A stretch of DNA of 64,000 nucleotides from Candidatus Marinacidobacterium sp. (GTDB lineage: Bacteria > Acidobacteriota > Vicinamibacteria > Marinacidobacterales > Marinacidobacteraceae), in assembly GCA_965204755.1 (NCBI GenBank), contig OZ242011.1, forward strand, positions 2,976,001 through 3,040,000, written 5' to 3'. Within the stretch, counting starts at the first letter, position 1, and every line of letters begins with the position of its first letter. The position numbers and the translations under genes were made by a program. The notes beneath the pieces are model-generated. The model was not told where the DNA came from. It saw only the letters and a program-made list of their open reading frames with translations, and made no database searches. Shown here one piece after another: positions 1-64,000 of the stretch.

Positions 1-417
1 CAGACCCTCGCGCTCCTGGTCTTCGCCTACGCCGTGCACTCGCTGCCCCAGGCGCTCGGCCCGCTGGAGGCCTCGCTCACCCCGCTCAGCCCGCGGCTCG
101 ACGACGCGGCGAGGACGCTCGGCGCCGGCTGGTGGCGGCGGCAGGCCGCCGTCACCCTGCCGCTGCTGCGTCCGGGGATCGCCGCCGGGTCGGCGCTGGT
201 GTTCCTGACCACGGTGAAGGAACTGCCCGCCACGCTGATGCTGGCCCCCACCGGGTTCCGGACGCTGGCCACCACCGCGTGGAGCGCCGCCGAGAATGTG
301 GAACTCGGCCGCGCCGCCGCCGCGGGGCTGGCGCTGCTCGCCCTCTCGATGGCGGCGCTGCTGTTCGTGCTCCGGGAGACCGCCCGGCTGACCCCGGCGG
401 CGCGGAGGGTCGAGTGA
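1..417 (+). CDS. Fe3+ ABC transporter permease, C-terminal part (5' truncated by window edge)
   Basis: Frame open from base 1; EAA-like loop (LDDAARTLGAGWWRRQAAVTLPLLRPGI), KELPATLMLAPTGFRTLAT and TM helices typical of FbpB-type permeases; next to an ABC ATPase. Confidence 0.85.
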   Translation, partial: QTLALLVFAYAVHSLPQALGPLEASLTPLSPRLDDAARTLGAGWWRRQAAVTLPLLRPGIAAGSALVFLTTVKELPATLMLAPTGFRTLATTAWSAAENVELGRAAAAGLALLALSMAALLFVLRETARLTPAARRVE

Positions 418-463
418 CCCGGCGGCCCGGTTCGCGGCGCGGCGCGACGGCGGAGGAAGCGGC

Positions 464-1615
464 GTGACCGCGCGGCCGGCGCTCCGCTGCTCCGGGATCG
501 AGCGGCGGTTCCCCGCCGCGGTCCTCGCGAACGGCGGCGCCTCCGGCAACGGGCACGGCGAACGGCAGGTGCTCGCCGGGGTGGACCTCGAAGTGGAGAG
601 CGGCGGGCTCCTCGCGGTGCTCGGGCCGAGCGGGGGCGGGAAGACCACGCTCCTCCGGATCGTCGCCGGGCTGGAGACGCCGGACGCCGGCCGGGTGGAG
701 GTCCTGGGCCGGCCGGTGACCGCGCCGGGCGTCTTCGTGCCGCCCGAGTCCCGGCGGGTGGGGCTGGTGTTCCAGGACTACGCGCTCTTCCCGCACCTCA
801 CGGCGCGGGAGAACGCCGGCTTCGGCGTGCCGGGGCCCGGCGGGAGCGCCCGGGCCGACGAAGCGCTCTCGCTGCTCGGCCTCTCCGGGGTCGCCGACCA
901 CCGCCCCGACGAACTCTCCGGCGGGGAGCAGCAGCGGGTGGCGCTCGCCCGCGCGCTCGCCCCCGAACCGGCGGTGTTGCTGCTCGACGAGCCGTTCTCG
1001 AACCTGGACGCGGCGTTCCGGGTCGGCGTCCGCGACGAAGTCGCCGGGCTCCTCCGGAGGATCGGCGCGACCGCGGTGCTGGTGACCCACGACCGCGAGG
1101 AGGCGTTCGCCCTGGCCGACCGGGTGGCGCTGCTCCTCGGCGGCGTGATCCGCCGCGTCGGCGCGCCGCAGGAACTCGCCGCGAACCCCGGCAGCCGCGA
1201 GGCGGCGCGGTTCCTCGGGGAAACGAACCTCCTCCCGGCGGAGAGCGACGGCCGATCGGCGGTCTGCGAGATCGGACGCGTGGAGGTCGCGCCGCCGCCC
1301 GCCGGCGAGTCCGCGCCCGCCGGGCCGGTGGAGGTGTTGCTGCCGCTCGACGGACTGCTGCTCGAGCCGTTCGCGGTGGAGGAGTCGTGGTCCGGCTCAC
1401 CGGGGGCGAACGGCGGCGCGCTGGCGGAGTTGACCCGGGCGACCTTCCACGGGGCGTACCAACTCCTCGAGGCCCGCCTGCCGTCCGGCGCCGCGCTGAG
1501 GGCCCGCTGCCCGGCGCGGGCCCACCGGCAGGGCCTGCTCCGCCCCGGCCAGCGCGTGCGCATCCGGCCGGCAGGCCCGGTCCCGGCGTTTCCCCTCGCG
1601 GCGGACTCGTCGTAG
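464..1615 (+). CDS. ABC transporter ATP-binding protein (FbpC/PotA-like)
   Basis: Walker A GPSGGGKT, Q-loop VFQDYALFPHL, signature LSGGEQQR, Walker B LLLDEPF, C-terminal TOBE-like region. Confidence 0.92.
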   Translation: MTARPALRCSGIERRFPAAVLANGGASGNGHGERQVLAGVDLEVESGGLLAVLGPSGGGKTTLLRIVAGLETPDAGRVEVLGRPVTAPGVFVPPESRRVGLVFQDYALFPHLTARENAGFGVPGPGGSARADEALSLLGLSGVADHRPDELSGGEQQRVALARALAPEPAVLLLDEPFSNLDAAFRVGVRDEVAGLLRRIGATAVLVTHDREEAFALADRVALLLGGVIRRVGAPQELAANPGSREAARFLGETNLLPAESDGRSAVCEIGRVEVAPPPAGESAPAGPVEVLLPLDGLLLEPFAVEESWSGSPGANGGALAELTRATFHGAYQLLEARLPSGAALRARCPARAHRQGLLRPGQRVRIRPAGPVPAFPLAADSS

Positions 1616-1665
1616 TCGGCCGGCCCGCGGCCGCGCGTTCGCCGGGCGCGGCCCGGTAGGGGAGA

Positions 1666-2556
1666 ATGGCGGGTATGGATCGAACGGCGCGCCGGGGACT
1701 CCGGTTCGTTCTCGTCGGATCGGTCCTCGCGGTCGGCGCGGGTTGCGGCCCGCCTTCGGGCGAGCATCCGTGGAACGCGCTCGACGCCGAGCGCCCGATC
1801 GCCGCGGCGGACAGCGTGTTCATCGAGGAACTCACTTGGATGGAAGTGCGCGACCGCATCGCCGACGGGGCGGTGACGGCGATCGTCGCCACCGGCGGCA
1901 TCGAGCAGAACGGGCCCTATGTGGTGACCGGCAAGCACGATGTGGTGCTCCGCGCGACCACCGAAGCCATCGCGCGCCGCCTCGGGAACGCCCTGGTCGC
2001 GCCCATCGTGGAACTCGTTCCCGAAGGCGGCCACGACCCGCCCACCGGACACATGCGTTATCCCGGAACCATCAGCCTCACGCAAGACACCTTCGAGAGC
2101 CTGCTCTGGGATGTCTCCCGCAGTCTGGCGGTGGGCGGGTTCCGCGAAGTGATGCTCATCGGCGACAGCGGCGGGAACCAGCGCGGCCTGGCGGCGGTGG
2201 CCGAGCGCTGGAACGCGGCCCCGCCGCATCCGGGAACGCGCCTCCACCACATTCCCGAGTACTACACCGAAGACCTGTGGAGTTACGAGCAACTGAAGGA
2301 ACTCGGCGTCTTCCAGACTCCCGATGTGCAGTCCGCTTCCCGCGGCGACATCCACGACGACTACCACTACGACGCGATCATGGCGACGGTGGACCCCGCC
2401 TCGATCCGCGCCGCCGAACGCCGCGCCGCCGGCCGGTTCGAGATCAACGGCGTCCCGCTCGACCCGCTGGACGAGACGATCGCGAACGGCTACGCCCTGA
2501 TCGCCCGCCGCGCGGAAATCACCATCGCCGCGTTCGAACGCTCGCTCGCGCGCTGA
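1666..2556 (+). CDS. Creatininase-family amidohydrolase, probable lipoprotein
   Basis: FIEELTWMEV, GGIEQNGP, HMRYPGTISL, GDSGGNQ; lipobox-like LAVGAGC; start may be 1675. Confidence 0.8.
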   Translation: MAGMDRTARRGLRFVLVGSVLAVGAGCGPPSGEHPWNALDAERPIAAADSVFIEELTWMEVRDRIADGAVTAIVATGGIEQNGPYVVTGKHDVVLRATTEAIARRLGNALVAPIVELVPEGGHDPPTGHMRYPGTISLTQDTFESLLWDVSRSLAVGGFREVMLIGDSGGNQRGLAAVAERWNAAPPHPGTRLHHIPEYYTEDLWSYEQLKELGVFQTPDVQSASRGDIHDDYHYDAIMATVDPASIRAAERRAAGRFEINGVPLDPLDETIANGYALIARRAEITIAAFERSLAR

Positions 2557-2574
2557 CGCCCGCGAGTCGGGCGG

Positions 2575-2751
2575 TCACTCGTCCTCGTCGTCCCCGCGCC
2601 GCCTGCCGTAGTACCGCTCGTCGATCCGGTTCACGGCGTAAACGAGGAAGCGCAGCGCCCGGTAACTGAGCCACACGCCGCCGCCCCCCATCAGGAGCAG
2701 CAGCGCGAGGTTCCACCAAGAGAAGTCCGGAGACCACCACCTGAGTTCCAT
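2575..2751 (-). CDS. Small single-TM membrane protein (58 aa), absent from the ORF track
   Basis: Manual translation MELRWWSPDFSWWNLALLLLMGGGGVWLSYRALRFLVYAVNRIDERYYGRRRGDDEDE*; AAGGA RBS upstream of ATG; fills the gap divergent from the sigma gene. Confidence 0.65.
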   Translation of the reverse strand: MELRWWSPDFSWWNLALLLLMGGGGVWLSYRALRFLVYAVNRIDERYYGRRRGDDEDE

Positions 2752-2867
2752 GGTCGATTCCTTTCGGTCGGAGACTACACCTTCGGAACCGGGTCGGTCG
2801 GCCCATCGTTTATCCGCGTACCCGGTGGCCGCGCGGCGACGACAGTCGGGCGGCAGGGAGGTTGGAG

Positions 2868-3836
2868 ATGGCCGAGCCGAAGACCGAAGGCATTCCCGGT
2901 CCGGGCGCTGCGCCGATGGTCGGCGCCGCCGCGGAGGAATCGGGAGGCGGCGACCTGGACGCGGTGGGGCTCTACCTGCGAGGCATCCGTCGGGGCGGGC
3001 GGCCGGCGAAGGGGGGCGAGTTGCCCTGCTGCTCCGCCGGACGGGCGCCGGGAGCGAGCAAGGGCGGCCGGGTGTTCCGGTGCGCCGCCCTCCGGTCCCC
3101 GGACGCCGCGCCCTGCGGGCTGGTGCTCGGCCACCTGCGGCTGGTCGTCTCCGTGGCGCGGCGTTACGAGCGGTTCCACCTGCCGCTCGGGGACCTGATC
3201 CAGGAGGGCAATGTCGGCTTGCTGGAGGCCGTTCGGAACTACGAGCCGAAGCGCCACGGGAGATTCGTTCGCCACGCGGCGAACTGCATCAAGAAGGAGA
3301 TCTGCCGGGCGCTCTCCGAGGCGCGGACGATCCACATCCCGCGGGAGAAACTCGCCCGGCGGCGGCAGTTGGCTCGGGTCGCCGGGAATCTCGAGCAACG
3401 CGCCGGGAATGAAGCCGGCGACGCGCGGCCCCGGCCGCAACACCGACTCGAAGACGACGCCAGGGAAATCGGCGTGGAGCCCGAGGAACTTCGCGAAATC
3501 CTGCTCCTGGTGCCCGAAATGGATTCCCTCGACGCGCCGAGCGAGCCGAACGGAAGGGCGTTGGCCGAGCGGTTGCCCGGCGCCGGCGGCGCCGACCCGC
3601 TCGCGGCCGCCGAGGACTCGGAACGGCGCCGCCTCCTGCGCGAGGCGGTGGCCGGACTCCCTCCCCGTTACCGCCGGCTCGTGGAGCGGCGGTACGGACT
3701 CGACGGCGGCGGCGAGGCCCGGCTGGCCGACCTCGCGGAGGAATTCGAGGTCTCGATTCCCCGCGCGCACCAGTTGCTCGCGAAGGCGGTGAAGCAACTT
3801 CGCGGCGCCCTCCGCTTCCAACCCTCGGCCGGCTGA
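2868..3836 (+). CDS. Divergent sigma70-family (RpoD/RpoS/RpoH-like) sigma factor
   Basis: Region 1.2 DAVGLYLRGI, 2.1 HLRLVVSVARRY, 2.2 DLIQEGNVGLLEAV, SLDAP, region 4 HTH; GGGAGG RBS. Confidence 0.85.
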   Translation: MAEPKTEGIPGPGAAPMVGAAAEESGGGDLDAVGLYLRGIRRGGRPAKGGELPCCSAGRAPGASKGGRVFRCAALRSPDAAPCGLVLGHLRLVVSVARRYERFHLPLGDLIQEGNVGLLEAVRNYEPKRHGRFVRHAANCIKKEICRALSEARTIHIPREKLARRRQLARVAGNLEQRAGNEAGDARPRPQHRLEDDAREIGVEPEELREILLLVPEMDSLDAPSEPNGRALAERLPGAGGADPLAAAEDSERRRLLREAVAGLPPRYRRLVERRYGLDGGGEARLADLAEEFEVSIPRAHQLLAKAVKQLRGALRFQPSAG

Positions 3837-3843
3837 CTGTCGC

Positions 3844-3872
3844 CCGCCGTCCGCGGCGACGCGGACCGGCGG
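3844..3872. terminator. GC-rich hairpin between convergent sigma and permease genes
   Basis: GTCCGCG-GCGA-CGCGGAC stem with GNRA loop, extendable by CCGCC/GGCGG; no U tract. Confidence 0.4.
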
Positions 3873-3907
3873 CCCACCGGAATTCCGCCGCGCGCCGACC
3901 TCGGCAG

Positions 3908-6361
3908 TTACAGCGAACGCAGCAGCGCCCAAGGGTTGGCCTTCGCCGCCCGGAGTCCGGCGTAGAGGCCGCCGGCGGCCATGAGGAGCGCGGCGAGCGC
4001 GGCGGGGCCCAGGTAGAGGAACGGATCGCCGGTCTCGACCCAGGGGATGCGGCTCCCGATCGCCCGGGCGAGCAGCCAGCCGAGCAGCAGCCCCGCGCCG
4101 ACTCCGGCGGCGGCCGCCGCGCCGGTCCGGCGGGCGACCTGCCAGACGACGACCGCCGGCTCGGCGCCGAGCGCCAGCCGGATCGCGTTCGGCTGCGCCT
4201 CGCGGGCCGCGCTGTCCGAAAGGTGGCCGACGACGCCGACCACCGTGAGCAGGATGCCGGCTACGGCGAAGACGATCAGCACCACGGAAGCGAGCCCCGA
4301 ACTGCCGAGCATTCCCGACCGCCGACTGCGCACCGAATCCGTCTGCAGCACCCGCAGCGACGGGTCAACCGCACGGGGAATCCCGGCCAGGACGCCGAGG
4401 GCTTCCGGCGACAGCCCGTCGCGGAACCGCGCCACGACCTCCGTCTTGTCCGCGAGCACGGCCCCGAGGAGCGCGTGCAGCGGCGCCGCCGCGCCGCCGT
4501 CGTCCGTTTCCTCCGCGTAGGGCCGGTACAGGTTGGATTGCCGGCGCCGCGCCGGAAAAGGCAGGACATCGGCCGCCACGCCCACGACGCGCACCGGGTC
4601 GAGTCCGGCGCGAACGAGGTCGCCGACCGGGTCTTCCGGGAGCCCGGCCGCGAAACTCCGGTCCACGACGCCGACCGCCTCTCCGGAGGCGCGGTCCGCC
4701 TCGGTGAAGCCGCGCCCCCGGACGACCGGGATCCGGAGCGCGCCCAGCATTCCCCCGCTGATGCGGCGGACGGCGAGCGGCCGCGCCTCTTCGCCCCCGG
4801 CCCCGGTGACGCGGAGAATGGATCCCGAAGGGTCGTCCGGCAGGTAGTCGCCGTAGCCGGCGGCTTCCACGGCCGGAATCGCCTCGATCCGCTCGACGAG
4901 TTCGTCCAGGATCCGCCGCCGCTCCGCGCTCGACGGCGCGAAGTCCGCCCCGCGCCCCCCGAAGTCCACGGTCATCACGCCGAGGCCGGAGTCGGAGTAG
5001 CCGCCGCGTCCGGCGAGAAGGGAGAACGCGCTCCCGGCCACGACCGCGGTGGCGATCAGGATCACCGTGGAGGCGGCGGTCCCGCCGGCGAGGAGCGGCA
5101 GGAGGAACGGCCGCCGGCCGTGCGCGCCCCGCGTTCCCTGGGTGATGGCCGCCGAGCGCTCCCGGAGGATCTCGACGAGCGACGGCGCTTCCGCGAGCCC
5201 GACGGCGAAGAGCGCGGCCAAGAAGGCCGGCAGGGCCGTTTCGACGCCGATCTCCCAGTCCGCCGCGAAGAGCAGGTGCGCCCCGTACGACCTCAGGACC
5301 GGCAGCAGGTAGGTCGAAACCGCCAGTGCGCCCCCGGCCACGGCGACGGCGAGAAGGACGATCCGGATCCCGGAGGCCGCGACTTCGTCTCCGGGCGCGG
5401 CGCCGAGCGACCTCCGGATGCCCGAGGCGCGCTGCTCGGACAGCGCCTGGGAGAGCCGGAGGCTCGCCACGCTCGCCGCGGCGACGAGGAGCAGGAGCAG
5501 GGCGCCGCCGCGGAGGATCTCGAGGGTCGGGCGAATGCCCTCGGTCAACTCCTCGGTCAGGGGCGACAGGACGACTTGCTCCTCGTCCGACCGGAATCCG
5601 GCGCGGCGGAGAACCGCCGTCGCTTCGGCGCCCGCCGCGGCGGGGGAGGCCCCCGGGGCGAGTCGGGCGAAGGTCGGGTAGGTCCGGGTTATCCCGCTGC
5701 CCGTCGTCGAGGCCAAGGGCAACCAGGCCACGATCCTCGGCGTGGGGAACACGAAGTCGCGGGGCATCAGGCCGATGACCTCGAGACGCTGACGCCCGAG
5801 GTCCAGAGTCTCCCCGACCGCCTCGGCTGCGTCGCCGAACAGGGCGGCGGCCAGGTCCTCGCGCAGGAGGGCGGCGCTCGGCGCCTCGCCGTCGGAAAGG
5901 ACGACCCGGTGGTCCGCCTCGTCGAAGAGCCTCCCGGCCACCGGAGCGGCGCCGAGCGCCTGGAGCATTCCGGGGCCGAGAGACGCGGCGACGATGAGGC
6001 GGGCGTGGGCCGCTCCGCCGATGACGCCGGTTCGCGGGATCCAGGCGCCGATCCAGGCCAGCGAACCGGCGGACTCCACGAGTTCCGCCGCCTCCGCATC
6101 CGTCGGGGAGGAGGTGGGGCGGTCGTCGCCGCTCCCGCGAACCGTCCCGCGAACCGATTCGACGGAAACCTCGACGATCTCGTCGGCGTTGCGCCACGAC
6201 AGTCGGCGCTCGACGGTGCTGTTCCAGACCGCGGTCACCGAGTGGCCGGCGGCCGCGGCCACGCTGAGGACGAGCACGGCGGCCGCAGCGTTCCATCGGG
6301 CCGCGGCGAGGGAGCGGAACGCTACGCGGAACGCGTTCTTCCAGCGGGTGGCGGTGAGCAT
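3908..6361 (-). CDS. ADOP-like duplicated ABC permease (MacB-PCD/FtsX x2)
   Basis: 817 aa, two periplasmic+FtsX repeats (GIRRSLGAAPG, AIRLALGAEP), GRLF/GRGF motifs, C-terminal RAAKANPWALLR. Confidence 0.85.
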   Translation of the reverse strand: MLTATRWKNAFRVAFRSLAAARWNAAAAVLVLSVAAAAGHSVTAVWNSTVERRLSWRNADEIVEVSVESVRGTVRGSGDDRPTSSPTDAEAAELVESAGSLAWIGAWIPRTGVIGGAAHARLIVAASLGPGMLQALGAAPVAGRLFDEADHRVVLSDGEAPSAALLREDLAAALFGDAAEAVGETLDLGRQRLEVIGLMPRDFVFPTPRIVAWLPLASTTGSGITRTYPTFARLAPGASPAAAGAEATAVLRRAGFRSDEEQVVLSPLTEELTEGIRPTLEILRGGALLLLLVAAASVASLRLSQALSEQRASGIRRSLGAAPGDEVAASGIRIVLLAVAVAGGALAVSTYLLPVLRSYGAHLLFAADWEIGVETALPAFLAALFAVGLAEAPSLVEILRERSAAITQGTRGAHGRRPFLLPLLAGGTAASTVILIATAVVAGSAFSLLAGRGGYSDSGLGVMTVDFGGRGADFAPSSAERRRILDELVERIEAIPAVEAAGYGDYLPDDPSGSILRVTGAGGEEARPLAVRRISGGMLGALRIPVVRGRGFTEADRASGEAVGVVDRSFAAGLPEDPVGDLVRAGLDPVRVVGVAADVLPFPARRRQSNLYRPYAEETDDGGAAAPLHALLGAVLADKTEVVARFRDGLSPEALGVLAGIPRAVDPSLRVLQTDSVRSRRSGMLGSSGLASVVLIVFAVAGILLTVVGVVGHLSDSAAREAQPNAIRLALGAEPAVVVWQVARRTGAAAAAGVGAGLLLGWLLARAIGSRIPWVETGDPFLYLGPAALAALLMAAGGLYAGLRAAKANPWALLRSL

Positions 6362-6403
6362 GTCCGGCGGCGAGGAATCGGGTGGAGGGGTGTTCGGTGG
6401 CGC

Positions 6404-7276
6404 CTACGGGGCTTCCGGCTCCGCCGGAGTTTCCGGGGCGGGGTTCGCCATCGCCCGGGTCAGCGCCTCCCCGATCGGTCCGCCCATCCGGCTCAGCATC
6501 ATCATCTCGAAGTCGCTTTCCGCCCACGCCCCGTTCTCGACGAAGAGCGACAGCAACTCGGCGTTCTGCGTCATCGCCAGGGCCTTGAGGGGCGGCGCGT
6601 CCTCGTCGGATCTCAGGTTCGGATCGGCGCCGCGCTCGAACAGCATCCGCGCGAATTCCATCTCGGCGTCAGGGGCGGGCGCGCCCGCGTCGGTTGCGCC
6701 GCCCCGGGCGCGGCGAAGGAAGATGCCGCCCACGACCTGCATCAGCGCGGTGGTCCCGTTGGTTTCCGACCGGGCGTTCGCTTCAGCGCCGGCTTCGAGC
6801 AGGCGGCGGCCGGCGTCCACGGCTGCTGCCGCGGCCGCCCGCATGAGCGCGGTCCGGCCCTGTCCGTCCTGCGCCTCGAGGTCGGCGTCGGCCTCGAGGA
6901 GGAGGTCGACGATCGGCGCCTGTCCCGCTTCGGCCGCCTGGTGGAGCGGGCGGTGCCCGTTCTTCGACTCTTCGGCGTTCGGCGGGACGCCCTCGGCCAG
7001 GAGTTCGCGGACGCGGGCCGCGTTCCCGTCGCGGGCGGCCAGGACCAACTGTCCTTCCGGCGTGTCCTCGGCCACTTCGGCCCGGGCCGCCAACTCTTCC
7101 TCGAGGCCCGGCGCGGCGTTGACGCTGATGTTGACGCCGGGGCCCGGCGAATCGGTCTCATCGGACGGGGCGATCCGAACGGAGCCTCCGAGCCGGAGGA
7201 CCGCGAAGGCCACCGTCGCGAGCAATGCCACGCCGCCCAGCGCGGCGATCCAGCGGAGTTTCCTGGCGTTCGCCAT
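6404..7276 (-). CDS. Ankyrin-repeat protein with N-terminal membrane anchor/signal
   Basis: Ankyrin motifs GHRPLHQAAEAG, GRTALMRAA, GTTALMQ, GADPN; hydrophobic N-terminus; AAGGGG RBS before ATG 7276. Confidence 0.85.
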   Translation of the reverse strand: MANARKLRWIAALGGVALLATVAFAVLRLGGSVRIAPSDETDSPGPGVNISVNAAPGLEEELAARAEVAEDTPEGQLVLAARDGNAARVRELLAEGVPPNAEESKNGHRPLHQAAEAGQAPIVDLLLEADADLEAQDGQGRTALMRAAAAAAVDAGRRLLEAGAEANARSETNGTTALMQVVGGIFLRRARGGATDAGAPAPDAEMEFARMLFERGADPNLRSDEDAPPLKALAMTQNAELLSLFVENGAWAESDFEMMMLSRMGGPIGEALTRAMANPAPETPAEPEAP

Positions 7277-7435
7277 CGGAGTTCCCCTTTCCGGCGGGCA
7301 TTCCGCCGTCGCGCCCAATATATTCGTACGGACGAGAACCGTTTTTTAAGTACCCCGGCGCGGGGCGCTCTCAAGTTCTGCCGCGGCTGCGCCGCGCCGG
7401 CGGTGATGACCGGGCGGCCCCGCCGGCCGATCGGC

Positions 7436-8965
7436 TCAGCGAGCGGGTGTTTTCTTCGTGGAGAGGCGCGGCCAGAGCGGGTCGCCGCCGCGCGTCGCCA
7501 AGGCCCGGTCAGCGCGGAAGGCCGCGTACTCCGCCAGCGCCGGCGGGCCGCTCCCGACCGGGGTTCCGAGGCGCGACAGGATCTCGGCGCTCGAATCCGG
7601 CATGACCGGCCACAGGAGGGCCGCCGCGGCGCGGGTGGCTTCGGCGGCTTCGTAGAGCGTTTCGTCGAGCGCGCCGGCCCGCTCCGGGTCCTTCGCCAAC
7701 TTCCACGGGGCGCGTTCGGTGAGGAACTCGTTCACGGCGTCCACGATCCGGAACGCCGCCGCCGCGCCTTCGTGGAGGCGCAGCGACTCCATCGCCGCGC
7801 GGCAGTCCGCCGCCGCCCCGGACACGATTCCGCCCAGCCGGGTCCGCGCCGACGGTTCGAGCCGGCCGTCCCGGTACCGCCCGGCCATCGAAGTGATCCG
7901 GCTCACCAGGTTGCCGAGCGAGTTGGCGAGGTCGGCGTCGTAACGCGCCTCGAACCGGGCCCAGGAGAAATCCCCGTCCTGTCCGTAGGCGATCTCGCGC
8001 ACGAGGAACAGCCGCAGCGGATCCGGGCCGAAGTGGTCCGCCGCCTCCAGCGGGTCCACGGAAGTGCCCAGCGACTTGCTCATCTTCTCGCCCATGAAGT
8101 TGACGAAGCCGTGGCCGAAGACCTTTCGCGGAAGCGCGACTCCGGCGGAGAGGAGCATCGCCGGCCAGATGACCGCGTGGAACCGGGTGATGTCCTTGCC
8201 CACGATGTGGAGGTCCGCCGGCCACCTTTCGTCCCAGCCGGCTTCGTCGTCGCCGTAGCCGGTCGCCGAGAGGTAGTTGATGAGCGCGTCGAACCAGACA
8301 TAGACGACGCTCTTCTCGTCGAAGGGGACGGGTATGCCCCAGTCGAGCCCCGGCCGGCTCACCGAGAGATCCGTCAACCCCGCCTCGAGGACTCGGGTCA
8401 GTTCGTTGCGCCGCGTTTCCGGTTCGATGAAACCGGGGTCGTCCCGGTAGAGCGCGAGCAGGCGGTCGCCGTAACGCGACAGCCGGAAGAAGTGGTTCCG
8501 CTCGCTGATCCAGTCCGGCTTGCCGCGGTGGATCGGGCAGATTCCGTCGTCGAGGTCCTTCTCCTGCTTGAACGCTTCGCAGGAAACGCAGTACCAACCC
8601 TCGTAGGTTCCCTCGTAGAGGTCGCCGGCGTCGCGGATCGCGCCCAGCAGTTTCTGCACGGCCGTCCGGTGCCGCCGTTGGGTGGTGCGCATGAACTCGT
8701 CGAACGAGATGTTCAACTTCGACCAGACGCCGCGAAACACTTCCTCCATCCGTTCGCAGTAGGCGAGGGGTTCGAGCCCCTGCTCGGCGGCCTTCCGGCG
8801 CACATTCAGCGAGTGTTCGTCCGCCCCCATCAGGAAATGGGTGTCGTACCCGGCGCACCGCCGGAACCGGGCGATCACATCCGCGGTGATCTTCTCGTAG
8901 GCGGTGCCGAGGTGCGGGGGCGAGTTGACATAGTCGATCGCCGTGGTGAGGTAGTAGCGGGGCAC
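7436..8965 (-). CDS. metG: Methionine--tRNA ligase (short form)
   Basis: YLTTAIDYVNSPPHLG (HIGH-like), YVWFDALINY, GKDITRFH, KMSKS. Confidence 0.97.
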   Translation of the reverse strand: MPRYYLTTAIDYVNSPPHLGTAYEKITADVIARFRRCAGYDTHFLMGADEHSLNVRRKAAEQGLEPLAYCERMEEVFRGVWSKLNISFDEFMRTTQRRHRTAVQKLLGAIRDAGDLYEGTYEGWYCVSCEAFKQEKDLDDGICPIHRGKPDWISERNHFFRLSRYGDRLLALYRDDPGFIEPETRRNELTRVLEAGLTDLSVSRPGLDWGIPVPFDEKSVVYVWFDALINYLSATGYGDDEAGWDERWPADLHIVGKDITRFHAVIWPAMLLSAGVALPRKVFGHGFVNFMGEKMSKSLGTSVDPLEAADHFGPDPLRLFLVREIAYGQDGDFSWARFEARYDADLANSLGNLVSRITSMAGRYRDGRLEPSARTRLGGIVSGAAADCRAAMESLRLHEGAAAAFRIVDAVNEFLTERAPWKLAKDPERAGALDETLYEAAEATRAAAALLWPVMPDSSAEILSRLGTPVGSGPPALAEYAAFRADRALATRGGDPLWPRLSTKKTPAR

Positions 8966-9051
8966 GCGGCGGGGATTCTACGGAGCGCGGCGCGGGTGGG
9001 GGCGTTCCGGGGGCCGGGCGGGCGAGGGAGCCGGCGCGGGGCGTCTCCCGG

Positions 9052-9080
9052 TTGACCCCGCCCCCCGGCTTGGGCAGACT
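9052..9080 (+). promoter_or_regulatory. Sigma70-type promoter, probably leaderless, for the amidohydrolase operon
   Basis: TTGACC (9052-9057), 17-nt spacer, CAGACT (9075-9080), 6 nt, then ATG 9087; no Shine-Dalgarno. Confidence 0.55.
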
Positions 9081-9086
9081 CGCCGG

Positions 9087-10571
9087 ATGCCCGGACACCG
9101 CTCCCGCCGCCGCGCCCCGGTCCGACTGGCCGGATTCGCGGCCTTCGTCTTCGCCGCGATCGGCCCGGTCGTCGGGCCGGCAGCCGCCGCCCAACTCTCC
9201 TCGCGCGCGGTCGCCGACCGGGGCCCCCGGGCCTACGCCATCACCGGCGGCGCGGTGCATCTCGGCGACGGAACCGTCCTCGACGGCGCCGTCGTCGTCC
9301 TCGAAGACGGCCTGATCACCGCGGTGGGGCCGGACGCCGCCGCTCCTCCCGGCGCCTGGGAGATGGACGCGGCGGGGAAGCACCTCTACCCGGGCTTCAT
9401 CACCGCGCTCAGCGACCTCGGCCTCGCCGGCGGCGGGCCGGCCGCCGCCTCGGGGGCGCGGCCGTCCGGCGGGCCGGCGGCCGGCGATCCGCGTCCGGCG
9501 CGGGGCCCGGAAGACCGGCCGGCGACTTTCTCCTGGCGGCGCGCCGCCGACTCGGTGGCGGTGAGCGACGACCGCATCGCGGCCCGCCGCAGCCGCGGCT
9601 TCACCTCCGCGCTCTCCGTTCCCCGAAACGGCATCGTCTCCGGGCACGGCGCGTTCCTGAACCTGATCGAGACCGGGGGCGCGGACGCCCGCGACCTGGT
9701 GCTCTCCGAGGAGGCGGCGCTCATGATCCGGCTGGAGACGGCGAGTTTCCGGTCGTTTCCCGGCTCGCTGATGGGCGTGATCGCCTACCTCCGGCAGTTG
9801 TTCCTCGACGCCGCGCACTACGGCGCCGTTCGCGCCGCCTACGACGCCGACCCCGCCGGGCTGCCGCGGCCGCGATACGACCGGACGCTCGGCCCGCTCG
9901 CGGCCGCGGTCGCCGGCGAGCAGCCGGTGCTCCTTCCGGCGAACCTGGACAAGGAAGTGCGGCGCATGACGCTCCTGGCGGAGGAACTCGGCCTCCGCCC
10001 GGTGCTCTACGGCGGCCACGAAGCGGCCGACTCCGCTTCGTTCCTCGCCGAGCGCGGCGTCCCCATCCTGGTGAACCTGGACTGGCCGAAGGCCGACGCG
10101 GACGCCGATCCCGAAGCGCAGGTTCCGCTTCGCGACCTGCGCCTGCGGGATCGGGCGCCGGCCGCGCCGGCGGCTTTGGCGGCCGCGGGGGTCCGCTTCG
10201 CGTTCTACCGGCAGGCGGCGTCCCGAGGCGGGGGGCGCTCGGGCGGGCCTCCCGGAGGGCGGCGCGGCGGCGGGGCGTCCGACGATCTCGCCGCGGTGCG
10301 GCAGGCGGTGGAACGCGGGCTCGATCCCGAAGCCGCGCTCACCGCCCTGACCCTCGCGCCGGCGGAGATCTTCGGCGTCGACGACCGGGTGGGGACGCTC
10401 GCTCCGGGGAAGATCGCCAACCTGGTGATCGCCGACGGCGACCTGTTCCGCGGGGAAGCCGCGATCTCCGCGGTCTTCGTGGACGGCGTGGTCCACCATC
10501 CGGAAACCGATTCGGACACCGGAGAAGAAACCGACTCCAACTCCGGGCACACCCCGGGAGACCCCACATGA
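9087..10571 (+). CDS. Exported amidohydrolase-family protein (metal ligands degenerate)
   Basis: Signal peptide; GKHLYPGFI, ALTLAPAEIFGVDDRVGTLAPGKIANLVI; HxH replaced by ALS. Confidence 0.8.
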   Translation: MPGHRSRRRAPVRLAGFAAFVFAAIGPVVGPAAAAQLSSRAVADRGPRAYAITGGAVHLGDGTVLDGAVVVLEDGLITAVGPDAAAPPGAWEMDAAGKHLYPGFITALSDLGLAGGGPAAASGARPSGGPAAGDPRPARGPEDRPATFSWRRAADSVAVSDDRIAARRSRGFTSALSVPRNGIVSGHGAFLNLIETGGADARDLVLSEEAALMIRLETASFRSFPGSLMGVIAYLRQLFLDAAHYGAVRAAYDADPAGLPRPRYDRTLGPLAAAVAGEQPVLLPANLDKEVRRMTLLAEELGLRPVLYGGHEAADSASFLAERGVPILVNLDWPKADADADPEAQVPLRDLRLRDRAPAAPAALAAAGVRFAFYRQAASRGGGRSGGPPGGRRGGGASDDLAAVRQAVERGLDPEAALTALTLAPAEIFGVDDRVGTLAPGKIANLVIADGDLFRGEAAISAVFVDGVVHHPETDSDTGEETDSNSGHTPGDPT

Positions 10572-12028
10572 GTTTCTCCATTCGCCGGAGGCCGGCCGCC
10601 GCGGGCGCGGTCCTCGCGTTCTCGCTCTGGGCGCCTTCCGGTTTCGTCTTCGCCCAGGACCTGGTCGTCCGCGGGGCGACCGTGCTCACCGTCACGAACG
10701 GCGTACTGGCGCCGGGAGCGATACGCATCGAAGACGGCCGCATCGCGGAAGTCGGCGCGTCGGTGGAAGTTCCCTCCGGCGTCGAAGTCATCGAAGCGGA
10801 CGGCATGTTCGTGATGCCGGGCATCGTGGACGCCCATTCGCACATCGCGGCGGAGTCCATCAACGAGGGCAGCGTCGCGGTTTCTTCCATGACCGGGACC
10901 GGCGATGTGGTGGACCCGTACGACATCGCCATCTACCGCGAGTTGGCCGGCGGCGTCACCACCTCGAACATCCTCCACGGGAGCGCGAACCCGATCGGCG
11001 GGTTGAATGTGGTGATCAAACACCGCTGGGGCGAAGACGCCGAGGGGCTGGTGTTCGAGGCGGCGCCCCCGGGAATCAAGTTCGCGCTCGGTGAAAACCC
11101 GAAGCGGTCGCGCGGGACGCCTCCGGGAGTGGAGCGGCGCTATCCGGCCACCCGGATGGGCGTCGTGGATGTGATCCGCCAGGCGTTCGTCGAAGCCCGC
11201 GCCTATCGGCAGGCGTTTCGCGACTACGAAGCCGCGAAGGCGGCGGGCCGGCCGGCGCTCCCGCCGCGCCGCGACCTGAAACTCGAACCGCTGGTGGAGA
11301 TCCTGGAGGGCGAGCGGTTGGTGCACGCCCACTGCTACCGGCAGGACGAGATCCTGCAGTTGCTGCGCGTGGCCGAGGAGTTCGATTTCCGCATCGCCAC
11401 CCTGCAGCATGTGCTCGAGGGCTACAAGGTCGCCGACGAAATCGCGGAGCACGGCGCCGGCGCCTCCACTTTCTCCGACTGGTGGGCCTACAAGGTGGAG
11501 GCCTACGACGCCATTCCCCACAACGCGGCGCTCATGGCCGAGCGCGGCGTGCTGGTCTCCATCAACTCGGACAGCGCCGAAGAGGCGCGCCACCTGAACC
11601 AGGAAGCCGCGAAGACGGTGAAGTGGGGAGGAATGACCGAGGAGCAGGCGCTCGCCACGATCACGATCAACGCGGCGATCCATCTCGGGATCGGCGACCG
11701 GGTCGGCTCCATCGAAGTCGGCAAGGACGCCGACCTGGCGGTGTTCGACCGCCACCCGCTCAGCACCTTCGCGGTGAACCGGTTCACCGTGGTGGACGGC
11801 GAAGTGCTGTTCAGCATGGAGCGCGACCGGGAGATGCGCGAAGCGATGACCGCCGAGCGCGCGGCCCTGGAAGCGAAGTTCGAGGCCGAGTCGGAGAGCG
11901 CCGCGTCGTCGGGCGGCCGCCGCGCCGGCGGGCCGCCGGGTCGGCGCGGGCCGGGCGCCCCGCCGGACGGGAAGTCGGACGGGAAGTCGGACGGGAAGTC
12001 GGACGGGACGAGGGGAGTCCGGCGATGA
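10568..12028 (+). CDS. Exported amidohydrolase-family protein (intact metal site)
   Basis: MPGIVDAHSH, KFALGENPK, VHAHCYR, QHVLEGY, INSDS, GSIEVGKDAD; ATGA overlaps on both sides. Confidence 0.9.
   Translation: MSFSIRRRPAAAGAVLAFSLWAPSGFVFAQDLVVRGATVLTVTNGVLAPGAIRIEDGRIAEVGASVEVPSGVEVIEADGMFVMPGIVDAHSHIAAESINEGSVAVSSMTGTGDVVDPYDIAIYRELAGGVTTSNILHGSANPIGGLNVVIKHRWGEDAEGLVFEAAPPGIKFALGENPKRSRGTPPGVERRYPATRMGVVDVIRQAFVEARAYRQAFRDYEAAKAAGRPALPPRRDLKLEPLVEILEGERLVHAHCYRQDEILQLLRVAEEFDFRIATLQHVLEGYKVADEIAEHGAGASTFSDWWAYKVEAYDAIPHNAALMAERGVLVSINSDSAEEARHLNQEAAKTVKWGGMTEEQALATITINAAIHLGIGDRVGSIEVGKDADLAVFDRHPLSTFAVNRFTVVDGEVLFSMERDREMREAMTAERAALEAKFEAESESAASSGGRRAGGPPGRRGPGAPPDGKSDGKSDGKSDGTRGVRR
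11964..12008 (+). repeat. 12-bp tandem repeat CGGACGGGAAGT x3.7 (DGKS repeats)
   Basis: Read directly in the 3' tail of the second amidohydrolase. Confidence 0.9.
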
Positions 12029-13383
12029 CCGCGTTTCCTCGAAGCGCCCGCTTCCTGCGGGCGGCGGCGGTGTCCTCCGCCGTGGTTTCGGCGGCGCTGC
12101 CGGCCGCCGCGTCCCGGGCGGCGCAACCCGCCGAGGACGAGACCTACCTCATCCGCGGCGCCACGATCCACACGATGGTCGAGGGGGATGACCCCATCGA
12201 GTCCGGCTCCATCCTCGTCCGCGCCGGGCGCATCGTGGAGATCGGCGAAGTCGCGCCGCCCGAAGGAGCGGTCGTGATCGAGGCCGACGGTCTCGAGGTG
12301 TATCCCGGAATGATGGACTCGGTGAGCCAACTCGGCCTCACCGAGATCGGCTCGGTGGCCGCCACCGTGGACACCACCGAACTCGGCGAGATGAACCCGC
12401 ACCTCCGCGCCGCGACGGCGATCCATCCGGCGAGCGAACACCTGCCGGTGGCCCGGGCGAACGGCATCACCCACGCGGTCGTGGCCCCCGGCGGCCTCGG
12501 CGGTTTCGGCGGCGGCGGCTCGGGCATCTCCGGGCAGGCCTCCATCGTCCACCTCGACGGCTGGACCGTCGAGGAGATGGGCATCGAGGTTTCCGCCGGC
12601 ATGGTGGTCCTCTGGCCCCGGCCCGCCACGCGCTCGCGCAACGCGACCACTTTCCGCATGGAGCGCCGCTCCTTCCGCGAGGCGAAGGAGGAATACGACC
12701 GCGCGGTGCGCGAACTCGGCGAAGTATTCGCCGCGGCCCGGCGTTACGCCTCGCTCGGGGAGCCCGGCCCCGGCGAGCGCGACATCCGCCTCGAAGCGCT
12801 CGGCCCGGTGCTGCGGGGGGAGACGCCGCTGCTGGTGCTGGCCCAGGGCGCCCGCGAAATCCGCGACGCCGTGGCCTTCGTCGAGGGAATCGAAGGCGCC
12901 CGCATGATGCTGCTCGGCGGCCGCGACGCCTGGAAGGAGAAGGAACTCCTGGCCGAAAAGAACATCCCGGTGATCCTCGGCCCCACCCAGAGCCTTCCGC
13001 CGGAGGAAGACGATCCCTACGACCGCGCCTTCACCACCCCCGGCGAACTCCACGCGGCGGGAGTCACCGTGGCCTTCGCCACCTTCGGCTCCTCCAACTC
13101 CCGCCTCCTCCCCTACGAAGCCGGCCACTCCGTCGGGTACGGGATGCCCCGCGCGGAAGCCATGCGCGCCATCACCGCCGTGCCGGCGGAACTCTTCGGC
13201 CTCTCGGAGGACCTCGGCACCATCGAGGAAGGCAAGGTCGCCAACCTGATCGTCGTCACCGGCGACCCCCTGGAAATCCGCACCGAGGTCCGCGAAGTCT
13301 TCGTGAACGGCGTCCCGGTCTCCCTGGACAACCGCCACCGGTCCCTCTACGAGAAGTACCGCTCCCGCCCCGCGCGGCGGTGA
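12025..13383 (+). CDS. Exported amidohydrolase-family protein (metal ligands degenerate)
   Basis: ATG overlapping the previous stop; signal peptide; YPGMMDSVSQLGLTEI, GTIEEGKVANLIV; no HxH. Confidence 0.85.
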   Translation: MTAFPRSARFLRAAAVSSAVVSAALPAAASRAAQPAEDETYLIRGATIHTMVEGDDPIESGSILVRAGRIVEIGEVAPPEGAVVIEADGLEVYPGMMDSVSQLGLTEIGSVAATVDTTELGEMNPHLRAATAIHPASEHLPVARANGITHAVVAPGGLGGFGGGGSGISGQASIVHLDGWTVEEMGIEVSAGMVVLWPRPATRSRNATTFRMERRSFREAKEEYDRAVRELGEVFAAARRYASLGEPGPGERDIRLEALGPVLRGETPLLVLAQGAREIRDAVAFVEGIEGARMMLLGGRDAWKEKELLAEKNIPVILGPTQSLPPEEDDPYDRAFTTPGELHAAGVTVAFATFGSSNSRLLPYEAGHSVGYGMPRAEAMRAITAVPAELFGLSEDLGTIEEGKVANLIVVTGDPLEIRTEVREVFVNGVPVSLDNRHRSLYEKYRSRPARR

Positions 13384-13388
13384 CCCCG

Positions 13389-13422
13389 GCCCCGGCGCGG
13401 CCGTTCGCGGCCGCGCCGGGGC
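13389..13422. terminator. Perfect 15-bp hairpin, likely bidirectional terminator at the island's left border
   Basis: GCCCCGGCGCGGCCG-TTCG-CGGCCGCGCCGGGGC between convergent stops 13383 and 13433. Confidence 0.7.
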
Positions 13423-13432
13423 GGCCGACGGG

Positions 13433-14401
13433 TCAGTCCAGCGTCGAGATCCGCTTGCGGAAGATCTCGTACAGCAGGTTCAGCCTCTCAGTGAGCCACT
13501 GGTAGCCGGCTTCGCGTTGACCCTCGTCCTGCCAGTTCGGATCCTGAGTCCTGCAATAGATCTTGCGCTGGATCGTGTCCGTGTTCGTGTCCCACACGAG
13601 ACCGTCATCACCGAACTGTTCGCCGAACTGCGCGTCGATCTCTGCGCGCTGCCGTTCGAGTGCCCTGAACCGCTCCCCAGCTCTGTCCCCAAAGAGCACG
13701 AATTCGCTGCGCAACTCAGGCGGATCATCTGCCCACGAACTCGCCGCAATCGCCTGAAGCCCGAAGCCGTCCTTGCCGATGGCCAAGGTCATCGAAGACG
13801 CAGCTTGCGGAGCGGTGGGACGAAATCTCGCCTTGTGCCTCTTGGCGTAGTCGACGAAGCCTCGCCAGAATTCAAGTTGGGCCATCTTCACCGGTGGCAA
13901 CTCAATGGGCCGGTTCTTCGTCCAGTCGTTCGGCTTAGCCACGATGTTGAACTTCGGAGCGGGAAGCGAGTCGTCGATTCTCCAGACCTCGATCTCAAGT
14001 CCGAAGAAGCGAATGTTCTCTCGTGTGTTCTCGTTCAGCCAGTCGAGTGCTGCCCGATGTTCGTCAGTGAACCGCTTGGCGATCCAGATCACCTTGAGCG
14101 CGTTGAGCCCTGCCGCGTAGGTCAGGATCTGACCGAGATGGCTGTGATCGGTCCTTTCGAGTTGGTTCTCGATGACGACTCTGCTGCTGTCCGCCGTATC
14201 GAAGGCGAGGATGTCGGCGGCGTAGTCTCCGACGCCTACCTCGGCGCCTTCCAACTTCAGTTTCATTCCCAAGACCTCGCCGAGGAATTGCAGGTTCTCG
14301 TCTTTCGCCAGCCACGGAGTGAAGTCACCGGCCTCATGTTTCCACACTTCCCGTTCCTCCACGCGGGACAGGCGAGAAAGGGGTTCGATAGACAGACTCA
14401 T
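13433..14401 (-). CDS. DUF4268 protein with N-terminal PD-(D/E)XK-like (NucS-like) nuclease domain
   Basis: REVWKHEAGDFTPWL, ADILA..VIENQLERTDHSHLGQILTYAAG, PAPKFNIVAKPNDW, QLEFW. Confidence 0.8.
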   Translation of the reverse strand: MSLSIEPLSRLSRVEEREVWKHEAGDFTPWLAKDENLQFLGEVLGMKLKLEGAEVGVGDYAADILAFDTADSSRVVIENQLERTDHSHLGQILTYAAGLNALKVIWIAKRFTDEHRAALDWLNENTRENIRFFGLEIEVWRIDDSLPAPKFNIVAKPNDWTKNRPIELPPVKMAQLEFWRGFVDYAKRHKARFRPTAPQAASSMTLAIGKDGFGLQAIAASSWADDPPELRSEFVLFGDRAGERFRALERQRAEIDAQFGEQFGDDGLVWDTNTDTIQRKIYCRTQDPNWQDEGQREAGYQWLTERLNLLYEIFRKRISTLD

Positions 14402-14727
14402 GGCTTGGGCGGAACGGGCTCCGGGCGACCGAAGCCTATCATGAACGGCGCCAAGTCGGCATCATGGTGCGGCTGACGCTTTCGGGAACACCGATTCCCG
14501 TCACGGCGCGAGTGGCCGGCTATCGCTCGGCACTTGCCCGGTCCGGCGAGGTGCAGTGCGCGAGGCCGCCGTGGCCACGACGGCCGAAGTTCGGCGCAAC
14601 CCTCGGTCGCCGTGGACCCCGGCCTCGCCCAGCCGGCTGCGCCCACACCTGCAAGAATTCACCACGCACGGCGCGATATGGAATCCACACCCTCCACAAC
14701 TACTCTGAATCACAGACTCGGGAAGGA

Positions 14728-17700
14728 CTATTCGTGAACGAGGCCCGGCGGTCGCGTCTTCTTGCCGCCGTGCACAGTCGGTTCGGCGCACCACTTCTTC
14801 CGAAGAAGATCGAGAGGTTCCAGCACACTTTCCGGGAGTCGCAGGATTCGGAGGAGGACAGCCGCGTCCAGCGCCTTCCGGGTCGCGTCCCGGTACGCTT
14901 CATTGGCCGGAAGCAGCGGCCGCTTCGAGAACTTGCCGAAGATCGCGGACGCGATGCGGAGTTGTGGGGGATCCAGGGTTCGAACATCGAGAACGGGAAG
15001 GTCCTTGAGCCCCATGCCGGTCAGGCGGGCTCGTCCGCTCTGCTGCCTGCTGCCCTTCCACCAGAACAGCAGGAGGCCGAGAGTCGTGTTCGCCCAGAGC
15101 AGAAGCGCTTTCTCGTGAGCGGACTCGTGCGCGGTAATCGTCGGCCAGGCGGTCCCGCCCATCGTCCTCTCGTCCGTCCAGCACGCGGCGAGGGGCTGTG
15201 AGTTCAGTCGGAAGTCCAGATTGAAGTGCAGGTGGGAGGCGGACCCCCAGGCGGCCGCGGCCTTGTCCTCCATTCCGGGGCGGACTTCACCGCGGCTGTC
15301 CGGAGCGACCGTGAGTTGTTGCTCCTGCTGGGCGTCATGACGCCAGAGCATCGGATAGGTCGGATAGTCGCCGACCGAGGTCGGAGCGACATCGAAAGGC
15401 CCGCGGTAAGTGCCGTCCGAGTTCAGACCGCTTATGTCGCGATGCACCGGCCCCTTCCTGCCGATCTCCGCGAGAGCCGCGGTCGGCACGGTGATGTCTC
15501 CCCGTGTCCCGGGAAGAGCCAGCGTCCCCGCCTCCAGCGCCAGCGCCGTCTTGGCCACGGACAGGTCGCCGACGGAGGCGCAGCCTCCCGCCCTTACCGG
15601 AGCGCGAATCGTTCCGGCGATTACCTCCGACCCCGATCGTATCGTCTCCGGTCGGCGCTCCGACACCGTGGCGAGTCGGATCTGCCGGGCGGTCTCCTCG
15701 GCGCCCATTTCCGTTCGGGGCCTCTCGCGCAGCCCGACCCAGTCGGCAGAGGTTCGTACATCCGTGTAGACATCCCGATCGGAATCGCTCATCTGTCTCT
15801 TGCGGGCGATCACCAACACTTCCGCCATCCCGGTGTCCGCGGAGAAGGACTGCTCGTCGGGACGCCCGCGGGAGATCGTGACGAAGACGATGTCCTCGTA
15901 CCGCGTGTCGAGCAATCGGCGAGCATCGGCCCATGCGGCTCCGCTGACCATGACGAGCGGCATCACGAGGGCGAGCGCGCCCCCCGGCTTCAGTTTGAGG
16001 TGCGCGAGATCGAGAAAGTTGGAGGCCAAGCCCGCGTTCCCGTGCCCGACCGGCTCGTCGAGCCCGCTTCGTCTGCGGGCCAACAAGGCGGACATGCGCT
16101 GCTGCTCGTTCTTGCTGGTTTCGAACCCGGCGAACGACGGAACGGGAACATCGGCGACTTCATGATTCGTCGGGCGGGTGAACGGCGGATTCATGATGAC
16201 CAGATCCAGACTGCCGTGAGGGATGGAGAACTCCGAGAGATCACCGCCTCCGATCTCCGTGTCGGCCTCGGCCGCAGTGACTCGACGGATGCCTGTCGAG
16301 AAGAGGGAGATGCCGGATCTCTCGTCGAGGAGGTCCAAGGCGCCGATTCGGAAGGTCTGATCCCGGTCGATGTCCGTCAGGCCGTAGGGAAGCGTGTAAA
16401 CCCTCGTCTGCTCGAACAGCGTCGTCGGGTTTGCGCTGGCGAGTATCGAGGTCGTCAAGTGCGTGGCGGCCGGCATGATGTCCGTTGCGATCAGCGAATC
16501 TTCGATCATGGCCCGATGGAGGGCGCGGTCGTCGCCTCCCGCGCGCCGGTGGCGCCGGGCGACGGCGCGATATGCGGCGGTGAGCAGCGTGCCGGTGCCG
16601 CATGCGAAGTCCGCGATACGGAGGGACCGCAGGGTGTCGGGATTACGCCACTCGACCGATATCCTCCCCACTGCCAACTCCGCGAGGAGAGTGGCGGCCG
16701 CCGGACGGGTGTAGAAGGTCGCCAAGAACTTCCGATCGGTGATCAGTCTCTGGAACATGCGCCCCGAGAGATCGTGGGACCGGGCCACGCCGGAGTCTGC
16801 GATCTCTTCGGCGACGGACGCCAGCCGGCTGAGGATGTCTCCGGAAATTCCTTCGGGAATCGTCGAGAGGATCCGGGAGGCGACATGGAAGATCGGCCAG
16901 TAGTTGATGTCGTCGAGGATGCGGCGCCATTCCCGCAGGGTGAGCCTCTTCGAGATCAGGCCGCTCTCGCCCCGCAATCCCTCGATCCCCGGAACATCGC
17001 GGACACCGGCGATCATCGTCTGGAATGTGAGCGCGTTGGCGAGAATCGCCATGGCCATCCGCGTGGTCTGTTCGCCCGGGGTCTGGTGGAGCGACTCAGA
17101 AATGCCGTCGAGAACATCGGGGCGTCGCGCGCAGGCGCTTCGGAGTCGTTCTGCGGACTGCGATACACCCTCCTCGAGAACACCGAGCATTCTCGTGACG
17201 AGTCGCTCGGACAGGGCGCTCGACTCCACGAGATCAGCGAGGGAGTCCGCGTCGCCGTCGATCCAGCCCGCCCGCGGCCAGCGGACGGCGGTGTCCTCGG
17301 ACGACCAGAGGCAGTACTGGTACCGGGCGGTGGCGACCGCCTCGGGCAGCGCGTGTTGGCCGACTCGTCGGAGAGATTCAGGAACCCGGACCGCGATGGC
17401 GTGATCGATGGACCGGCCCGTAGCCAGGACTTTGGCGCCCAGCCGGGACTTGGCGTCCGCTTCGACGGTTCTGGCGGGCAGGAACTCGGTTTCCAGGACT
17501 ACGGGGCCGGCGCCGGGCTCATGGACAAGCACATCGGGACGCCTTCCACCGGGGAGGACTCCGATCGGTTCGGCTTGCAGCACATCGTCCTCGCGCCACC
17601 GGGGGTTTCTCGCCCGCATCGCGCCGGCGAGGGCGCTGTTGAAGGTGTGCTCGTCGTTCACGAAGAGCCCCCGGCCGTAAGTCGCAAATGTTCGGACGCG

Positions 17701-17730
17701 CGGCGTCTCCCGTAGTGACGCGACACCCAA
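14728..17730 (-). CDS. Type IIG-like fused restriction endonuclease / N6-adenine methyltransferase
   Basis: N-terminal RRPDVL..VVLETEF nuclease-like motif, FYTRP, motif I DFACGTGT, motif IV MNPPF, C-terminal TRD-like region; exact start uncertain. Confidence 0.8.
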   Translation of the reverse strand: MGVASLRETPRVRTFATYGRGLFVNDEHTFNSALAGAMRARNPRWREDDVLQAEPIGVLPGGRRPDVLVHEPGAGPVVLETEFLPARTVEADAKSRLGAKVLATGRSIDHAIAVRVPESLRRVGQHALPEAVATARYQYCLWSSEDTAVRWPRAGWIDGDADSLADLVESSALSERLVTRMLGVLEEGVSQSAERLRSACARRPDVLDGISESLHQTPGEQTTRMAMAILANALTFQTMIAGVRDVPGIEGLRGESGLISKRLTLREWRRILDDINYWPIFHVASRILSTIPEGISGDILSRLASVAEEIADSGVARSHDLSGRMFQRLITDRKFLATFYTRPAAATLLAELAVGRISVEWRNPDTLRSLRIADFACGTGTLLTAAYRAVARRHRRAGGDDRALHRAMIEDSLIATDIMPAATHLTTSILASANPTTLFEQTRVYTLPYGLTDIDRDQTFRIGALDLLDERSGISLFSTGIRRVTAAEADTEIGGGDLSEFSIPHGSLDLVIMNPPFTRPTNHEVADVPVPSFAGFETSKNEQQRMSALLARRRSGLDEPVGHGNAGLASNFLDLAHLKLKPGGALALVMPLVMVSGAAWADARRLLDTRYEDIVFVTISRGRPDEQSFSADTGMAEVLVIARKRQMSDSDRDVYTDVRTSADWVGLRERPRTEMGAEETARQIRLATVSERRPETIRSGSEVIAGTIRAPVRAGGCASVGDLSVAKTALALEAGTLALPGTRGDITVPTAALAEIGRKGPVHRDISGLNSDGTYRGPFDVAPTSVGDYPTYPMLWRHDAQQEQQLTVAPDSRGEVRPGMEDKAAAAWGSASHLHFNLDFRLNSQPLAACWTDERTMGGTAWPTITAHESAHEKALLLWANTTLGLLLFWWKGSRQQSGRARLTGMGLKDLPVLDVRTLDPPQLRIASAIFGKFSKRPLLPANEAYRDATRKALDAAVLLRILRLPESVLEPLDLLRKKWCAEPTVHGGKKTRPPGLVHE

Positions 17731-17829
17731 GGGTAATACTAGCGCCGACGCAGAGCAGTAGCGCCAGTGTGCCGGTCGGGAAACCGGGCGTCGGACGGAG
17801 CGGAATTCGGCCGTGGTTCCCTGTGGCGG

Positions 17830-18420
17830 CTACAAACGGGTGAGGGGTTCATGAGGTGGGAGCGAGCGCGCCGCCAGGGCGACATCGAGAGATGCGGCCA
17901 AGGCTGCCTCGCCGTTCTCGCGGAGTTGAGACGGCAACTCCGGGCGGGAGCGGGGGAGGGCGCCGGCGCGGGTGAGACAGGCGCGGGCTCGGTGCGAGAG
18001 CCAGATGAGGCGGTATTCGGCGGCCGCCTCCTCGTCCCCGATCTCCTGCATCCGGAGGAGGACTTTCCGAGCGGCGGCGGCGCGTTCGTCCGCGACTTCC
18101 GGGTCGGGCAGGGGAAGCCGGTGGCGCCAGCGCCGCGAGATGGCGCCCCAGTGTCCTTCACAGTCGAGCAAGGGGTGGCCGAACTGCACCGCCCCGATCA
18201 AGAGGTCGTTCGCGGAGCGAAGGGACGGCTCCACCCGGTCGAGCGCGACCTTGCGGAGGTCCACCTCGATCGGGGGTCGTTCGGCGATGGCGGATCGATC
18301 GCGGCAGATCGCCAGCAGGTCCAAGTCTTCCGACTCGACGCCGGGCCGCGTGGCGGAGCCGATGGCGATGACGGCGAGGAGGTTCGGGTCTCCCGCGGCG
18401 CGGTCGAGGAAGGCGCCCAC
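17830..18420 (-). CDS. Pol-beta superfamily minimal nucleotidyltransferase with helical (HEPN-like) C-terminus
   Basis: AVIAIGSATR..SEDLDLL (GS..DxD); protein-like sequence (WPTARSRRW) continues upstream in frame without a start codon, so the 5' end may be frameshifted. Confidence 0.6.
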   Translation of the reverse strand: MGAFLDRAAGDPNLLAVIAIGSATRPGVESEDLDLLAICRDRSAIAERPPIEVDLRKVALDRVEPSLRSANDLLIGAVQFGHPLLDCEGHWGAISRRWRHRLPLPDPEVADERAAAARKVLLRMQEIGDEEAAAEYRLIWLSHRARACLTRAGALPRSRPELPSQLRENGEAALAASLDVALAARSLPPHEPLTRL

Positions 18421-18547
18421 CCACCGGCGGGAGCGGGCGGTGGGCCAGCGGAGGATCGGCCGTTCGGTTGTTTTCCGTCGTCACCTCGGATCTACGAGCC
18501 CAAAGGCGGAGGCGACATGGTATTCGACAGCCGCGGCAACCTCGCAG

Positions 18548-18772
18548 TCAACGACGACACAGATACCGCCAAAGTCGCTGTCGCACGGACATCGTCTTCC
18601 GAATCTTCGACAAGAGATCACTCGGCGGCTCCACAATCCACTTGGAGTAGTCGACAGGGGGAACCATGTCTTTTGACGGGTCGCCTTTCCCGATTGCTCT
18701 TCTTCTCATCATCCGAACGAAGTTGTCGTTCTGCATCGCACTTAGACCTTGGACTGCCTTCTTTTGCGCCAT
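18548..18772 (-). CDS. Possible small hypothetical protein or gene remnant (74 aa)
   Basis: ATG-started ORF on the island strand in more AT-rich DNA; no recognisable motif. Confidence 0.25.
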   Translation of the reverse strand: MAQKKAVQGLSAMQNDNFVRMMRRRAIGKGDPSKDMVPPVDYSKWIVEPPSDLLSKIRKTMSVRQRLWRYLCRR

Positions 18773-18804
18773 CGGTCTCGCAATACAACCGAAGCGACAT
18801 CATT

Positions 18805-19008
18805 AGTCGAGGCGACGATGTCAGCCGAGAAGTCCCCCACGCCGACTTCCGCGTCCTCCTACTCCAGTTCCATTCCCAGGGTTTCTCCGAGAAACTGCAA
18901 GTTCTCGCCCATCGCGAGCCACGGAGTGAAGTCCTCCGCCTCATGTCTCCACACTTCCCGCACGCCCACGCGGCGCAGTCGAGAAAGTTACTCGATGATG
19001 TGATTCAT
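18805..19008 (-). pseudogene. Truncated paralog of the DUF4268 gene (5' ~68 codons, two in-frame stops)
   Basis: MNHIIE*LSRLRRVGVREVWRHEAEDFTPWLAMGENLQFLGETLGMELE*EDAEVGVGDFSADIVA aligns codon-for-codon with the N-terminus of 13433-14401; TAA 18988-18990, TAG 18859-18861. Confidence 0.9.
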
Positions 19009-19046
19009 GGTGTGGGTCGCACAGCCGATAGAGCTAATGTCGTCTA

Positions 19047-19613
19047 CTACCGTGGGCAGTGCGTGTACCCCATGGCGCGGTCGACGCCCTCCAGGAACAC
19101 ACGAAAACTCGAAGACCGGTTGCCCTCGCGGCCGAGACAGCCGGACATGGCTCTGGCTCCCGCGACCTTGCCGAAGCCGGGGACGAGTTTCCCGATCATC
19201 TGTGACGGGTTGCCGATGGTGTCCGGATTTCGGAATTGCGCTTTGGCCGCGAGTCGCGCCAGTTTCGGGTCATTGAAGGCGACGGCCATGGCGTGGGGGT
19301 CTCCAAGATACCAGGCCTCCAATTCGCGACACGCGATGCGAACGACCGCACCCGGCTTCCCGGCTCGTTCACACAACGTCGCGAGGTGTTGCTTGACGGC
19401 CTCGCACTCGGCGGCGTCCTGATCCCGCAAGACCACGAACCGAGTGTCGGGCGTGCGCCAAGCGCGGAGTTTTCTCCCGACACTCCGGTCGAGGTCGGCC
19501 TTCCCTTCATGGGTGATGAGGCGGAATCGCAGGCTGGGGAAGAAGCGAGGCAGGAGACCGTTCAGGAACTCCCTCATGGAGCGGTCCTCCACGAAGAAGA
19601 CGACCTCGCTCAT
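19047..19613 (-). CDS. DUF4276-family (TOPRIM-like) protein
   Basis: VFFVEDRSM, HEGKADL, VVLRDQD, RIACRELEAWYLGD, NRSSSF; ATGA-coupled to the ATPase. Confidence 0.8.
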   Translation of the reverse strand: MSEVVFFVEDRSMREFLNGLLPRFFPSLRFRLITHEGKADLDRSVGRKLRAWRTPDTRFVVLRDQDAAECEAVKQHLATLCERAGKPGAVVRIACRELEAWYLGDPHAMAVAFNDPKLARLAAKAQFRNPDTIGNPSQMIGKLVPGFGKVAGARAMSGCLGREGNRSSSFRVFLEGVDRAMGYTHCPR

Positions 19614-20785
19614 TGGGGCTCGGCTCCCGGGAACAGGCCTTGTTTCCACAGAGTCCCCGGACGATCTCCTTCCTCAACCAGTGCGCGGATCTGTTTGTCG
19701 TGGGAGGCGCGCCGGGCGATGCTGACGCCGTTGCTCTTGACGAGCCAGAAGACTTCGTCCAAGTTGGCGGCATTGAGGAAATCCGGAGAATGGGTCGAGA
19801 CGAAGACTTGGCCTCCCTGACGAGCGTAGCCACGAAACTCCTCTGCGAGTTCTTCCATGAGATGAGGGTAGAGTTGGTTTTCCGGTTCCTCCACGGCCAG
19901 CAGCGGGTGCGGTTTCGGATCGTGGAGAAGCACGAGGTAGGCGAACATCTTGATCGTGCCGTCGGAGACATAGCGCGCGATGAACGGATCCTCGAACGCG
20001 CCGTCCTGAAAACGCAACATCAGCCTTCCGTCCTCTGTCGTCCGTGCTTCAACCCGTTCGATTCCAGGTATACGAGACTTCATCACCTCCAGAATTCGGT
20101 CGAAGCGATCGCGATGGTTCTCATAGAGGAATTTGGCGACCGGTGCGACATTCTCGCCGCGCGATGACAGATGTTCAGCGTAGACGGCATCGACGCTCGG
20201 ACGAGCTTCGGAGATGTGAAAGTCAGAGATGTACCAGTTCTCGATGATGTTGCGGAACTCCGAGACGACGCGGAAATCACGAAACTGACCGAGCCCCTTG
20301 ATGGCAGGAACGCTGGGATCGTCCAGCCGGAACTCTTTGCGTTCTTCCTTTACGTCCTCCTGTCCATAGGCAGATTCATTGGTGATGGCCACCCCGGATC
20401 CGCCTCGGAACGAAAGAAATTGCCACGGTTTGCCGCGGGCGCCTCGGCGGTACTGCAGGATCTCCCTGCGGATGACGACACGGCCGGAGTCCTCGGCCAC
20501 TTCAAGGATGTAGGTCGCGAGGCGACCGCCACTCTCGCGGAACTTGATCGTGATCGCGACAGCCCCCTTCTGCGCGCGCGTCGTGAGTTCCTGAAGTCCA
20601 CCTCGACGAGCGACCGCGATCGCGACATTGGAGGTAAGGGACTCCTTCAGGAAACTGAAGACATCAAACAGGGTGGACTTCCCGGTTCCGTTCGCGCCGA
20701 CGACGACCGCCATGCGCGGCAAATCGGCCAGCACCGTCCGGTGGAGACAGCGGTAGTTGCGAATCTCGATTCGTGTGATGTGCAT
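19610..20785 (-). CDS. AAA_21/ABC-type ATPase (defence-associated)
   Basis: IEIRNYR, Walker A GANGTGKS, VSDGT, Walker B VEEPENQLYP, VSTHSP; start re-called at MHITRIEI; TAGAAT -10 about 60 nt upstream. Confidence 0.88.
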   Translation of the reverse strand: MHITRIEIRNYRCLHRTVLADLPRMAVVVGANGTGKSTLFDVFSFLKESLTSNVAIAVARRGGLQELTTRAQKGAVAITIKFRESGGRLATYILEVAEDSGRVVIRREILQYRRGARGKPWQFLSFRGGSGVAITNESAYGQEDVKEERKEFRLDDPSVPAIKGLGQFRDFRVVSEFRNIIENWYISDFHISEARPSVDAVYAEHLSSRGENVAPVAKFLYENHRDRFDRILEVMKSRIPGIERVEARTTEDGRLMLRFQDGAFEDPFIARYVSDGTIKMFAYLVLLHDPKPHPLLAVEEPENQLYPHLMEELAEEFRGYARQGGQVFVSTHSPDFLNAANLDEVFWLVKSNGVSIARRASHDKQIRALVEEGDRPGTLWKQGLFPGAEPQ

Positions 20786-21249
20786 GGCGAGACGGCCTGA
20801 GAGAAGTGCGGGCGGCACCGAAGGCGGGCCGACGCGGCCCGCGAATTCTAACCGGAGCGGGTCCGGTAGGTCAGCGGGGTGAGCACCGCGTGGAGCCGTG
20901 GGGCGCATCAGGCATAGGCGCTTGAAAGGGCGGGGGCGAGCGGCGGCACGGGCCACCGGAAGAGGGGCGACTGGTCTTTTTCGTTCGGATGGCCGGTAGT
21001 CCGCTCCGGAGAGCGACCGGGGAGGCAGCCGGGACGTTCAGGGCACAGGAAGGCATGTTCTCTCGTGGTAGCCTTTCCGGCTGCTGGCCATTCCGGCGTC
21101 GGCGTTCCCGGTCGGGGTGGGGTCGGCGGGCGCGGCGGTCGTTTCGCGCTTCGAGAGCGCCGACTTCGAGTCGCGCCGGGGGGCGCCCGGCGCGGTGGCC
21201 GTTCTGCTCCCTTCTCCTCCGGTCAGCCGAGGGCTGATCGTGGTGTCCG

Positions 21250-22527
21250 ATGCCCTTCCTGCCGGGGCGCGTTTCGCGCCCGTTCGCCGCCGGCGCCCTT
21301 CTCGTGGCGGCAGCCTCGTTCGGGGCCGCGCCTTCGGCGGCCGGCCAGCGGCTCGCGGGGGCCGGGAGCGGCTCCCCCTGGGCGGGGGAGGGGAGCGCCG
21401 ACGAGTCGCGGTTCCTGAGCCGGGTCCGGCGGCTGACCGTGGAGGGGCGGCGGGCCGGGGAGGGGTACTTCTCGCCGGACGGACGGGAGATCGTCTTCCA
21501 GTCGGAGCGCGAGCCGGGCAACCCGTTCTTCCAGATCTACCTCCTGTCGTTCGAGACCGGCGAGACGCTGCGGGTCTCCCCGGGGACCGGCAAGACGACC
21601 TGCGCCTTCATCTCGCCGAGCGACGGCGGGGTCCTCTTCGCGTCCACGCACCTCGACCCCGGGTCGGTGGAGTTGCAGCGGGAGGAGATCGAGTTCCGGG
21701 AGAGCGGGCGGGAGCGCCGCTACTCCTGGGACTACGACCCGGCGATGGACTTGTTCGCTTGGGACCGGGACACGGGGGAGTTGACCCGGTTGACCGAGGC
21801 GCGGGGCTACGACGCCGAGGCCAGTTACTCGCCGGACGGGGAATGGATCGCGTTCACTTCGATGCGCTCGCTGTTCGAGGACGAGTTGACGGAGCGCGAA
21901 CGGCGGCTGGCGGAAGTGGACCCGTCCTACTTCGGCGAGATCTGGATCATGCGCGCCGACGGCAGCGGGAAGACCAGACTCACGAACGCTCCCGGCTACG
22001 ACGGGGGGCCGTTCTTCTTCCCGGACGGGGAGCGGATCGTGTGGCGGCGGTTCAGCGAGGACGGCGTGATCGCGGACATCTATTCCATGCGGCGGGACGG
22101 CAGCGACCTCCGCAGGTTGACCGACTTCGGCTCCATGAGTTGGGCGCCGTATGTCCATCCGTCCGGCGAATACCTGCTCTTCGCCTCGAACAAACTCGGC
22201 TTCAGCAACTTCGAGGTGTACATGGTGGACACCGCGGGCGAGAAGGAGCCGATCCGCGTTACGACGACGGACGGCTTCGACGGCCTGCCGGTGCCGACCC
22301 CGGACGGGCGCGGCCTCGCTTGGACCTCCACCCGCCACGGGGAAGGCTCCGGCGGACAGATCTACCTGGCCGACTGGAACCACGAGGAAGCGCTGGCCGC
22401 GCTCGTCGCCGCGCCGGCCCGGCGTTCGGCGTCGGAGACGCCGCATGAACCACGATCCGGGAACGGGATCGTTCGGCGTCTTGGCATGGACCGGATGCCT
22501 CGGAAGCCATCGGGGAAGCACGAATGA
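21250..22527 (+). CDS. Exported TolB-like PD40 beta-propeller protein
   Basis: Signal peptide; repeats EGYFSPDG, EASYSPDG, GPFFFPDG, APYVHPSG, PVPTPDG. Confidence 0.88.
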   Translation: MPFLPGRVSRPFAAGALLVAAASFGAAPSAAGQRLAGAGSGSPWAGEGSADESRFLSRVRRLTVEGRRAGEGYFSPDGREIVFQSEREPGNPFFQIYLLSFETGETLRVSPGTGKTTCAFISPSDGGVLFASTHLDPGSVELQREEIEFRESGRERRYSWDYDPAMDLFAWDRDTGELTRLTEARGYDAEASYSPDGEWIAFTSMRSLFEDELTERERRLAEVDPSYFGEIWIMRADGSGKTRLTNAPGYDGGPFFFPDGERIVWRRFSEDGVIADIYSMRRDGSDLRRLTDFGSMSWAPYVHPSGEYLLFASNKLGFSNFEVYMVDTAGEKEPIRVTTTDGFDGLPVPTPDGRGLAWTSTRHGEGSGGQIYLADWNHEEALAALVAAPARRSASETPHEPRSGNGIVRRLGMDRMPRKPSGKHE

Positions 22528-24233
22528 CACGCAAGAATCTCCTCGACGCCCGGACGGTCGATTTCCTGGAGTTGATCGGCAACGGGCGCACTTTCTCGGT
22601 TCCGCCGTACCAGAGAGACTACTCGTGGAACACCGAGGAGTGGGACGACCTGTGGAGCGACATCGTGGAACTCCGTGACCGACCGCAGGAGAGGCACTAC
22701 ATGGGGGCTGTCCTGGTCAAGTCGAAGACGGACTTCGAATTCCTCGTTATCGACGGCCAGCAGCGGCTGGCGACACTCAGTCTGTTCGCTCTCGCCGTCG
22801 CCAAGCGTTTGAGGACTCTCGCCGACGGTGGACTCGACGCTGAGGCGAACAGGTCGCGAGCTCAGGCCCTGCATGATCGGTTCATCGGGGAAAAGGACCC
22901 CGCGTCGCTTCTGGAAGCGAGTCGGTTGTCCCTGAACGAGACGGACAACGGCTTCTACCGGGACTACTTGGTGCAGGACCGAGCCCCTTCCAACCCCACG
23001 GCGCTGCAGGGATCCAAGCGCCAGATCTGGGGCTGTTACTGCTTCTTCCTGCGAAAACTCGAAGGGGACCCGCGACTTCGAAGTGACGGAGAGGCATTGG
23101 CGAAATTCCTGTCGCTCACGGTAGCGCGCCAGTTGCTCTTCATCATGATCACCGTCGAAGACGAACTGAACGCCTACACCGTATTCGAGACGCTGAACGC
23201 CCGAGGTGTCAGCCTGACGACGACGGATCTGCTGAAGAACTACCTGATCTCTCGCGTAGAGACACCCAGCGATGTAGATGACCTGCATCGCCGCTGGCGC
23301 ACTCTCGTGGGCACGGTCAAGGAGGGGCGGTTCCCGGACTTCCTTCGATACCACCTGTTGTCCAGGCACTCGCGAATTCGACGCCCGAACCTGTTCAAGA
23401 TCGTCCGGGACCAGTTCCGCACGCTCCCGGAAGTCTTCGAACTGCTCAAGCAACTGGAGTCCAGGGCGGAGATCTTCGCTGCGCTCACGGACTCGAGCCA
23501 CGACTACTGGAAGGATCTGCCCGAGGCGGGACCCCTTATCCGAGAACAGATTCTCTTTCGGGTCCGGCAGATGACGCCGCTTCTGTTCACCGTGTGGGAA
23601 CGGTTTTCGCGTCAGGACTTCGTTCGCGTGTTGAAGTTCGTGAGCGTGATATCGTTCCGTTACAACATCGTCAGTGCGCTGAGCCGGAGTGAGTTGGAAC
23701 CTGCTTACTCTCAGGCCGCCAAGGCCGTAGCGGCCGGAGAGTCGGTGACGCCGGGCGCCGTGTTCCGGACGCTCGACTCGATCTATGTCGACGACGAGAA
23801 GATGGCGCAGGACTTTTCTCGACTCCGGATAAACACGCACAGCGTCCGAAAGAAGGTCGTTCGGTACATCTTGACTCGACTCGAGGCGGACGCATCCGGA
23901 GGCATCGTGGATCCCGATGTGGATCCGGGATCGATCGAACACATTCTGCCGGAGAATCCTGGCGAAACTTGGGAGGAGGAATTCGCGAGAGAGAGGCATG
24001 AGGCGTTCCTGTACAGAATCGGGAACCTGACCCTGCTCGAGAAGAAGGCGAACCGAGATATCGGCAACCGGCCTTACGCAGACAAGGTGGCGGTGTACGA
24101 ACGCAGCAGCTATGCGCTGGCGCGACAGGTTGCCGAGATAGCGCCGGAAGAGTGGACGCCGGCGCTCGTCGAACACCGACAGAAGAAACTGGCCGCTCGC
24201 GCCGTACAGATCTGGAGGGCCGATTTTGCCTGA
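22524..24233 (+). CDS. DUF262 + DUF1524(HNH) protein, GmrSD/SspE-like
   Basis: VPPYQRDYSW, IDGQQRL, FETLNARG, SIEHILPEN..IGNLTLL..N..N. Confidence 0.9.
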   Translation: MTRKNLLDARTVDFLELIGNGRTFSVPPYQRDYSWNTEEWDDLWSDIVELRDRPQERHYMGAVLVKSKTDFEFLVIDGQQRLATLSLFALAVAKRLRTLADGGLDAEANRSRAQALHDRFIGEKDPASLLEASRLSLNETDNGFYRDYLVQDRAPSNPTALQGSKRQIWGCYCFFLRKLEGDPRLRSDGEALAKFLSLTVARQLLFIMITVEDELNAYTVFETLNARGVSLTTTDLLKNYLISRVETPSDVDDLHRRWRTLVGTVKEGRFPDFLRYHLLSRHSRIRRPNLFKIVRDQFRTLPEVFELLKQLESRAEIFAALTDSSHDYWKDLPEAGPLIREQILFRVRQMTPLLFTVWERFSRQDFVRVLKFVSVISFRYNIVSALSRSELEPAYSQAAKAVAAGESVTPGAVFRTLDSIYVDDEKMAQDFSRLRINTHSVRKKVVRYILTRLEADASGGIVDPDVDPGSIEHILPENPGETWEEEFARERHEAFLYRIGNLTLLEKKANRDIGNRPYADKVAVYERSSYALARQVAEIAPEEWTPALVEHRQKKLAARAVQIWRADFA

Positions 24234-26034
24234 CCTGAAACCGCTTCGCGCCTCGGCGCATGTGGCTGCCGCCGCGCTCGCGGCGGCCGTCTTGGCCGGC
24301 GTATCCGCCGCCGCGCAGACGCCGGAGGATCTTCGGGCCGATGTGCTTGCGCTCACCGGTCCCGGGACCGAAGGCAGGGCGGTCGGGACCGAGGGCGCGG
24401 CGACCGCGCGGCGGTATCTCGTTTCCGAACTCACTGCCGCCGGCGCCCGACCGCTGCCCGGGCACGACGGGCTGGGCATCCCGTTCGCGTTCGTCTCCGG
24501 GGTCGAGCACCGGGGGGCGTCGCTGCGCGCCGGGGGGCACAAACGGTTCGACGGGGACCAGGTGCGGGCGTTCGCGTTCTCCGAGACCGGGGAGGTTCGC
24601 GGCGGGCTCCACTTCGCGGGTTACGGCATCACCCTGCCGGAGAACGCCGGCTTCGACTACGACAGTTACGCCGGGCAGGAAGTGGAGGACAAGGTCGTCG
24701 TCGTCCTCCGCTACGCGCCCGACGCCGACGACGAGGACCTTCGCGCGGTGCTGAACCGGCAGGCGAGTCTCCGGCGGAAGGTCGCGGCGGCGCGGGACAA
24801 CGGCGCGGTGGGGCTGGTGGTCGTCACCGGGCCCCGGTCGCCGGGCGCGGGGGAACTCGCGCCGGACGGCTTCGAGATCGCGTCGCCGGGCGGGCAGGGG
24901 ATCCTCGCGGTCTCCATCACCGGGGAAGCGGCCGAGCGGCTCTTCGCCGGCAGCGGCCTGACGCTCGAAGAAGCGCAGGACGCGCTCGACGACGGCGATC
25001 CGTCCGCGGGAGTCGGGGAGTTGCCCGGCATCGCCACGCTCTCGGTGGACTTGGCGCGGATCCGCTCCACCGGAGTGAATGTGGTCGGCGTCCTTCCGGC
25101 GGCTGACGGCAGTATCGAAGCGCCCTTCGTGGCGGTCGGCGCGCACTACGACCACCTGGGAGACGGCGGTTCGGGTTCGCTGAATCCGCACGCGCCGCCC
25201 GAAGTGCACCCCGGCGCCGACGACAACGCTTCGGGGACGGCGGCGGTGCTCGCGGTCGCCCGCGCGGTCGCCGAGAACCCGTTGTCCCGCCCGTTGCTCG
25301 TCGCCTTGTGGTCGGGCGAGGAATCGGGTCTCCTCGGTTCGACGGCGTTCGTGCGCGAAGAGATCGGCGCCGAAGACCTGTTCGCCTACCTCAACCTCGA
25401 TATGGTCGGACGGATGGAGGACAACCGGCTGCAGGTGCAGGCGATGGGGAGTTCGCCGGTCTGGCCGGGGCTGGTCGAGCGGGTGAATGTGTCCGCCGGT
25501 TTCGACCTGGCTACGAGCGACGATCCCTGGCTCCCGACGGACTCCGCCGCTTTCCACGGCGCCGGCGTTCCGACGCTGAACCTGTTCACCGGGTCGCACG
25601 CCGACTACCACCGTCCTTCCGACACCGCGGAGAAACTGAACTACCCCGACCTGTTGCGCGTGGCGGAATTCGCGGAGACGGTGGCGCGCCGCCTCGCGGG
25701 CGCCGAAGAGCGCCCCGGCTTCGTGGATGTCCCGCGCGCCGAGCGGGAGGCGCCGGCCCGCGCCGCGCTCACCGCCTACACCGGGACGATTCCCGAATAC
25801 GCCGCCGAGGTCGAAGGCCTGCTGCTCGGCGGGGTGATGGCCGACGGCCCGGCGGAGAAAGCCGGCCTCCGGAAGGGCGATGTCATCGTCGAGTTCGGCG
25901 GACGGGCGATCCTCACGATCTACGACTACATGGGCGCCCTCGAAGCGGCGCGCATCGGCGAGCCGATCGAAGTGGTCTTCCTGCGCGGCGGCGAGCGCAT
26001 GACGGCGATCCTCACCCCGACGCCCCGTCCCTGA
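24226..26034 (+). CDS. M28 metallopeptidase with PA and C-terminal PDZ domains
   Basis: GAHYDHLG, GADDNASG, WSGEESGLLGS, NLDMVG, HADYHRPSD, AEKAGLRKGDVI. Confidence 0.9.
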   Translation: MPDLKPLRASAHVAAAALAAAVLAGVSAAAQTPEDLRADVLALTGPGTEGRAVGTEGAATARRYLVSELTAAGARPLPGHDGLGIPFAFVSGVEHRGASLRAGGHKRFDGDQVRAFAFSETGEVRGGLHFAGYGITLPENAGFDYDSYAGQEVEDKVVVVLRYAPDADDEDLRAVLNRQASLRRKVAAARDNGAVGLVVVTGPRSPGAGELAPDGFEIASPGGQGILAVSITGEAAERLFAGSGLTLEEAQDALDDGDPSAGVGELPGIATLSVDLARIRSTGVNVVGVLPAADGSIEAPFVAVGAHYDHLGDGGSGSLNPHAPPEVHPGADDNASGTAAVLAVARAVAENPLSRPLLVALWSGEESGLLGSTAFVREEIGAEDLFAYLNLDMVGRMEDNRLQVQAMGSSPVWPGLVERVNVSAGFDLATSDDPWLPTDSAAFHGAGVPTLNLFTGSHADYHRPSDTAEKLNYPDLLRVAEFAETVARRLAGAEERPGFVDVPRAEREAPARAALTAYTGTIPEYAAEVEGLLLGGVMADGPAEKAGLRKGDVIVEFGGRAILTIYDYMGALEAARIGEPIEVVFLRGGERMTAILTPTPRP

Positions 26035-26069
26035 CCCGGTCGTTGTCGGACGAAGGAGCGCCGCTCCCG

Positions 26070-27869
26070 GTGGAGCGGGTGCGCAACTTCTGCATCATCG
26101 CCCATGTGGATCACGGGAAGTCCACGCTCGCCGACCGGCTGATCCAGCGCTGCGGCGGGGTTTCGGACCGCGAGTTCCGGAACCAGTTGCTCGACTCCAT
26201 GGAACTCGAGCGGGAACGCGGCATCACCATCAAGTCGAACAGCGTCTCGCTGCTCCACGAACATCGCGACGGCCAGACCTACCAGTTGAACCTGATCGAC
26301 ACGCCGGGCCATGTGGACTTCTCGCACGAGGTGCGGCGGTCGCTCATGTCCTGCGAGGGCGCGCTCCTCCTGGTGGACGCGGCGCAGGGCGTGGAGGCGC
26401 AGACCGTCGCCAACTACTTCGTGGCCATGGAGTACGACCTCGCCGTCGTTCCGGTCATCAACAAGATCGACCTTCCCGCCGCCGACCCGGAGCGCGCGCG
26501 GGAGGAGATCGACGACGAACTCGGTCTCGACCCGTTCGAAGCGGTGCTGGCTTCCGCCAAGCGCGGCGACGGCATCGGCGAAGTGCTCGACGCGATCGTG
26601 GAGAAGATCCCGGCCCCCGGCGGTGACTCGAACGCCCCGCTCCGGGCGCTGGTGTTCGACGCCCAATACGATGTCTATCGGGGAGTGGTGCTCCTGATCC
26701 GAGTCGTGGACGGGGCGATCCGCCCCGGCGACCGCGTGCGGCTGATGCACGGCGAGCGCGATTACCAGGTGGAGGAGGTGGGGCGGCTTCGACTCCGCCG
26801 GGAGTCCGTCGAGGAGTTGCCGGCGGGCGCGGTCGGTTACGCCATCTGCGGGATCCGCGCCATCCGGGACATCGCCATCGGCGACACGCTCGCCGGGGTC
26901 GAGCCCGCCGCGGAGGAAGCGCTCCCCGGATACACGGAAGCGTTGCCGGTGGTGTTCTCGTCGGTGTACCCGATTTCGACCGACGACTACGGCGAACTCG
27001 AGGCGGCGCTCGACCGGCTCTCGCTGAACGACGCCGCCCTCACTTTCGAGCGCGAGACCTCCACCGCGCTCGGTTTCGGTTTCCGTTGCGGTTTCCTCGG
27101 CCTCCTGCATCTCGATGTCGTCCAGGAGCGGCTGCAGCGCGAGTACGGGCTCTCGCTGCTTCTGTCCGCGCCGAGCGTCCGCTACCGGATCGAGACGAGC
27201 GACGGGCGGACGCGCGAAGTCGAGAACCCGGCGCTCTATCCGGATCCGACGATCATCGAGGGAACCGAGGAGCCCTACATCCGCGCTTCGATCCTCGCGC
27301 CGGAGCGTTCGGTGGGAGTGGTGATGGAACTGCTCACCGAACGGCGGATGGCGACCAGCAAGATGAACTTCCTGTCGGCCCGCCGGGTGGAAGTGGTCGC
27401 CGAACTCCCGCTCGCCGAAGTGCTCTTCGACTTCCACGACCGGTTGAAGACGGTCACCCGGGGTTACGGCAGTTACGACTACGACCTGCTCGACTACCGG
27501 CCGGTGGACCTGGTGAAAGTGGACATCCTGGTGAACGGGGAGCGGGTGGACGCGCTCAGCCAGTTGGTGGAGCGGGAGAGCGCGCGCCCCCGCGCGCTCC
27601 ACTACTGCGAGCGGCTGGCCGAGACGATCCCGATGCACAACTTCAAGATCGCCGTCCAGGGCGCCATCGGCGGCAAGATCATCGCCCGCACCAACATCCG
27701 CGCGCTTCGCAAGGATGTGACCGCGAAGTGCTACGGCGGCGACATCACCCGGAAGCGGAAACTGCTCGAACGCCAGAAGGAAGGCAAGAAACGCATGAAA
27801 CAGGTCGGGCAGGTGCAGATTCCGCAGTCGGCCTTCGTGGCCGTCCTGAAGTCGAGTCCGACCGCGTGA
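26070..27869 (+). CDS. lepA: Elongation factor 4
   Basis: RNFCIIAHVDHGKSTLAD, NLIDTPGHVDF, FRCGFLGLLH, KCYGGDITRKRKLL; GTG start after AAGGAG gives 599 aa. Confidence 0.97.
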   Translation: MERVRNFCIIAHVDHGKSTLADRLIQRCGGVSDREFRNQLLDSMELERERGITIKSNSVSLLHEHRDGQTYQLNLIDTPGHVDFSHEVRRSLMSCEGALLLVDAAQGVEAQTVANYFVAMEYDLAVVPVINKIDLPAADPERAREEIDDELGLDPFEAVLASAKRGDGIGEVLDAIVEKIPAPGGDSNAPLRALVFDAQYDVYRGVVLLIRVVDGAIRPGDRVRLMHGERDYQVEEVGRLRLRRESVEELPAGAVGYAICGIRAIRDIAIGDTLAGVEPAAEEALPGYTEALPVVFSSVYPISTDDYGELEAALDRLSLNDAALTFERETSTALGFGFRCGFLGLLHLDVVQERLQREYGLSLLLSAPSVRYRIETSDGRTREVENPALYPDPTIIEGTEEPYIRASILAPERSVGVVMELLTERRMATSKMNFLSARRVEVVAELPLAEVLFDFHDRLKTVTRGYGSYDYDLLDYRPVDLVKVDILVNGERVDALSQLVERESARPRALHYCERLAETIPMHNFKIAVQGAIGGKIIARTNIRALRKDVTAKCYGGDITRKRKLLERQKEGKKRMKQVGQVQIPQSAFVAVLKSSPTA

Positions 27870-27966
27870 CGATTCGGGGAGGAATCGCCGTGCCGCCCCC
27901 TCTTCGACCGGGAGGCATGAAGTCCGGGTCCGGTCGGCCCGGGGCGCCGGGATCGAGACGGGTTCG

Positions 27967-29445
27967 GTGAAGGCGCGGGCGGCGCTCGCCGGCGCCGGCG
28001 GCTGCGGGCCCGCGCCGGCTGCGGCCCCCGCGGAAGCCGCGCCGCCCGCGCCGGGTCTCTATGTCCATGTGCCGTTCTGCCGCCGCGTCTGTCCCTACTG
28101 CGACTTCGCGGTGGCTCCGCTCGGCGGACACGCCGCCTCCCGCCGTTTCGCCGACTACCGGGAGGCGCTCCTTCGGGAACTGCAACTGCGCGCGGAGACC
28201 GCCGCGGGCGCGGCGGCGGGCTGCGTCGGTGAGCCGGCCGACACCGTGTACTTCGGAGGCGGCACCCCTTCGCTCGCGCCTCCCGGATTCTTCGCCGAGG
28301 TCCTGGAAACCGCCGCAGACCTCGGGCTGACCACGCCTGCGCCCTGGGTCGTCCTCGAAGCGAACCCCGAGGATCTCGCGCCGGACGAGTCGCCGACTCG
28401 GCCGAGCGACCCCGGTCGAGGCTCGGGCGCGGCGGCCCCCGGAGAAGACCGCGCCCGGCAGTGGGCGGCGGAGGGCGTGGCCGGAGTGAGCCTCGGCGCC
28501 CAGGCCCTCCGCCCCGACCGGCTGCGGTTCCTCGGCCGCGCGCACGCCGGGGACGCCGTCGGCGCGGCCGCCGCCCGGCTCGCCGCCGCCGGCATCCCCT
28601 GGATTTCGCTGGACCTGATCTACGGGGTCCGCGGCGACGACGCGGACGGGATCGCCGCGGAATTCGCCGACGCCGCCGCCCTCCCCGGAGTCACCCACCT
28701 CTCCGCCTACGAACTCACCGTGGAGCCGGGGACGCCCTTCGGACGCCGCGCCGCCGCCGGGGAGTCCCTCACCGGCGGGAGCGACCTCGGCGCCCGGCTG
28801 TTCCGGGCGGTCCACCGGACGCTCGCCGACGCGGGCTTCCCCGCTTACGAAGCCTCGAACTTCGCGCGTTCGCCGAGCGACCGATCCCGGCACAACCGCA
28901 AGTACTGGCTCGGAGCGGCTTACCTCGGAGTCGGGCCGTCGGCGCATTCCTTCCACCCGGCCGTCGCCGGCGGGAACGCTCGCCCCGGCCCGGCGCGGCG
29001 TTCCTGGAACCACCGCGACCTCGCGGACTGGCGCCGCGCCGTCGGCGCGGGACGCCTCCCCGTAGCGGGCTCCGAGGATCTCCCGCCGGGCGCGCTCGCC
29101 CTCGAGGAGGTCTTCCTCCGCCTGCGCATGACCGACGGGCTCGATCTCGCCGGGTTCGCCGACCGCTGCGGCCCGGCCGTCGTGGAAGCGAACCGGGCCC
29201 GCTTCGCGGGTTGGCGCGACCGGGGCCTGGTCCGCTTCGACCGGACGCCCGCCGGCGTCTTCCTCCGTCCGACCCTCGACGGACTCGCGGTGGCGGACTC
29301 GCTGGCGGCGGAGGTGGATCTCTCCCCGCTCGAATCCCCGGTCGAATCCCCGCTCGACCGGCCCGGCCGAAGCGGACTCGACGCCTCCCGGCGGCGCTCG
29401 TCGCCCGCGCTTCCGCCGCCGACCCCGGCCGTGACCGCCGCGTGA
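27967..29445 (+). CDS. hemW: Radical SAM heme chaperone HemW/HemN-like
   Basis: YVHVPFCRRVCPYCDF, YFGGGTPS, EANP, YEASNF..HNRKYW..GVGPSAHS; follows lepA. Confidence 0.85.
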   Translation: MKARAALAGAGGCGPAPAAAPAEAAPPAPGLYVHVPFCRRVCPYCDFAVAPLGGHAASRRFADYREALLRELQLRAETAAGAAAGCVGEPADTVYFGGGTPSLAPPGFFAEVLETAADLGLTTPAPWVVLEANPEDLAPDESPTRPSDPGRGSGAAAPGEDRARQWAAEGVAGVSLGAQALRPDRLRFLGRAHAGDAVGAAAARLAAAGIPWISLDLIYGVRGDDADGIAAEFADAAALPGVTHLSAYELTVEPGTPFGRRAAAGESLTGGSDLGARLFRAVHRTLADAGFPAYEASNFARSPSDRSRHNRKYWLGAAYLGVGPSAHSFHPAVAGGNARPGPARRSWNHRDLADWRRAVGAGRLPVAGSEDLPPGALALEEVFLRLRMTDGLDLAGFADRCGPAVVEANRARFAGWRDRGLVRFDRTPAGVFLRPTLDGLAVADSLAAEVDLSPLESPVESPLDRPGRSGLDASRRRSSPALPPPTPAVTAA

Positions 29446-30755
29446 ACCCCCCGGACGGGCAGCCGCTGACCGGCGGCCGCATCTTCCGGGTCTGGGTTCC
29501 GATGGCGGTGACCTGGATCATGATGTCGGTCGAGGGTCTCCTGGTCGCCGCGGTGGTGGCCCGTTTGGCCGAGCCCACGGTGAACCTCGCCGCCTACGGC
29601 GTGGCGTTCGGCTTCGCGCTCATCATCGAGGCGCCGATCATCATGATCCTGAGCGCCTCGACGGCGCTCTGCCGCGACCGCGAGGCTTTCTACGCGTTAC
29701 GCCGGTTCGCCCGCCGGCTGAACCTGGGGCTCACCCTGACGGTGGTCGCCTGGGTCGTCTCGCCGCTCTATCCGTATGTCGCCGAGAACTGGATGCGGCT
29801 GAGTCCGGAGGTTTGCCACCTGAGCCGGATCTCGCTGCTGGTGCTCCTGCCCTGGCCGGCGGCCATCGGCTACCGCCGGTTCTACCAGGGGGTCATGATC
29901 CGCCACGGGCATACCCGGCGGGTGGCGTACGGCACCGCGCTGCGGCTGGTCGGGATGGCGGCGACCGCCTGGCTGCTCTGGGACAGCCCGCTCCCCGGCG
30001 CGGTGGTGGGCGCGGCGGCGCTCTCGGTGGCGGTGGTGCTCGAAGCGGCGGCCACCCGGCTGATGGCCGCGGACTGCGTCCGGGGCGTCCTCCGGCAGGC
30101 GCGCGCCGGCGAGCCGCTCACCCAGCGCGGAATCTTCCGCTTCTACTGGCCGCTGCTGGTGAGTTCGGTGATCGCCCTCGCCATCCACCCCCTGGTGAAC
30201 CTCTTCCTCGGCCATTCCCGGCTCCCGCTGGAGTCGCTGGCCACCTACCCGGTCGTCACCGCGCTCTCCTTCGTCTTCCGCAGCATGGGCCTCTCCTACC
30301 AGGAAGTGGCCATCGCCTTCATGGACGGGAGCCGCCAGCGCTTCCACGCGCTGTTCCGTTTCGCCATCTGGGTCGGCCTCGGCGCCGCCGCCGCCCAGGG
30401 CCTCATCGCGCTCACCCCGCTCGCGGCGCGCTGGTTCGGGACCGTCGGCGCGTTGACGCCCGACCTCGTGGACCTCTCCGTCCCCGCGCTCCAAATCCTG
30501 GTGGCGATGCCGGTGCTCTCGGTGCTGCTCGCGTTCTGCCGCGCGCTCCTGGTCTGGTGCGCGGAGACCCGCGCCATCACCTGGGCCGGAGGCATCGAGA
30601 TGCTGGCCGCGATCGGCGTCCTGTGGCTGCTCATCGGGCCGGTGGACCTGGTGGGCGTCTTCGCCGCGTGTTGGGCGATCCTCGTCGCCCGCGTGGTGGA
30701 CCTCGGCGCCCTCTACTACTGGTGCGCCCCCGTCGTCCGCCGCCTCCGGAGATGA
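29442..30755 (+). CDS. Multi-pass membrane protein, MATE/MOP-like (ANKH-like)
   Basis: GTGA overlap; about 12 hydrophobic segments; two internal halves (IFRVWVPMA / IFRFYWPLL); IGYRRFYQGVMI. Confidence 0.7.
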   Translation: MNPPDGQPLTGGRIFRVWVPMAVTWIMMSVEGLLVAAVVARLAEPTVNLAAYGVAFGFALIIEAPIIMILSASTALCRDREAFYALRRFARRLNLGLTLTVVAWVVSPLYPYVAENWMRLSPEVCHLSRISLLVLLPWPAAIGYRRFYQGVMIRHGHTRRVAYGTALRLVGMAATAWLLWDSPLPGAVVGAAALSVAVVLEAAATRLMAADCVRGVLRQARAGEPLTQRGIFRFYWPLLVSSVIALAIHPLVNLFLGHSRLPLESLATYPVVTALSFVFRSMGLSYQEVAIAFMDGSRQRFHALFRFAIWVGLGAAAAQGLIALTPLAARWFGTVGALTPDLVDLSVPALQILVAMPVLSVLLAFCRALLVWCAETRAITWAGGIEMLAAIGVLWLLIGPVDLVGVFAACWAILVARVVDLGALYYWCAPVVRRLRR

Positions 30756-30839
30756 AGCGCCGCGGCTATCCGTCCGCCGGGTCCGGTCGGTCCCGGATCG
30801 GGGGGCGCTCGAAGCCGGTCAGCGGTCGCCGCGGTCGCC

Positions 30840-30845
30840 TATACT
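30840..30845 (+). promoter_or_regulatory. Putative -10 box upstream of the Type III mod gene
   Basis: TATACT in an otherwise very GC-rich intergenic region. Confidence 0.35.
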
Positions 30846-31005
30846 CGCGGCCGTCGTGGGTTTCACCCCCTTTCGACGGGACGCCGGATCGAGGGCCGGG
30901 CGGTCGTGTCGGCGGCCGACCGGCGAAGTCGCGCCGGCCTCCCCCGAGGAACCCGGTCGAGTGAGCGCGGGCGTTACGGCTTCCGCCCCAAGAGGCTGAG
31001 GGACG

Positions 31006-34000
31006 ATGGCGAACGCGATCTCCGCGCGGGAGAAGTTCCAGGCGCTGTTGCGCGAACTGTTCCAGTTCGACTGCGCCGACCTCGACTTCGGCATCTACCG
31101 CATCATGAACCACAAGCGGGCGGTCATCGAGGAGTTCATCGAAAACGATCTGCTGGCCCTCGTAACCGAGGAAATCGCGTCGGGGGCGCTCGCCGGCCAG
31201 TCGGAAGCCGCAGGGGAACTGGCGACGGCCCGCCGCCGGGTTCGCGAAGCATTCGGTCCGAATGCGATCACCGGTGACGGCGAGATCGAGAGCCGCTTTC
31301 GCGAGACGCCTCTCGGGAAGAAGTATGCGGCCTTGCAGGGGCGGTCCGGCGGGGCGGCCGATCCGGAAGAGATCGAAGCCGACCTCTTCAATCGTCTCTA
31401 CGAGTTCTTTCGACGGTACTACCGCGATGGTGACTTCGTTCCCCAAGGCCGAGGGGCCGGCCGGGCGCCGTTCTCCATCCCCTACGACGGGGCCGAAGTG
31501 CATTTCCACTGGGCGAACCGCGGCCAGTACTATGTGAAGAGCGCCGACCGCTTCCGCCACTACGCCTTCACCGTGGCCGGCGTCTCTGTCCGTTTCGATC
31601 TACGGTCGGCGGAACTGGAACACAACGATGTCAAGGTGGAGGGCCGGTTCTTCGTACCTCTGGTCGGAGAAGCCGAACTCACCGAGGACTCCGGTCGCCC
31701 ATCCCTGAGACTTCCGTTCGAGTACCGGTCGTTCGAAGCGGAGAAGACGCCGGGACTCGGCCCGATGCGCCAGGACGCCCTGCTCGAGCGCGCCGCGAGC
31801 GATCTGCTTGAAAAACTGAAAGGAGAATCCGCTCTGGCCGCGGCGCTGAGCGCCGCGCATCCGACGCGCGCGGCAGACCGGTCGTTGAGTGTTCTGGAAC
31901 ACCATCTCCGCCGATACGCTCGCCGCAACACCTCCGACTTCTTCATCCACCGGAACCTGCGAGCCTTCCTCGAGCGCGAGTTCGATTTCTACCTGAAGAA
32001 CGAGATCGGCGATCTCTATGAAGTCGAAGCGACGGGAACCGAAGCCGTTCGCCGTTGGCTGCACAAGACGCGCGTCCTGAAGAGGGTCGGCGCCCGGATC
32101 ATCGTCTTTCTGGATCAGATCGAGTCGTTCCAGAAGATGCTGTGGGAAAAGCGGAAGTTCGTCACGGCGACGCACTACTGCATCGCGGTAGGCCAAGTCG
32201 GAACCGAGTTCCTTCCGGCGCTCGCCGCGAACGAAGCCCAGTGGACCGAATGGCGGAACCTGGTCCAGCCCGAGTCGGAGGACGACCGGGCGCTCATGTC
32301 CGCCTCCGGCCCGGAGGATCGGCGGATCCGGTTCCTGGAGCGGAATCCGTCCCTGTTGCTGGACACGAGCCACTTCGATCCCGAGTTCACCGAACGACTG
32401 CTGGCGTCCTTCGACGATCTCGACGGGCTCACCGACGGTCTTCTCGTCCACGGCGACAACTTCCACGCGTTGACGCTGCTCGCCGCGCGGTATCGGGGCG
32501 CGGCGCGGTGCGCCTACATCGATCCGCCGTACAACACCGGCGAATCGGAGATCCTCTACAAGAACGGCTACCTCCATTCATCGTGGTTGACCCTGATCGA
32601 GAATCGGGTTACCGCGGCGATGCCCTTGATGGCGGACCCGTTCACGCTGTTCGTGGCCATAGACGACTTCGAGATGTCCGGCCTCTCTGCCTTGCTCGAC
32701 GGCATGGGCCGGATCCACCGGGAGATGATCGTCGTGAACCATCATCCCCAAGGCGGGAAGTCGCGGCTGATGGCGACGACGCACGAGTACATGCTGGCGT
32801 GCTTCGGCGGCAGGACGCCGATGCCGCTCAAGGCGAGGACGGGCGACGGGGAAGTCGAACTTCGGCCCTTCAAGCGGGCCGGCACGGCGGAGAGCAACTT
32901 TCGACGGTGGCGGCCGAACAGTTTCTACGCGATCGTGGTGGATCCGAGCACCAACGAGGTCGTAGGCCTGGAGTCTCCCCCGTCCGGAGGCCCGGGTTCG
33001 TACGACCGGGAGAAAACGCCGGAGGGGTATTCCCGAATCTACCCGATCGGCGCCGGCGGTGAGGAACGAGTGTGGAGGCGGAGTTACGAGTCGTGTCTCA
33101 AGTTGGTCGAGTCCGGAGCGCTTCGGTGCAGCGGGAGGGGAACGATCTACCAGAGCATCGCCGCCGAGGACAAGACTTCGGCCGTGTTCAGCAACTGGAC
33201 CGGGCCCAGGTACAACGCGGGCACTTTCGGAGCGAATCTTCTCGGGGGGATCCTCGGCGCCAGAAACGCTTTTCCGTATCCCAAGTCGATCCACACGGTG
33301 GAGGACGCGATCGTTGCGGGGCGGGTGGGCGCGGAGGACACCTGCCTCGACTACTTCGCCGGCTCCGGCACTACCGGGCACGCCGTGATCAACCTGAATC
33401 GGGAGGACGGCGGTCGGCGCCGGTTCGTTCTCGTTGAAGTCGGGGACTACTTCGATCGGGTGATCCTGCCCAGGATCAAGAGGGTCGCCTTCACTCCCGA
33501 GTGGAAGGATGGCCGGCCGAAGCGGAGCGCGACGAAGGAGGAGGCCGCGCGCGGTCCCCGGATCGTGAAGTACGTGCGACTCGAGAGTTATGACGACGCC
33601 CTGGACAACATCGCGTTCGACCGGGACGCCGCTCGCGCCGGGCTCGGGTTCGAGGACTACCGGCTGCAATACATGCTGAAGTGGGAGACGAAGCGTTGCG
33701 AGACCATGCTGAACGCGGACGCGCTCTCGTCTCCGTTCGGCTACCGGCTGCGCAGTTTCGGCAACGGGGACGAGATGGTCAAGACGGCGGATGCGCCCGA
33801 GACCTTCAACTACCTGATCGGCCTCAGAGTGCGGACGCGTCGGGTGTTTCGGGATGACGACCGTCGGTACTTGGTCTATGCCGGAGAGGCGAAGCGCCGC
33901 CGTACCGTGGTCATCTGGCGGGACACGCGCGGCTGGGGCGAGAAGGAGTTGGCTCGGGACCACCGCTTCGTCGAAGAGAAGGAGATGACGAAGGGCGCCG

Positions 34001-34095
34001 AGGAGGTGTTCATCAACAGCCCGAAACTCGTTCGTGACGCGAAGGAACTCGAGCCGGAGTTCAAACGCCTGATGTTCGCGACGATCGGGAACTGA
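31006..34095 (+). CDS. mod: Type III RM methyltransferase (Mod), long form
   Basis: ADLDFGIYRIMN, YIDPPYNTG (motif IV), FPYPKS, LDYFAGSGTTGHAV (motif I), beta-class order. Confidence 0.9.
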   Translation: MANAISAREKFQALLRELFQFDCADLDFGIYRIMNHKRAVIEEFIENDLLALVTEEIASGALAGQSEAAGELATARRRVREAFGPNAITGDGEIESRFRETPLGKKYAALQGRSGGAADPEEIEADLFNRLYEFFRRYYRDGDFVPQGRGAGRAPFSIPYDGAEVHFHWANRGQYYVKSADRFRHYAFTVAGVSVRFDLRSAELEHNDVKVEGRFFVPLVGEAELTEDSGRPSLRLPFEYRSFEAEKTPGLGPMRQDALLERAASDLLEKLKGESALAAALSAAHPTRAADRSLSVLEHHLRRYARRNTSDFFIHRNLRAFLEREFDFYLKNEIGDLYEVEATGTEAVRRWLHKTRVLKRVGARIIVFLDQIESFQKMLWEKRKFVTATHYCIAVGQVGTEFLPALAANEAQWTEWRNLVQPESEDDRALMSASGPEDRRIRFLERNPSLLLDTSHFDPEFTERLLASFDDLDGLTDGLLVHGDNFHALTLLAARYRGAARCAYIDPPYNTGESEILYKNGYLHSSWLTLIENRVTAAMPLMADPFTLFVAIDDFEMSGLSALLDGMGRIHREMIVVNHHPQGGKSRLMATTHEYMLACFGGRTPMPLKARTGDGEVELRPFKRAGTAESNFRRWRPNSFYAIVVDPSTNEVVGLESPPSGGPGSYDREKTPEGYSRIYPIGAGGEERVWRRSYESCLKLVESGALRCSGRGTIYQSIAAEDKTSAVFSNWTGPRYNAGTFGANLLGGILGARNAFPYPKSIHTVEDAIVAGRVGAEDTCLDYFAGSGTTGHAVINLNREDGGRRRFVLVEVGDYFDRVILPRIKRVAFTPEWKDGRPKRSATKEEAARGPRIVKYVRLESYDDALDNIAFDRDAARAGLGFEDYRLQYMLKWETKRCETMLNADALSSPFGYRLRSFGNGDEMVKTADAPETFNYLIGLRVRTRRVFRDDDRRYLVYAGEAKRRRTVVIWRDTRGWGEKELARDHRFVEEKEMTKGAEEVFINSPKLVRDAKELEPEFKRLMFATIGN

Positions 34096-34115
34096 CCGGA
34101 GGGACCGACGCCCCG

Positions 34116-37100
34116 ATGCCCGGAAGGAGGCGCGCCGGCCGGGCGCGGAGGAAGCCCGGAGCGGCCGGGAAGCCGGGCGCGCCGTTCGAGAGGCGACTGA
34201 GCCTCCTCGGTTGGTTGAACGAACAACTCGGTTTCGAGGACAACCGCGAACTCCTGGGGGACCTGAAACACGCGGACGAGGGTTTCGACTCCGGCGCCGG
34301 TCGCAGTCATGTCCTTTCTCGGTTGCGCTCCCGCGCCGTCCGGCCCCGGGTCGCCCTCGCGGACCTCGACCGCTACGACGGGAACATCCGCCGGCGCCTG
34401 GACTCGATCAACCGGGGGCGGAGGCCGCCGGTCCGGTTGCGCTACTTCCAGCATCTGGCGGCGCTCCACACGGAGATCGTCCTCGACCGACAGGCCCGGG
34501 GGCCGGTAGAGTTGTTGCGATCGCTCAACGACTTCGTCCGGCGGAGAAACGCCAAGCGGGTTCCCGGGGAGGCCGCGCTGCCCGACTTCGACCGGGCGGA
34601 CCTGGCGAAACTGGCGTTCTGGATGGCCACGGGCAGCGGCAAGACGCTGATCTTCCACCTGAACTACCTCCAGTATCTCCACTACGCTCGGCGGCCGCCG
34701 GACAACATCGTGCTGATCACTCCGAACGAGGGACTGAGCGAGCAGCATCTTCTCGAACTGGCGGCTTCGGGCATTTCCGCCCGACGCTTCGACGAGGCAG
34801 GCGGATTGTTTCGATCCGGGGCGGACGCCATCCGGGTCATCGAGGTCACGAAACTGGTGGAGGAAAAGCGTGGGGGCGGGGCGAGCGTCCCGGTGGATTA
34901 CTTCGAGGGGGAGAACCTGATCTTCGTGGACGAAGCGCACAAGGGGTCGGGAGGCGAGAAGTGGCGGACGGTGCGGGACCGGCTCGGGGAGACCGGTTTC
35001 ACCTTCGAATACAGCGCGACCTTCGGGCAGGCTCTCGGCGCGGCGCGCAACGAGGCGCTCACCGATGAGTACGGGAAAGCGATCGCCTTCGATTACTCGT
35101 ACCGCTACTTCCACGGTGACGGTTTCGGCAAGGATTTCGGCATCCTGAATCTCAAGGAGTGGGCGGCCGACGAGACTACGGATCTGTTGTTGTTCGGCAA
35201 TCTCCTGTCCTTCTACCAACAGCAGCGCGTCTTCGCCGAGCGCCGCGAGGAAGTCCGGCCCTACGGCATCGACAAACCGCTGTGGGTCTTCGTCGGCGGC
35301 CGCGTGAACGCGGTGTACAGCCGGGACGGGATTCGGCGGAGTGATGTGCTCACGGTGGTCCGCTTCCTCCAGCGCTTCGCTTCGGATCGCCGGTGGGCCG
35401 AGCGCCGACTCGCGCGGCTCCTGGATGGGCGTTCCGGGCTGGTGACGGAGGCGAAGAACGACCTGTTCCACGGCCGCTACGAACACCTTCGCGGTCTTTC
35501 ACTTTCGCCGGAGGAGTTGCGGAGAGACATTCTGAGCCGACTCTTTCATGCGGAAGCCGATGGGAGTCTCCACCTCGCTTCGCTCGGCAACAGCCCCGGA
35601 GAGATCGGGCTGCGTCTCGGTACTTCGGAGAAGTACTTCGGCTTGATCTACATCGGCGATGTCTCGAAGTTCCGGAAACTCGTGGAGGATGACGGGAGTG
35701 GAGTGCGCTGGGAGACCGAGGCCATCGTGGACTCGCTGTTCTCGAACATCGGGGAGGCGGATACGAACATCGAAATTCTCATCGGGGCCAAGAAGTTCAT
35801 GGAGGGTTGGAACAGTTGGCGCGTCTCGAACATGGGACTGCTCAATGTCGGGCGCGGGGAAGGCGCCCAGATCGTTCAACTGTTCGGCAGGGGGGTCCGG
35901 CTGCGAGGCCTGCGGGCCGGGATGAAGCGGAGCAGCGCGGTCACGGGAACGCATCCCCCGGACCTCGGCCTGCTGGAGACCCTGAACATCTTCTCGGTCC
36001 GAGCCGATTACATGGCGCGGTTCCGCGAGTATTTGGAACTGGAGGGAATTCCGGCCGCGGATCCCGTGGTCCTGCCCTTGCCCGTTCGCCGGAACACCGA
36101 GTTCCTGAGGCGCGGTCTTCTCGTGCCGAAGCCGCCGGAGGAGCGGCGTTTCGAACGGGAGAGCGACCTCGTCTTCACGGTGGACACTTCCATTCAGGCA
36201 TGGGTGGACCGATCCCCGCAACTGCAGTGGCTGTCGAGCGGTGACTCGGGAATGAGCGCGGAAGACATCGACACCGAGACGGACATCGAGATACCCGAGG
36301 CGAGTCTGGACATCCTCGACTGGGAGGAGATCTGGCTGAAACTCATCGACTACCGCGAGGAGAGAGGGTGGAGGAACTTGGCGATACCGCCGGAGGTCCC
36401 GCGCCGGATACTCTCCGTCCGCGAGCCTCACCGCCTCTATCGACTCGGCGCGGAGCGTTCCGTCGTGGAACCGCCGTCGTTTGCGGATCGGGAGCGCCTC
36501 CAGGACCTGGTGTTGGACATTCTCCGGAACTACGCCGACCGGTTCTACCGCGCCCACAGCGAGAGTTGGGACACGGGGAATCTCGAACTCGAAGCGCTCA
36601 CCGAGAAGGACGCCAACTTCCGCGACTACACGGTGCGGGTGGAGCGCGAGGAAGTGAAGTTGGCGCGGGACATCGAGGAGTTGATTCGGGAGACGGACGC
36701 GCTATACGAGAGCGCGCGCGGCCGTCTGCCGCGGATCTACTTCGACCGGCACTTGTACCAGCCCCTTCTCCTCGGACAGGCGGAGGGCATTCGGAGCGAT
36801 CCTCCGGGGCTCAACGAGAGCGAGGAGCGGTTCGTGCGCGACTTGCGGCAGTTCTGGACGGACCGGCGCGACGAACTCCCGGAGGAGACCGAGTTGTTCC
36901 TGCTCCGCAATCTCGAGCGCGGTCGCGGGATCGGCTTCTTCGAGGGGCGGGGCTTCTTCCCCGACTTCATCCTCTGGATCGAGAGTCGTTCCGAACAGCG
37001 GATCGTCTTCGTCGAACCTCACGGCATGGTCCACGCAGCGGCTTATGCCAACGACCACAAGGCGCGTCTCTTCCAGGTGCTGGATCGCTTCACCGAGGAG

Positions 37101-37319
37101 CGCCGCCGCCGGCGTCCCCGCCGGAAGAGGGTGACGCTCGACTCGTTCATCGTTTCCAGGACCTCGTACGAGGACATCCGCCCGAGGTACGATGACGGTA
37201 CTTGGACTCGGGAACGTTTCGCCGACGCCCATATCCTGTTTTTCGACCGGGACCGGGAATACCTGCGCCGGATCCTGCTCCGCGAGGGTTCCCGGACATC
37301 CGATACCACCGGGCGCTGA
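34116..37319 (+). CDS. res: Type III RM restriction subunit (Res), SF2 helicase + nuclease
   Basis: FWMATGSGKT, VDEAH, FEYSATF, EGWN, QLFGRGVR, C-terminal FFPDFILW..VEPHG. Confidence 0.9.
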   Translation: MPGRRRAGRARRKPGAAGKPGAPFERRLSLLGWLNEQLGFEDNRELLGDLKHADEGFDSGAGRSHVLSRLRSRAVRPRVALADLDRYDGNIRRRLDSINRGRRPPVRLRYFQHLAALHTEIVLDRQARGPVELLRSLNDFVRRRNAKRVPGEAALPDFDRADLAKLAFWMATGSGKTLIFHLNYLQYLHYARRPPDNIVLITPNEGLSEQHLLELAASGISARRFDEAGGLFRSGADAIRVIEVTKLVEEKRGGGASVPVDYFEGENLIFVDEAHKGSGGEKWRTVRDRLGETGFTFEYSATFGQALGAARNEALTDEYGKAIAFDYSYRYFHGDGFGKDFGILNLKEWAADETTDLLLFGNLLSFYQQQRVFAERREEVRPYGIDKPLWVFVGGRVNAVYSRDGIRRSDVLTVVRFLQRFASDRRWAERRLARLLDGRSGLVTEAKNDLFHGRYEHLRGLSLSPEELRRDILSRLFHAEADGSLHLASLGNSPGEIGLRLGTSEKYFGLIYIGDVSKFRKLVEDDGSGVRWETEAIVDSLFSNIGEADTNIEILIGAKKFMEGWNSWRVSNMGLLNVGRGEGAQIVQLFGRGVRLRGLRAGMKRSSAVTGTHPPDLGLLETLNIFSVRADYMARFREYLELEGIPAADPVVLPLPVRRNTEFLRRGLLVPKPPEERRFERESDLVFTVDTSIQAWVDRSPQLQWLSSGDSGMSAEDIDTETDIEIPEASLDILDWEEIWLKLIDYREERGWRNLAIPPEVPRRILSVREPHRLYRLGAERSVVEPPSFADRERLQDLVLDILRNYADRFYRAHSESWDTGNLELEALTEKDANFRDYTVRVEREEVKLARDIEELIRETDALYESARGRLPRIYFDRHLYQPLLLGQAEGIRSDPPGLNESEERFVRDLRQFWTDRRDELPEETELFLLRNLERGRGIGFFEGRGFFPDFILWIESRSEQRIVFVEPHGMVHAAAYANDHKARLFQVLDRFTEERRRRRPRRKRVTLDSFIVSRTSYEDIRPRYDDGTWTRERFADAHILFFDRDREYLRRILLREGSRTSDTTGR

Positions 37320-37357
37320 GGGGCCGTCGCCGACCGCGCGGGAGGGCGCGCGGAGGG

Positions 37358-38749
37358 TCAGCCGGTGGACGCTCCGTCCGCCGGGCGGCGGGTGCGGAGG
37401 AAGACGAAGTAGGCGGCGAGGCCGAGGGCGAGGAAGGCGAGGGAGAACCAGGCGCCGCTCGGGGGGCCGGTGAAGAAGAGGGCGATCCAGAGGGCGAGCG
37501 AGAAGAGCGCCGGGATCGGGTAGAGCCACATCCGGAAGGGTTGCGGGATGTCCTTTCGATACCGGGAGAGCAGGAGCACGGCCAGGCACTGCCAGGTGAA
37601 GCGCAGGAGGATCTGCACCTGCATGAGCCAGTTCACCAACTGGCCGAGACTGAAGAAACAGAAGGGCAGGGAAGCGGCGATCAGGCAGACCAGCGAGACA
37701 TGCGGGAAACCGCGTTTCGAGTGGAGGCGGCCGAACACGGAGAAGAACTGGCCGTCGCGGGCGGCGGCGTACGGCATTCGGGAATACCCGAGCGCGAAGG
37801 CGAACACCGAAGCGATGGCGACGAAGAGGATGAGGGCGGTGATGACCGAACCGGCGGTGCGCGCGAGGTTCGGGTCGGTGACGGTCCCGGCGATGAAGGT
37901 GGAGGCGAGGGTGGTGCTTCGGGCGGCTTCCCGCCAGGGAACGGCGCTCAGCATGGCGGTGGTCATGGCGATGTAGATCGCCGCGACCACGCCGATGGAG
38001 AGCAGGATCGAGCGCGGCACCGTCCGCTCCGGCTCCCGGACTTCGCCGGCGATGTTGCAGACCTGGTTGTATCCGCCGAAGGAATACATGGCGATCACCG
38101 AAGCGGCGCCGAGCGCCGGCCAGAACGAGGTGTCCGAAGTCGGCGGAGGGGCGAGCGCCGGCCATTCGAGTCCGTGCAGCACGCCGGCGGCGATCACCCA
38201 ACCCGTCGTGGCGAGCACCAGGGCGAGCATCGCCTTCGACAGGCGCTCCACCGATTCGATGTTTCGATACAGCAGGAACAGCACGAACAGGCAGACGCCG
38301 GTGGCGGCCAGGTCGTGCGCCAGCGCGCCCATCCCGGGCAGGTAGAAGCCGAGGTAGTCGGCGAAGCCGACCGCGCCGCCGGCGAGCGAGAGCGGCGCGA
38401 CCAGGAGGATGTGGAAGAGGAAGAGGAAGGCCAGCGGGCGCCCGAGTCCGAACGGTCGAAACGCCTCGCGGAGGTACAGGTACGGGCCGCCGCTCCCGGG
38501 GAGCGCGGCGCCGAGTTGCGCGTACACCAGGCCGTCGGCCAGCGAGAGCACGGCGCCGACCGCCCAGGCCCAGAGGATGTGCGGGCCGCCCATCGCGGTG
38601 AGCATCAACGGGATCGTGAGGAACGGGCCGATCCCCACCATCCCGATGATGTTGGTCGCGGTGGCGCCGCCGAGGCCCATCCGCCGGGCGAGCGCCGGCG
38701 GAGCGGTTCCTCCCCGGCGGCGGTCCGCCGCCCGGCGGGGCGCGCTCAC
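37358..38749 (-). CDS. APC-family amino acid permease
   Basis: MVGIGPFLTIP, LGAALPGSGGPYLYL, YSFGGYNQVCNIAGEV, YSRMPYAAARDG. Confidence 0.9.
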   Translation of the reverse strand: MSAPRRAADRRRGGTAPPALARRMGLGGATATNIIGMVGIGPFLTIPLMLTAMGGPHILWAWAVGAVLSLADGLVYAQLGAALPGSGGPYLYLREAFRPFGLGRPLAFLFLFHILLVAPLSLAGGAVGFADYLGFYLPGMGALAHDLAATGVCLFVLFLLYRNIESVERLSKAMLALVLATTGWVIAAGVLHGLEWPALAPPPTSDTSFWPALGAASVIAMYSFGGYNQVCNIAGEVREPERTVPRSILLSIGVVAAIYIAMTTAMLSAVPWREAARSTTLASTFIAGTVTDPNLARTAGSVITALILFVAIASVFAFALGYSRMPYAAARDGQFFSVFGRLHSKRGFPHVSLVCLIAASLPFCFFSLGQLVNWLMQVQILLRFTWQCLAVLLLSRYRKDIPQPFRMWLYPIPALFSLALWIALFFTGPPSGAWFSLAFLALGLAAYFVFLRTRRPADGASTG

Positions 38750-40230
38750 TCGATGCGGAGCGGGCGGTCTTCGATGTAACTCGCCCAGGCGAACCAGTAG
38801 GCGATGTGGCCGGGCAGCCGCTCCAACGCAGCGGTCTCCGCGCCGATTTCACCGTCCTCCGGAGCGAGCGCCCCTTCGGTCAGGCGCCAGCGTCCGCCCG
38901 CTTCGTCCACCAGGCGCGCCGGATCGTCCGGGGCCCGGGAGAAACGACGGCCGCCGCTTTCGTAGGCGCGCACCGTCTCCGTTTCGGCGTCGCCGACCAG
39001 CACCAGGTCCAGCCCGTCCACCCGGTCGTGGAGCACGGCGCCGCCCTCGAACAGGGAAAGCGCCCAAGCCATCTGCGTCTTCCCGGCGCGGAGCGCGAAG
39101 ATGCGGTCCTTCGGGGCGAGCCGGCGGTCGCGCACGACGACCGGGAACATCAACTCCGGACTGGCGAAGTACTCGCCGTAGGGCCTGCCCGGCCGGTAGT
39201 CGCGTTCGTACCCGGTGTCCAGCGACAACACCGTGGTGTCCGGGTGGTCGCTCCGCCACGATTCCCAACTCGCGATCACCACCGGAAGGACGCGCAGTTC
39301 GAGGTCCGAACCGGTGAGTTCGCCGACCACCGGCCGGCCGGTGAACTGGTTCCAGAGCGATTCCGTCTGTTCGTCGTACATCAACTTGTTCGACCGGTAG
39401 AGCAAACCCGAAGAGCCGAACACGAAGGGCTCGCGCCGCCCCGGAACGCGCGCGTCGAACAGGATGCCGGAGCCGCAGAGCGTGCAGTAGGCGAGCGACA
39501 CCGGAACGCCGCCGACGACATCGTTGAACATCTCGTGCCAGTCGAGGATGCGCAGCGGATAGGCGCGCGCGTCGCCGCCGACGGCGACGCCGAAGACGAG
39601 TTCGCGGTCGGTCAGGTAGTCCGCCTCCGCCGCCGGAATCCGTTTCGGGTTCGTGAGCGCCGGAATGCCGTCCTTGACCACGCCGCCCCAGACGATCTCT
39701 TCCAGCCGGATCTCGTGTTTCACCCCCCGGTAGAGGAAGTCGCGGAAGTTCGGATCTATCCCGGCCAGCACATCCGCCTTGAAGGCGTCGAATCCGTCGA
39801 AGGGGCGGATCTGCGGACGCTCTTCCTGCCATTCGGTCCAGGCCTTCCAGTCGCGTCCGATGCGGGCGCGGCTGAGGCGCTGGAGCGCGCGCAACAGCCG
39901 GCCGTCCTCGTCCGGGAGGACGCGGAGGACGGCGATGAACGCCGGCACGACATCCTGCCGGTTCCGTTCGATCAGGTGTTGGAGCGCGCGGTTCCGGGAA
40001 ACGCCGCGGCGTCCGAAGAGCGCGGCGCGCACCAGGGATTCGATGTCTTCGTCCGAGCGGAACCGGTCGCCGAACGGGTCCGAGGCGAAGGGGTCGGAAC
40101 CGGGAAGCGCCGGCGGCCCCGGTTGCGCCGCCGCCGCGCCGGGACCGAGGAATCCCGCGGCGAGAGCCGGGAGGAGGAGTCCGGCGGCGAACCGCGCCGC
40201 CGCCCGTCGAATGCGGAGCGTCTTCTTCAT
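38746..40230 (-). CDS. Exported DUF3179 protein (CxxC)
   Basis: WGGVVKDGIPAL, RAYPLRILDWHEMFND, YCTLCGSG, SGLLYRSNKLMYD, YWFAW; signal peptide. Confidence 0.85.
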   Translation of the reverse strand: MKKTLRIRRAAARFAAGLLLPALAAGFLGPGAAAAQPGPPALPGSDPFASDPFGDRFRSDEDIESLVRAALFGRRGVSRNRALQHLIERNRQDVVPAFIAVLRVLPDEDGRLLRALQRLSRARIGRDWKAWTEWQEERPQIRPFDGFDAFKADVLAGIDPNFRDFLYRGVKHEIRLEEIVWGGVVKDGIPALTNPKRIPAAEADYLTDRELVFGVAVGGDARAYPLRILDWHEMFNDVVGGVPVSLAYCTLCGSGILFDARVPGRREPFVFGSSGLLYRSNKLMYDEQTESLWNQFTGRPVVGELTGSDLELRVLPVVIASWESWRSDHPDTTVLSLDTGYERDYRPGRPYGEYFASPELMFPVVVRDRRLAPKDRIFALRAGKTQMAWALSLFEGGAVLHDRVDGLDLVLVGDAETETVRAYESGGRRFSRAPDDPARLVDEAGGRWRLTEGALAPEDGEIGAETAALERLPGHIAYWFAWASYIEDRPLRIE

Positions 40231-40333
40231 CCGGTCTCGGTCGATCTCGTCTGCGTCATCCCCCGGGGCGCCCCGATCGGCGCGGCGCCGAAGGGTAGCC
40301 GCGAGGCGTCCGCGCCCCGTCCGCGCCCCGTCG

Positions 40334-41800
40334 TCACCGGAGCCTCAGGGAAGAGAAGACCTCCGCCGCCGCCGGGCCGCCCGCCGGGTGTTCCCGGAGC
40401 GCCTCCGCCGCCCGCGCCGCGTCTCCGGCGACCGCCGCCGCCGTGATCTCCCGCTCGCAGGACTTCACCCGCCGCAGCAGGCGTCCGGCCTCGACCGGGA
40501 GGGGCGGCTGCGGGCTGGGAACCGCCCCGTCCGAGCCCACCCGCGCCGGGGCTTCGACGAAGTCCTCCACCGGGAGTTCCGGCACGGCGGGGCTGCCGTC
40601 CGCCGTCCGGTTGCGCGTGTTCAGAACGATCTCGGCGGCGCTGTCCCGGCCGCTGTCCCGGCCGCCGCCCCCGCCGTCGTCCTCGGCGGCGAGCGCCGCC
40701 CGGATCACCGCGAGCCCGATCCGGTCGTATCCCGACGGCGCGAGACCGGCGCCGCCCCCGGGGCCCGGCTTCGCCGCGCCGCCCGCCGTCCCGGCCCCGG
40801 TCGAACCTCCGCCGGCCTCGATTCCGAAGTAGGTGGCCTCCCGTTCCGCGAGGACCTCGCGATAGACCCGCAGCCCGGCTTCCTCGTCCGTCCCGGCGCT
40901 CGCGCCGGCGGGCGCGCGGAGCGCCGCGAACAGCCGGGCCTCCAACTCCAGGACTTGCCGCCCGCGGGTGGTCCCCGCCGCGCGCGCCCGCTCGACCGCC
41001 CGGTCGGGGTGGAGCGCGAAGTACACATACTCGGACGGGACCGCCCCCCGGAATTCCTCCGCCTCGAACAGCCCGGGCGGATGCGCCGACCGGAGCCGCT
41101 CCGGCGCGCCGAAGAGGCCGGCCAACCGGTCCTCCGGCGGGAGAGGCGGGTCGTCGGGGGAAGGCGCGGAGAGATGCGCCGGGCAGCGCGCCGAGCAGTC
41201 CGGGGGCGCGTAGAGCCGGGTCAGCCAGCCCAGGTGGTTCACGCCGGACCAGGAGACGGAATACCGGCCGGGCGCCGCGCCGACCAGCCCGGCCACCCGG
41301 TCGGCGAGCGCCGCCGGGGTGTCGCAGACGCCGACCACCCGCGCGCCGGAATGGTTCGCCAGCGCCTCGGTAACCATCCCGGCCGGGTTCGCGTAGTTCA
41401 CGACCAGGGCGTCGGGCGCTTCGCGCTCGACGGTCCGGGCGAGGTCGAGCGCCGCCGGGAGGTTCCGGAAGGCGAGCGCGGCCCCGGCCGCGCCGACCGT
41501 CTCCTGCCCGACCGCCCCCGCTTCGAGGCAGGCCCGCTCGTCCGCGGCCCGGGCCTCCTGCCCGCCGACCCGGATCGCCAGGACGACGAACCGGCTCCCC
41601 CGCGCCGCTTCCGCCGGGCTGCCCGCCGGTGTCACCGCGAGCCCCGGCGCCGCCGCCCGCAGCACCGGGAGGAGGGCGGCGAGCCGTTCCCCGTCCGGGT
41701 CGTAGAGCGCCGCTTCCCGAAACCCCGGTCCGCTCCGGTCGAGCGCGGACAGGAGCAGCGGGGTCCGCAAACCCCCGCCGCCGAAGACGGCGACCTTCAT
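40334..41800 (-). CDS. Family 4 glycoside hydrolase (6-phospho-beta-glucosidase-like)
   Basis: MKVAVFGGGG, AIRVGG, GQETVGAAG, NYANPAG, GVCD, GVNHLGW. Confidence 0.85.
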   Translation of the reverse strand: MKVAVFGGGGLRTPLLLSALDRSGPGFREAALYDPDGERLAALLPVLRAAAPGLAVTPAGSPAEAARGSRFVVLAIRVGGQEARAADERACLEAGAVGQETVGAAGAALAFRNLPAALDLARTVEREAPDALVVNYANPAGMVTEALANHSGARVVGVCDTPAALADRVAGLVGAAPGRYSVSWSGVNHLGWLTRLYAPPDCSARCPAHLSAPSPDDPPLPPEDRLAGLFGAPERLRSAHPPGLFEAEEFRGAVPSEYVYFALHPDRAVERARAAGTTRGRQVLELEARLFAALRAPAGASAGTDEEAGLRVYREVLAEREATYFGIEAGGGSTGAGTAGGAAKPGPGGGAGLAPSGYDRIGLAVIRAALAAEDDGGGGGRDSGRDSAAEIVLNTRNRTADGSPAVPELPVEDFVEAPARVGSDGAVPSPQPPLPVEAGRLLRRVKSCEREITAAAVAGDAARAAEALREHPAGGPAAAEVFSSLRLR

Positions 41801-42948
41801 CGGTCGTCCTCGGCGCCGTCCTCCGATTCCCTGCTCCCCGCGGCCGCGCCCGCCGCCGGCCCGGTCGCCGCGGGTCTCGGTGCGCGGGGGCCCTCGGACT
41901 TCCCGTCCGGCCCAGATTCCGGCCCAATTTCCGGCGGCGCCCAGGGCTTGGGCGGCAGCCCCCCCAGCCGCTGGACGCAACGCGCGCCGAGGGCGTTTCC
42001 CGCCGCGAGTTGTTCCGCGAGCGAACCGCCGGCCAGCCGCTTCGCCAGGAAGCCGGCGTTGAAGGCGTCCCCGGCGCCGGTGGTGTCGCGGACGCCGCGA
42101 AGCGGGATCGGCGCCGGGACCCGGGTCTCCGAGCGGCCGATCTGCTCGGCGCCCCGCGGCCCCAACTTCTCGATCACCAGCGTTCCGGCCCCGGCGGCGC
42201 GCCGCAGCGCCCCCTTCCGCCCCCCGTAGAGCCCGGCTTCGAGTTCGTTCACGAACACGCCGTCCGCCGTTCGCAGCAGGGCCTCGAACCCCGGCCGACC
42301 GGCGAGGTCCGGGTCGTGGCCGAAGTCCCAGAACAGCGGCGGGACCGGGAGGCCGGCCGCTTCCGCGCGCTCCCGGAACTCCGACCAGTGCTTGGGGCTG
42401 GCCGGGGAGAAGGCGAACAGCACCGCCCCGAACCGCGCGTCGGGGCCGAGCGCCAACTCGGTGGGCAGCACCGAGTAGATCCGCGACTCGACCGGGGCGT
42501 TCGGCGCCGCGTAGGTGACGAAACTCCGGTCGTCGCCGAAGGAGAGGCAGGCGGTGACGGCGTGGGGCGTCCCGGCGCGCCGGAGGTCGCGGTAGCCGAC
42601 GCCTTCGCCCTTCAGGGTGCGCGAGAAGCGCGGCGGAAGCGCCGAGAGGATCCGCACCGAGAGCCCGGCCGCCCGCGCCCACGCCGCCGAGATCACCGCC
42701 CCGCCGCCGACGGTGCGCTCGAACGCCCCGGTGCGCATCTCTTCGCCGGCTCGGGGGAGGCGTCCGAGGTCGGCGAAGACCAGGTCCTCGAACGACTCCC
42801 CGGCGACGAGCAGCCGGTTCCCGTCCTGCGCCTCCTCCCAACTCGGGTCCGGCGAGGCGGCGGCGCCCGGGGGGAACGATCCCTTCGCGCCCGCGGCGCG
42901 GAGGCGGGGCCCCTCGCCGGCGTTCCCGGAGTCCCCGCCGGCGCTCAT
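41797..42948 (-). CDS. PfkB-family carbohydrate kinase
   Basis: VGGGAVI, FVNELEA, EKLGPRG, DTTGAGDAFNAGFL; start uncertain (42948 or 43053). Confidence 0.85.
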   Translation of the reverse strand: MSAGGDSGNAGEGPRLRAAGAKGSFPPGAAASPDPSWEEAQDGNRLLVAGESFEDLVFADLGRLPRAGEEMRTGAFERTVGGGAVISAAWARAAGLSVRILSALPPRFSRTLKGEGVGYRDLRRAGTPHAVTACLSFGDDRSFVTYAAPNAPVESRIYSVLPTELALGPDARFGAVLFAFSPASPKHWSEFRERAEAAGLPVPPLFWDFGHDPDLAGRPGFEALLRTADGVFVNELEAGLYGGRKGALRRAAGAGTLVIEKLGPRGAEQIGRSETRVPAPIPLRGVRDTTGAGDAFNAGFLAKRLAGGSLAEQLAAGNALGARCVQRLGGLPPKPWAPPEIGPESGPDGKSEGPRAPRPAATGPAAGAAAGSRESEDGAEDDR

Positions 42949-43070
42949 CCGGCGGGGGAGGCTACCGGTTTTCCCCGGTCCCGACGCCGCGGATTCCCGG
43001 AGTCCCCGCCGGCGCTCTCCGGTAACCTCCCCGCCGCCCCCGGCGGCGCCCACCCGACAGGAAACACGCG

Positions 43071-43610
43071 ATGGTCCTCGGCCTGCTGACCGTGCACCTG
43101 CTCGGCGCGGCGGCGTTCGGGTTCACCTGCTTCGGCGTCTTCGACTCCGGGTCCTTCGCCGTCCACATCTGGGCCGGGCTCATCTCGGTGATGCTGGTGC
43201 TCTTCGCCCACACCATGAGTTACATGTACCTGGTGGCGATGACGAGCACCATGCGGAAGGCGCTCGCCGGGGAGAACGGGCCGCGGGCGTTCGAGGGCGA
43301 CCCGCGCGGCCCGGAGTTCCTCGCCCGGAGCCGCCGGCTGAAGGCCTCCGCGGCGCCGTGGGCGATGGGTGGCATGTTGCTGCCGATGGTGGCCTTCATC
43401 CTCGGCGGCGGCGCCCACACCCGGGCGTTCCCGGCGGTGATCCACTCCGGTTTCGGCTACGCGGTCTTCGCCTTCCTCCTCGGCGCGCTGGTCGTCGTGG
43501 GGCTGGCGCTCCTCCGCCAGAACCGGCTGGTCGAGGCGTTCGGGCTCGCCGCCGCCGAGCCGGAGTCTTCGGGGGAGGCCGGACGCCCGCTCCCCGAGCC
43601 CTCCGCCTGA
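43071..43610 (+). CDS. Hypothetical 4-TM membrane protein
   Basis: Four hydrophobic helices with several membrane histidines; codon usage like core genes. Confidence 0.65.
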   Translation: MVLGLLTVHLLGAAAFGFTCFGVFDSGSFAVHIWAGLISVMLVLFAHTMSYMYLVAMTSTMRKALAGENGPRAFEGDPRGPEFLARSRRLKASAAPWAMGGMLLPMVAFILGGGAHTRAFPAVIHSGFGYAVFAFLLGALVVVGLALLRQNRLVEAFGLAAAEPESSGEAGRPLPEPSA

Positions 43611-43655
43611 AAGGCCGGGCGGGCGGCCCCGTTGGTACGATCCGACTCCCTCCCG

Positions 43656-44567
43656 ATGCGCTCCCCGGACGACCGCCGGCGCCGGCCCCGGATCAACGGC
43701 CGGCTCGCGCTCGCGCTCACGGCCGGCGGCTTCGCCGCTCTTCCGGCGAACGCCCAGCGCGTGTCCGCGCCCGAGGACGCGGGCATCGGCCCGGACACGG
43801 TGTTCGTCGAGGAACTCACCTGGACGGAGGTCGCCGCGCGCGTCCGCGCCGGGACCCGGTCGGTGATCGTCCCCACCGGCGGGACCGAGCAGAACGGCCC
43901 GCACATGGTCCTCGGGAAGCACAACTTCATCATCCGCGCCGCCTCGGAACGGATCGCCCGGGAACTCGGGGACACCCTGGTGGCGCCGGTGATCGCCTAT
44001 GTCCCCGAGGGCGGCCTCGACCCGCCGACCGGCCACATGCGCTACGCCGGCGCGATCACGCTGCCGGAGGAGCCGTTCCGGGCGCTGCTCGAGTACGCCG
44101 CCCGCAGTTTCCGGGTCCACGGTTTCGAGAATGTGATCTTCATCGGCGACAGCGGCGGCAACCAGCGCGGCATGGCGGCGGTGGCCGAGGCCCTGAACGC
44201 CGAGTGGGGGGCCGCCGGCTCGCCGGCCCGCGTCCTCTACATCGAGGAGTACTACCGGGCGAACGGCTTCCGGGAGTACCTGGCGGAGCAGGGGCTCGAC
44301 GAGGAGACGATCGGGCGCCACGCCGGCGTCAGCGACACCTCGCAACTGTGGTTCGTCGCGCCGGAGATGATCCGGCCGGAGGCCCGCGTTCCGAACGGCG
44401 GCTTCGAGGGCAGCGGCGTCAGCGGCGACCCGACGCTGGCGTCCCCGGAGTTCGGCGAACAGGGCCTCCGGCTGAAGGTGGAGACCACCGTGCGCCGGGT
44501 GCGGGAACTCGTCGAGGAACTTCGCCGGGAACGCGCCGGTTCCGGCTCGCCGGACTCCTCCCGCTGA
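43656..44567 (+). CDS. Creatininase-family amidohydrolase, exported (paralog of 1666-2556)
   Basis: FVEELTWTEV, GGTEQNGPHMVLGKHN, GDSGGNQ, HAGVSDTS; ANA-Q signal cleavage; extended -10 TGgTACGAT at 43633-43641. Confidence 0.85.
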   Translation: MRSPDDRRRRPRINGRLALALTAGGFAALPANAQRVSAPEDAGIGPDTVFVEELTWTEVAARVRAGTRSVIVPTGGTEQNGPHMVLGKHNFIIRAASERIARELGDTLVAPVIAYVPEGGLDPPTGHMRYAGAITLPEEPFRALLEYAARSFRVHGFENVIFIGDSGGNQRGMAAVAEALNAEWGAAGSPARVLYIEEYYRANGFREYLAEQGLDEETIGRHAGVSDTSQLWFVAPEMIRPEARVPNGGFEGSGVSGDPTLASPEFGEQGLRLKVETTVRRVRELVEELRRERAGSGSPDSSR

Positions 44568-44616
44568 TGCCGGCCGCCGCGCCGGGCCCCCGCCCGGCCG
44601 GCGGCGTCCGCGCCGG

Positions 44617-45795
44617 ATGATCCTCCCTTCGCAGCGCTCCCGGTTCGACCTGCCGCGGGAAGTGGCGTGGTTGAACTGCGCCTACATGTCGCCGCTGATG
44701 GATACGGTGGTGGCCGCCGGCGAGGCGGCGCTCCGCCGGAAGGCGCGCCCCTGGGAGATCGGGACCGACGACTTCTTCGACGACTCCGAGGAACTGCGGT
44801 CCGCCTGGGCCGCGATCCTCGGGGCGGGTCCGGAGCAAGTCGCGCTGACGACTTCCGCGAGTTACGGCCTCTCGCTCGCCGCCGCCGCCGTGGAAGTCCC
44901 TCCCGGCGGGCGGATCCTGCTCGCCGCCGAGCAGTTCCCGTCGAATGTCTATCCGTGGACCGAGAAGGCCCGCCGCAGCGGCGGCGAAGCGGTGTTCGTT
45001 CCCCGCCCCGAGGACGGCGACTGGACGCGCGCGGCGCTCGGTCTTCTGGACGAGCGGGTGGCGGTCGTCGCCCTCCCGCAGGTGCACTGGACCGACGGCG
45101 GGCTCTTCGACCTGGAGCGGATCGGCGCGGCGGCCCGCGAAGTCGGCGCGGCGCTCGTGGTGGACCTCACCCAGTCCCTCGGAGCGCTGCCGTTCGACGC
45201 CGGGCGCGTCCGCCCGGACTTCGCCGCCGGCGCCGCCTACAAGTGGCTGCTCGGCCCCTACTCGCTCGGCTACCTCTGCTTCGCCCCCGACCGCCTCGAC
45301 GCGGCGCCGCTGGAATACAACTGGATCCAGCGCGCGAACGCCCGGGACTTCGCCCGGCTGGTGGACTACACGGAGGATCCCCAACCCGGCGCCCGCCGGC
45401 ACGACGCCGGCGAGCGGTCGAACTTCGCCCTCGTCCCGGCGGCGCTGGCCGCCGCCCGGCAACTCCTCGAATGGGGTCCGGAGAACATCGCGGAGACCCT
45501 CGCGCCGCTCACTCGGCGGCTGGCCGCCGACGCCGCCGGGTTCGGGCTCGCTGCGCTTCCCGAAAATCTGCGGGCGCCCCACTACCTCGCGCTTTCGCTG
45601 CCGGACTCCCTCGGGGCCGGAGCGGGAACCGAACGGGCGACGCGGGTGGGGCGCGCGCTGGCCCGGCGGCGCGTCTTCGTGAGCGTCCGAGGCTCGGCCC
45701 TCCGGATCACGCCGCACCTCTACAACGACGAGGCCGACCTCGACGCGTTCGCTTCGGCGCTTTCGGAAGCGGCGGCGCCGTCCGCCGCGGTATGA
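44617..45795 (+). CDS. Class V PLP aminotransferase / cysteine desulfurase-like
   Basis: WLNCAYMSPL, EQFPSN, VDLTQSLGA, YKWLLGPY, RITPHLYN. Confidence 0.88.
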   Translation: MILPSQRSRFDLPREVAWLNCAYMSPLMDTVVAAGEAALRRKARPWEIGTDDFFDDSEELRSAWAAILGAGPEQVALTTSASYGLSLAAAAVEVPPGGRILLAAEQFPSNVYPWTEKARRSGGEAVFVPRPEDGDWTRAALGLLDERVAVVALPQVHWTDGGLFDLERIGAAAREVGAALVVDLTQSLGALPFDAGRVRPDFAAGAAYKWLLGPYSLGYLCFAPDRLDAAPLEYNWIQRANARDFARLVDYTEDPQPGARRHDAGERSNFALVPAALAAARQLLEWGPENIAETLAPLTRRLAADAAGFGLAALPENLRAPHYLALSLPDSLGAGAGTERATRVGRALARRRVFVSVRGSALRITPHLYNDEADLDAFASALSEAAAPSAAV

Positions 45796-45805
45796 CCGCC
45801 GGCCG

Positions 45806-46672
45806 GTGAAGGCTTACCTCGACGCCGCGCGCCGGGTTCTCGACACCGGGGTCCGGAAGCCGAACCGCACCGGGGTGGACACCCTCTCGGTCTTCAACCT
45901 GAACTACGAGGTATCCCTCGCCGACGGTTTCCCGCTGCTTACGACCAAGAAGATCAGTTGGAAGAACATCGTCATCGAAAACCTCTGGTTCCTCTCCGGC
46001 GAACCCTCGATCGCCCTGTTGAAGAAACACGGCTGCCGGTTCTGGGATCCCTGGGCGGACGAAGAGGGTTTCGTGCCGAGCGCGTACGGCCACTTCTGGC
46101 GGCGCTTTCCCGGTTCCGCGGGGCCTTCCGACCAGGTCCGCTGGGTGCTCGACGAGTTGGAGCGCAACCCGATGTCCCGCCGGCTGGTGGTGAGCGCCTG
46201 GGCGCCGGAGAACGCCCGGTCGAGCGGACTTCCCCCCTGCCACTTCGCGTTCGTCCTGAACGCCAGGGACGGCGCCGACGGCGTCCGCCGGCTCGACCTC
46301 CACCTCACCCAGCGCAGTTGCGATGTCGCGCTCGGCCTCCCCTACAACATCGCCGGCTACTCGCTGCTGCTGCACCTGTTCGCCGCCTGGGCCGGGCTCG
46401 AGCCGGGGACGATGGCTTCGACGCTGGTGGACGCCCATGTCTATACCGACAAGCCCGACGGCTCCATGCCGGAATACGACCATGCGCCCGGACTCCGGCG
46501 GCAACTCCGCCGGGCGCCGCGTCCGCTGCCCCGGCTGCACCTGTCCGAGCGGGTGCGGTCGCTCGACGGGACGCTCTCGCTGCTCGACGAGGGCACCGAC
46601 GAAATCCTCTCCCACTTCCGACTGGAGGGGTACGACCCGCACCCCGCCATCCGCTTCGCGGTGGCCGTATGA
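45806..46672 (+). CDS. thyA: Thymidylate synthase
   Basis: NRTGVDT, GFPLLTTKK, SRRLVVSAW, LPPCH, QRSCDVALGLPYN, DAHVY, terminal AV. Confidence 0.95.
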   Translation: MKAYLDAARRVLDTGVRKPNRTGVDTLSVFNLNYEVSLADGFPLLTTKKISWKNIVIENLWFLSGEPSIALLKKHGCRFWDPWADEEGFVPSAYGHFWRRFPGSAGPSDQVRWVLDELERNPMSRRLVVSAWAPENARSSGLPPCHFAFVLNARDGADGVRRLDLHLTQRSCDVALGLPYNIAGYSLLLHLFAAWAGLEPGTMASTLVDAHVYTDKPDGSMPEYDHAPGLRRQLRRAPRPLPRLHLSERVRSLDGTLSLLDEGTDEILSHFRLEGYDPHPAIRFAVAV

Positions 46673-47229
46673 GCGCCGGCGCCCCGGACCCGCTCCGGGC
46701 GGCGCGGCTCGACCCCGACGCGCTGCCGCCGTCCCCGTTCCGGGCCAGCATGGCGGCGGTTTCGCCGGAGGGGATCATCGGGGTGGGCGGCGGGATCCCC
46801 TGGGACTACCCGGCGGACCGGCGGCGTTTGTGGCGGCTGACCCGCGGCCGGACCATCGTGCTGGGCCGGCTCACCTGGCTCTCGCTCCCCCGGCGGCCGA
46901 TGCGCGGACGCCGGAACCTGGTCATCGCGTCCCGGCCGGTCGAGGGCGCCGAGACCTTCGGTTCGGTCCGGGCGGCGCTCGAGACCTGCGCCGGGGAGGA
47001 TGTGTGGTTCCTCGGCGGGACCCGCGTCTATGCCGAGGCGATGGACTACGCCGACTTTCTCGATCTCACCGAGATCCCGGACCGGATCCGTCCGGCGCCG
47101 GGGAGTTCGGTGGCTCGATTCCCCCCGATTGATCCGGCCCGCTGGGAGGCGGGGCCGGCCAAACCCGACCCGGACGAACCGGGCGTGCTGCGCCGGCGCC
47201 AGGTCCGGCGCGAAGGAGTACCGCGATGA
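46669..47229 (+). CDS. folA: Dihydrofolate reductase
   Basis: GIIGVGGGIPWDYPAD, VLGRLTW, GRRNLVI, WFLGG; ATGA-coupled to thyA. Confidence 0.9.
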   Translation: MSAGAPDPLRAARLDPDALPPSPFRASMAAVSPEGIIGVGGGIPWDYPADRRRLWRLTRGRTIVLGRLTWLSLPRRPMRGRRNLVIASRPVEGAETFGSVRAALETCAGEDVWFLGGTRVYAEAMDYADFLDLTEIPDRIRPAPGSSVARFPPIDPARWEAGPAKPDPDEPGVLRRRQVRREGVPR

Positions 47230-47627
47230 GCGATTCCGCGACTGCCCCGCAGTTGATCACCGGCGAAGGCCTGCCGAAACCGGCCGGCCCCTACAGCCCC
47301 GCCGCCCGGGTCGGGGACCTGGTCTTCGTCTCCGGCCAGGTGGGCGTGGACCCGGCCACCGGGAAAACCCCGGAGGGCGTGGCCGCCCAGACCGAGCAGG
47401 CGCTCCGGAATGTGGCGGCGATCCTCGAAGCGGCCGGGTCGAGCCTCGACCGGGTGGCGCGTTGCGGCGTCTTCGTGGACGACATGACCCGCTTCGCCGA
47501 GATGAACGAGGCCTATGTCCGCATGTTCGGCGGCCACCGCCCGGCGCGGACGACGATCGAGCCGCGGAGCCTCCCCGGCTCCGGCTTCCTCGTCGAGATC
47601 GACGCGATCGCCGTCGCCGGTTCCTGA
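47226..47627 (+). CDS. RidA/YjgF-family enamine deaminase
   Basis: GPYSPA, FVSGQ, MNEAY, RPARTTI, VEIDAIA. Confidence 0.92.
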   Translation: MSDSATAPQLITGEGLPKPAGPYSPAARVGDLVFVSGQVGVDPATGKTPEGVAAQTEQALRNVAAILEAAGSSLDRVARCGVFVDDMTRFAEMNEAYVRMFGGHRPARTTIEPRSLPGSGFLVEIDAIAVAGS

Positions 47628-47678
47628 ACCGCGCCGGGGGCCTCTTCGCGGAGGCCCCTGCGTTCGCGGACTCGGCGT

Positions 47679-49271
47679 TTACGGGTCGGCGCCCGGCGGC
47701 CCCGCTGTCGCGACCGGTTTCAGGGTCAGCGGGTCGCGTTCCGGCAGGTGGGTGACCCGGCCGCCGAGCAGGTCGGCGATCTTCGCCCGGCCTTCCGGGT
47801 CCCCGCCTTCGATGTCCGAGAAGACGCCCACCACCAGCATGACCAGCCGCTCGGGGTCGAGGTACTTCGCCGCGGCCGCGCGGACATCCTCGGCGGTGAC
47901 CGCTTCGACCTGCTCGCGCCAGCGGATCCAGTAGGTATGGGCGCGGCCCAGGAAGGCGTCGTTCGCGAAGATGGAGGCGCGCGCCTGGGCGCTCTCGAAC
48001 CGGCGCGGGAAACTGTCGGTGAGCGACCGCTTGGCGAGTTCGAGTTCCTCTTCGGAGACCGGCTCTTCGCGGATGCGGGCCACCTCCTCGAGCGCGATGG
48101 ACGCCGCGAGCGCCACGGTCTCGCTCTTCGACTGGTAGCCGAGCACATAACTCCCGGGGCCCAGCGGGTTGAACCGGAACCGGCCGCCGGCGCCGTAGGC
48201 CAGCCCTTCGTCGGAACGGATCCGCTGCATGAGCCGGGAAGTGAACCCGCTCGCGCCCAGGATGTGGTCCATGACCTGGATGGCGGCGCGCTCCGGGTTG
48301 TCCCAGTCGTCCCATCTCGGCGCCGGGTGGCCGATGCGCACCTTCCCCTGCGGGATGTCCTTCTCCAGGTGGTAGATGCCCGGAGTCGGTTCGGCCGGTT
48401 CTCCTTCCGGCGGCCAGGGGACGGCGGCGGCTTCCTCGGCTGACGGCCAGTCCGCGAGCCGGCGCTCGAGTTCCGCGAGGATGGCCGCGGTATCTATGTC
48501 GCCGGAGACGGCGAACACCATGTGCTCGGGCCGCCAGTAGCGGCGGTGGAAGGCGCGGAGGTCGTCGGGAGTGATCCCGTCGAGGTGGGCCTTCGTCATG
48601 CGCCGCCCGAGGTAGTGGTCTTCGCCGTGGAGCAGCATCGCCCATTCCCGGTTCAGCAGGTCGTCCGCGTCGTCGTTCCGCTGCCGGAGGTCTTCCAGCA
48701 CATTGCGCTTGCGAATGGCGAACCGCTCGGCGTCGAAGCGGGGCGACCTCAGGAGATCGAAGAAGAGGTCGAGGCCCTCTTCGAACACCGGGGTGATCGT
48801 CCGGAGCGACGCCCGCGCCTCCGTGTCGCTCGACGAAGCGGAGAGGGACGCGGCCAGGTATTCGACCCGTTCGTCGAACTCTTCCGGCGCGCGCTCGCCG
48901 GCGCCGCCGTCCCGCATCATCGCCGCGGTGAGCGACGCCAGGCCGATCCGGTCCGCCGGGTCGAGGAAGTTCCCGATGCGCAGGCTGACGGAGAGCCGGA
49001 TGAGCGGCAGCGCGCGGTCCTCGACCACGACCACCGGGATGCCGCCGGGGAGTTCGTGGCGGTAGTCGTTTCCGTCCGGCGTCTCGAAGACGAAGTCCGG
49101 AAAGACGAGTTCCTCCGGCCGATCCGGAATGGCCGGAAGGTCCTGCGCGGCGGCCGCGCCGCCGGCGGCGAACAGGAGACCGAGCGCGGCCGCCGGGAAG
49201 CCGGCGAACGGGGACGATCGCCGGGGAGCGTTCTCCCGACCGGCGTCCACGGTGGTTCTCGCGTCGTTCAT
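47679..49271 (-). CDS. M16 peptidase, non-catalytic partner subunit
   Basis: ILGASGFTSRLMQRIRSDEGLAYG, AFHRRYWRP; no HxxEH; signal peptide; ATGA-coupled. Confidence 0.88.
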   Translation of the reverse strand: MNDARTTVDAGRENAPRRSSPFAGFPAAALGLLFAAGGAAAAQDLPAIPDRPEELVFPDFVFETPDGNDYRHELPGGIPVVVVEDRALPLIRLSVSLRIGNFLDPADRIGLASLTAAMMRDGGAGERAPEEFDERVEYLAASLSASSSDTEARASLRTITPVFEEGLDLFFDLLRSPRFDAERFAIRKRNVLEDLRQRNDDADDLLNREWAMLLHGEDHYLGRRMTKAHLDGITPDDLRAFHRRYWRPEHMVFAVSGDIDTAAILAELERRLADWPSAEEAAAVPWPPEGEPAEPTPGIYHLEKDIPQGKVRIGHPAPRWDDWDNPERAAIQVMDHILGASGFTSRLMQRIRSDEGLAYGAGGRFRFNPLGPGSYVLGYQSKSETVALAASIALEEVARIREEPVSEEELELAKRSLTDSFPRRFESAQARASIFANDAFLGRAHTYWIRWREQVEAVTAEDVRAAAAKYLDPERLVMLVVGVFSDIEGGDPEGRAKIADLLGGRVTHLPERDPLTLKPVATAGPPGADP

Positions 49272-51073
49272 TCGGCTCCTCCCTTCGAGTCGAAGTCGTC
49301 CGGTTCGAGTTCCGCGAGGCGGGCGCGGATCGCGTTCTCCACGAACGCCAGGGCGCCTTGCATCTCCGGGGGCGCCTGCGCCCGCATCGCCGCGAACTGC
49401 TCGAGGCCCTGCCGGAGCGCGTCCGCGTCGTCCGACGCCCGGATCTCCCGCAGTTGCGCCATCACCTGGTTTCGCACCGGCGGAGGGAGGTCGGCGAGTT
49501 CCGCCGGGACCTCTTCCGCCGGGGCGTCGGCGTCGCGGGTGTAGTAAGCGACCGCGCGGTTCGTCGGCGTGAGGTACTGCGCCGCCACCCGCTTGATGTC
49601 CGCTTCGGTCACCGCCAGCGTCGCGTCGGCCCAGGTATCGATGTACCGCCAGTCGCCGAGCGTGTCGTACACCAGCAGTTGGAGGAGCAGGAAGAAGCCG
49701 CTGTCCAGCCGCTCCCAGGCGCTGGCCGAGGCCTGGTTCTTCACCTTCTGGATCTCGTCCGCCGGGATCGGTTCCTCGACCAGCCGGGCGATTTCCCGGT
49801 CGATGGCCGCCGCCAGTTCCGCCGGCGTCGTTTCCCCCTTCGCTTCCGCGGAGACCTGGAGCAGGCCGGCCCACTTCCGGTTGTCGTGGAACGCCCCGGC
49901 CGAACTCGCGATCTCGTCGCCCAGCACCATGCTCCGGTAGAGCCTCCCGGTGCGCCCGTTGAGGAGTCCGGTCAACACATCGAGCGCGTACTGGTCCCGG
50001 TGCCGGAACGGGACCGTGTGGTAGCGGAGTTTCACCTGCGGCTGGCAGTCGCAGGAGGCGTCGAGCCGCTTCTCCGCGTTCTGCTCCATCTCGAGCGTCA
50101 CCACTTCCGGCGCCGCTTCTCCGGGTTTCAGCCGTCCGAAGTAGCGCTCGGCCAACTCCTTCGCCTGCGCGGGGTCGAAGTTGCCCACGAGCGCCGCGGT
50201 GAGGTTGCCCGGCGAGTAGTAGGTCGCGTAGAACTCCTCGGCCTGCTCCAGCGTGAACACGCGGAGATCGGAAGGCCAACCGATGACCGGCCAGGAATAG
50301 GGATGCGACTGCCAGAACATCGCGTCGAAGGCTTCGTCGAACTCGCCGGTGGGCGTGGACTCCGTGCGGAGCCGCCGTTCCTCGTGCACCACATCCCGCT
50401 CCGTGTAGAACTCGCGGAACACCGGGCGCAGCAGCCGCTCCGATTCCATCCAGAACCACAACTCGAGCCGGTTCTGCGGCACGGTGATGAAGTACACGGT
50501 CTGGTCGTTCGAGGTGAACGCGTTCATGCCCGAAGCCCCGGCTTCGGTGTAGATGCGGTCGAACTCGTCCTTGACCATGAGCGAGCGCTGCTCTTCGGCC
50601 AGCGAGTCGAACTCTTCCAGCAGCGCGGTGAGTTCTTCCGGCAGGTCGTCGGTCCCGAAGGGGTCGCCGATCAGGCCCAGCCGGCTCTCTTCCCGCCGCT
50701 TCCGGTAGATCTCCCGGATCCGTTCCTGGATCTCCTCCTGCTCCCGGATGATCGCTTCGTCCCGCTCCGCGTCGGTGGTCCCGATCCGGGGCGTCCCCTT
50801 GAACATCATGTGTTCGAAGAAGTGGCTCATCCCGGTGATCCCCGGGCGCTCGTTCGCCGACCCCACATGCGCCGCCCAGCCGGCGGACACGGTGGTCATC
50901 TCCGGCCGGACCACGGCGAGGAACCGCATCCCGTTGTCGAGGGTGAACTCCTCCACCGGAACGCTCGCCTGCGCCCCGGCGGGCGCCGGCGCGGCGAAGA
51001 ACCCCGCCCCGGAGAGCGCGAACGCGGGAAAAAGTGCGCCGGCGGCGGCCCGCCGGAAACCGCGAAAACTCAT
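49268..51073 (-). CDS. M16 (pitrilysin-like) zinc peptidase, catalytic subunit
   Basis: GMSHFFEHMMFKGT (HxxEH), NAFTSNDQT, ERDVVHEERR; signal peptide. Confidence 0.92.
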   Translation of the reverse strand: MSFRGFRRAAAGALFPAFALSGAGFFAAPAPAGAQASVPVEEFTLDNGMRFLAVVRPEMTTVSAGWAAHVGSANERPGITGMSHFFEHMMFKGTPRIGTTDAERDEAIIREQEEIQERIREIYRKRREESRLGLIGDPFGTDDLPEELTALLEEFDSLAEEQRSLMVKDEFDRIYTEAGASGMNAFTSNDQTVYFITVPQNRLELWFWMESERLLRPVFREFYTERDVVHEERRLRTESTPTGEFDEAFDAMFWQSHPYSWPVIGWPSDLRVFTLEQAEEFYATYYSPGNLTAALVGNFDPAQAKELAERYFGRLKPGEAAPEVVTLEMEQNAEKRLDASCDCQPQVKLRYHTVPFRHRDQYALDVLTGLLNGRTGRLYRSMVLGDEIASSAGAFHDNRKWAGLLQVSAEAKGETTPAELAAAIDREIARLVEEPIPADEIQKVKNQASASAWERLDSGFFLLLQLLVYDTLGDWRYIDTWADATLAVTEADIKRVAAQYLTPTNRAVAYYTRDADAPAEEVPAELADLPPPVRNQVMAQLREIRASDDADALRQGLEQFAAMRAQAPPEMQGALAFVENAIRARLAELEPDDFDSKGGAE

Positions 51074-51079
51074 CTCGAA

Positions 51080-51153
51080 ATGCTAGCCCGCGCGCGCCCG
51101 CGGCCCCGTTCGCGGTTCGGCGAACGGCGGGAAAACCGTTCGGCTGCTACAAT
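51080..51153. promoter_or_regulatory. Divergent promoters for the M16 operon (leaderless) and ggt
   Basis: Minus strand TAGCAT (51085-51080) 6 nt before ATG 51073; plus strand extended -10 TGcTACAAT 51145-51153. Confidence 0.5.
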
Positions 51154-51234
51154 TTCGCGTTTCCGCGGCGTCCCTCCGGGGGCCGACCCAGGTCGCGTCC
51201 GGGCGGAGGGGGCCAGAGCGAGAGGTAGCGGCAC

Positions 51235-53736
51235 ATGAGTCTTCCCCTGCGCATTCGCCCGAGCGATTCCCCGAGCGATCCGCCGACCGGTCCCTTGTTC
51301 TCGACGAACCCGCCGGCGGGCCGGCGGGCGGCGGCGCCGATTTCGTCGCCGGTCCCGCGCGGCGCGCGGCGGCGCCTTCCCGTCGCGGCGGCGCTGCTCG
51401 GGCTCGCGGCCGCGCTCCTCCCGCCGCCGGCGGCGGAGGCCCGGAGTTTCGCGGTTCGCGCCCGTCACGGGATGGTGGTCTCGCAGAACCACCTCGCCTC
51501 GGAAGTCGGCGCCGCGGTGCTGCGCGAAGGGGGAAACGCGATCGACGCGGCGGTCGCCACCGCGTTCGCGCTGGCGGTGACCCATCCCACCGCGGGGAAC
51601 ATCGGCGGGGGCGGCTTCCTGGTCTATCGGCCGGCTTCGGGCGACCCGCTGGCGTACGACTTCCGGGAGATGGCGCCGGCGGCGGCGACCCCGGACATGT
51701 GGCTGGTGGACGGTGAATACAGTTTCGAGGTCCACCACCTGAGCCATCGCGCGGTCGGCGTCCCGGGGACGGTCGCCGGGCTGCGGCTGGCCTGGGAGCA
51801 GCAGGGGAGCCTCCCCTGGGAGCGCCTGGTCCGCCCGGCGGTGGAACTCGCGCGGGACGGTTTCCCGGTGTCGCACGGGCTCGCCGCGTCGCTCGCCCGG
51901 GTGCTCGACCGGATGCAGAAGTACCCGGCGTCGGTCGCCCAGTTCTCGAAGGCCGGGACTCCCTACGAGCCGGGCGAAGTCCTCCGCCAGCCGGACCTCG
52001 CCGCTTCGCTGGAGCGAATCCTGGAGCGCGGCGCCGCCGGGTTCTACGAAGGCGAGACCGCCGACCTGCTGGTCGCGGAGATGGAAGCGGGCGGGGGCCT
52101 GATCACCCACGAGGACCTGCTCGCCTACGAGGCGAAAGTGCGCGAGCCGGTGCGCGGCGAATACCGCGGCCACGAAATCATTTCGATGCCCCCGCCGAGC
52201 AGCGGCGGGACCGCGCTGGTGCAGATGCTGAACATCCTGGAGGGTTACGACCTCGCGGACAGCGGTTTCGGCTCCGCCGAGACCCTGCACTCCATGGCGG
52301 AGGCGATGCGCCGGGCCTTCGCCGACCGCGCGCTCCACCTCGGCGACCCGGACTTCAACCCGGCGATCCCGATCGACCGGCTGACCTCGAAGTCCTATGC
52401 GAACGACCTCCGGGCCACGATCACGCCGGAAGCCGCTTCGGTGTCTTCGCCGGAGAGTTTCGAGTGGCCGACGGAAAGCGAAGAGACGACGCATTTCTCC
52501 GTGGTGGATTCCGAACGGAACGCCGTCTCCCTCACCTACACGCTGGAGTTCGGCTACGGCTCCGGCATCGTGGTTCCCGGCGGCGGTTTCCTGTTGAACA
52601 ACGAGATGGGGGACTTCAACGCCGCGCCGGGACTGACGGACGAACGCGGACTCATCGGCACCGACCCGAACCTCGCCGAAGGCAGGAAGCGGATGCTCTC
52701 CAGCATGACGCCCACCATCGTGGCGAAGGACGGCGACCTGTTCCTCGTTACCGGCACTCCCGGCGGACGCACCATCATCAACACCGTGCTGCAGACGATC
52801 GTCAATGTGGTGGACCACGGGATGAACGCCCAGGAAGCGGTGGACGCCGGCCGCATCCACCACCAGTGGCTCCCCGACCGGATCAACTACGAGCGGCAGG
52901 AGTTCTCCCCGGACACGCTGTCGCTGCTCGCGCGGTACGGCCATACCCTGAACGAAACCACCGCGCAGGGCGCGGCGGAAGTCATCCTCCACCGGGCGGA
53001 CGAAGGCGTGCTCGAAGGAGGCGTGGACCGCCGGGCGCCCGACGGCGGCGCCGGCGTCCACGACGACGGCTTCATGGCGACGGGGGCGGCGGACGCCGGC
53101 GCAGACCCGGCGGCGCCGGGCGAAGATACGGCGGAGGAATCCGGGGCGGACTTCTGCGGCGAGCCTCCCGGGGCGCCGGCGGAAACCTCCGCGGCCGGCG
53201 AGTCGGCGGGAGGGACGGAGTCTTTCGCGCTCCTCGCCGAACAGGAAACGGTTTCGACCGATTCGTCCTCGCTCTCCTCCGCCTACAACTTCGTCGAGAT
53301 CTCCGATTCCCTCTCGACGGCCGGGCAGATCACGAACGAGGAGATCGCGGCCGCCGGCGAGGCCGGGTTCGAAGTCGTCGTGAACCTCGCCCCGGCGCGG
53401 CGCGACCGGAACCTGGAAGAGGGTTTCCGGGTGACCGAAGCGGGTATGACCTATGTGCAGATCCCGGTGGACTGGCAGGCCCCGTCGCTCCGCGACCTCG
53501 AACTCTTCTTCGATGTGATGGACGCGAACCGGGATCGACGCGTCTTCGTCCACTGCTTCGCCAACATGCGCGTTTCGGTCTTCGTCTATCTCTACCGCAC
53601 GCTCCGCCGAGGCGTGCCGGAAGAGGACGCTTGGGACGAGGTGCTGGAGGTCTGGGATCCCGGCGCCGATCCGGAGACCGCGCAGTGGCCGGCGTTCATC
53701 GAACGCGCCAAACGGGCGCGCGCTTCCGTCGGCTGA
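51235..53736 (+). CDS. ggt: Gamma-glutamyltransferase fused to a C-terminal Cys-phosphatase/DUF442-like domain
   Basis: GGNAIDAAVA, DFREMAP, PPPSSGG, autocleavage ETTHFSVVD, LLNNEMGDF, KRMLSSMTP; then acidic linker and NFVEISDSLSTAGQ..YVQIPVDW..VFVHCFANMRVS. Confidence 0.9.
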   Translation: MSLPLRIRPSDSPSDPPTGPLFSTNPPAGRRAAAPISSPVPRGARRRLPVAAALLGLAAALLPPPAAEARSFAVRARHGMVVSQNHLASEVGAAVLREGGNAIDAAVATAFALAVTHPTAGNIGGGGFLVYRPASGDPLAYDFREMAPAAATPDMWLVDGEYSFEVHHLSHRAVGVPGTVAGLRLAWEQQGSLPWERLVRPAVELARDGFPVSHGLAASLARVLDRMQKYPASVAQFSKAGTPYEPGEVLRQPDLAASLERILERGAAGFYEGETADLLVAEMEAGGGLITHEDLLAYEAKVREPVRGEYRGHEIISMPPPSSGGTALVQMLNILEGYDLADSGFGSAETLHSMAEAMRRAFADRALHLGDPDFNPAIPIDRLTSKSYANDLRATITPEAASVSSPESFEWPTESEETTHFSVVDSERNAVSLTYTLEFGYGSGIVVPGGGFLLNNEMGDFNAAPGLTDERGLIGTDPNLAEGRKRMLSSMTPTIVAKDGDLFLVTGTPGGRTIINTVLQTIVNVVDHGMNAQEAVDAGRIHHQWLPDRINYERQEFSPDTLSLLARYGHTLNETTAQGAAEVILHRADEGVLEGGVDRRAPDGGAGVHDDGFMATGAADAGADPAAPGEDTAEESGADFCGEPPGAPAETSAAGESAGGTESFALLAEQETVSTDSSSLSSAYNFVEISDSLSTAGQITNEEIAAAGEAGFEVVVNLAPARRDRNLEEGFRVTEAGMTYVQIPVDWQAPSLRDLELFFDVMDANRDRRVFVHCFANMRVSVFVYLYRTLRRGVPEEDAWDEVLEVWDPGADPETAQWPAFIERAKRARASVG

Positions 53737-53791
53737 CCCCAGCCGGCCCGGCCCCCGGCGTTCCGACCGGCGCGGGCCGACCACCGGGCCG

Positions 53792-54796
53792 ATGACCCCC
53801 GAGCCGCCCTCCCCCGCGCCTCCGGCGGCGGAGTCTTCCCCCTCGCCGGACGCCCCCCCTTCGCCGGAGGCGGGCCTGTCGCCGGAGGCCCGAAGGCTCG
53901 CCGGCCTCTCCGGCGGGGGCGCCCTCGCTGCCGCCGCGCCGCTCTGGAAACAGCGGTCGTCGTGGGCCTCGGCGGCGTTCCACCTCTCCCTCGGGCTCCT
54001 CCTGTTCGCGCCCGGCCTGTTCGGCGGGCTCCGGTCGGAGGACGCCGGGCGGGACGCCCTGCCGCGCTTCCACTTCGATGTGGCCGGGGGGAGCGGGCCG
54101 GGGGGCGGGGGCGGAGGCGGCGGCAGCCGTGGCGACCGGATCACCGCCTACATCCCGCAGCGCGACGATCCCCCGCCGGAACCGGAGCGGGCCGAGCCGG
54201 AGACCCCGCGCGAAGCGCCGATCGCTCCCCGGAAACCCCGGCCGCTCCGGTTCGAGGACCTGGACGACCTCACCGACCGGACGCCGCCGGTGGACCTGGC
54301 GCTCGGCTCCGTCTTCTCGCCGCAGGCGGTGGAGTCCCCGGGGCTCTCCCTCTCCGACTTCGAGGACCGCGGCGGCCGGGACCGGACCCGGAGCGCCGGG
54401 ACCGGGGGCGGGATCGGCGGCGGCGAAGGCGTGGGCACCGGGGAGGGCCGGGGCTGGGGCGTCGGGCCGGGCTACGGCGGCGGTTCCGGCGGGGGCGCTT
54501 ACTCGCCCGGCGGGTACGATGTGGAGCCGCGCCTGATCTATGAGCCGCCCGAGCCGCCCTACCCGGAGGGCGCCCGCCGCCGCCGGGTCACCGGCGAGGT
54601 GATGCTGCAGGTGCTGGTGAAGTTGGACGGCAGCACCCAGGTGCTCCGGGTCATCAAGTCCGGCTGCCGCGCCTGCGTGGAGACCGCCCGCCGCCACGCG
54701 CTCCGCTACCGCTGGAAACCGGCGCTCAAGGACGGGAAGCCGGTCGAGGCCGTCGGCGTGATCCGGGTTTCCTTCGGCCTCTTCTCCCCGCGGTGA
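53792..54796 (+). CDS. TonB-family energy transducer
   Basis: SAAFH TM anchor, Pro/Gly-rich spacer, PPYPEGARRRRVTGEVMLQV..WKPALKDGKPV. Confidence 0.85.
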   Translation: MTPEPPSPAPPAAESSPSPDAPPSPEAGLSPEARRLAGLSGGGALAAAAPLWKQRSSWASAAFHLSLGLLLFAPGLFGGLRSEDAGRDALPRFHFDVAGGSGPGGGGGGGGSRGDRITAYIPQRDDPPPEPERAEPETPREAPIAPRKPRPLRFEDLDDLTDRTPPVDLALGSVFSPQAVESPGLSLSDFEDRGGRDRTRSAGTGGGIGGGEGVGTGEGRGWGVGPGYGGGSGGGAYSPGGYDVEPRLIYEPPEPPYPEGARRRRVTGEVMLQVLVKLDGSTQVLRVIKSGCRACVETARRHALRYRWKPALKDGKPVEAVGVIRVSFGLFSPR

Positions 54797-55377
54797 CGGG
54801 CGGCGGCTTCCCGGTTCCGGCGGCGGCGCCGGACGCGGAGGCGCGGGCCGCCGGCCGCCCGGTCGAACTCCTCTCCGAAGACGCCATCGCCGGCCGCGTC
54901 CGGCAGATGGCCGAGGAGATCGCCGCCGCCCGGGAGGGGCAGCGCCTCCACCTGCTGGTGGTGCTGAGGGGGGCGTTCGTCTTCGCCGCGGACCTCATGC
55001 GCCGCCTCGACGACCTCGGCCTGGAGACCACCGTGGACTTCTGCCGGGTCGCTTCCTACGGCGATGGCACCGAACCCGGCGAGCCCGCCGTCGAGTTGTA
55101 CCACCCGGAGACGCTCACCGACCGGGATGTGCTCATCGTGGAAGACATCGTGGACACCGGCCTCGCGCTCGACGCGCTGGTGCGCGCGGTCCGCCGGGCC
55201 GCGCCCCGCTCGCTCGGCTCCGTCGCCTTCCTCTCCAAGCCGGAGCGCCGCCGCGTGCCCATAGACCCGGACTACACCGGCTTCGTGATCCCGGACCGCT
55301 TCGCCGTCGGCTACGGCCTCGACTACGCCGGCCGCTGGCGCCACCTCCCCTTCGTCGGAATCCTGGAAGTCGGCTGA
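54793..55377 (+). CDS. hpt: Hypoxanthine phosphoribosyltransferase
   Basis: VLRGAFVFAADL, VLIVEDIVDTG, FAVGYGLDY..RHLPFVG. Confidence 0.93.
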   Translation: MTGGGFPVPAAAPDAEARAAGRPVELLSEDAIAGRVRQMAEEIAAAREGQRLHLLVVLRGAFVFAADLMRRLDDLGLETTVDFCRVASYGDGTEPGEPAVELYHPETLTDRDVLIVEDIVDTGLALDALVRAVRRAAPRSLGSVAFLSKPERRRVPIDPDYTGFVIPDRFAVGYGLDYAGRWRHLPFVGILEVG

Positions 55378-55405
55378 CCGGGGACTGCGGATCCCGCCGT
55401 CCCGG

Positions 55406-56164
55406 CTACTTCGGGTTCGGGATACCGCGATCCGCCAGGGCGAGCAGGTCCCCGTTTCCGATCGCCCGCGCGGCCATGCGGCCGACGACGCTGATCCGGC
55501 CGGGGTCGGCGCCGGCGCGCAGCAAGGCCCGCACGAAGCGGGGTTCCCCGGCAAAGATCGCCGTCAGGATGGGCGGAGTTTTTTCGTTTTCCGCACCGTC
55601 CGGGTTGGCGCCGGCTTCGAACAGGGAGTCCAGGCACCGCAGCCTCTCTTCGATGTCGAGGGGTGACCCGGGTTCTCGGTCGAGCCCCGGTGTCGCTATC
55701 GTCTCGACGGTGAGGCCGCCCTCGCCCTCGCTTTCGGTCGAGGACAAGCTCGACTCGACGACCGGATTCATCACCTCCTGAATCGGGCTCACCGCGCTGC
55801 CGCAGGCGTGGTCCGGACTCGCGCCGGCGGCGAGGAGCGCATCCACGAGGGCCGGCTCGCCGAGCAGTGAGGCGATTCCGAGCGGCGAGCGGTCGTCGTC
55901 GCCGCAGGTGTCCGGGTCCTGCGCCGCAGCCGCGCGGGCGACCCGGTCGGGATCCTTCGCCCAAACCGCTCGACGGAGCGTGTCCGGGTCCGCCGCCTGC
56001 TCGGCCTCCGTGAGGGCTGGTTCGCTTCCGCCGCTGCCCGGGTCGAAGTGGAACCGCACGCAGCCGTCCGACCCGAGTGCGAGCGAGAAAACACCAGTAG
56101 CCGCATCGGTTCTGACCATAACGACGAAACCGGGTTTCCGGTTCCGACTCCTTCGACCAGCCAC
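55406..56164 (-). CDS. Ankyrin-repeat protein
   Basis: RSPLGIASLLG..LLAAGASPD, LFEAGANPD, LLRAGADP; start uncertain. Confidence 0.65.
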   Translation of the reverse strand: MAGRRSRNRKPGFVVMVRTDAATGVFSLALGSDGCVRFHFDPGSGGSEPALTEAEQAADPDTLRRAVWAKDPDRVARAAAAQDPDTCGDDDRSPLGIASLLGEPALVDALLAAGASPDHACGSAVSPIQEVMNPVVESSLSSTESEGEGGLTVETIATPGLDREPGSPLDIEERLRCLDSLFEAGANPDGAENEKTPPILTAIFAGEPRFVRALLRAGADPGRISVVGRMAARAIGNGDLLALADRGIPNPK

Positions 56165-56212
56165 GAGGTCGCGAACCGTCGCTCGCTGCTTCCGGCGAGG
56201 ACGGGCGGCTTC

Positions 56213-57316
56213 TCAGGACGGCCCGAGCAGGCGGGCGTGCAACTCCCGGAGCCGGACGAAGCGCTCCGGGGTCGAAGGGTGGCTCGCGCCGTGGACGGCG
56301 GCGACGCTTCCCGGGCTTTCGGTGGACATCCGCCGCCAGAAGTCGATCGCCTCGCCGAAATCGATGTTCGCGGCTGCGAGGATCTCGGCGCCGATCAGGT
56401 CGGCCTCGCGCTCGAAGTCCTGGCTGAACTTCCGGGCCCCGGCGATCGCGCCCGCGTCGGCCAGGTCCCGCGCGTTCCGCCCGTAGGTGGGGGCGCCGAG
56501 CGAGCCGGAGAGTCCGTCCACCAGCCCGCCGAGGGCGGCGCCCAGGACGCTGCCCCAGAGGGCGTTGGATTTCTGCTTCGACAGGTGGTCGCCGATGATG
56601 TGGCCGATCTCGTGGCCGACGACCAGGGCCAACTCCTCGTCGGAGAGGACATAGTCGAGCATTCCGGAGGTCACGAAGATGGACTCGCCGTCGGTGAAGG
56701 CGTTCGTCGAGGAGTCCGTCAGGACGGAGGCCGGTCTTCCACAGGCGCGGGTCGGCGTGACTTCCACGCGGAGCGGTTCTTCGCCGCGCAGCAACTCGAG
56801 CCGGCCGATCCGTCCGCGGTCGAGCCGCTTCGACACATCCTCCACGCCGCGTTTTCCGTCGCGGACCGCCCGGCCGTTGACTTCGACGACCACATCCCCG
56901 GCCCGGACGCCGGCGGCGTCCATCGGCGACCCCGGCGTGATGAACAGGAACATGGGGCGGTCCGCGATGCCGTATTTCGACCACGCCCCGTGGCGGTATT
57001 CCTCCGGGAGCGTCTCCGCGACGGCCACCGAGTAGCCCCAGGCCGGCGTGATCCGTTTCTCCGGACACCACTCCAGAGCCGCCCGGCGCAGCGGGAAGGC
57101 GACGCGCCCGAGGCGCTCCGTCTGCGCGACCAGGGTGTCGAACGCCATCTCGGACTGCCGGCGGGCCTCGGCTTCGACCGCGGCGCGGTCCACGGCGGAG
57201 AGTTGTCGGGTGGCCCCGACGCAACCGGCGGCGAAGAGGACGCCGCCGACGAGGGCGATGACGGGGTATGCGGCCGGGAAAGCCGTGGCGGCGGACAGCC
57301 GCGTCGTGCGGTTCAT
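56213..57316 (-). CDS. M48 metallopeptidase with PDZ domain, lipoprotein
   Basis: Lipobox LFAAGC, AAGVRAGDVV, NAF, HEIGH, EREAD, SHPSTPER; GAGGAG RBS. Confidence 0.88.
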   Translation of the reverse strand: MNRTTRLSAATAFPAAYPVIALVGGVLFAAGCVGATRQLSAVDRAAVEAEARRQSEMAFDTLVAQTERLGRVAFPLRRAALEWCPEKRITPAWGYSVAVAETLPEEYRHGAWSKYGIADRPMFLFITPGSPMDAAGVRAGDVVVEVNGRAVRDGKRGVEDVSKRLDRGRIGRLELLRGEEPLRVEVTPTRACGRPASVLTDSSTNAFTDGESIFVTSGMLDYVLSDEELALVVGHEIGHIIGDHLSKQKSNALWGSVLGAALGGLVDGLSGSLGAPTYGRNARDLADAGAIAGARKFSQDFEREADLIGAEILAAANIDFGEAIDFWRRMSTESPGSVAAVHGASHPSTPERFVRLRELHARLLGPS

Positions 57317-57561
57317 GGAGGCTCTCCTCGGGAAGTCGAGTTCTGCGCCGGGACGGCTGCCGCCGCCTCCGGAGCGGGCATCCTCCCGCCGCCGGGCGAC
57401 AGAACCTGACATCCCCTTCCGCCGGACGCCTCCGCGCCCCTTGCGGCGCCCGCCCCGGTTCCTGCCGTCAGCGAACCGGCGGCGGCTGCCGGCCGGTCCG
57501 GCCCCTCAGAAGGATTCCGGGACTCCGCCGCCCCTCCCGGCGGGGCCCGGCGGGCGGCGGG

Positions 57562-57597
57562 GCCTGACGACCGGCGGCGCCTGACGACCGGCGGCGC
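57562..57597 (+). repeat. 17-bp tandem duplication GCCTGACGACCGGCGGC x2
   Basis: Read directly; intergenic, downstream of the PNP gene. Confidence 0.85.
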
Positions 57598-57612
57598 GCG
57601 GTCGGGCCCGGC

Positions 57613-58479
57613 TCAGGCCCCCTGGAACTCGGGTTCCGCCGCCGCGGACGACAGGAGCCGCGCCAAGTTCGGGGCGGCGGCGTCGGAGGCCTCGTTCACG
57701 GCTTCGGCGTCTATCTCGCCGTCGCCGGTCCCGGCGGCCGGGTTCGAGGCGAAAGCCAGACCGGCGATCTTCACGCCGAGTTGGCGGGCGGCGATGGCCT
57801 CGAGCACGACCGACATCCCGACCACATCGGCGCCGAGCGTCCGCAGCATCCGGACTTCCGCCGGGGTCTCGAAGTGCGGCCCCCGCACGCCGGCGTACAC
57901 GCCGGTGGGAAGCCGCATCGAGATGCGCAGCGCCGCGCGGTCGAGCGCCGCGCCGAGGCCCGGGTCCCAGGCCTCGGTCAGGTCGGGGAATCGCGGCTCC
58001 GGCCCCGGTTCCGGGCCTTCGAGCGGGCTCACGCCGGTGAGGTTCAGGTGGTCGGTGATCCGGACGAAGTTCCCGGGCCGGATGTCCGGGCGGATCGCGC
58101 CGGTGGCCGCGGTCAGCACGAGACGCTCGACGCCGAGGGCGGCGAGCAGCCGCACGCCGAACACCACTTCGTCCGCGGAGTAGCCCTCGTAGAGGTGCTG
58201 CCGCCCGGACAGCAGCGCGATCGGGAGTTGCGGCAGGAACGAGGGCGCGCCCTCCTCGTGGCGCAACTTGCCGACGATGAGCCGACCCCGGTGGCCGGGG
58301 GCGGTGCACTCGCCGAGACCGGGGACGGAGCCGTAGGGGAGTTGCCAGTGCCGCTCCACGCCGCGGGCGCCCCGCGCCAGCCCGGAGCCGAGCACCACCG
58401 CGGTCTTCGGGAAGTCGTCGCCGCGCTCGCGCACCGCCGCGGCGGCTTCGGCGACCTGCTTGCGGATTTCGTCTCTCAC
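57613..58479 (-). CDS. Purine nucleoside phosphorylase (trimeric type)
   Basis: VVLGSGL, GRQHLYEGY, DHLN, GPHFETPAE, DVVGMS, SNPAAG. Confidence 0.9.
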   Translation of the reverse strand: MRDEIRKQVAEAAAAVRERGDDFPKTAVVLGSGLARGARGVERHWQLPYGSVPGLGECTAPGHRGRLIVGKLRHEEGAPSFLPQLPIALLSGRQHLYEGYSADEVVFGVRLLAALGVERLVLTAATGAIRPDIRPGNFVRITDHLNLTGVSPLEGPEPGPEPRFPDLTEAWDPGLGAALDRAALRISMRLPTGVYAGVRGPHFETPAEVRMLRTLGADVVGMSVVLEAIAARQLGVKIAGLAFASNPAAGTGDGEIDAEAVNEASDAAAPNLARLLSSAAAEPEFQGA

Positions 58480-58495
58480 GGGCGCTCGGCGGGGG

Positions 58496-59710
58496 TCAGG
58501 AAGTCGGGGCGGCGGCGAGCATTCCGGCGATCGCCGCGCTCACGAGGGTGGCAAGCGTACCGCCCGCGAGCGCCCGCAGGCCCAGCCGGGCGAGGTCGGA
58601 CTTCCGCCCCGGGGCGATCGCGCCGATGCCGCCGATCTGGATGCCGACGGAACTCAGGTTGGCGAAACCGCAGAGCGCGAAGGTGGCGATCACCTCGCTC
58701 CGCAGCGACAGCGCGCCCTCGGCGCGGAGCGCCGCGAGGTCGAGATAGGCCACGAACTCGTTGAGGATGAGTTTCTTCCCGAGCATCGCCCCGACCGCCG
58801 CCGCTTCCGCCGGCGGCGCCCCGACCAGGAAGGCCACGGGGGTGAAAACGAAGCCGAGGATCCCGGAGAGCGAGAGGCCTAGCGCGCCGAGCGGCAGGTC
58901 CACCAGCGCCACCAGACTCAGGAAGGCGATGAGCATCGCCACCACATTCAGCACCAACTTCATCCCGGCGGACGCGCCGGAAGCGGCGGCCCCGATCAGG
59001 TTCACCTCCCGGCCGCCGGCGAGTTTCGCCTTTCGTCCCGCTGTCTCCGGCTTCGCGGTCTCCGGGACGATGACCTTCGCCATCATGAGCGCCGCCGGAG
59101 CGTTCACCAAACTGGCCGCCAGCAGGAAGCGGGCGTCCACGCCGAGCGCGATGAACGCCGCGAGCATCCCCCCGGAGACGGTGGCCATCCCCGCCACCAT
59201 CACCGCGTGGAGTTCCGAGCGGGTCATCCGCTCCAGGTAGGGCGCGACGATCAGCGGCGCCTCGGTCTGCCCCATGAACACATTGGCGGCGGCCGCGAGC
59301 GTTTCCGCCCCGCTCGTCCCCAGCGTCCGCATCATCAGCCAAGCCATCGCCGCGACCAGCCGCTGCAGGACGCCCAGGTGGTAGAGCACGGAGAACACCG
59401 AGGCCACATAGATGATGCTGGGGAGCGCGGTTACGGCGAGGATCACGCCGAACCGCTCCCGGTCGGCCAGCGGGCCGAAGACGAGTTCGATCCCGGCGTT
59501 CGCCTGGCGGAGCGCCAGGTCGATGAGGTCGGCGGCGCCGGAGAGCGCGGCGGCGCCGAAGGAACTGCGCAGGACCAGCAGCGCGAAGACCGCCTGGAGG
59601 CCGAGCGACCAGAGGACGATCCGCCAGGGGAACTTCCGCCGGTCGGTCGAGATGGCCCAGGCGAACCCGACCAGCGCCCCGATCCCGAGGACCGGGACCA
59701 AGTTGTTCAT
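58496..59710 (-). CDS. CNT-family nucleoside transporter (NupC-like)
   Basis: ANVFMGQTEAP, GMATVSG, KLILNEFVAY, FALCGFANLSSVGIQIGG. Confidence 0.93.
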   Translation of the reverse strand: MNNLVPVLGIGALVGFAWAISTDRRKFPWRIVLWSLGLQAVFALLVLRSSFGAAALSGAADLIDLALRQANAGIELVFGPLADRERFGVILAVTALPSIIYVASVFSVLYHLGVLQRLVAAMAWLMMRTLGTSGAETLAAAANVFMGQTEAPLIVAPYLERMTRSELHAVMVAGMATVSGGMLAAFIALGVDARFLLAASLVNAPAALMMAKVIVPETAKPETAGRKAKLAGGREVNLIGAAASGASAGMKLVLNVVAMLIAFLSLVALVDLPLGALGLSLSGILGFVFTPVAFLVGAPPAEAAAVGAMLGKKLILNEFVAYLDLAALRAEGALSLRSEVIATFALCGFANLSSVGIQIGGIGAIAPGRKSDLARLGLRALAGGTLATLVSAAIAGMLAAAPTS

Positions 59711-59765
59711 GCCGGCGGGGTCGCCGGGGAGCGTGGCCGGGGGATTCGCGCCGCGATGCCGGCCG

Positions 59766-59933
59766 TCACCCGAGCAGGTACATGAGCCAGCCGACGCCGT
59801 ACGCGAAGGCGAGGAAGGTTCCGAACGCCTTGGCGGCGAACCGCGCGCGGTCGCCCGTTCCCTCGCGCATCAGGCAGGCGAAGACCGGCGCGACCAGCGC
59901 CGCGAAAACGGTCAGCGCCAGGTAGTGGCTCAT
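59766..59933 (-). CDS. Small 2-TM membrane protein (55 aa), absent from the ORF track
   Basis: Manual translation MSHYLALTVFAALVAPVFACLMREGTGDRARFAAKAFGTFLAFAYGVGWLMYLLG*; ATG overlaps the upstream stop (ATGA). Confidence 0.75.
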   Translation of the reverse strand: MSHYLALTVFAALVAPVFACLMREGTGDRARFAAKAFGTFLAFAYGVGWLMYLLG

Positions 59934-60436
59934 GGAACTCGGCCCGGCCCTTCCGCCGCCCGCTCCGCTCCGCCGGTCTTCCCGCGCCCGTCGTCGGGGC
60001 CTTCCGCGAACGCGGCCTGGCGGGCGCCGGTCGCGAGGTCCCAGGCGTCGAGGGTCACCAGCAGGTTCAGCAGGCCGGCGGCGATCAGGAAGGCGTAGCC
60101 GTACTCGTAGGTCGTGGCCGCCGGTTCGCCGCCGCCGAGGCCGGCGAGCGCCGCCGCCAGGTAGAAGCCGCCGGCGCCCATCTCGGCGAGTCCGGCCAGC
60201 AGCGTCAGCGGCGCGCCGGTGTCCAGCGGGAACAACTCGCCTTCCATCCCGATCCCGAAGACGAACAGCAACCCGATACAGACGAAGTACACCGCCCCGG
60301 TTCCCCGCCGCTCCAGCGTGAAGTGGCCGAGTCCGGGCACGAGCAGCGCCAGCGCGCCGTGGAGCAGCGGCCGCGCCGTCGTCCCGACTGCCGCGCCTTC
60401 CGGCCGGGCGCGGGTCCCGCCGGCGGTCTCGGCCAC
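59930..60436 (-). CDS. DUF6677-like membrane protein
   Basis: LVPGLGH, YEYGYAFLIAAGLLNLLVTLDAWD; TACACT -10 8 nt before the GTG. Confidence 0.75.
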   Translation of the reverse strand: MAETAGGTRARPEGAAVGTTARPLLHGALALLVPGLGHFTLERRGTGAVYFVCIGLLFVFGIGMEGELFPLDTGAPLTLLAGLAEMGAGGFYLAAALAGLGGGEPAATTYEYGYAFLIAAGLLNLLVTLDAWDLATGARQAAFAEGPDDGRGKTGGAERAAEGPGRVP

Positions 60437-60501
60437 GGCGCGGGAGTGTAGTCGGCGGCCGGCGCCGGCTCCGGGGTCAAGAGATAAGGTTTTCGCCCGC
60501 C

Positions 60502-61754
<1,253 letters not shown>

Positions 61755-61758
<4 letters not shown>

Positions 61759-62546
61759 GCGGCGGCCCTCCCGTCCGGGTGGAGCGGCGCGAAACGCCCG
61801 GCGGCCACCGGACGGCGCTCGTCACCCTCGACCGGCCGAAGGCGCTCAACGCGCTGAACCGGGCGACCCTCGACGCGCTCGGCGCGGCCTTCGCCGAACT
61901 CGCGGGCGACGCCGAAACGCAGGGGATCGCGCTCACCGGCGCCGGCGGCCGGGCTTTCGCCGCCGGGGCGGACATCTCCGAACTGCAGGGGCTGACACCC
62001 GAGTCCGGCCGCGCCGCCATGCAGCGCGGGCAGGCGCTGCTCGGCGCCATCGAAGGGACCGAGGTTCCCGTCGTGGCCGCGATCCCCGGGTTCGCGCTCG
62101 GCGGCGGGCTGGAACTCGCGCTCGCCTGCCACCTGCGGGTGGCCCGCCCCGGGTCGAAACTCGGTCTCCCCGAAGTCGGGCTCGGCGTGATTCCGGGGTA
62201 CGGCGGGACGCAGCGGCTGCCGCGGCTCGTCGGGCGGGCGGCGGCGCTGCGGATGATCCTCACCGGGGATCCGGTCTCCGCCGAGGAGGGGCTGGCGCTC
62301 GGCCTCGTGGACCGGCTGGCCGACGACCCGGTGGCCGGGGCCGAGGAGTTGCTCGACCGGGTGCTGGCGAACGGGCCGCTGGCGGTGCGCGCGGCGATCG
62401 CCGCGGTGAACGCCGCCTCCCCCCCGCTGGAGAGCGGGCTGGCCCACGAACGCGCCCTCTTCGCCGCGCTCTGCGGCTCCGAGGACATGCGCGAGGGGCT
62501 GACCGCGTTCCTGGAGAAACGCCGCCCCCGATTCGGTGGCCGCTGA
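61755..62546 (+). CDS. Enoyl-CoA hydratase/crotonase
   Basis: RPKALNAL, AFAAGADI, ALGGGLELALAC, LPEVGLGVIPGYGGTQRL; GTGA overlap. Confidence 0.93.
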
Positions 62547-63171
62547 GCCTCCGGCCGGGGCGGGCGACCGCGCCGCCGGGGCGGGGGGGAGAACCGGCGC
62601 CCCGACTTCCGGGGCCGCCGGGCCCGGCGCTGCCGGAGGGACGGCTCGCGAGGACGGGGCGAACGCGCTCGCCGGACGGAGGTTCGGCGTGGTGTTCTCG
62701 CAGCGCGACGGGCCGTCGGCGCGGCTCGCCGACGCGGCGGAGGCCTTCCTCGCCGCCCGGGGGGCCGAGGTCTCCCGTTGGCCGGCGAAGGGGGCGTTCG
62801 AGGTCGCTCAGTTCGCCGGGTGGCTCGCCGAGTCCGGGCGGGTGGAGGCGGTCGTCGCCTGCGCCAACATCGTCCGGGGCGAGACCAGCCACGACCGCCA
62901 CCTGGCGGCGGCGGTCACCGGGGCGCTCCTCGACATCGGCGTCCGCACCGGCGCGCCGGTCGGGAACGCCGTCTTGACGGTGGACACCGCCGAGCAGGCG
63001 GAGGCCCGCTCCGGCGGCGCGAAGGGCAACCGGGGCGAGGACGCCGCCCGCGCCGCCGCGCACCTGCTGCTCGCCCGCTCCGGGCTCGCCGGCGCCTCGG
63101 GGAGGGCCGGGAACCCGGGGCGCGATCTCGGGCCGCCCGACTTCGCTTCCGGTCGGCCCGGGGGCCGGTGA
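62536..63171 (+). CDS. ribH: 6,7-dimethyl-8-ribityllumazine synthase (divergent)
   Basis: GAFEV, IVRGETSH, GNAVLTVDTAEQAEARSG..GNRGEDAA; classic ribH-nusB synteny. Confidence 0.85.
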   Translation: MAAEPPAGAGDRAAGAGGRTGAPTSGAAGPGAAGGTAREDGANALAGRRFGVVFSQRDGPSARLADAAEAFLAARGAEVSRWPAKGAFEVAQFAGWLAESGRVEAVVACANIVRGETSHDRHLAAAVTGALLDIGVRTGAPVGNAVLTVDTAEQAEARSGGAKGNRGEDAARAAAHLLLARSGLAGASGRAGNPGRDLGPPDFASGRPGGR

Positions 63172-63209
63172 GCCGGTGAGCCGGTGAGCCCCCGGTGAAC
63201 CCCCGGTGA
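63164..63209 (+). repeat. Iterated CCGGTGA units (8-bp x3, 11-bp x2) at the ribH/nusB junction
   Basis: GCCGGTGA GCCGGTGA GCCGGTGA GCCCCCGGTGA ACCCCCGGTGA. Confidence 0.9.
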
Positions 63210-63697
63210 ATCCGAAGACGGCGCGGGAGCGCCGGAGGGGTCGGGAACTCGCCGTCCAGATGCTCGCTTCGTGGGACGCGAACCCCACCGACCCGAAACT
63301 CACCGTGATCCGGATCGCGGAACTGACCCGCGCCAGCGCCAGGCACCTCCGGGCCGCGGAGCGGCTGGCCCGCACCGTCTGGGACCGACTGCCCCGGATT
63401 GACGCCTGCCTCGACCGGACGATCCACACCCCCTGGCGCGGGAAACTGGGTCGCGTGGAGCGCAGCGTGCTGCGCGTGGCCGTGGGCGAACTCCTGACGG
63501 AGACCGCTCCGCCGGCGGTCGTCCTCTCCGAGGCGCTGGAAGTCGCCCGCCTCTACGCGGGCGAAGCCGCCGTCCCCTTCGTCCACGGCGTCCTCGACAG
63601 CGTGGTGCGCGGCGGCGCGTCCCCGGCGGACGGGGAAGGGGACGGCGCGCCGCCCGCCGACGCGCGGACTCCCGCCGGGACGAGCGGCCCCGAATGA
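63206..63697 (+). CDS. nusB: Transcription antitermination factor NusB
   Basis: RRRGRELAVQML, VERSVLRVAVGEL, VVLSEALEVARLY, FVHGVLD. Confidence 0.9.
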   Translation: MNPKTARERRRGRELAVQMLASWDANPTDPKLTVIRIAELTRASARHLRAAERLARTVWDRLPRIDACLDRTIHTPWRGKLGRVERSVLRVAVGELLTETAPPAVVLSEALEVARLYAGEAAVPFVHGVLDSVVRGGASPADGEGDGAPPADARTPAGTSGPE

Positions 63698-63715
63698 GCG
63701 GCCCCGAATGAGCGG
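63682..63715 (+). repeat. 14-bp tandem duplication GAGCGGCCCCGAAT x2.4 at the nusB/lysS junction
   Basis: Read directly. Confidence 0.9.
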
Positions 63716-64000
63716 GCAGGAAACTCCGGGCGCGGCGGCCCGACCGAACCCCGGCCGGGATGAGCAGGGCCGCCGCCGCAAACTCGCCGAGATCGCCGAA
63801 CTCGCCGCCGAGTCCGGAGTCCCGCTCTGGCCGGCGCGCTTCGAGACCACGCACACGCCCGCCGGGGCCTTCGCCGCCTGGGGCGCCCTCGACGCCGAGG
63901 CGCTGGAGGCGCTCCCCGAGTCCGAACGCCGGACGCGCGTGGCCGGCCGGATCGTCGGCCACCGCTCCTTCGGCAAGGCCGCCTTCGCCACGCTCGCCCA
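63708..64000 (+). CDS. lysS: Lysine--tRNA ligase class II, N-terminal part (3' truncated)
   Basis: Manual translation MSGQETPG..RRRKLAEI..GVPLWPARFETTHT..RVAGRIVGHRSFGKAAFATL (anticodon OB fold). Confidence 0.85.
   Translation, partial: MSGQETPGAAARPNPGRDEQGRRRKLAEIAELAAESGVPLWPARFETTHTPAGAFAAWGALDAEALEALPESERRTRVAGRIVGHRSFGKAAFATLA

Follow-up and report, generated by a model that had tools for sequence, protein, structure and literature searches.

The stretch analysed here (the window, 64,000 nucleotides with a GC content of 70.6%) lies on the 3.98-Mb chromosome, G000, of the sponge-associated acidobacterium Candidatus Marinacidobacterium sp. It carries core genes, among them metG, lepA and thyA, together with two defence islands (Table 1). 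The identities of these three genes had been given in an earlier note and are borne out by the Pfam matches, and none of the three contains AGCT or ACGT; the start of lepA is taken as the first Pfam domain inside the ORF at 25308-27869. The first island comprises a DUF4268 gene, a gene for an unknown protein of 1000 aa, an AAA_21 ATPase gene with DUF4276, and a gene for a GmrSD type IV nuclease (22524-24233). The second is a type III-like mod-res pair. No C5 methyltransferase is encoded within the window, as had been stated, but the mod gene belongs to the N6/N4 methyltransferase family.

Table 1. Features of the window and of the two candidate systems elsewhere on the chromosome (o/e, observed/expected)
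Feature	Coordinates	Strand	Evidence and sites
Whole window	1..64000	.	7 AGCT and 5 ACGT against 124 and 116 expected (second-order Markov); o/e 0.06 and 0.04
metG, class I Met-tRNA synthetase (core gene)	7436..8965	-	Pfam tRNA-synt_1g, E 1.6e-100; 0 AGCT/ACGT
Defence island, lower GC3	13433..24233	.	6 of 7 window AGCT, 3 of 5 window ACGT
lepA (core gene)	26073..27869 (start approximate)	+	Pfam GTP_EFTU and LepA_C; 0 sites
Type III-like mod methyltransferase (N6_N4_Mtase)	31006..34095	+	ACGT 33572
Type III res helicase-nuclease subunit (ResIII)	34116..37319	+	ACGT 37214
thyA, thymidylate synthase (core gene)	45806..46672	+	Pfam, E 6.7e-80; 0 sites
Unannotated ORF, GC3 0.82	55406..56164	-	AGCT 55747
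c-type system (outside window)	G000:1259233-1263828		Methyltransferase and PDC-M33 A, B, C; predicted site AGCT
f-type system (outside window)	G000:1516107-1521781		A, B, DUF6339-like C, methyltransferase, Vsr-like protein; predicted site ACGT

A recount of the window returned the same positions as the earlier note, with none missed: AGCT at 13679, 13802, 19032, 20204, 22859, 24108 and 55747, and ACGT at 19376, 20352, 21034, 33572 and 37214. The AGCT at 55747 is the sole residual site beyond the two islands. The zero-order expectation is 172 for each tetranucleotide. The comparison palindromes GATC (447), TCGA (529), CATG (147), GTAC (94) and TGCA (71) are common in the window, again as described before; CTAG is scarce there too, with 3 copies against 45 expected. 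Over the whole chromosome, AGCT occurs 332 times against 7446 expected and ACGT 265 times against 7147, an o/e of 0.04 for both. These are the two lowest values among all 256 tetramers, far below expectation. Errors of assembly or base calling were rejected as the cause: the codons exchanged are synonymous, many of the exchanges are not C-to-T, the sites in rRNA and tRNA genes are intact, and the window stretch is present in the sequencing runs of 8 studies, with near-identical contigs from four independent ones. Among the runs listed with this stretch, none was of RNA. Joint application of 40 of 511 strain differences created 0 new sites where about 1 was expected, a comparison that has no power.

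The strength of the avoidance in coding DNA was measured with a synonymous shuffle of 1526 high-GC3 genes (2.13 Mb), in which dipeptides were kept fixed and codons drawn independently. In frames 1, 2 and 3, AGCT was observed 15, 23 and 8 times against 1107, 3983 and 121 expected, and ACGT 10, 25 and 11 times against 1175, 2895 and 103. The summed values (46/5211 and 46/4173) show that the depletion persists under a control that preserves both codon usage and dipeptides, and that high-GC3 core genes keep only about 1% of the expected sites. The strict core genes gave 46/4091 for AGCT and 46/3740 for ACGT; the lower-GC3 genes gave 114/2104 and 146/2264, respectively.

The codon usage at would-be sites is shifted accordingly to codons that are otherwise disfavoured, a feature that the earlier note had recognized. 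Asp, Asn, His and Tyr codons preceding Val are of the rare NAT form in 99% of cases, as compared with 4-12% in other contexts. For Asp, the share of GAT is 99.2% preceding Val and 8.0% otherwise; the GAC:GAT counts of 11:1430 before Val and 35297:3083 elsewhere differ by an odds ratio close to 1500 (7.3 log units). TTG accounts for 98.3% of Leu codons after xAG and 3.6% otherwise, and AGT for 21.5% of Ser codons before T and 1.8% otherwise. Such context rules override a GC3 of about 0.9.

The earlier note had described the two sites as replaced by their C-to-T products; its first option for the driver had been unrepaired m5C deamination, with selection as the other. Under the first option, AGm5CT and Am5CGT decay to AGTT/AACT and ATGT/ACAT faster than they are repaired, with no selection on the sites. 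The products are indeed strongly enriched in coding frames 1-2 (AGTT in frame 1, 1030/202; AACT in frame 2, 4062/1472; ATGT in frame 2, 3256/386), and the genome carries 6 C5 methyltransferases. However, these products prevail only at positions for which the code offers no other synonymous way out (xAC-GTx, xAG-CTx and AGC-T); elsewhere other codons are used. Among Thr codons, ACG makes up 0.3% before T and 37.5% elsewhere, and its place is taken by ACC (76.9% versus 60.2%) and ACT (20.9% versus 1.7%) rather than by ACA, which rises only from 0.7% to 2.0%. After xxA, the codons GCT and CGT are depleted 8-14-fold, even though a C-to-T change in them would be non-synonymous, and in frame 3, where this holds for both products, sites are not retained but depleted 9-15-fold. 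Short spacers between core genes are depleted as well (AGCT 9/71, ACGT 4/69), yet these non-coding spacers show no excess of the products (AGTT 71/82, AACT 75/81, ATGT 36/34, ACAT 41/32). Sites persist in the single rRNA operon (24 AGCT and 6 ACGT) and in the 67 tRNA genes (27 AGCT), 51 AGCT and 11 ACGT in rRNA and tRNA genes together. The genome also has 6 Vsr matches, and 5 of the 6 C5 methyltransferases have one beside or near them. For these reasons, we prefer selection on the sites to m5C deamination as the better fit, and the depletion is independent of C-to-T routes. In addition, CCWGG stands at an o/e of 0.94 though the genome has an EcoRII-type C5 system, and the roughly 1500-fold shift in codon odds is far above m5C hot-spot effects; to our knowledge, none near that size has been described. 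CpG depletion by m5C deamination in vertebrates and Dcm/Vsr very-short-patch repair in E. coli have cytosine-5 methylation and Vsr genes in common with the present case, but the depletion here is much stronger and does not take the C-to-T routes. Mutational decay is thus very improbable as the driver.

The depletion is a lineage-specific trait. Among the 27 other genomes of the family, AGCT depletion was found only in the genus-mate G001 (13/100), and ACGT depletion only in G001 (12/110), G005 (5/52) and G007 (9/40); in the remaining genomes the o/e ranged from 0.57 to 1.26. The codon signature is present in the same depleted genomes. AGCT depletion is thus seen in one genus and ACGT depletion in three, and these different ranges indicate two separate, long-standing site-specific pressures that rewrote codon usage. 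This part of the earlier interpretation stands. In a MetG tree, in which the genera were not separated, the grouping of G001, G005 and G007 as a clade was not supported either way.

Two N4/N6 methyltransferases whose copies in G000, G005 and G007 exceed 70% identity were rejected as agents because they are present in 10 and 16 of the 28 family genomes regardless of depletion. We infer instead that the agents are the c-type and the f-type, two C5-methyltransferase systems of several genes that include a GHKL ATPase, each with a candidate specificity. Of the 28 family genomes, only G000 and G001 carry the c-type methyltransferase (72% identity, with syntenic flanks); in the order it was found in 2 of 55 genomes. 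The f-type A gene is found in 4 of 28 family genomes, G000, G005 (55%), G007 (53%) and G001 (26%), a set that coincides with the four genomes depleted in ACGT; the match in G007 was predicted first and found afterwards. Between G000 and G005, the f-type methyltransferases share 78% identity. The system at the f-type locus of G001 is more distant from that of G000 (43% for the methyltransferase), yet G001 is ACGT-depleted. For the four further C5 methyltransferases of G000, neither G001 nor G005 nor G007 has a close counterpart. The candidate methyltransferases were first chosen for their fit to five genomes, and the after-the-fact tests consist only of the A gene of G007 and the 22 other genomes of the family, which were all negative; one or two evolutionary events might be enough to produce the concordance between systems and depletions.

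The neighbours of the c-type methyltransferase match all three PADLOC PDC-M33 models, A, B and C, with E values of 7.7e-93, 2.5e-40 and 9.9e-23. The f-type matches are weak (A versus PDC-M33, 6.1e-6; C versus Pfam DUF6339, 7.9e-4, below the cut-off), and f-type B matched none of the PADLOC PDC-M33 models. The predicted structure of M33A (pLDDT 76) matches Hsp90, TRAP1 and topoisomerase VI-B in Foldseek with E values of 7.7e-9 to 1e-7. An alignment of 56 sequences shows conserved E-x-x-x-N-x-x-D-like and glycine-rich motifs, which we take to be the GHKL motifs. As modelled, M33A folds like a GHKL ATPase and includes the middle (S5-like) domain. The predicted structure of M33B resembles only a generic beta-sandwich (best Z 8.1). 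PDB sequence searches with M33A and M33B gave nothing meaningful, and the Atlas returned only clusters of 'hypothetical protein'. Pfam, NCBIfam and PDB sequence searches of the candidate systems detected neither a helicase nor a recognisable nuclease. The linkage of a GHKL ATPase gene to a DNA methylase and a Vsr-superfamily gene has a precedent in the restriction-modification (R-M) operons described by Iyer, Abhiman and Aravind 2008 (PMC2292703). The paraMORC/MORC operons share with our systems a GHKL ATPase with a middle domain adjoining cytosine methylase and Vsr-superfamily genes, and differ in the helicase and nuclease, for which these searches gave no match in the systems here.

Taken together, we consider that AGCT and ACGT are probably kept out by selection on the sites, that is, by restriction-site avoidance through long-carried nucleases of AluI-like and MaeII-like specificity. 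At moments when protective methylation falls behind, each AGCT or ACGT would expose the chromosome to a slight danger of being cut by its own nuclease. Over a long residence, nearly every synonymously removable site would be lost, so that core genes keep roughly 1% of the expected number, and survivors would be confined to rRNA and tRNA genes and recently acquired islands. The c-type system is predicted to act on AGCT and the f-type system on ACGT. These recognition sequences are the same as those of the AluI and the MaeII/HpyCH4IV R-M systems, from which the local candidates differ in gene architecture; M.AluI itself is a C5 methyltransferase. The survey of Rusinov et al. 2015 (PMC4687349) sets the threshold of avoidance at Kr 0.78 and reports that avoidance increases with the residence time of the R-M system. 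The present case resembles the avoidance described there in that short palindromic type II-style sites are under-represented against the Markov expectation, more weakly so in recently acquired DNA, and that close relatives share the avoided sites (G001 both, G005 and G007 ACGT), a pattern read there as self-toxicity over long residence. It departs from that survey's threshold in that the Kr of two 4-bp sites is simultaneously as low as 0.04 over the genome and about 0.01 within core genes, with 99% codon switching, and its candidate agents are multi-gene GHKL systems in contrast to orthodox two-gene type II systems. We regard it as restriction avoidance, a known phenomenon, of unusual strength and with a new candidate agent. 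More tentatively, PDC-M33/paraMORC-type C5-methyltransferase systems may be true restriction systems of 4-bp specificity and unusually high self-toxicity, whose targets could be read directly off the genome of the host. Restriction would then be directed at ACGT by the f-type and at AGCT by the c-type, and long carriage could drive a loss of about 99% of a tetranucleotide and near-absolute codon-pair rules.

The selection may instead have been exerted by orthodox type IIP AluI- and MaeII-like R-M systems that have since been lost or are present in unrecognisable form, the depletion being their trace and the GHKL/M33 systems bystanders. According to the same survey (PMC4687349), lost R-M systems often leave traces, and avoidance is usually limited to the sites of orthodox type II systems and does not usually extend to non-orthodox types, which counts against M33-type agents. 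Four distant genomes with 53-61% identical homologues have normal site counts in 60 kb each (G298, AGCT 150/157 despite an apparently whole c-type operon; G389, AGCT 183/184 and ACGT 189/189; G421, ACGT 208/187; G189, ACGT 173/180), and G386 and G074, which were checked as further genomes with distant homologues of the candidate methyltransferases, show no depletion either. A metagenome scan with the c-type methyltransferase gave only 3 loci of 26-30% identity and no new close relative. The c-type C gene of G000 has an in-frame stop and an adjoining IS transposase, so that the system may be decaying in the very genome in which depletion is strongest. An unrelated MAG, L029, is AGCT-depleted (3/32), with no PF00145 C5 methyltransferase detected in its 2.1 Mb assembly. 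However, the residue of about 1% in core genes, held against a strong preference for site-forming codons, suggests a current or very recent pressure, and in the 28 genomes of the family the occurrence of the two M33-type systems follows that of the two depletions. On balance, orthodox systems, lost or unrecognised, are an unlikely explanation. A further explanation makes the methylated site itself the liability: resident modification-dependent nucleases of type IV would now and then cleave AGCT and ACGT that carry m5C in the host's own DNA, and selection would remove these methylated sites. The genome encodes many methyltransferases and at least two GmrSD nucleases, the one in the window and another at G000:2396103-2397809 beside a C5 methyltransferase. 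Yet the specificity of GmrSD for these sites is an assumption only, CCWGG escapes depletion, and losing the methyltransferase or the nuclease would be a simpler response, which leaves this account most improbable. Finally, the earlier note had speculated on a defence in which DNA counts as self if it lacks the site. On this view, a nuclease with no methylase cuts AGCT or ACGT, and the genome is safe because it is site-free. The roughly 99% purge of core genes is in its favour, but the remaining 332 AGCT and 265 ACGT include those in the indispensable rRNA operon and tRNA genes, and an unprotected 4-bp cutter would be lethal. Any cognate nuclease therefore still needs a protecting methylase, and this idea is hardly tenable.

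Our literature search found no prior description of AGCT/ACGT avoidance and no published function or specificity for PDC-M33 or DUF6339. With two tetranucleotides at about 1% in core genes, selection against AGCT and ACGT in this lineage may be one of the strongest cases of restriction avoidance reported, and it offers a clean natural system for measuring the strength of selection from self-restriction. For PDC-M33/DUF6339 with a GHKL ATPase, a widespread but uncharacterised family of defence candidates, it also yields a specific and cheaply testable prediction of what the systems do and which site they target. In practical terms, tetranucleotide and codon-pair statistics of such genomes carry a strong lineage-specific signal that can affect binning, the detection of horizontal gene transfer and gene design.

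A computed search of the window recovered exactly the positions that the earlier note had listed by eye, namely seven AGCT (13679, 13802, 19032, 20204, 22859, 24108, 55747) and five ACGT (19376, 20352, 21034, 33572, 37214). At a GC content of 70.6%, the zero-order expectation is 172 for each tetranucleotide, and a second-order Markov model predicts 124 AGCT and 116 ACGT. The A/T-flanked palindromes named for comparison are indeed plentiful (GATC 447, TCGA 529, CATG 147, GTAC 94, TGCA 71). CTAG is scarce (3 vs 45 expected), and its rarity is common in many bacteria. The window (G000:C1:2976001-3040000, G000 being the source genome, from an acidobacterium) lies within a single contig of 3,975,858 bases. 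The site loss is confirmed and extends to the whole genome, where AGCT occurs 332 times against 7446 expected and ACGT 265 times against 7147. They are the bottom two among all 256 tetramers, followed by CTAG (385 vs 2942).

Genes were called by GC3, and the control set comprised 1526 high-GC3 genes (2.13 Mb). The codon expectation kept dipeptides fixed and drew codons independently, and so corresponds analytically to a synonymous shuffle. Under this control, of the kind proposed in the earlier note, the depletion persists in all three frames, with observed/expected values in frames 1, 2 and 3 of 15/1107, 23/3983 and 8/121 for AGCT and 10/1175, 25/2895 and 11/103 for ACGT. Measured against the Markov expectation, this gene set has 46/4091 AGCT and 46/3740 ACGT, the lower-GC3 genes 114/2104 and 146/2264, and unassigned DNA 169/1196 and 73/1093. 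The codon rules at would-be sites are nearly absolute. Before Val, Asp is encoded by GAT in 99.2% of cases (8.0% elsewhere), Asn by AAT in 99.1% (4.4%), His by CAT in 99.4% (11.5%) and Tyr by TAT in 99.3% (8.4%). Leu after xAG is TTG in 98.3% (3.6% elsewhere), and Glu before Leu is GAA in 74.8% (32.0% elsewhere). The GAC:GAT ratio is 11:1430 before Val vs 35297:3083 otherwise, a shift in odds of about 1500-fold.

Of the residual sites, 27 AGCT and 5 ACGT lie in the 67 tRNA genes. Residual sites often stand in TAGCTC/GAGCTA contexts, which presumably belong to the D-arm. The single rRNA operon, with 24 AGCT and 6 ACGT, is the densest site cluster of the genome, and the other residual sites are gathered in lower-GC islands. 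Two defence islands, which flank lepA and have a GC3 of 0.71-0.83 vs about 0.9 in neighbouring genes, account for 11 of the 12 sites of the window. The core genes metG, lepA and thyA, which had been singled out by eye as clear examples, contain zero AGCT or ACGT. At window 39013-39014, one strain (run X3) carries two co-occurring adjacent changes, C>G and C>T; the second alone gives AGCT, and both together give AGGT.

Features of the two candidate methyltransferase systems (genome coordinates) and of the defence islands (window coordinates)
Feature	Position	Strand	Remarks
c-type methyltransferase	G000:1262788-1263828	minus	
c-type C gene (DUF6339/PDC-M33C)	G000:C1:1259233-1259928	minus	in-frame stop after ~76 codons
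DDE transposase	G000 1257200-1258882		adjoins c-type C gene, separates c-type system from Vsr gene
f-type system	G000:1516107-1521781		627-aa A protein, intact B, DUF6339-like C, methyltransferase, Vsr-like protein
Defence island 1	13433-24233		DUF4268 gene, 1000-aa unknown, AAA_21 ATPase with DUF4276 partner, GmrSD
Defence island 2	31006-37319		type III mod/res pair

Then, what removed the sites? The earlier note had proposed deamination of 5-methylcytosine, or selection, and pointed to an excess of the C-to-T products. Such products are raised in coding DNA (observed/expected 1030/202 for AGTT in frame 1, 4062/1472 for AACT in frame 2 and 3256/386 for ATGT in frame 2), as deamination would have it. 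But AGC-T, xAG-CTx and xAC-GTx offer no single-step synonymous escape other than the transition product, so the enrichment follows from the genetic code under mutation or selection alike; the excess in frames 1 and 2 stands, but not as evidence of deamination. In frame 3 (xxA-GCT, xxA-CGT) both C-to-T products are non-synonymous and the site can be lost through a silent change at the last position, yet in the high-GC3 genes AGCT is depleted 15-fold and ACGT 9-fold in this frame, with GCT at 0.2% after xxA vs 2.8% and CGT at 0.4% vs 3.1%. Where Thr precedes a T-initial codon, ACG drops from 37.5% to 0.3% and is replaced by ACC (60.2 to 76.9%) and ACT (1.7 to 20.9%), with the transition product ACA rising merely from 0.7% to 2.0%. 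Part of the ACT increase is due to a general codon-boundary effect in the core genes, in which NNT is raised before T-initial codons even without a site (TCT 5.0% vs 0.9%). The comparison of coding with intergenic DNA likewise went against deamination: 588 short spacers that separate core genes, 65.5 kb in total, are poor in AGCT (9/71) and ACGT (4/69) with no product excess (AGTT 71/82, AACT 75/81, ATGT 36/34, ACAT 41/32), a modest excess being all that a mutation-only model at long-term equilibrium would predict as well, so that the frame-3 result and the effect size carry most weight.

Two further observations speak against deamination. A Vsr hit lies beside or near five of the six C5 methyltransferases of the genome, Vsr being the repair of exactly those T:G mismatches that deamination would produce, and CCWGG stands at an observed/expected of 0.94 next to an EcoRII-type C5 system. 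Deamination as the cause of the loss is not supported, nor is the more speculative proposal that self is defined by absence of the site. A sequence or assembly artefact is excluded, since the replacements are synonymous, in many cases other than C-to-T, and the rRNA and tRNA sites are intact; contigs from four independent studies agree with the window, differing by roughly 0-3% in the pieces listed. It is selection on the site itself that the informative contexts favour, and selection by restriction is the best explanation of the AGCT and ACGT loss, one that we consider likely.

All 27 other genomes of the family were sampled (5.9-60 kb each). AGCT is depleted only in G001, the sole congeneric species (13/100). 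ACGT loss is seen in G001 (12/110) and in two other family members, G005 (5/52) and G007 (9/40), and the remaining values range from 0.57 to 1.26. The codon signatures agree with the site counts: NAC before Val is found in 5/37 cases in G001, 2/45 in G005 and 4/21 in G007 vs 36/41 and 20/24 in controls, and xAG-CTN among Glu/Gln/Lys-Leu pairs in 5/109, 45/72 and 37/54, respectively. The different phyletic ranges indicate that the two pressures are separate and differ in history. The genera are not resolved in a MetG tree, in which the terminal branch of G000 (0.15) is about 2.6 times that of G001 (0.058).

The search for C5 methyltransferases and vsr that the earlier note had called for returned, by profile, six PF00145 and six Vsr hits in the genome, together with 28 PF01555 hits. 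DNA methyltransferases are thus very numerous in G000; its 28 N6/N4 (PF01555) hits compare with 22 in G001 and 15 in G007. Two N4/N6 methyltransferases common to the depleted genomes were rejected as agents because they are widespread. Several GHKL (HATPase_c_3) proteins adjoin C5 methyltransferases in G000 and its relatives. Two C5 systems of G000, termed c-type and f-type, with AGCT and ACGT as their predicted sites, stood out when its C5 enzymes were set against those of G001, G005, G007, G011 and G004; both lie outside the window. The candidates were chosen for their fit to five genomes, so the later tests are limited to the remaining 22 family genomes and the A gene of G007. The c-type methyltransferase is followed by three genes matching the PADLOC models PDC-M33A, B and C. 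Among 28 family genomes it is restricted to G000 and G001 (72% identity), and the order as a whole has it in 2 of 55 genomes, a count that includes the unpublished genome G033, on which nothing here depends. Scanning metagenomes added no close relatives. Synteny of its flanks in the two species shows that the system predates their split. The predicted structure of the A protein, M33A (pLDDT 76), matches Hsp90, TRAP1 and topoisomerase VI-B, which makes M33A a GHKL ATPase of the class that Iyer et al. (PMC2292703) connected with cytosine methylases and Vsr genes in R-M operons. M33A has 401 homologues with E <= 1e-10 among 8000 candidates scored. A fold search with the predicted structure of M33B (pLDDT 86) gave no informative match.

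The f-type A gene is present in 4 of 28 family genomes, namely G000, G005 (55%), G007 (53%, on a contig of about 1.5 kb) and G001 (26%), and these are the four ACGT-depleted genomes. For the f-type methyltransferase, identity to the G005 protein is 78% and to the G001 protein 43%. At the syntenic f-type locus, G001 has a divergent system in which AGCT and ACGT sites abound, which suggests a recent replacement.

Given selection by restriction, we assign it to the two GHKL/M33 systems only tentatively. No nuclease was recognised in either system, and the site specificities are predicted. Four distant genomes encode homologues that are 53-61% identical, and the site counts are normal in the 60 kb sampled from each: G298 (AGCT 150/157, apparently with the whole operon), G389 (AGCT 183/184, ACGT 189/189), G421 (ACGT 208/187) and G189 (ACGT 173/180). 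These carriers may differ in specificity or have acquired the system recently, and in an avoidance survey (PMC4687349) a system whose site is not avoided is interpreted as newly arrived; they remain a failed extension of the assignment. An unrelated MAG of 63% GC (L029, genome G455) shows strong AGCT loss (3 vs 32 in 15 kb), and its 2.1 Mb assembly contains no PF00145 methyltransferase.

The loss of AGCT and ACGT is restriction-site avoidance, the same in kind as the surveyed cases. In PMC4687349, the threshold for avoidance is set at an observed/expected ratio (Kr) of 0.78, and avoidance affects about half of orthodox type II sites, increases with residence time, outlasts loss of the system and is generally absent for non-orthodox systems. 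In contrast to the cases described there, Kr here is 0.04 for the whole genome and about 0.01 for the core genes, two tetranucleotides are hit simultaneously, and the best candidates are multi-gene GHKL systems. We found no literature on AGCT/ACGT purging, and values as low as these may appear in the survey's supplementary tables; a search for any function of PDC-M33/DUF6339 also found none. GTCGAC (the SalI site) is 5-fold depleted genome-wide (416/2076) and GGWCC stands at 0.62-0.65; both may be traces left by other R-M systems. The window sequence is present in runs of 8 studies, several labelled sponge metagenome. Ankyrin-repeat genes are often reported from sponge symbionts, and the ankyrin-repeat protein gene at window 6404-7318 (minus strand) fits such runs.
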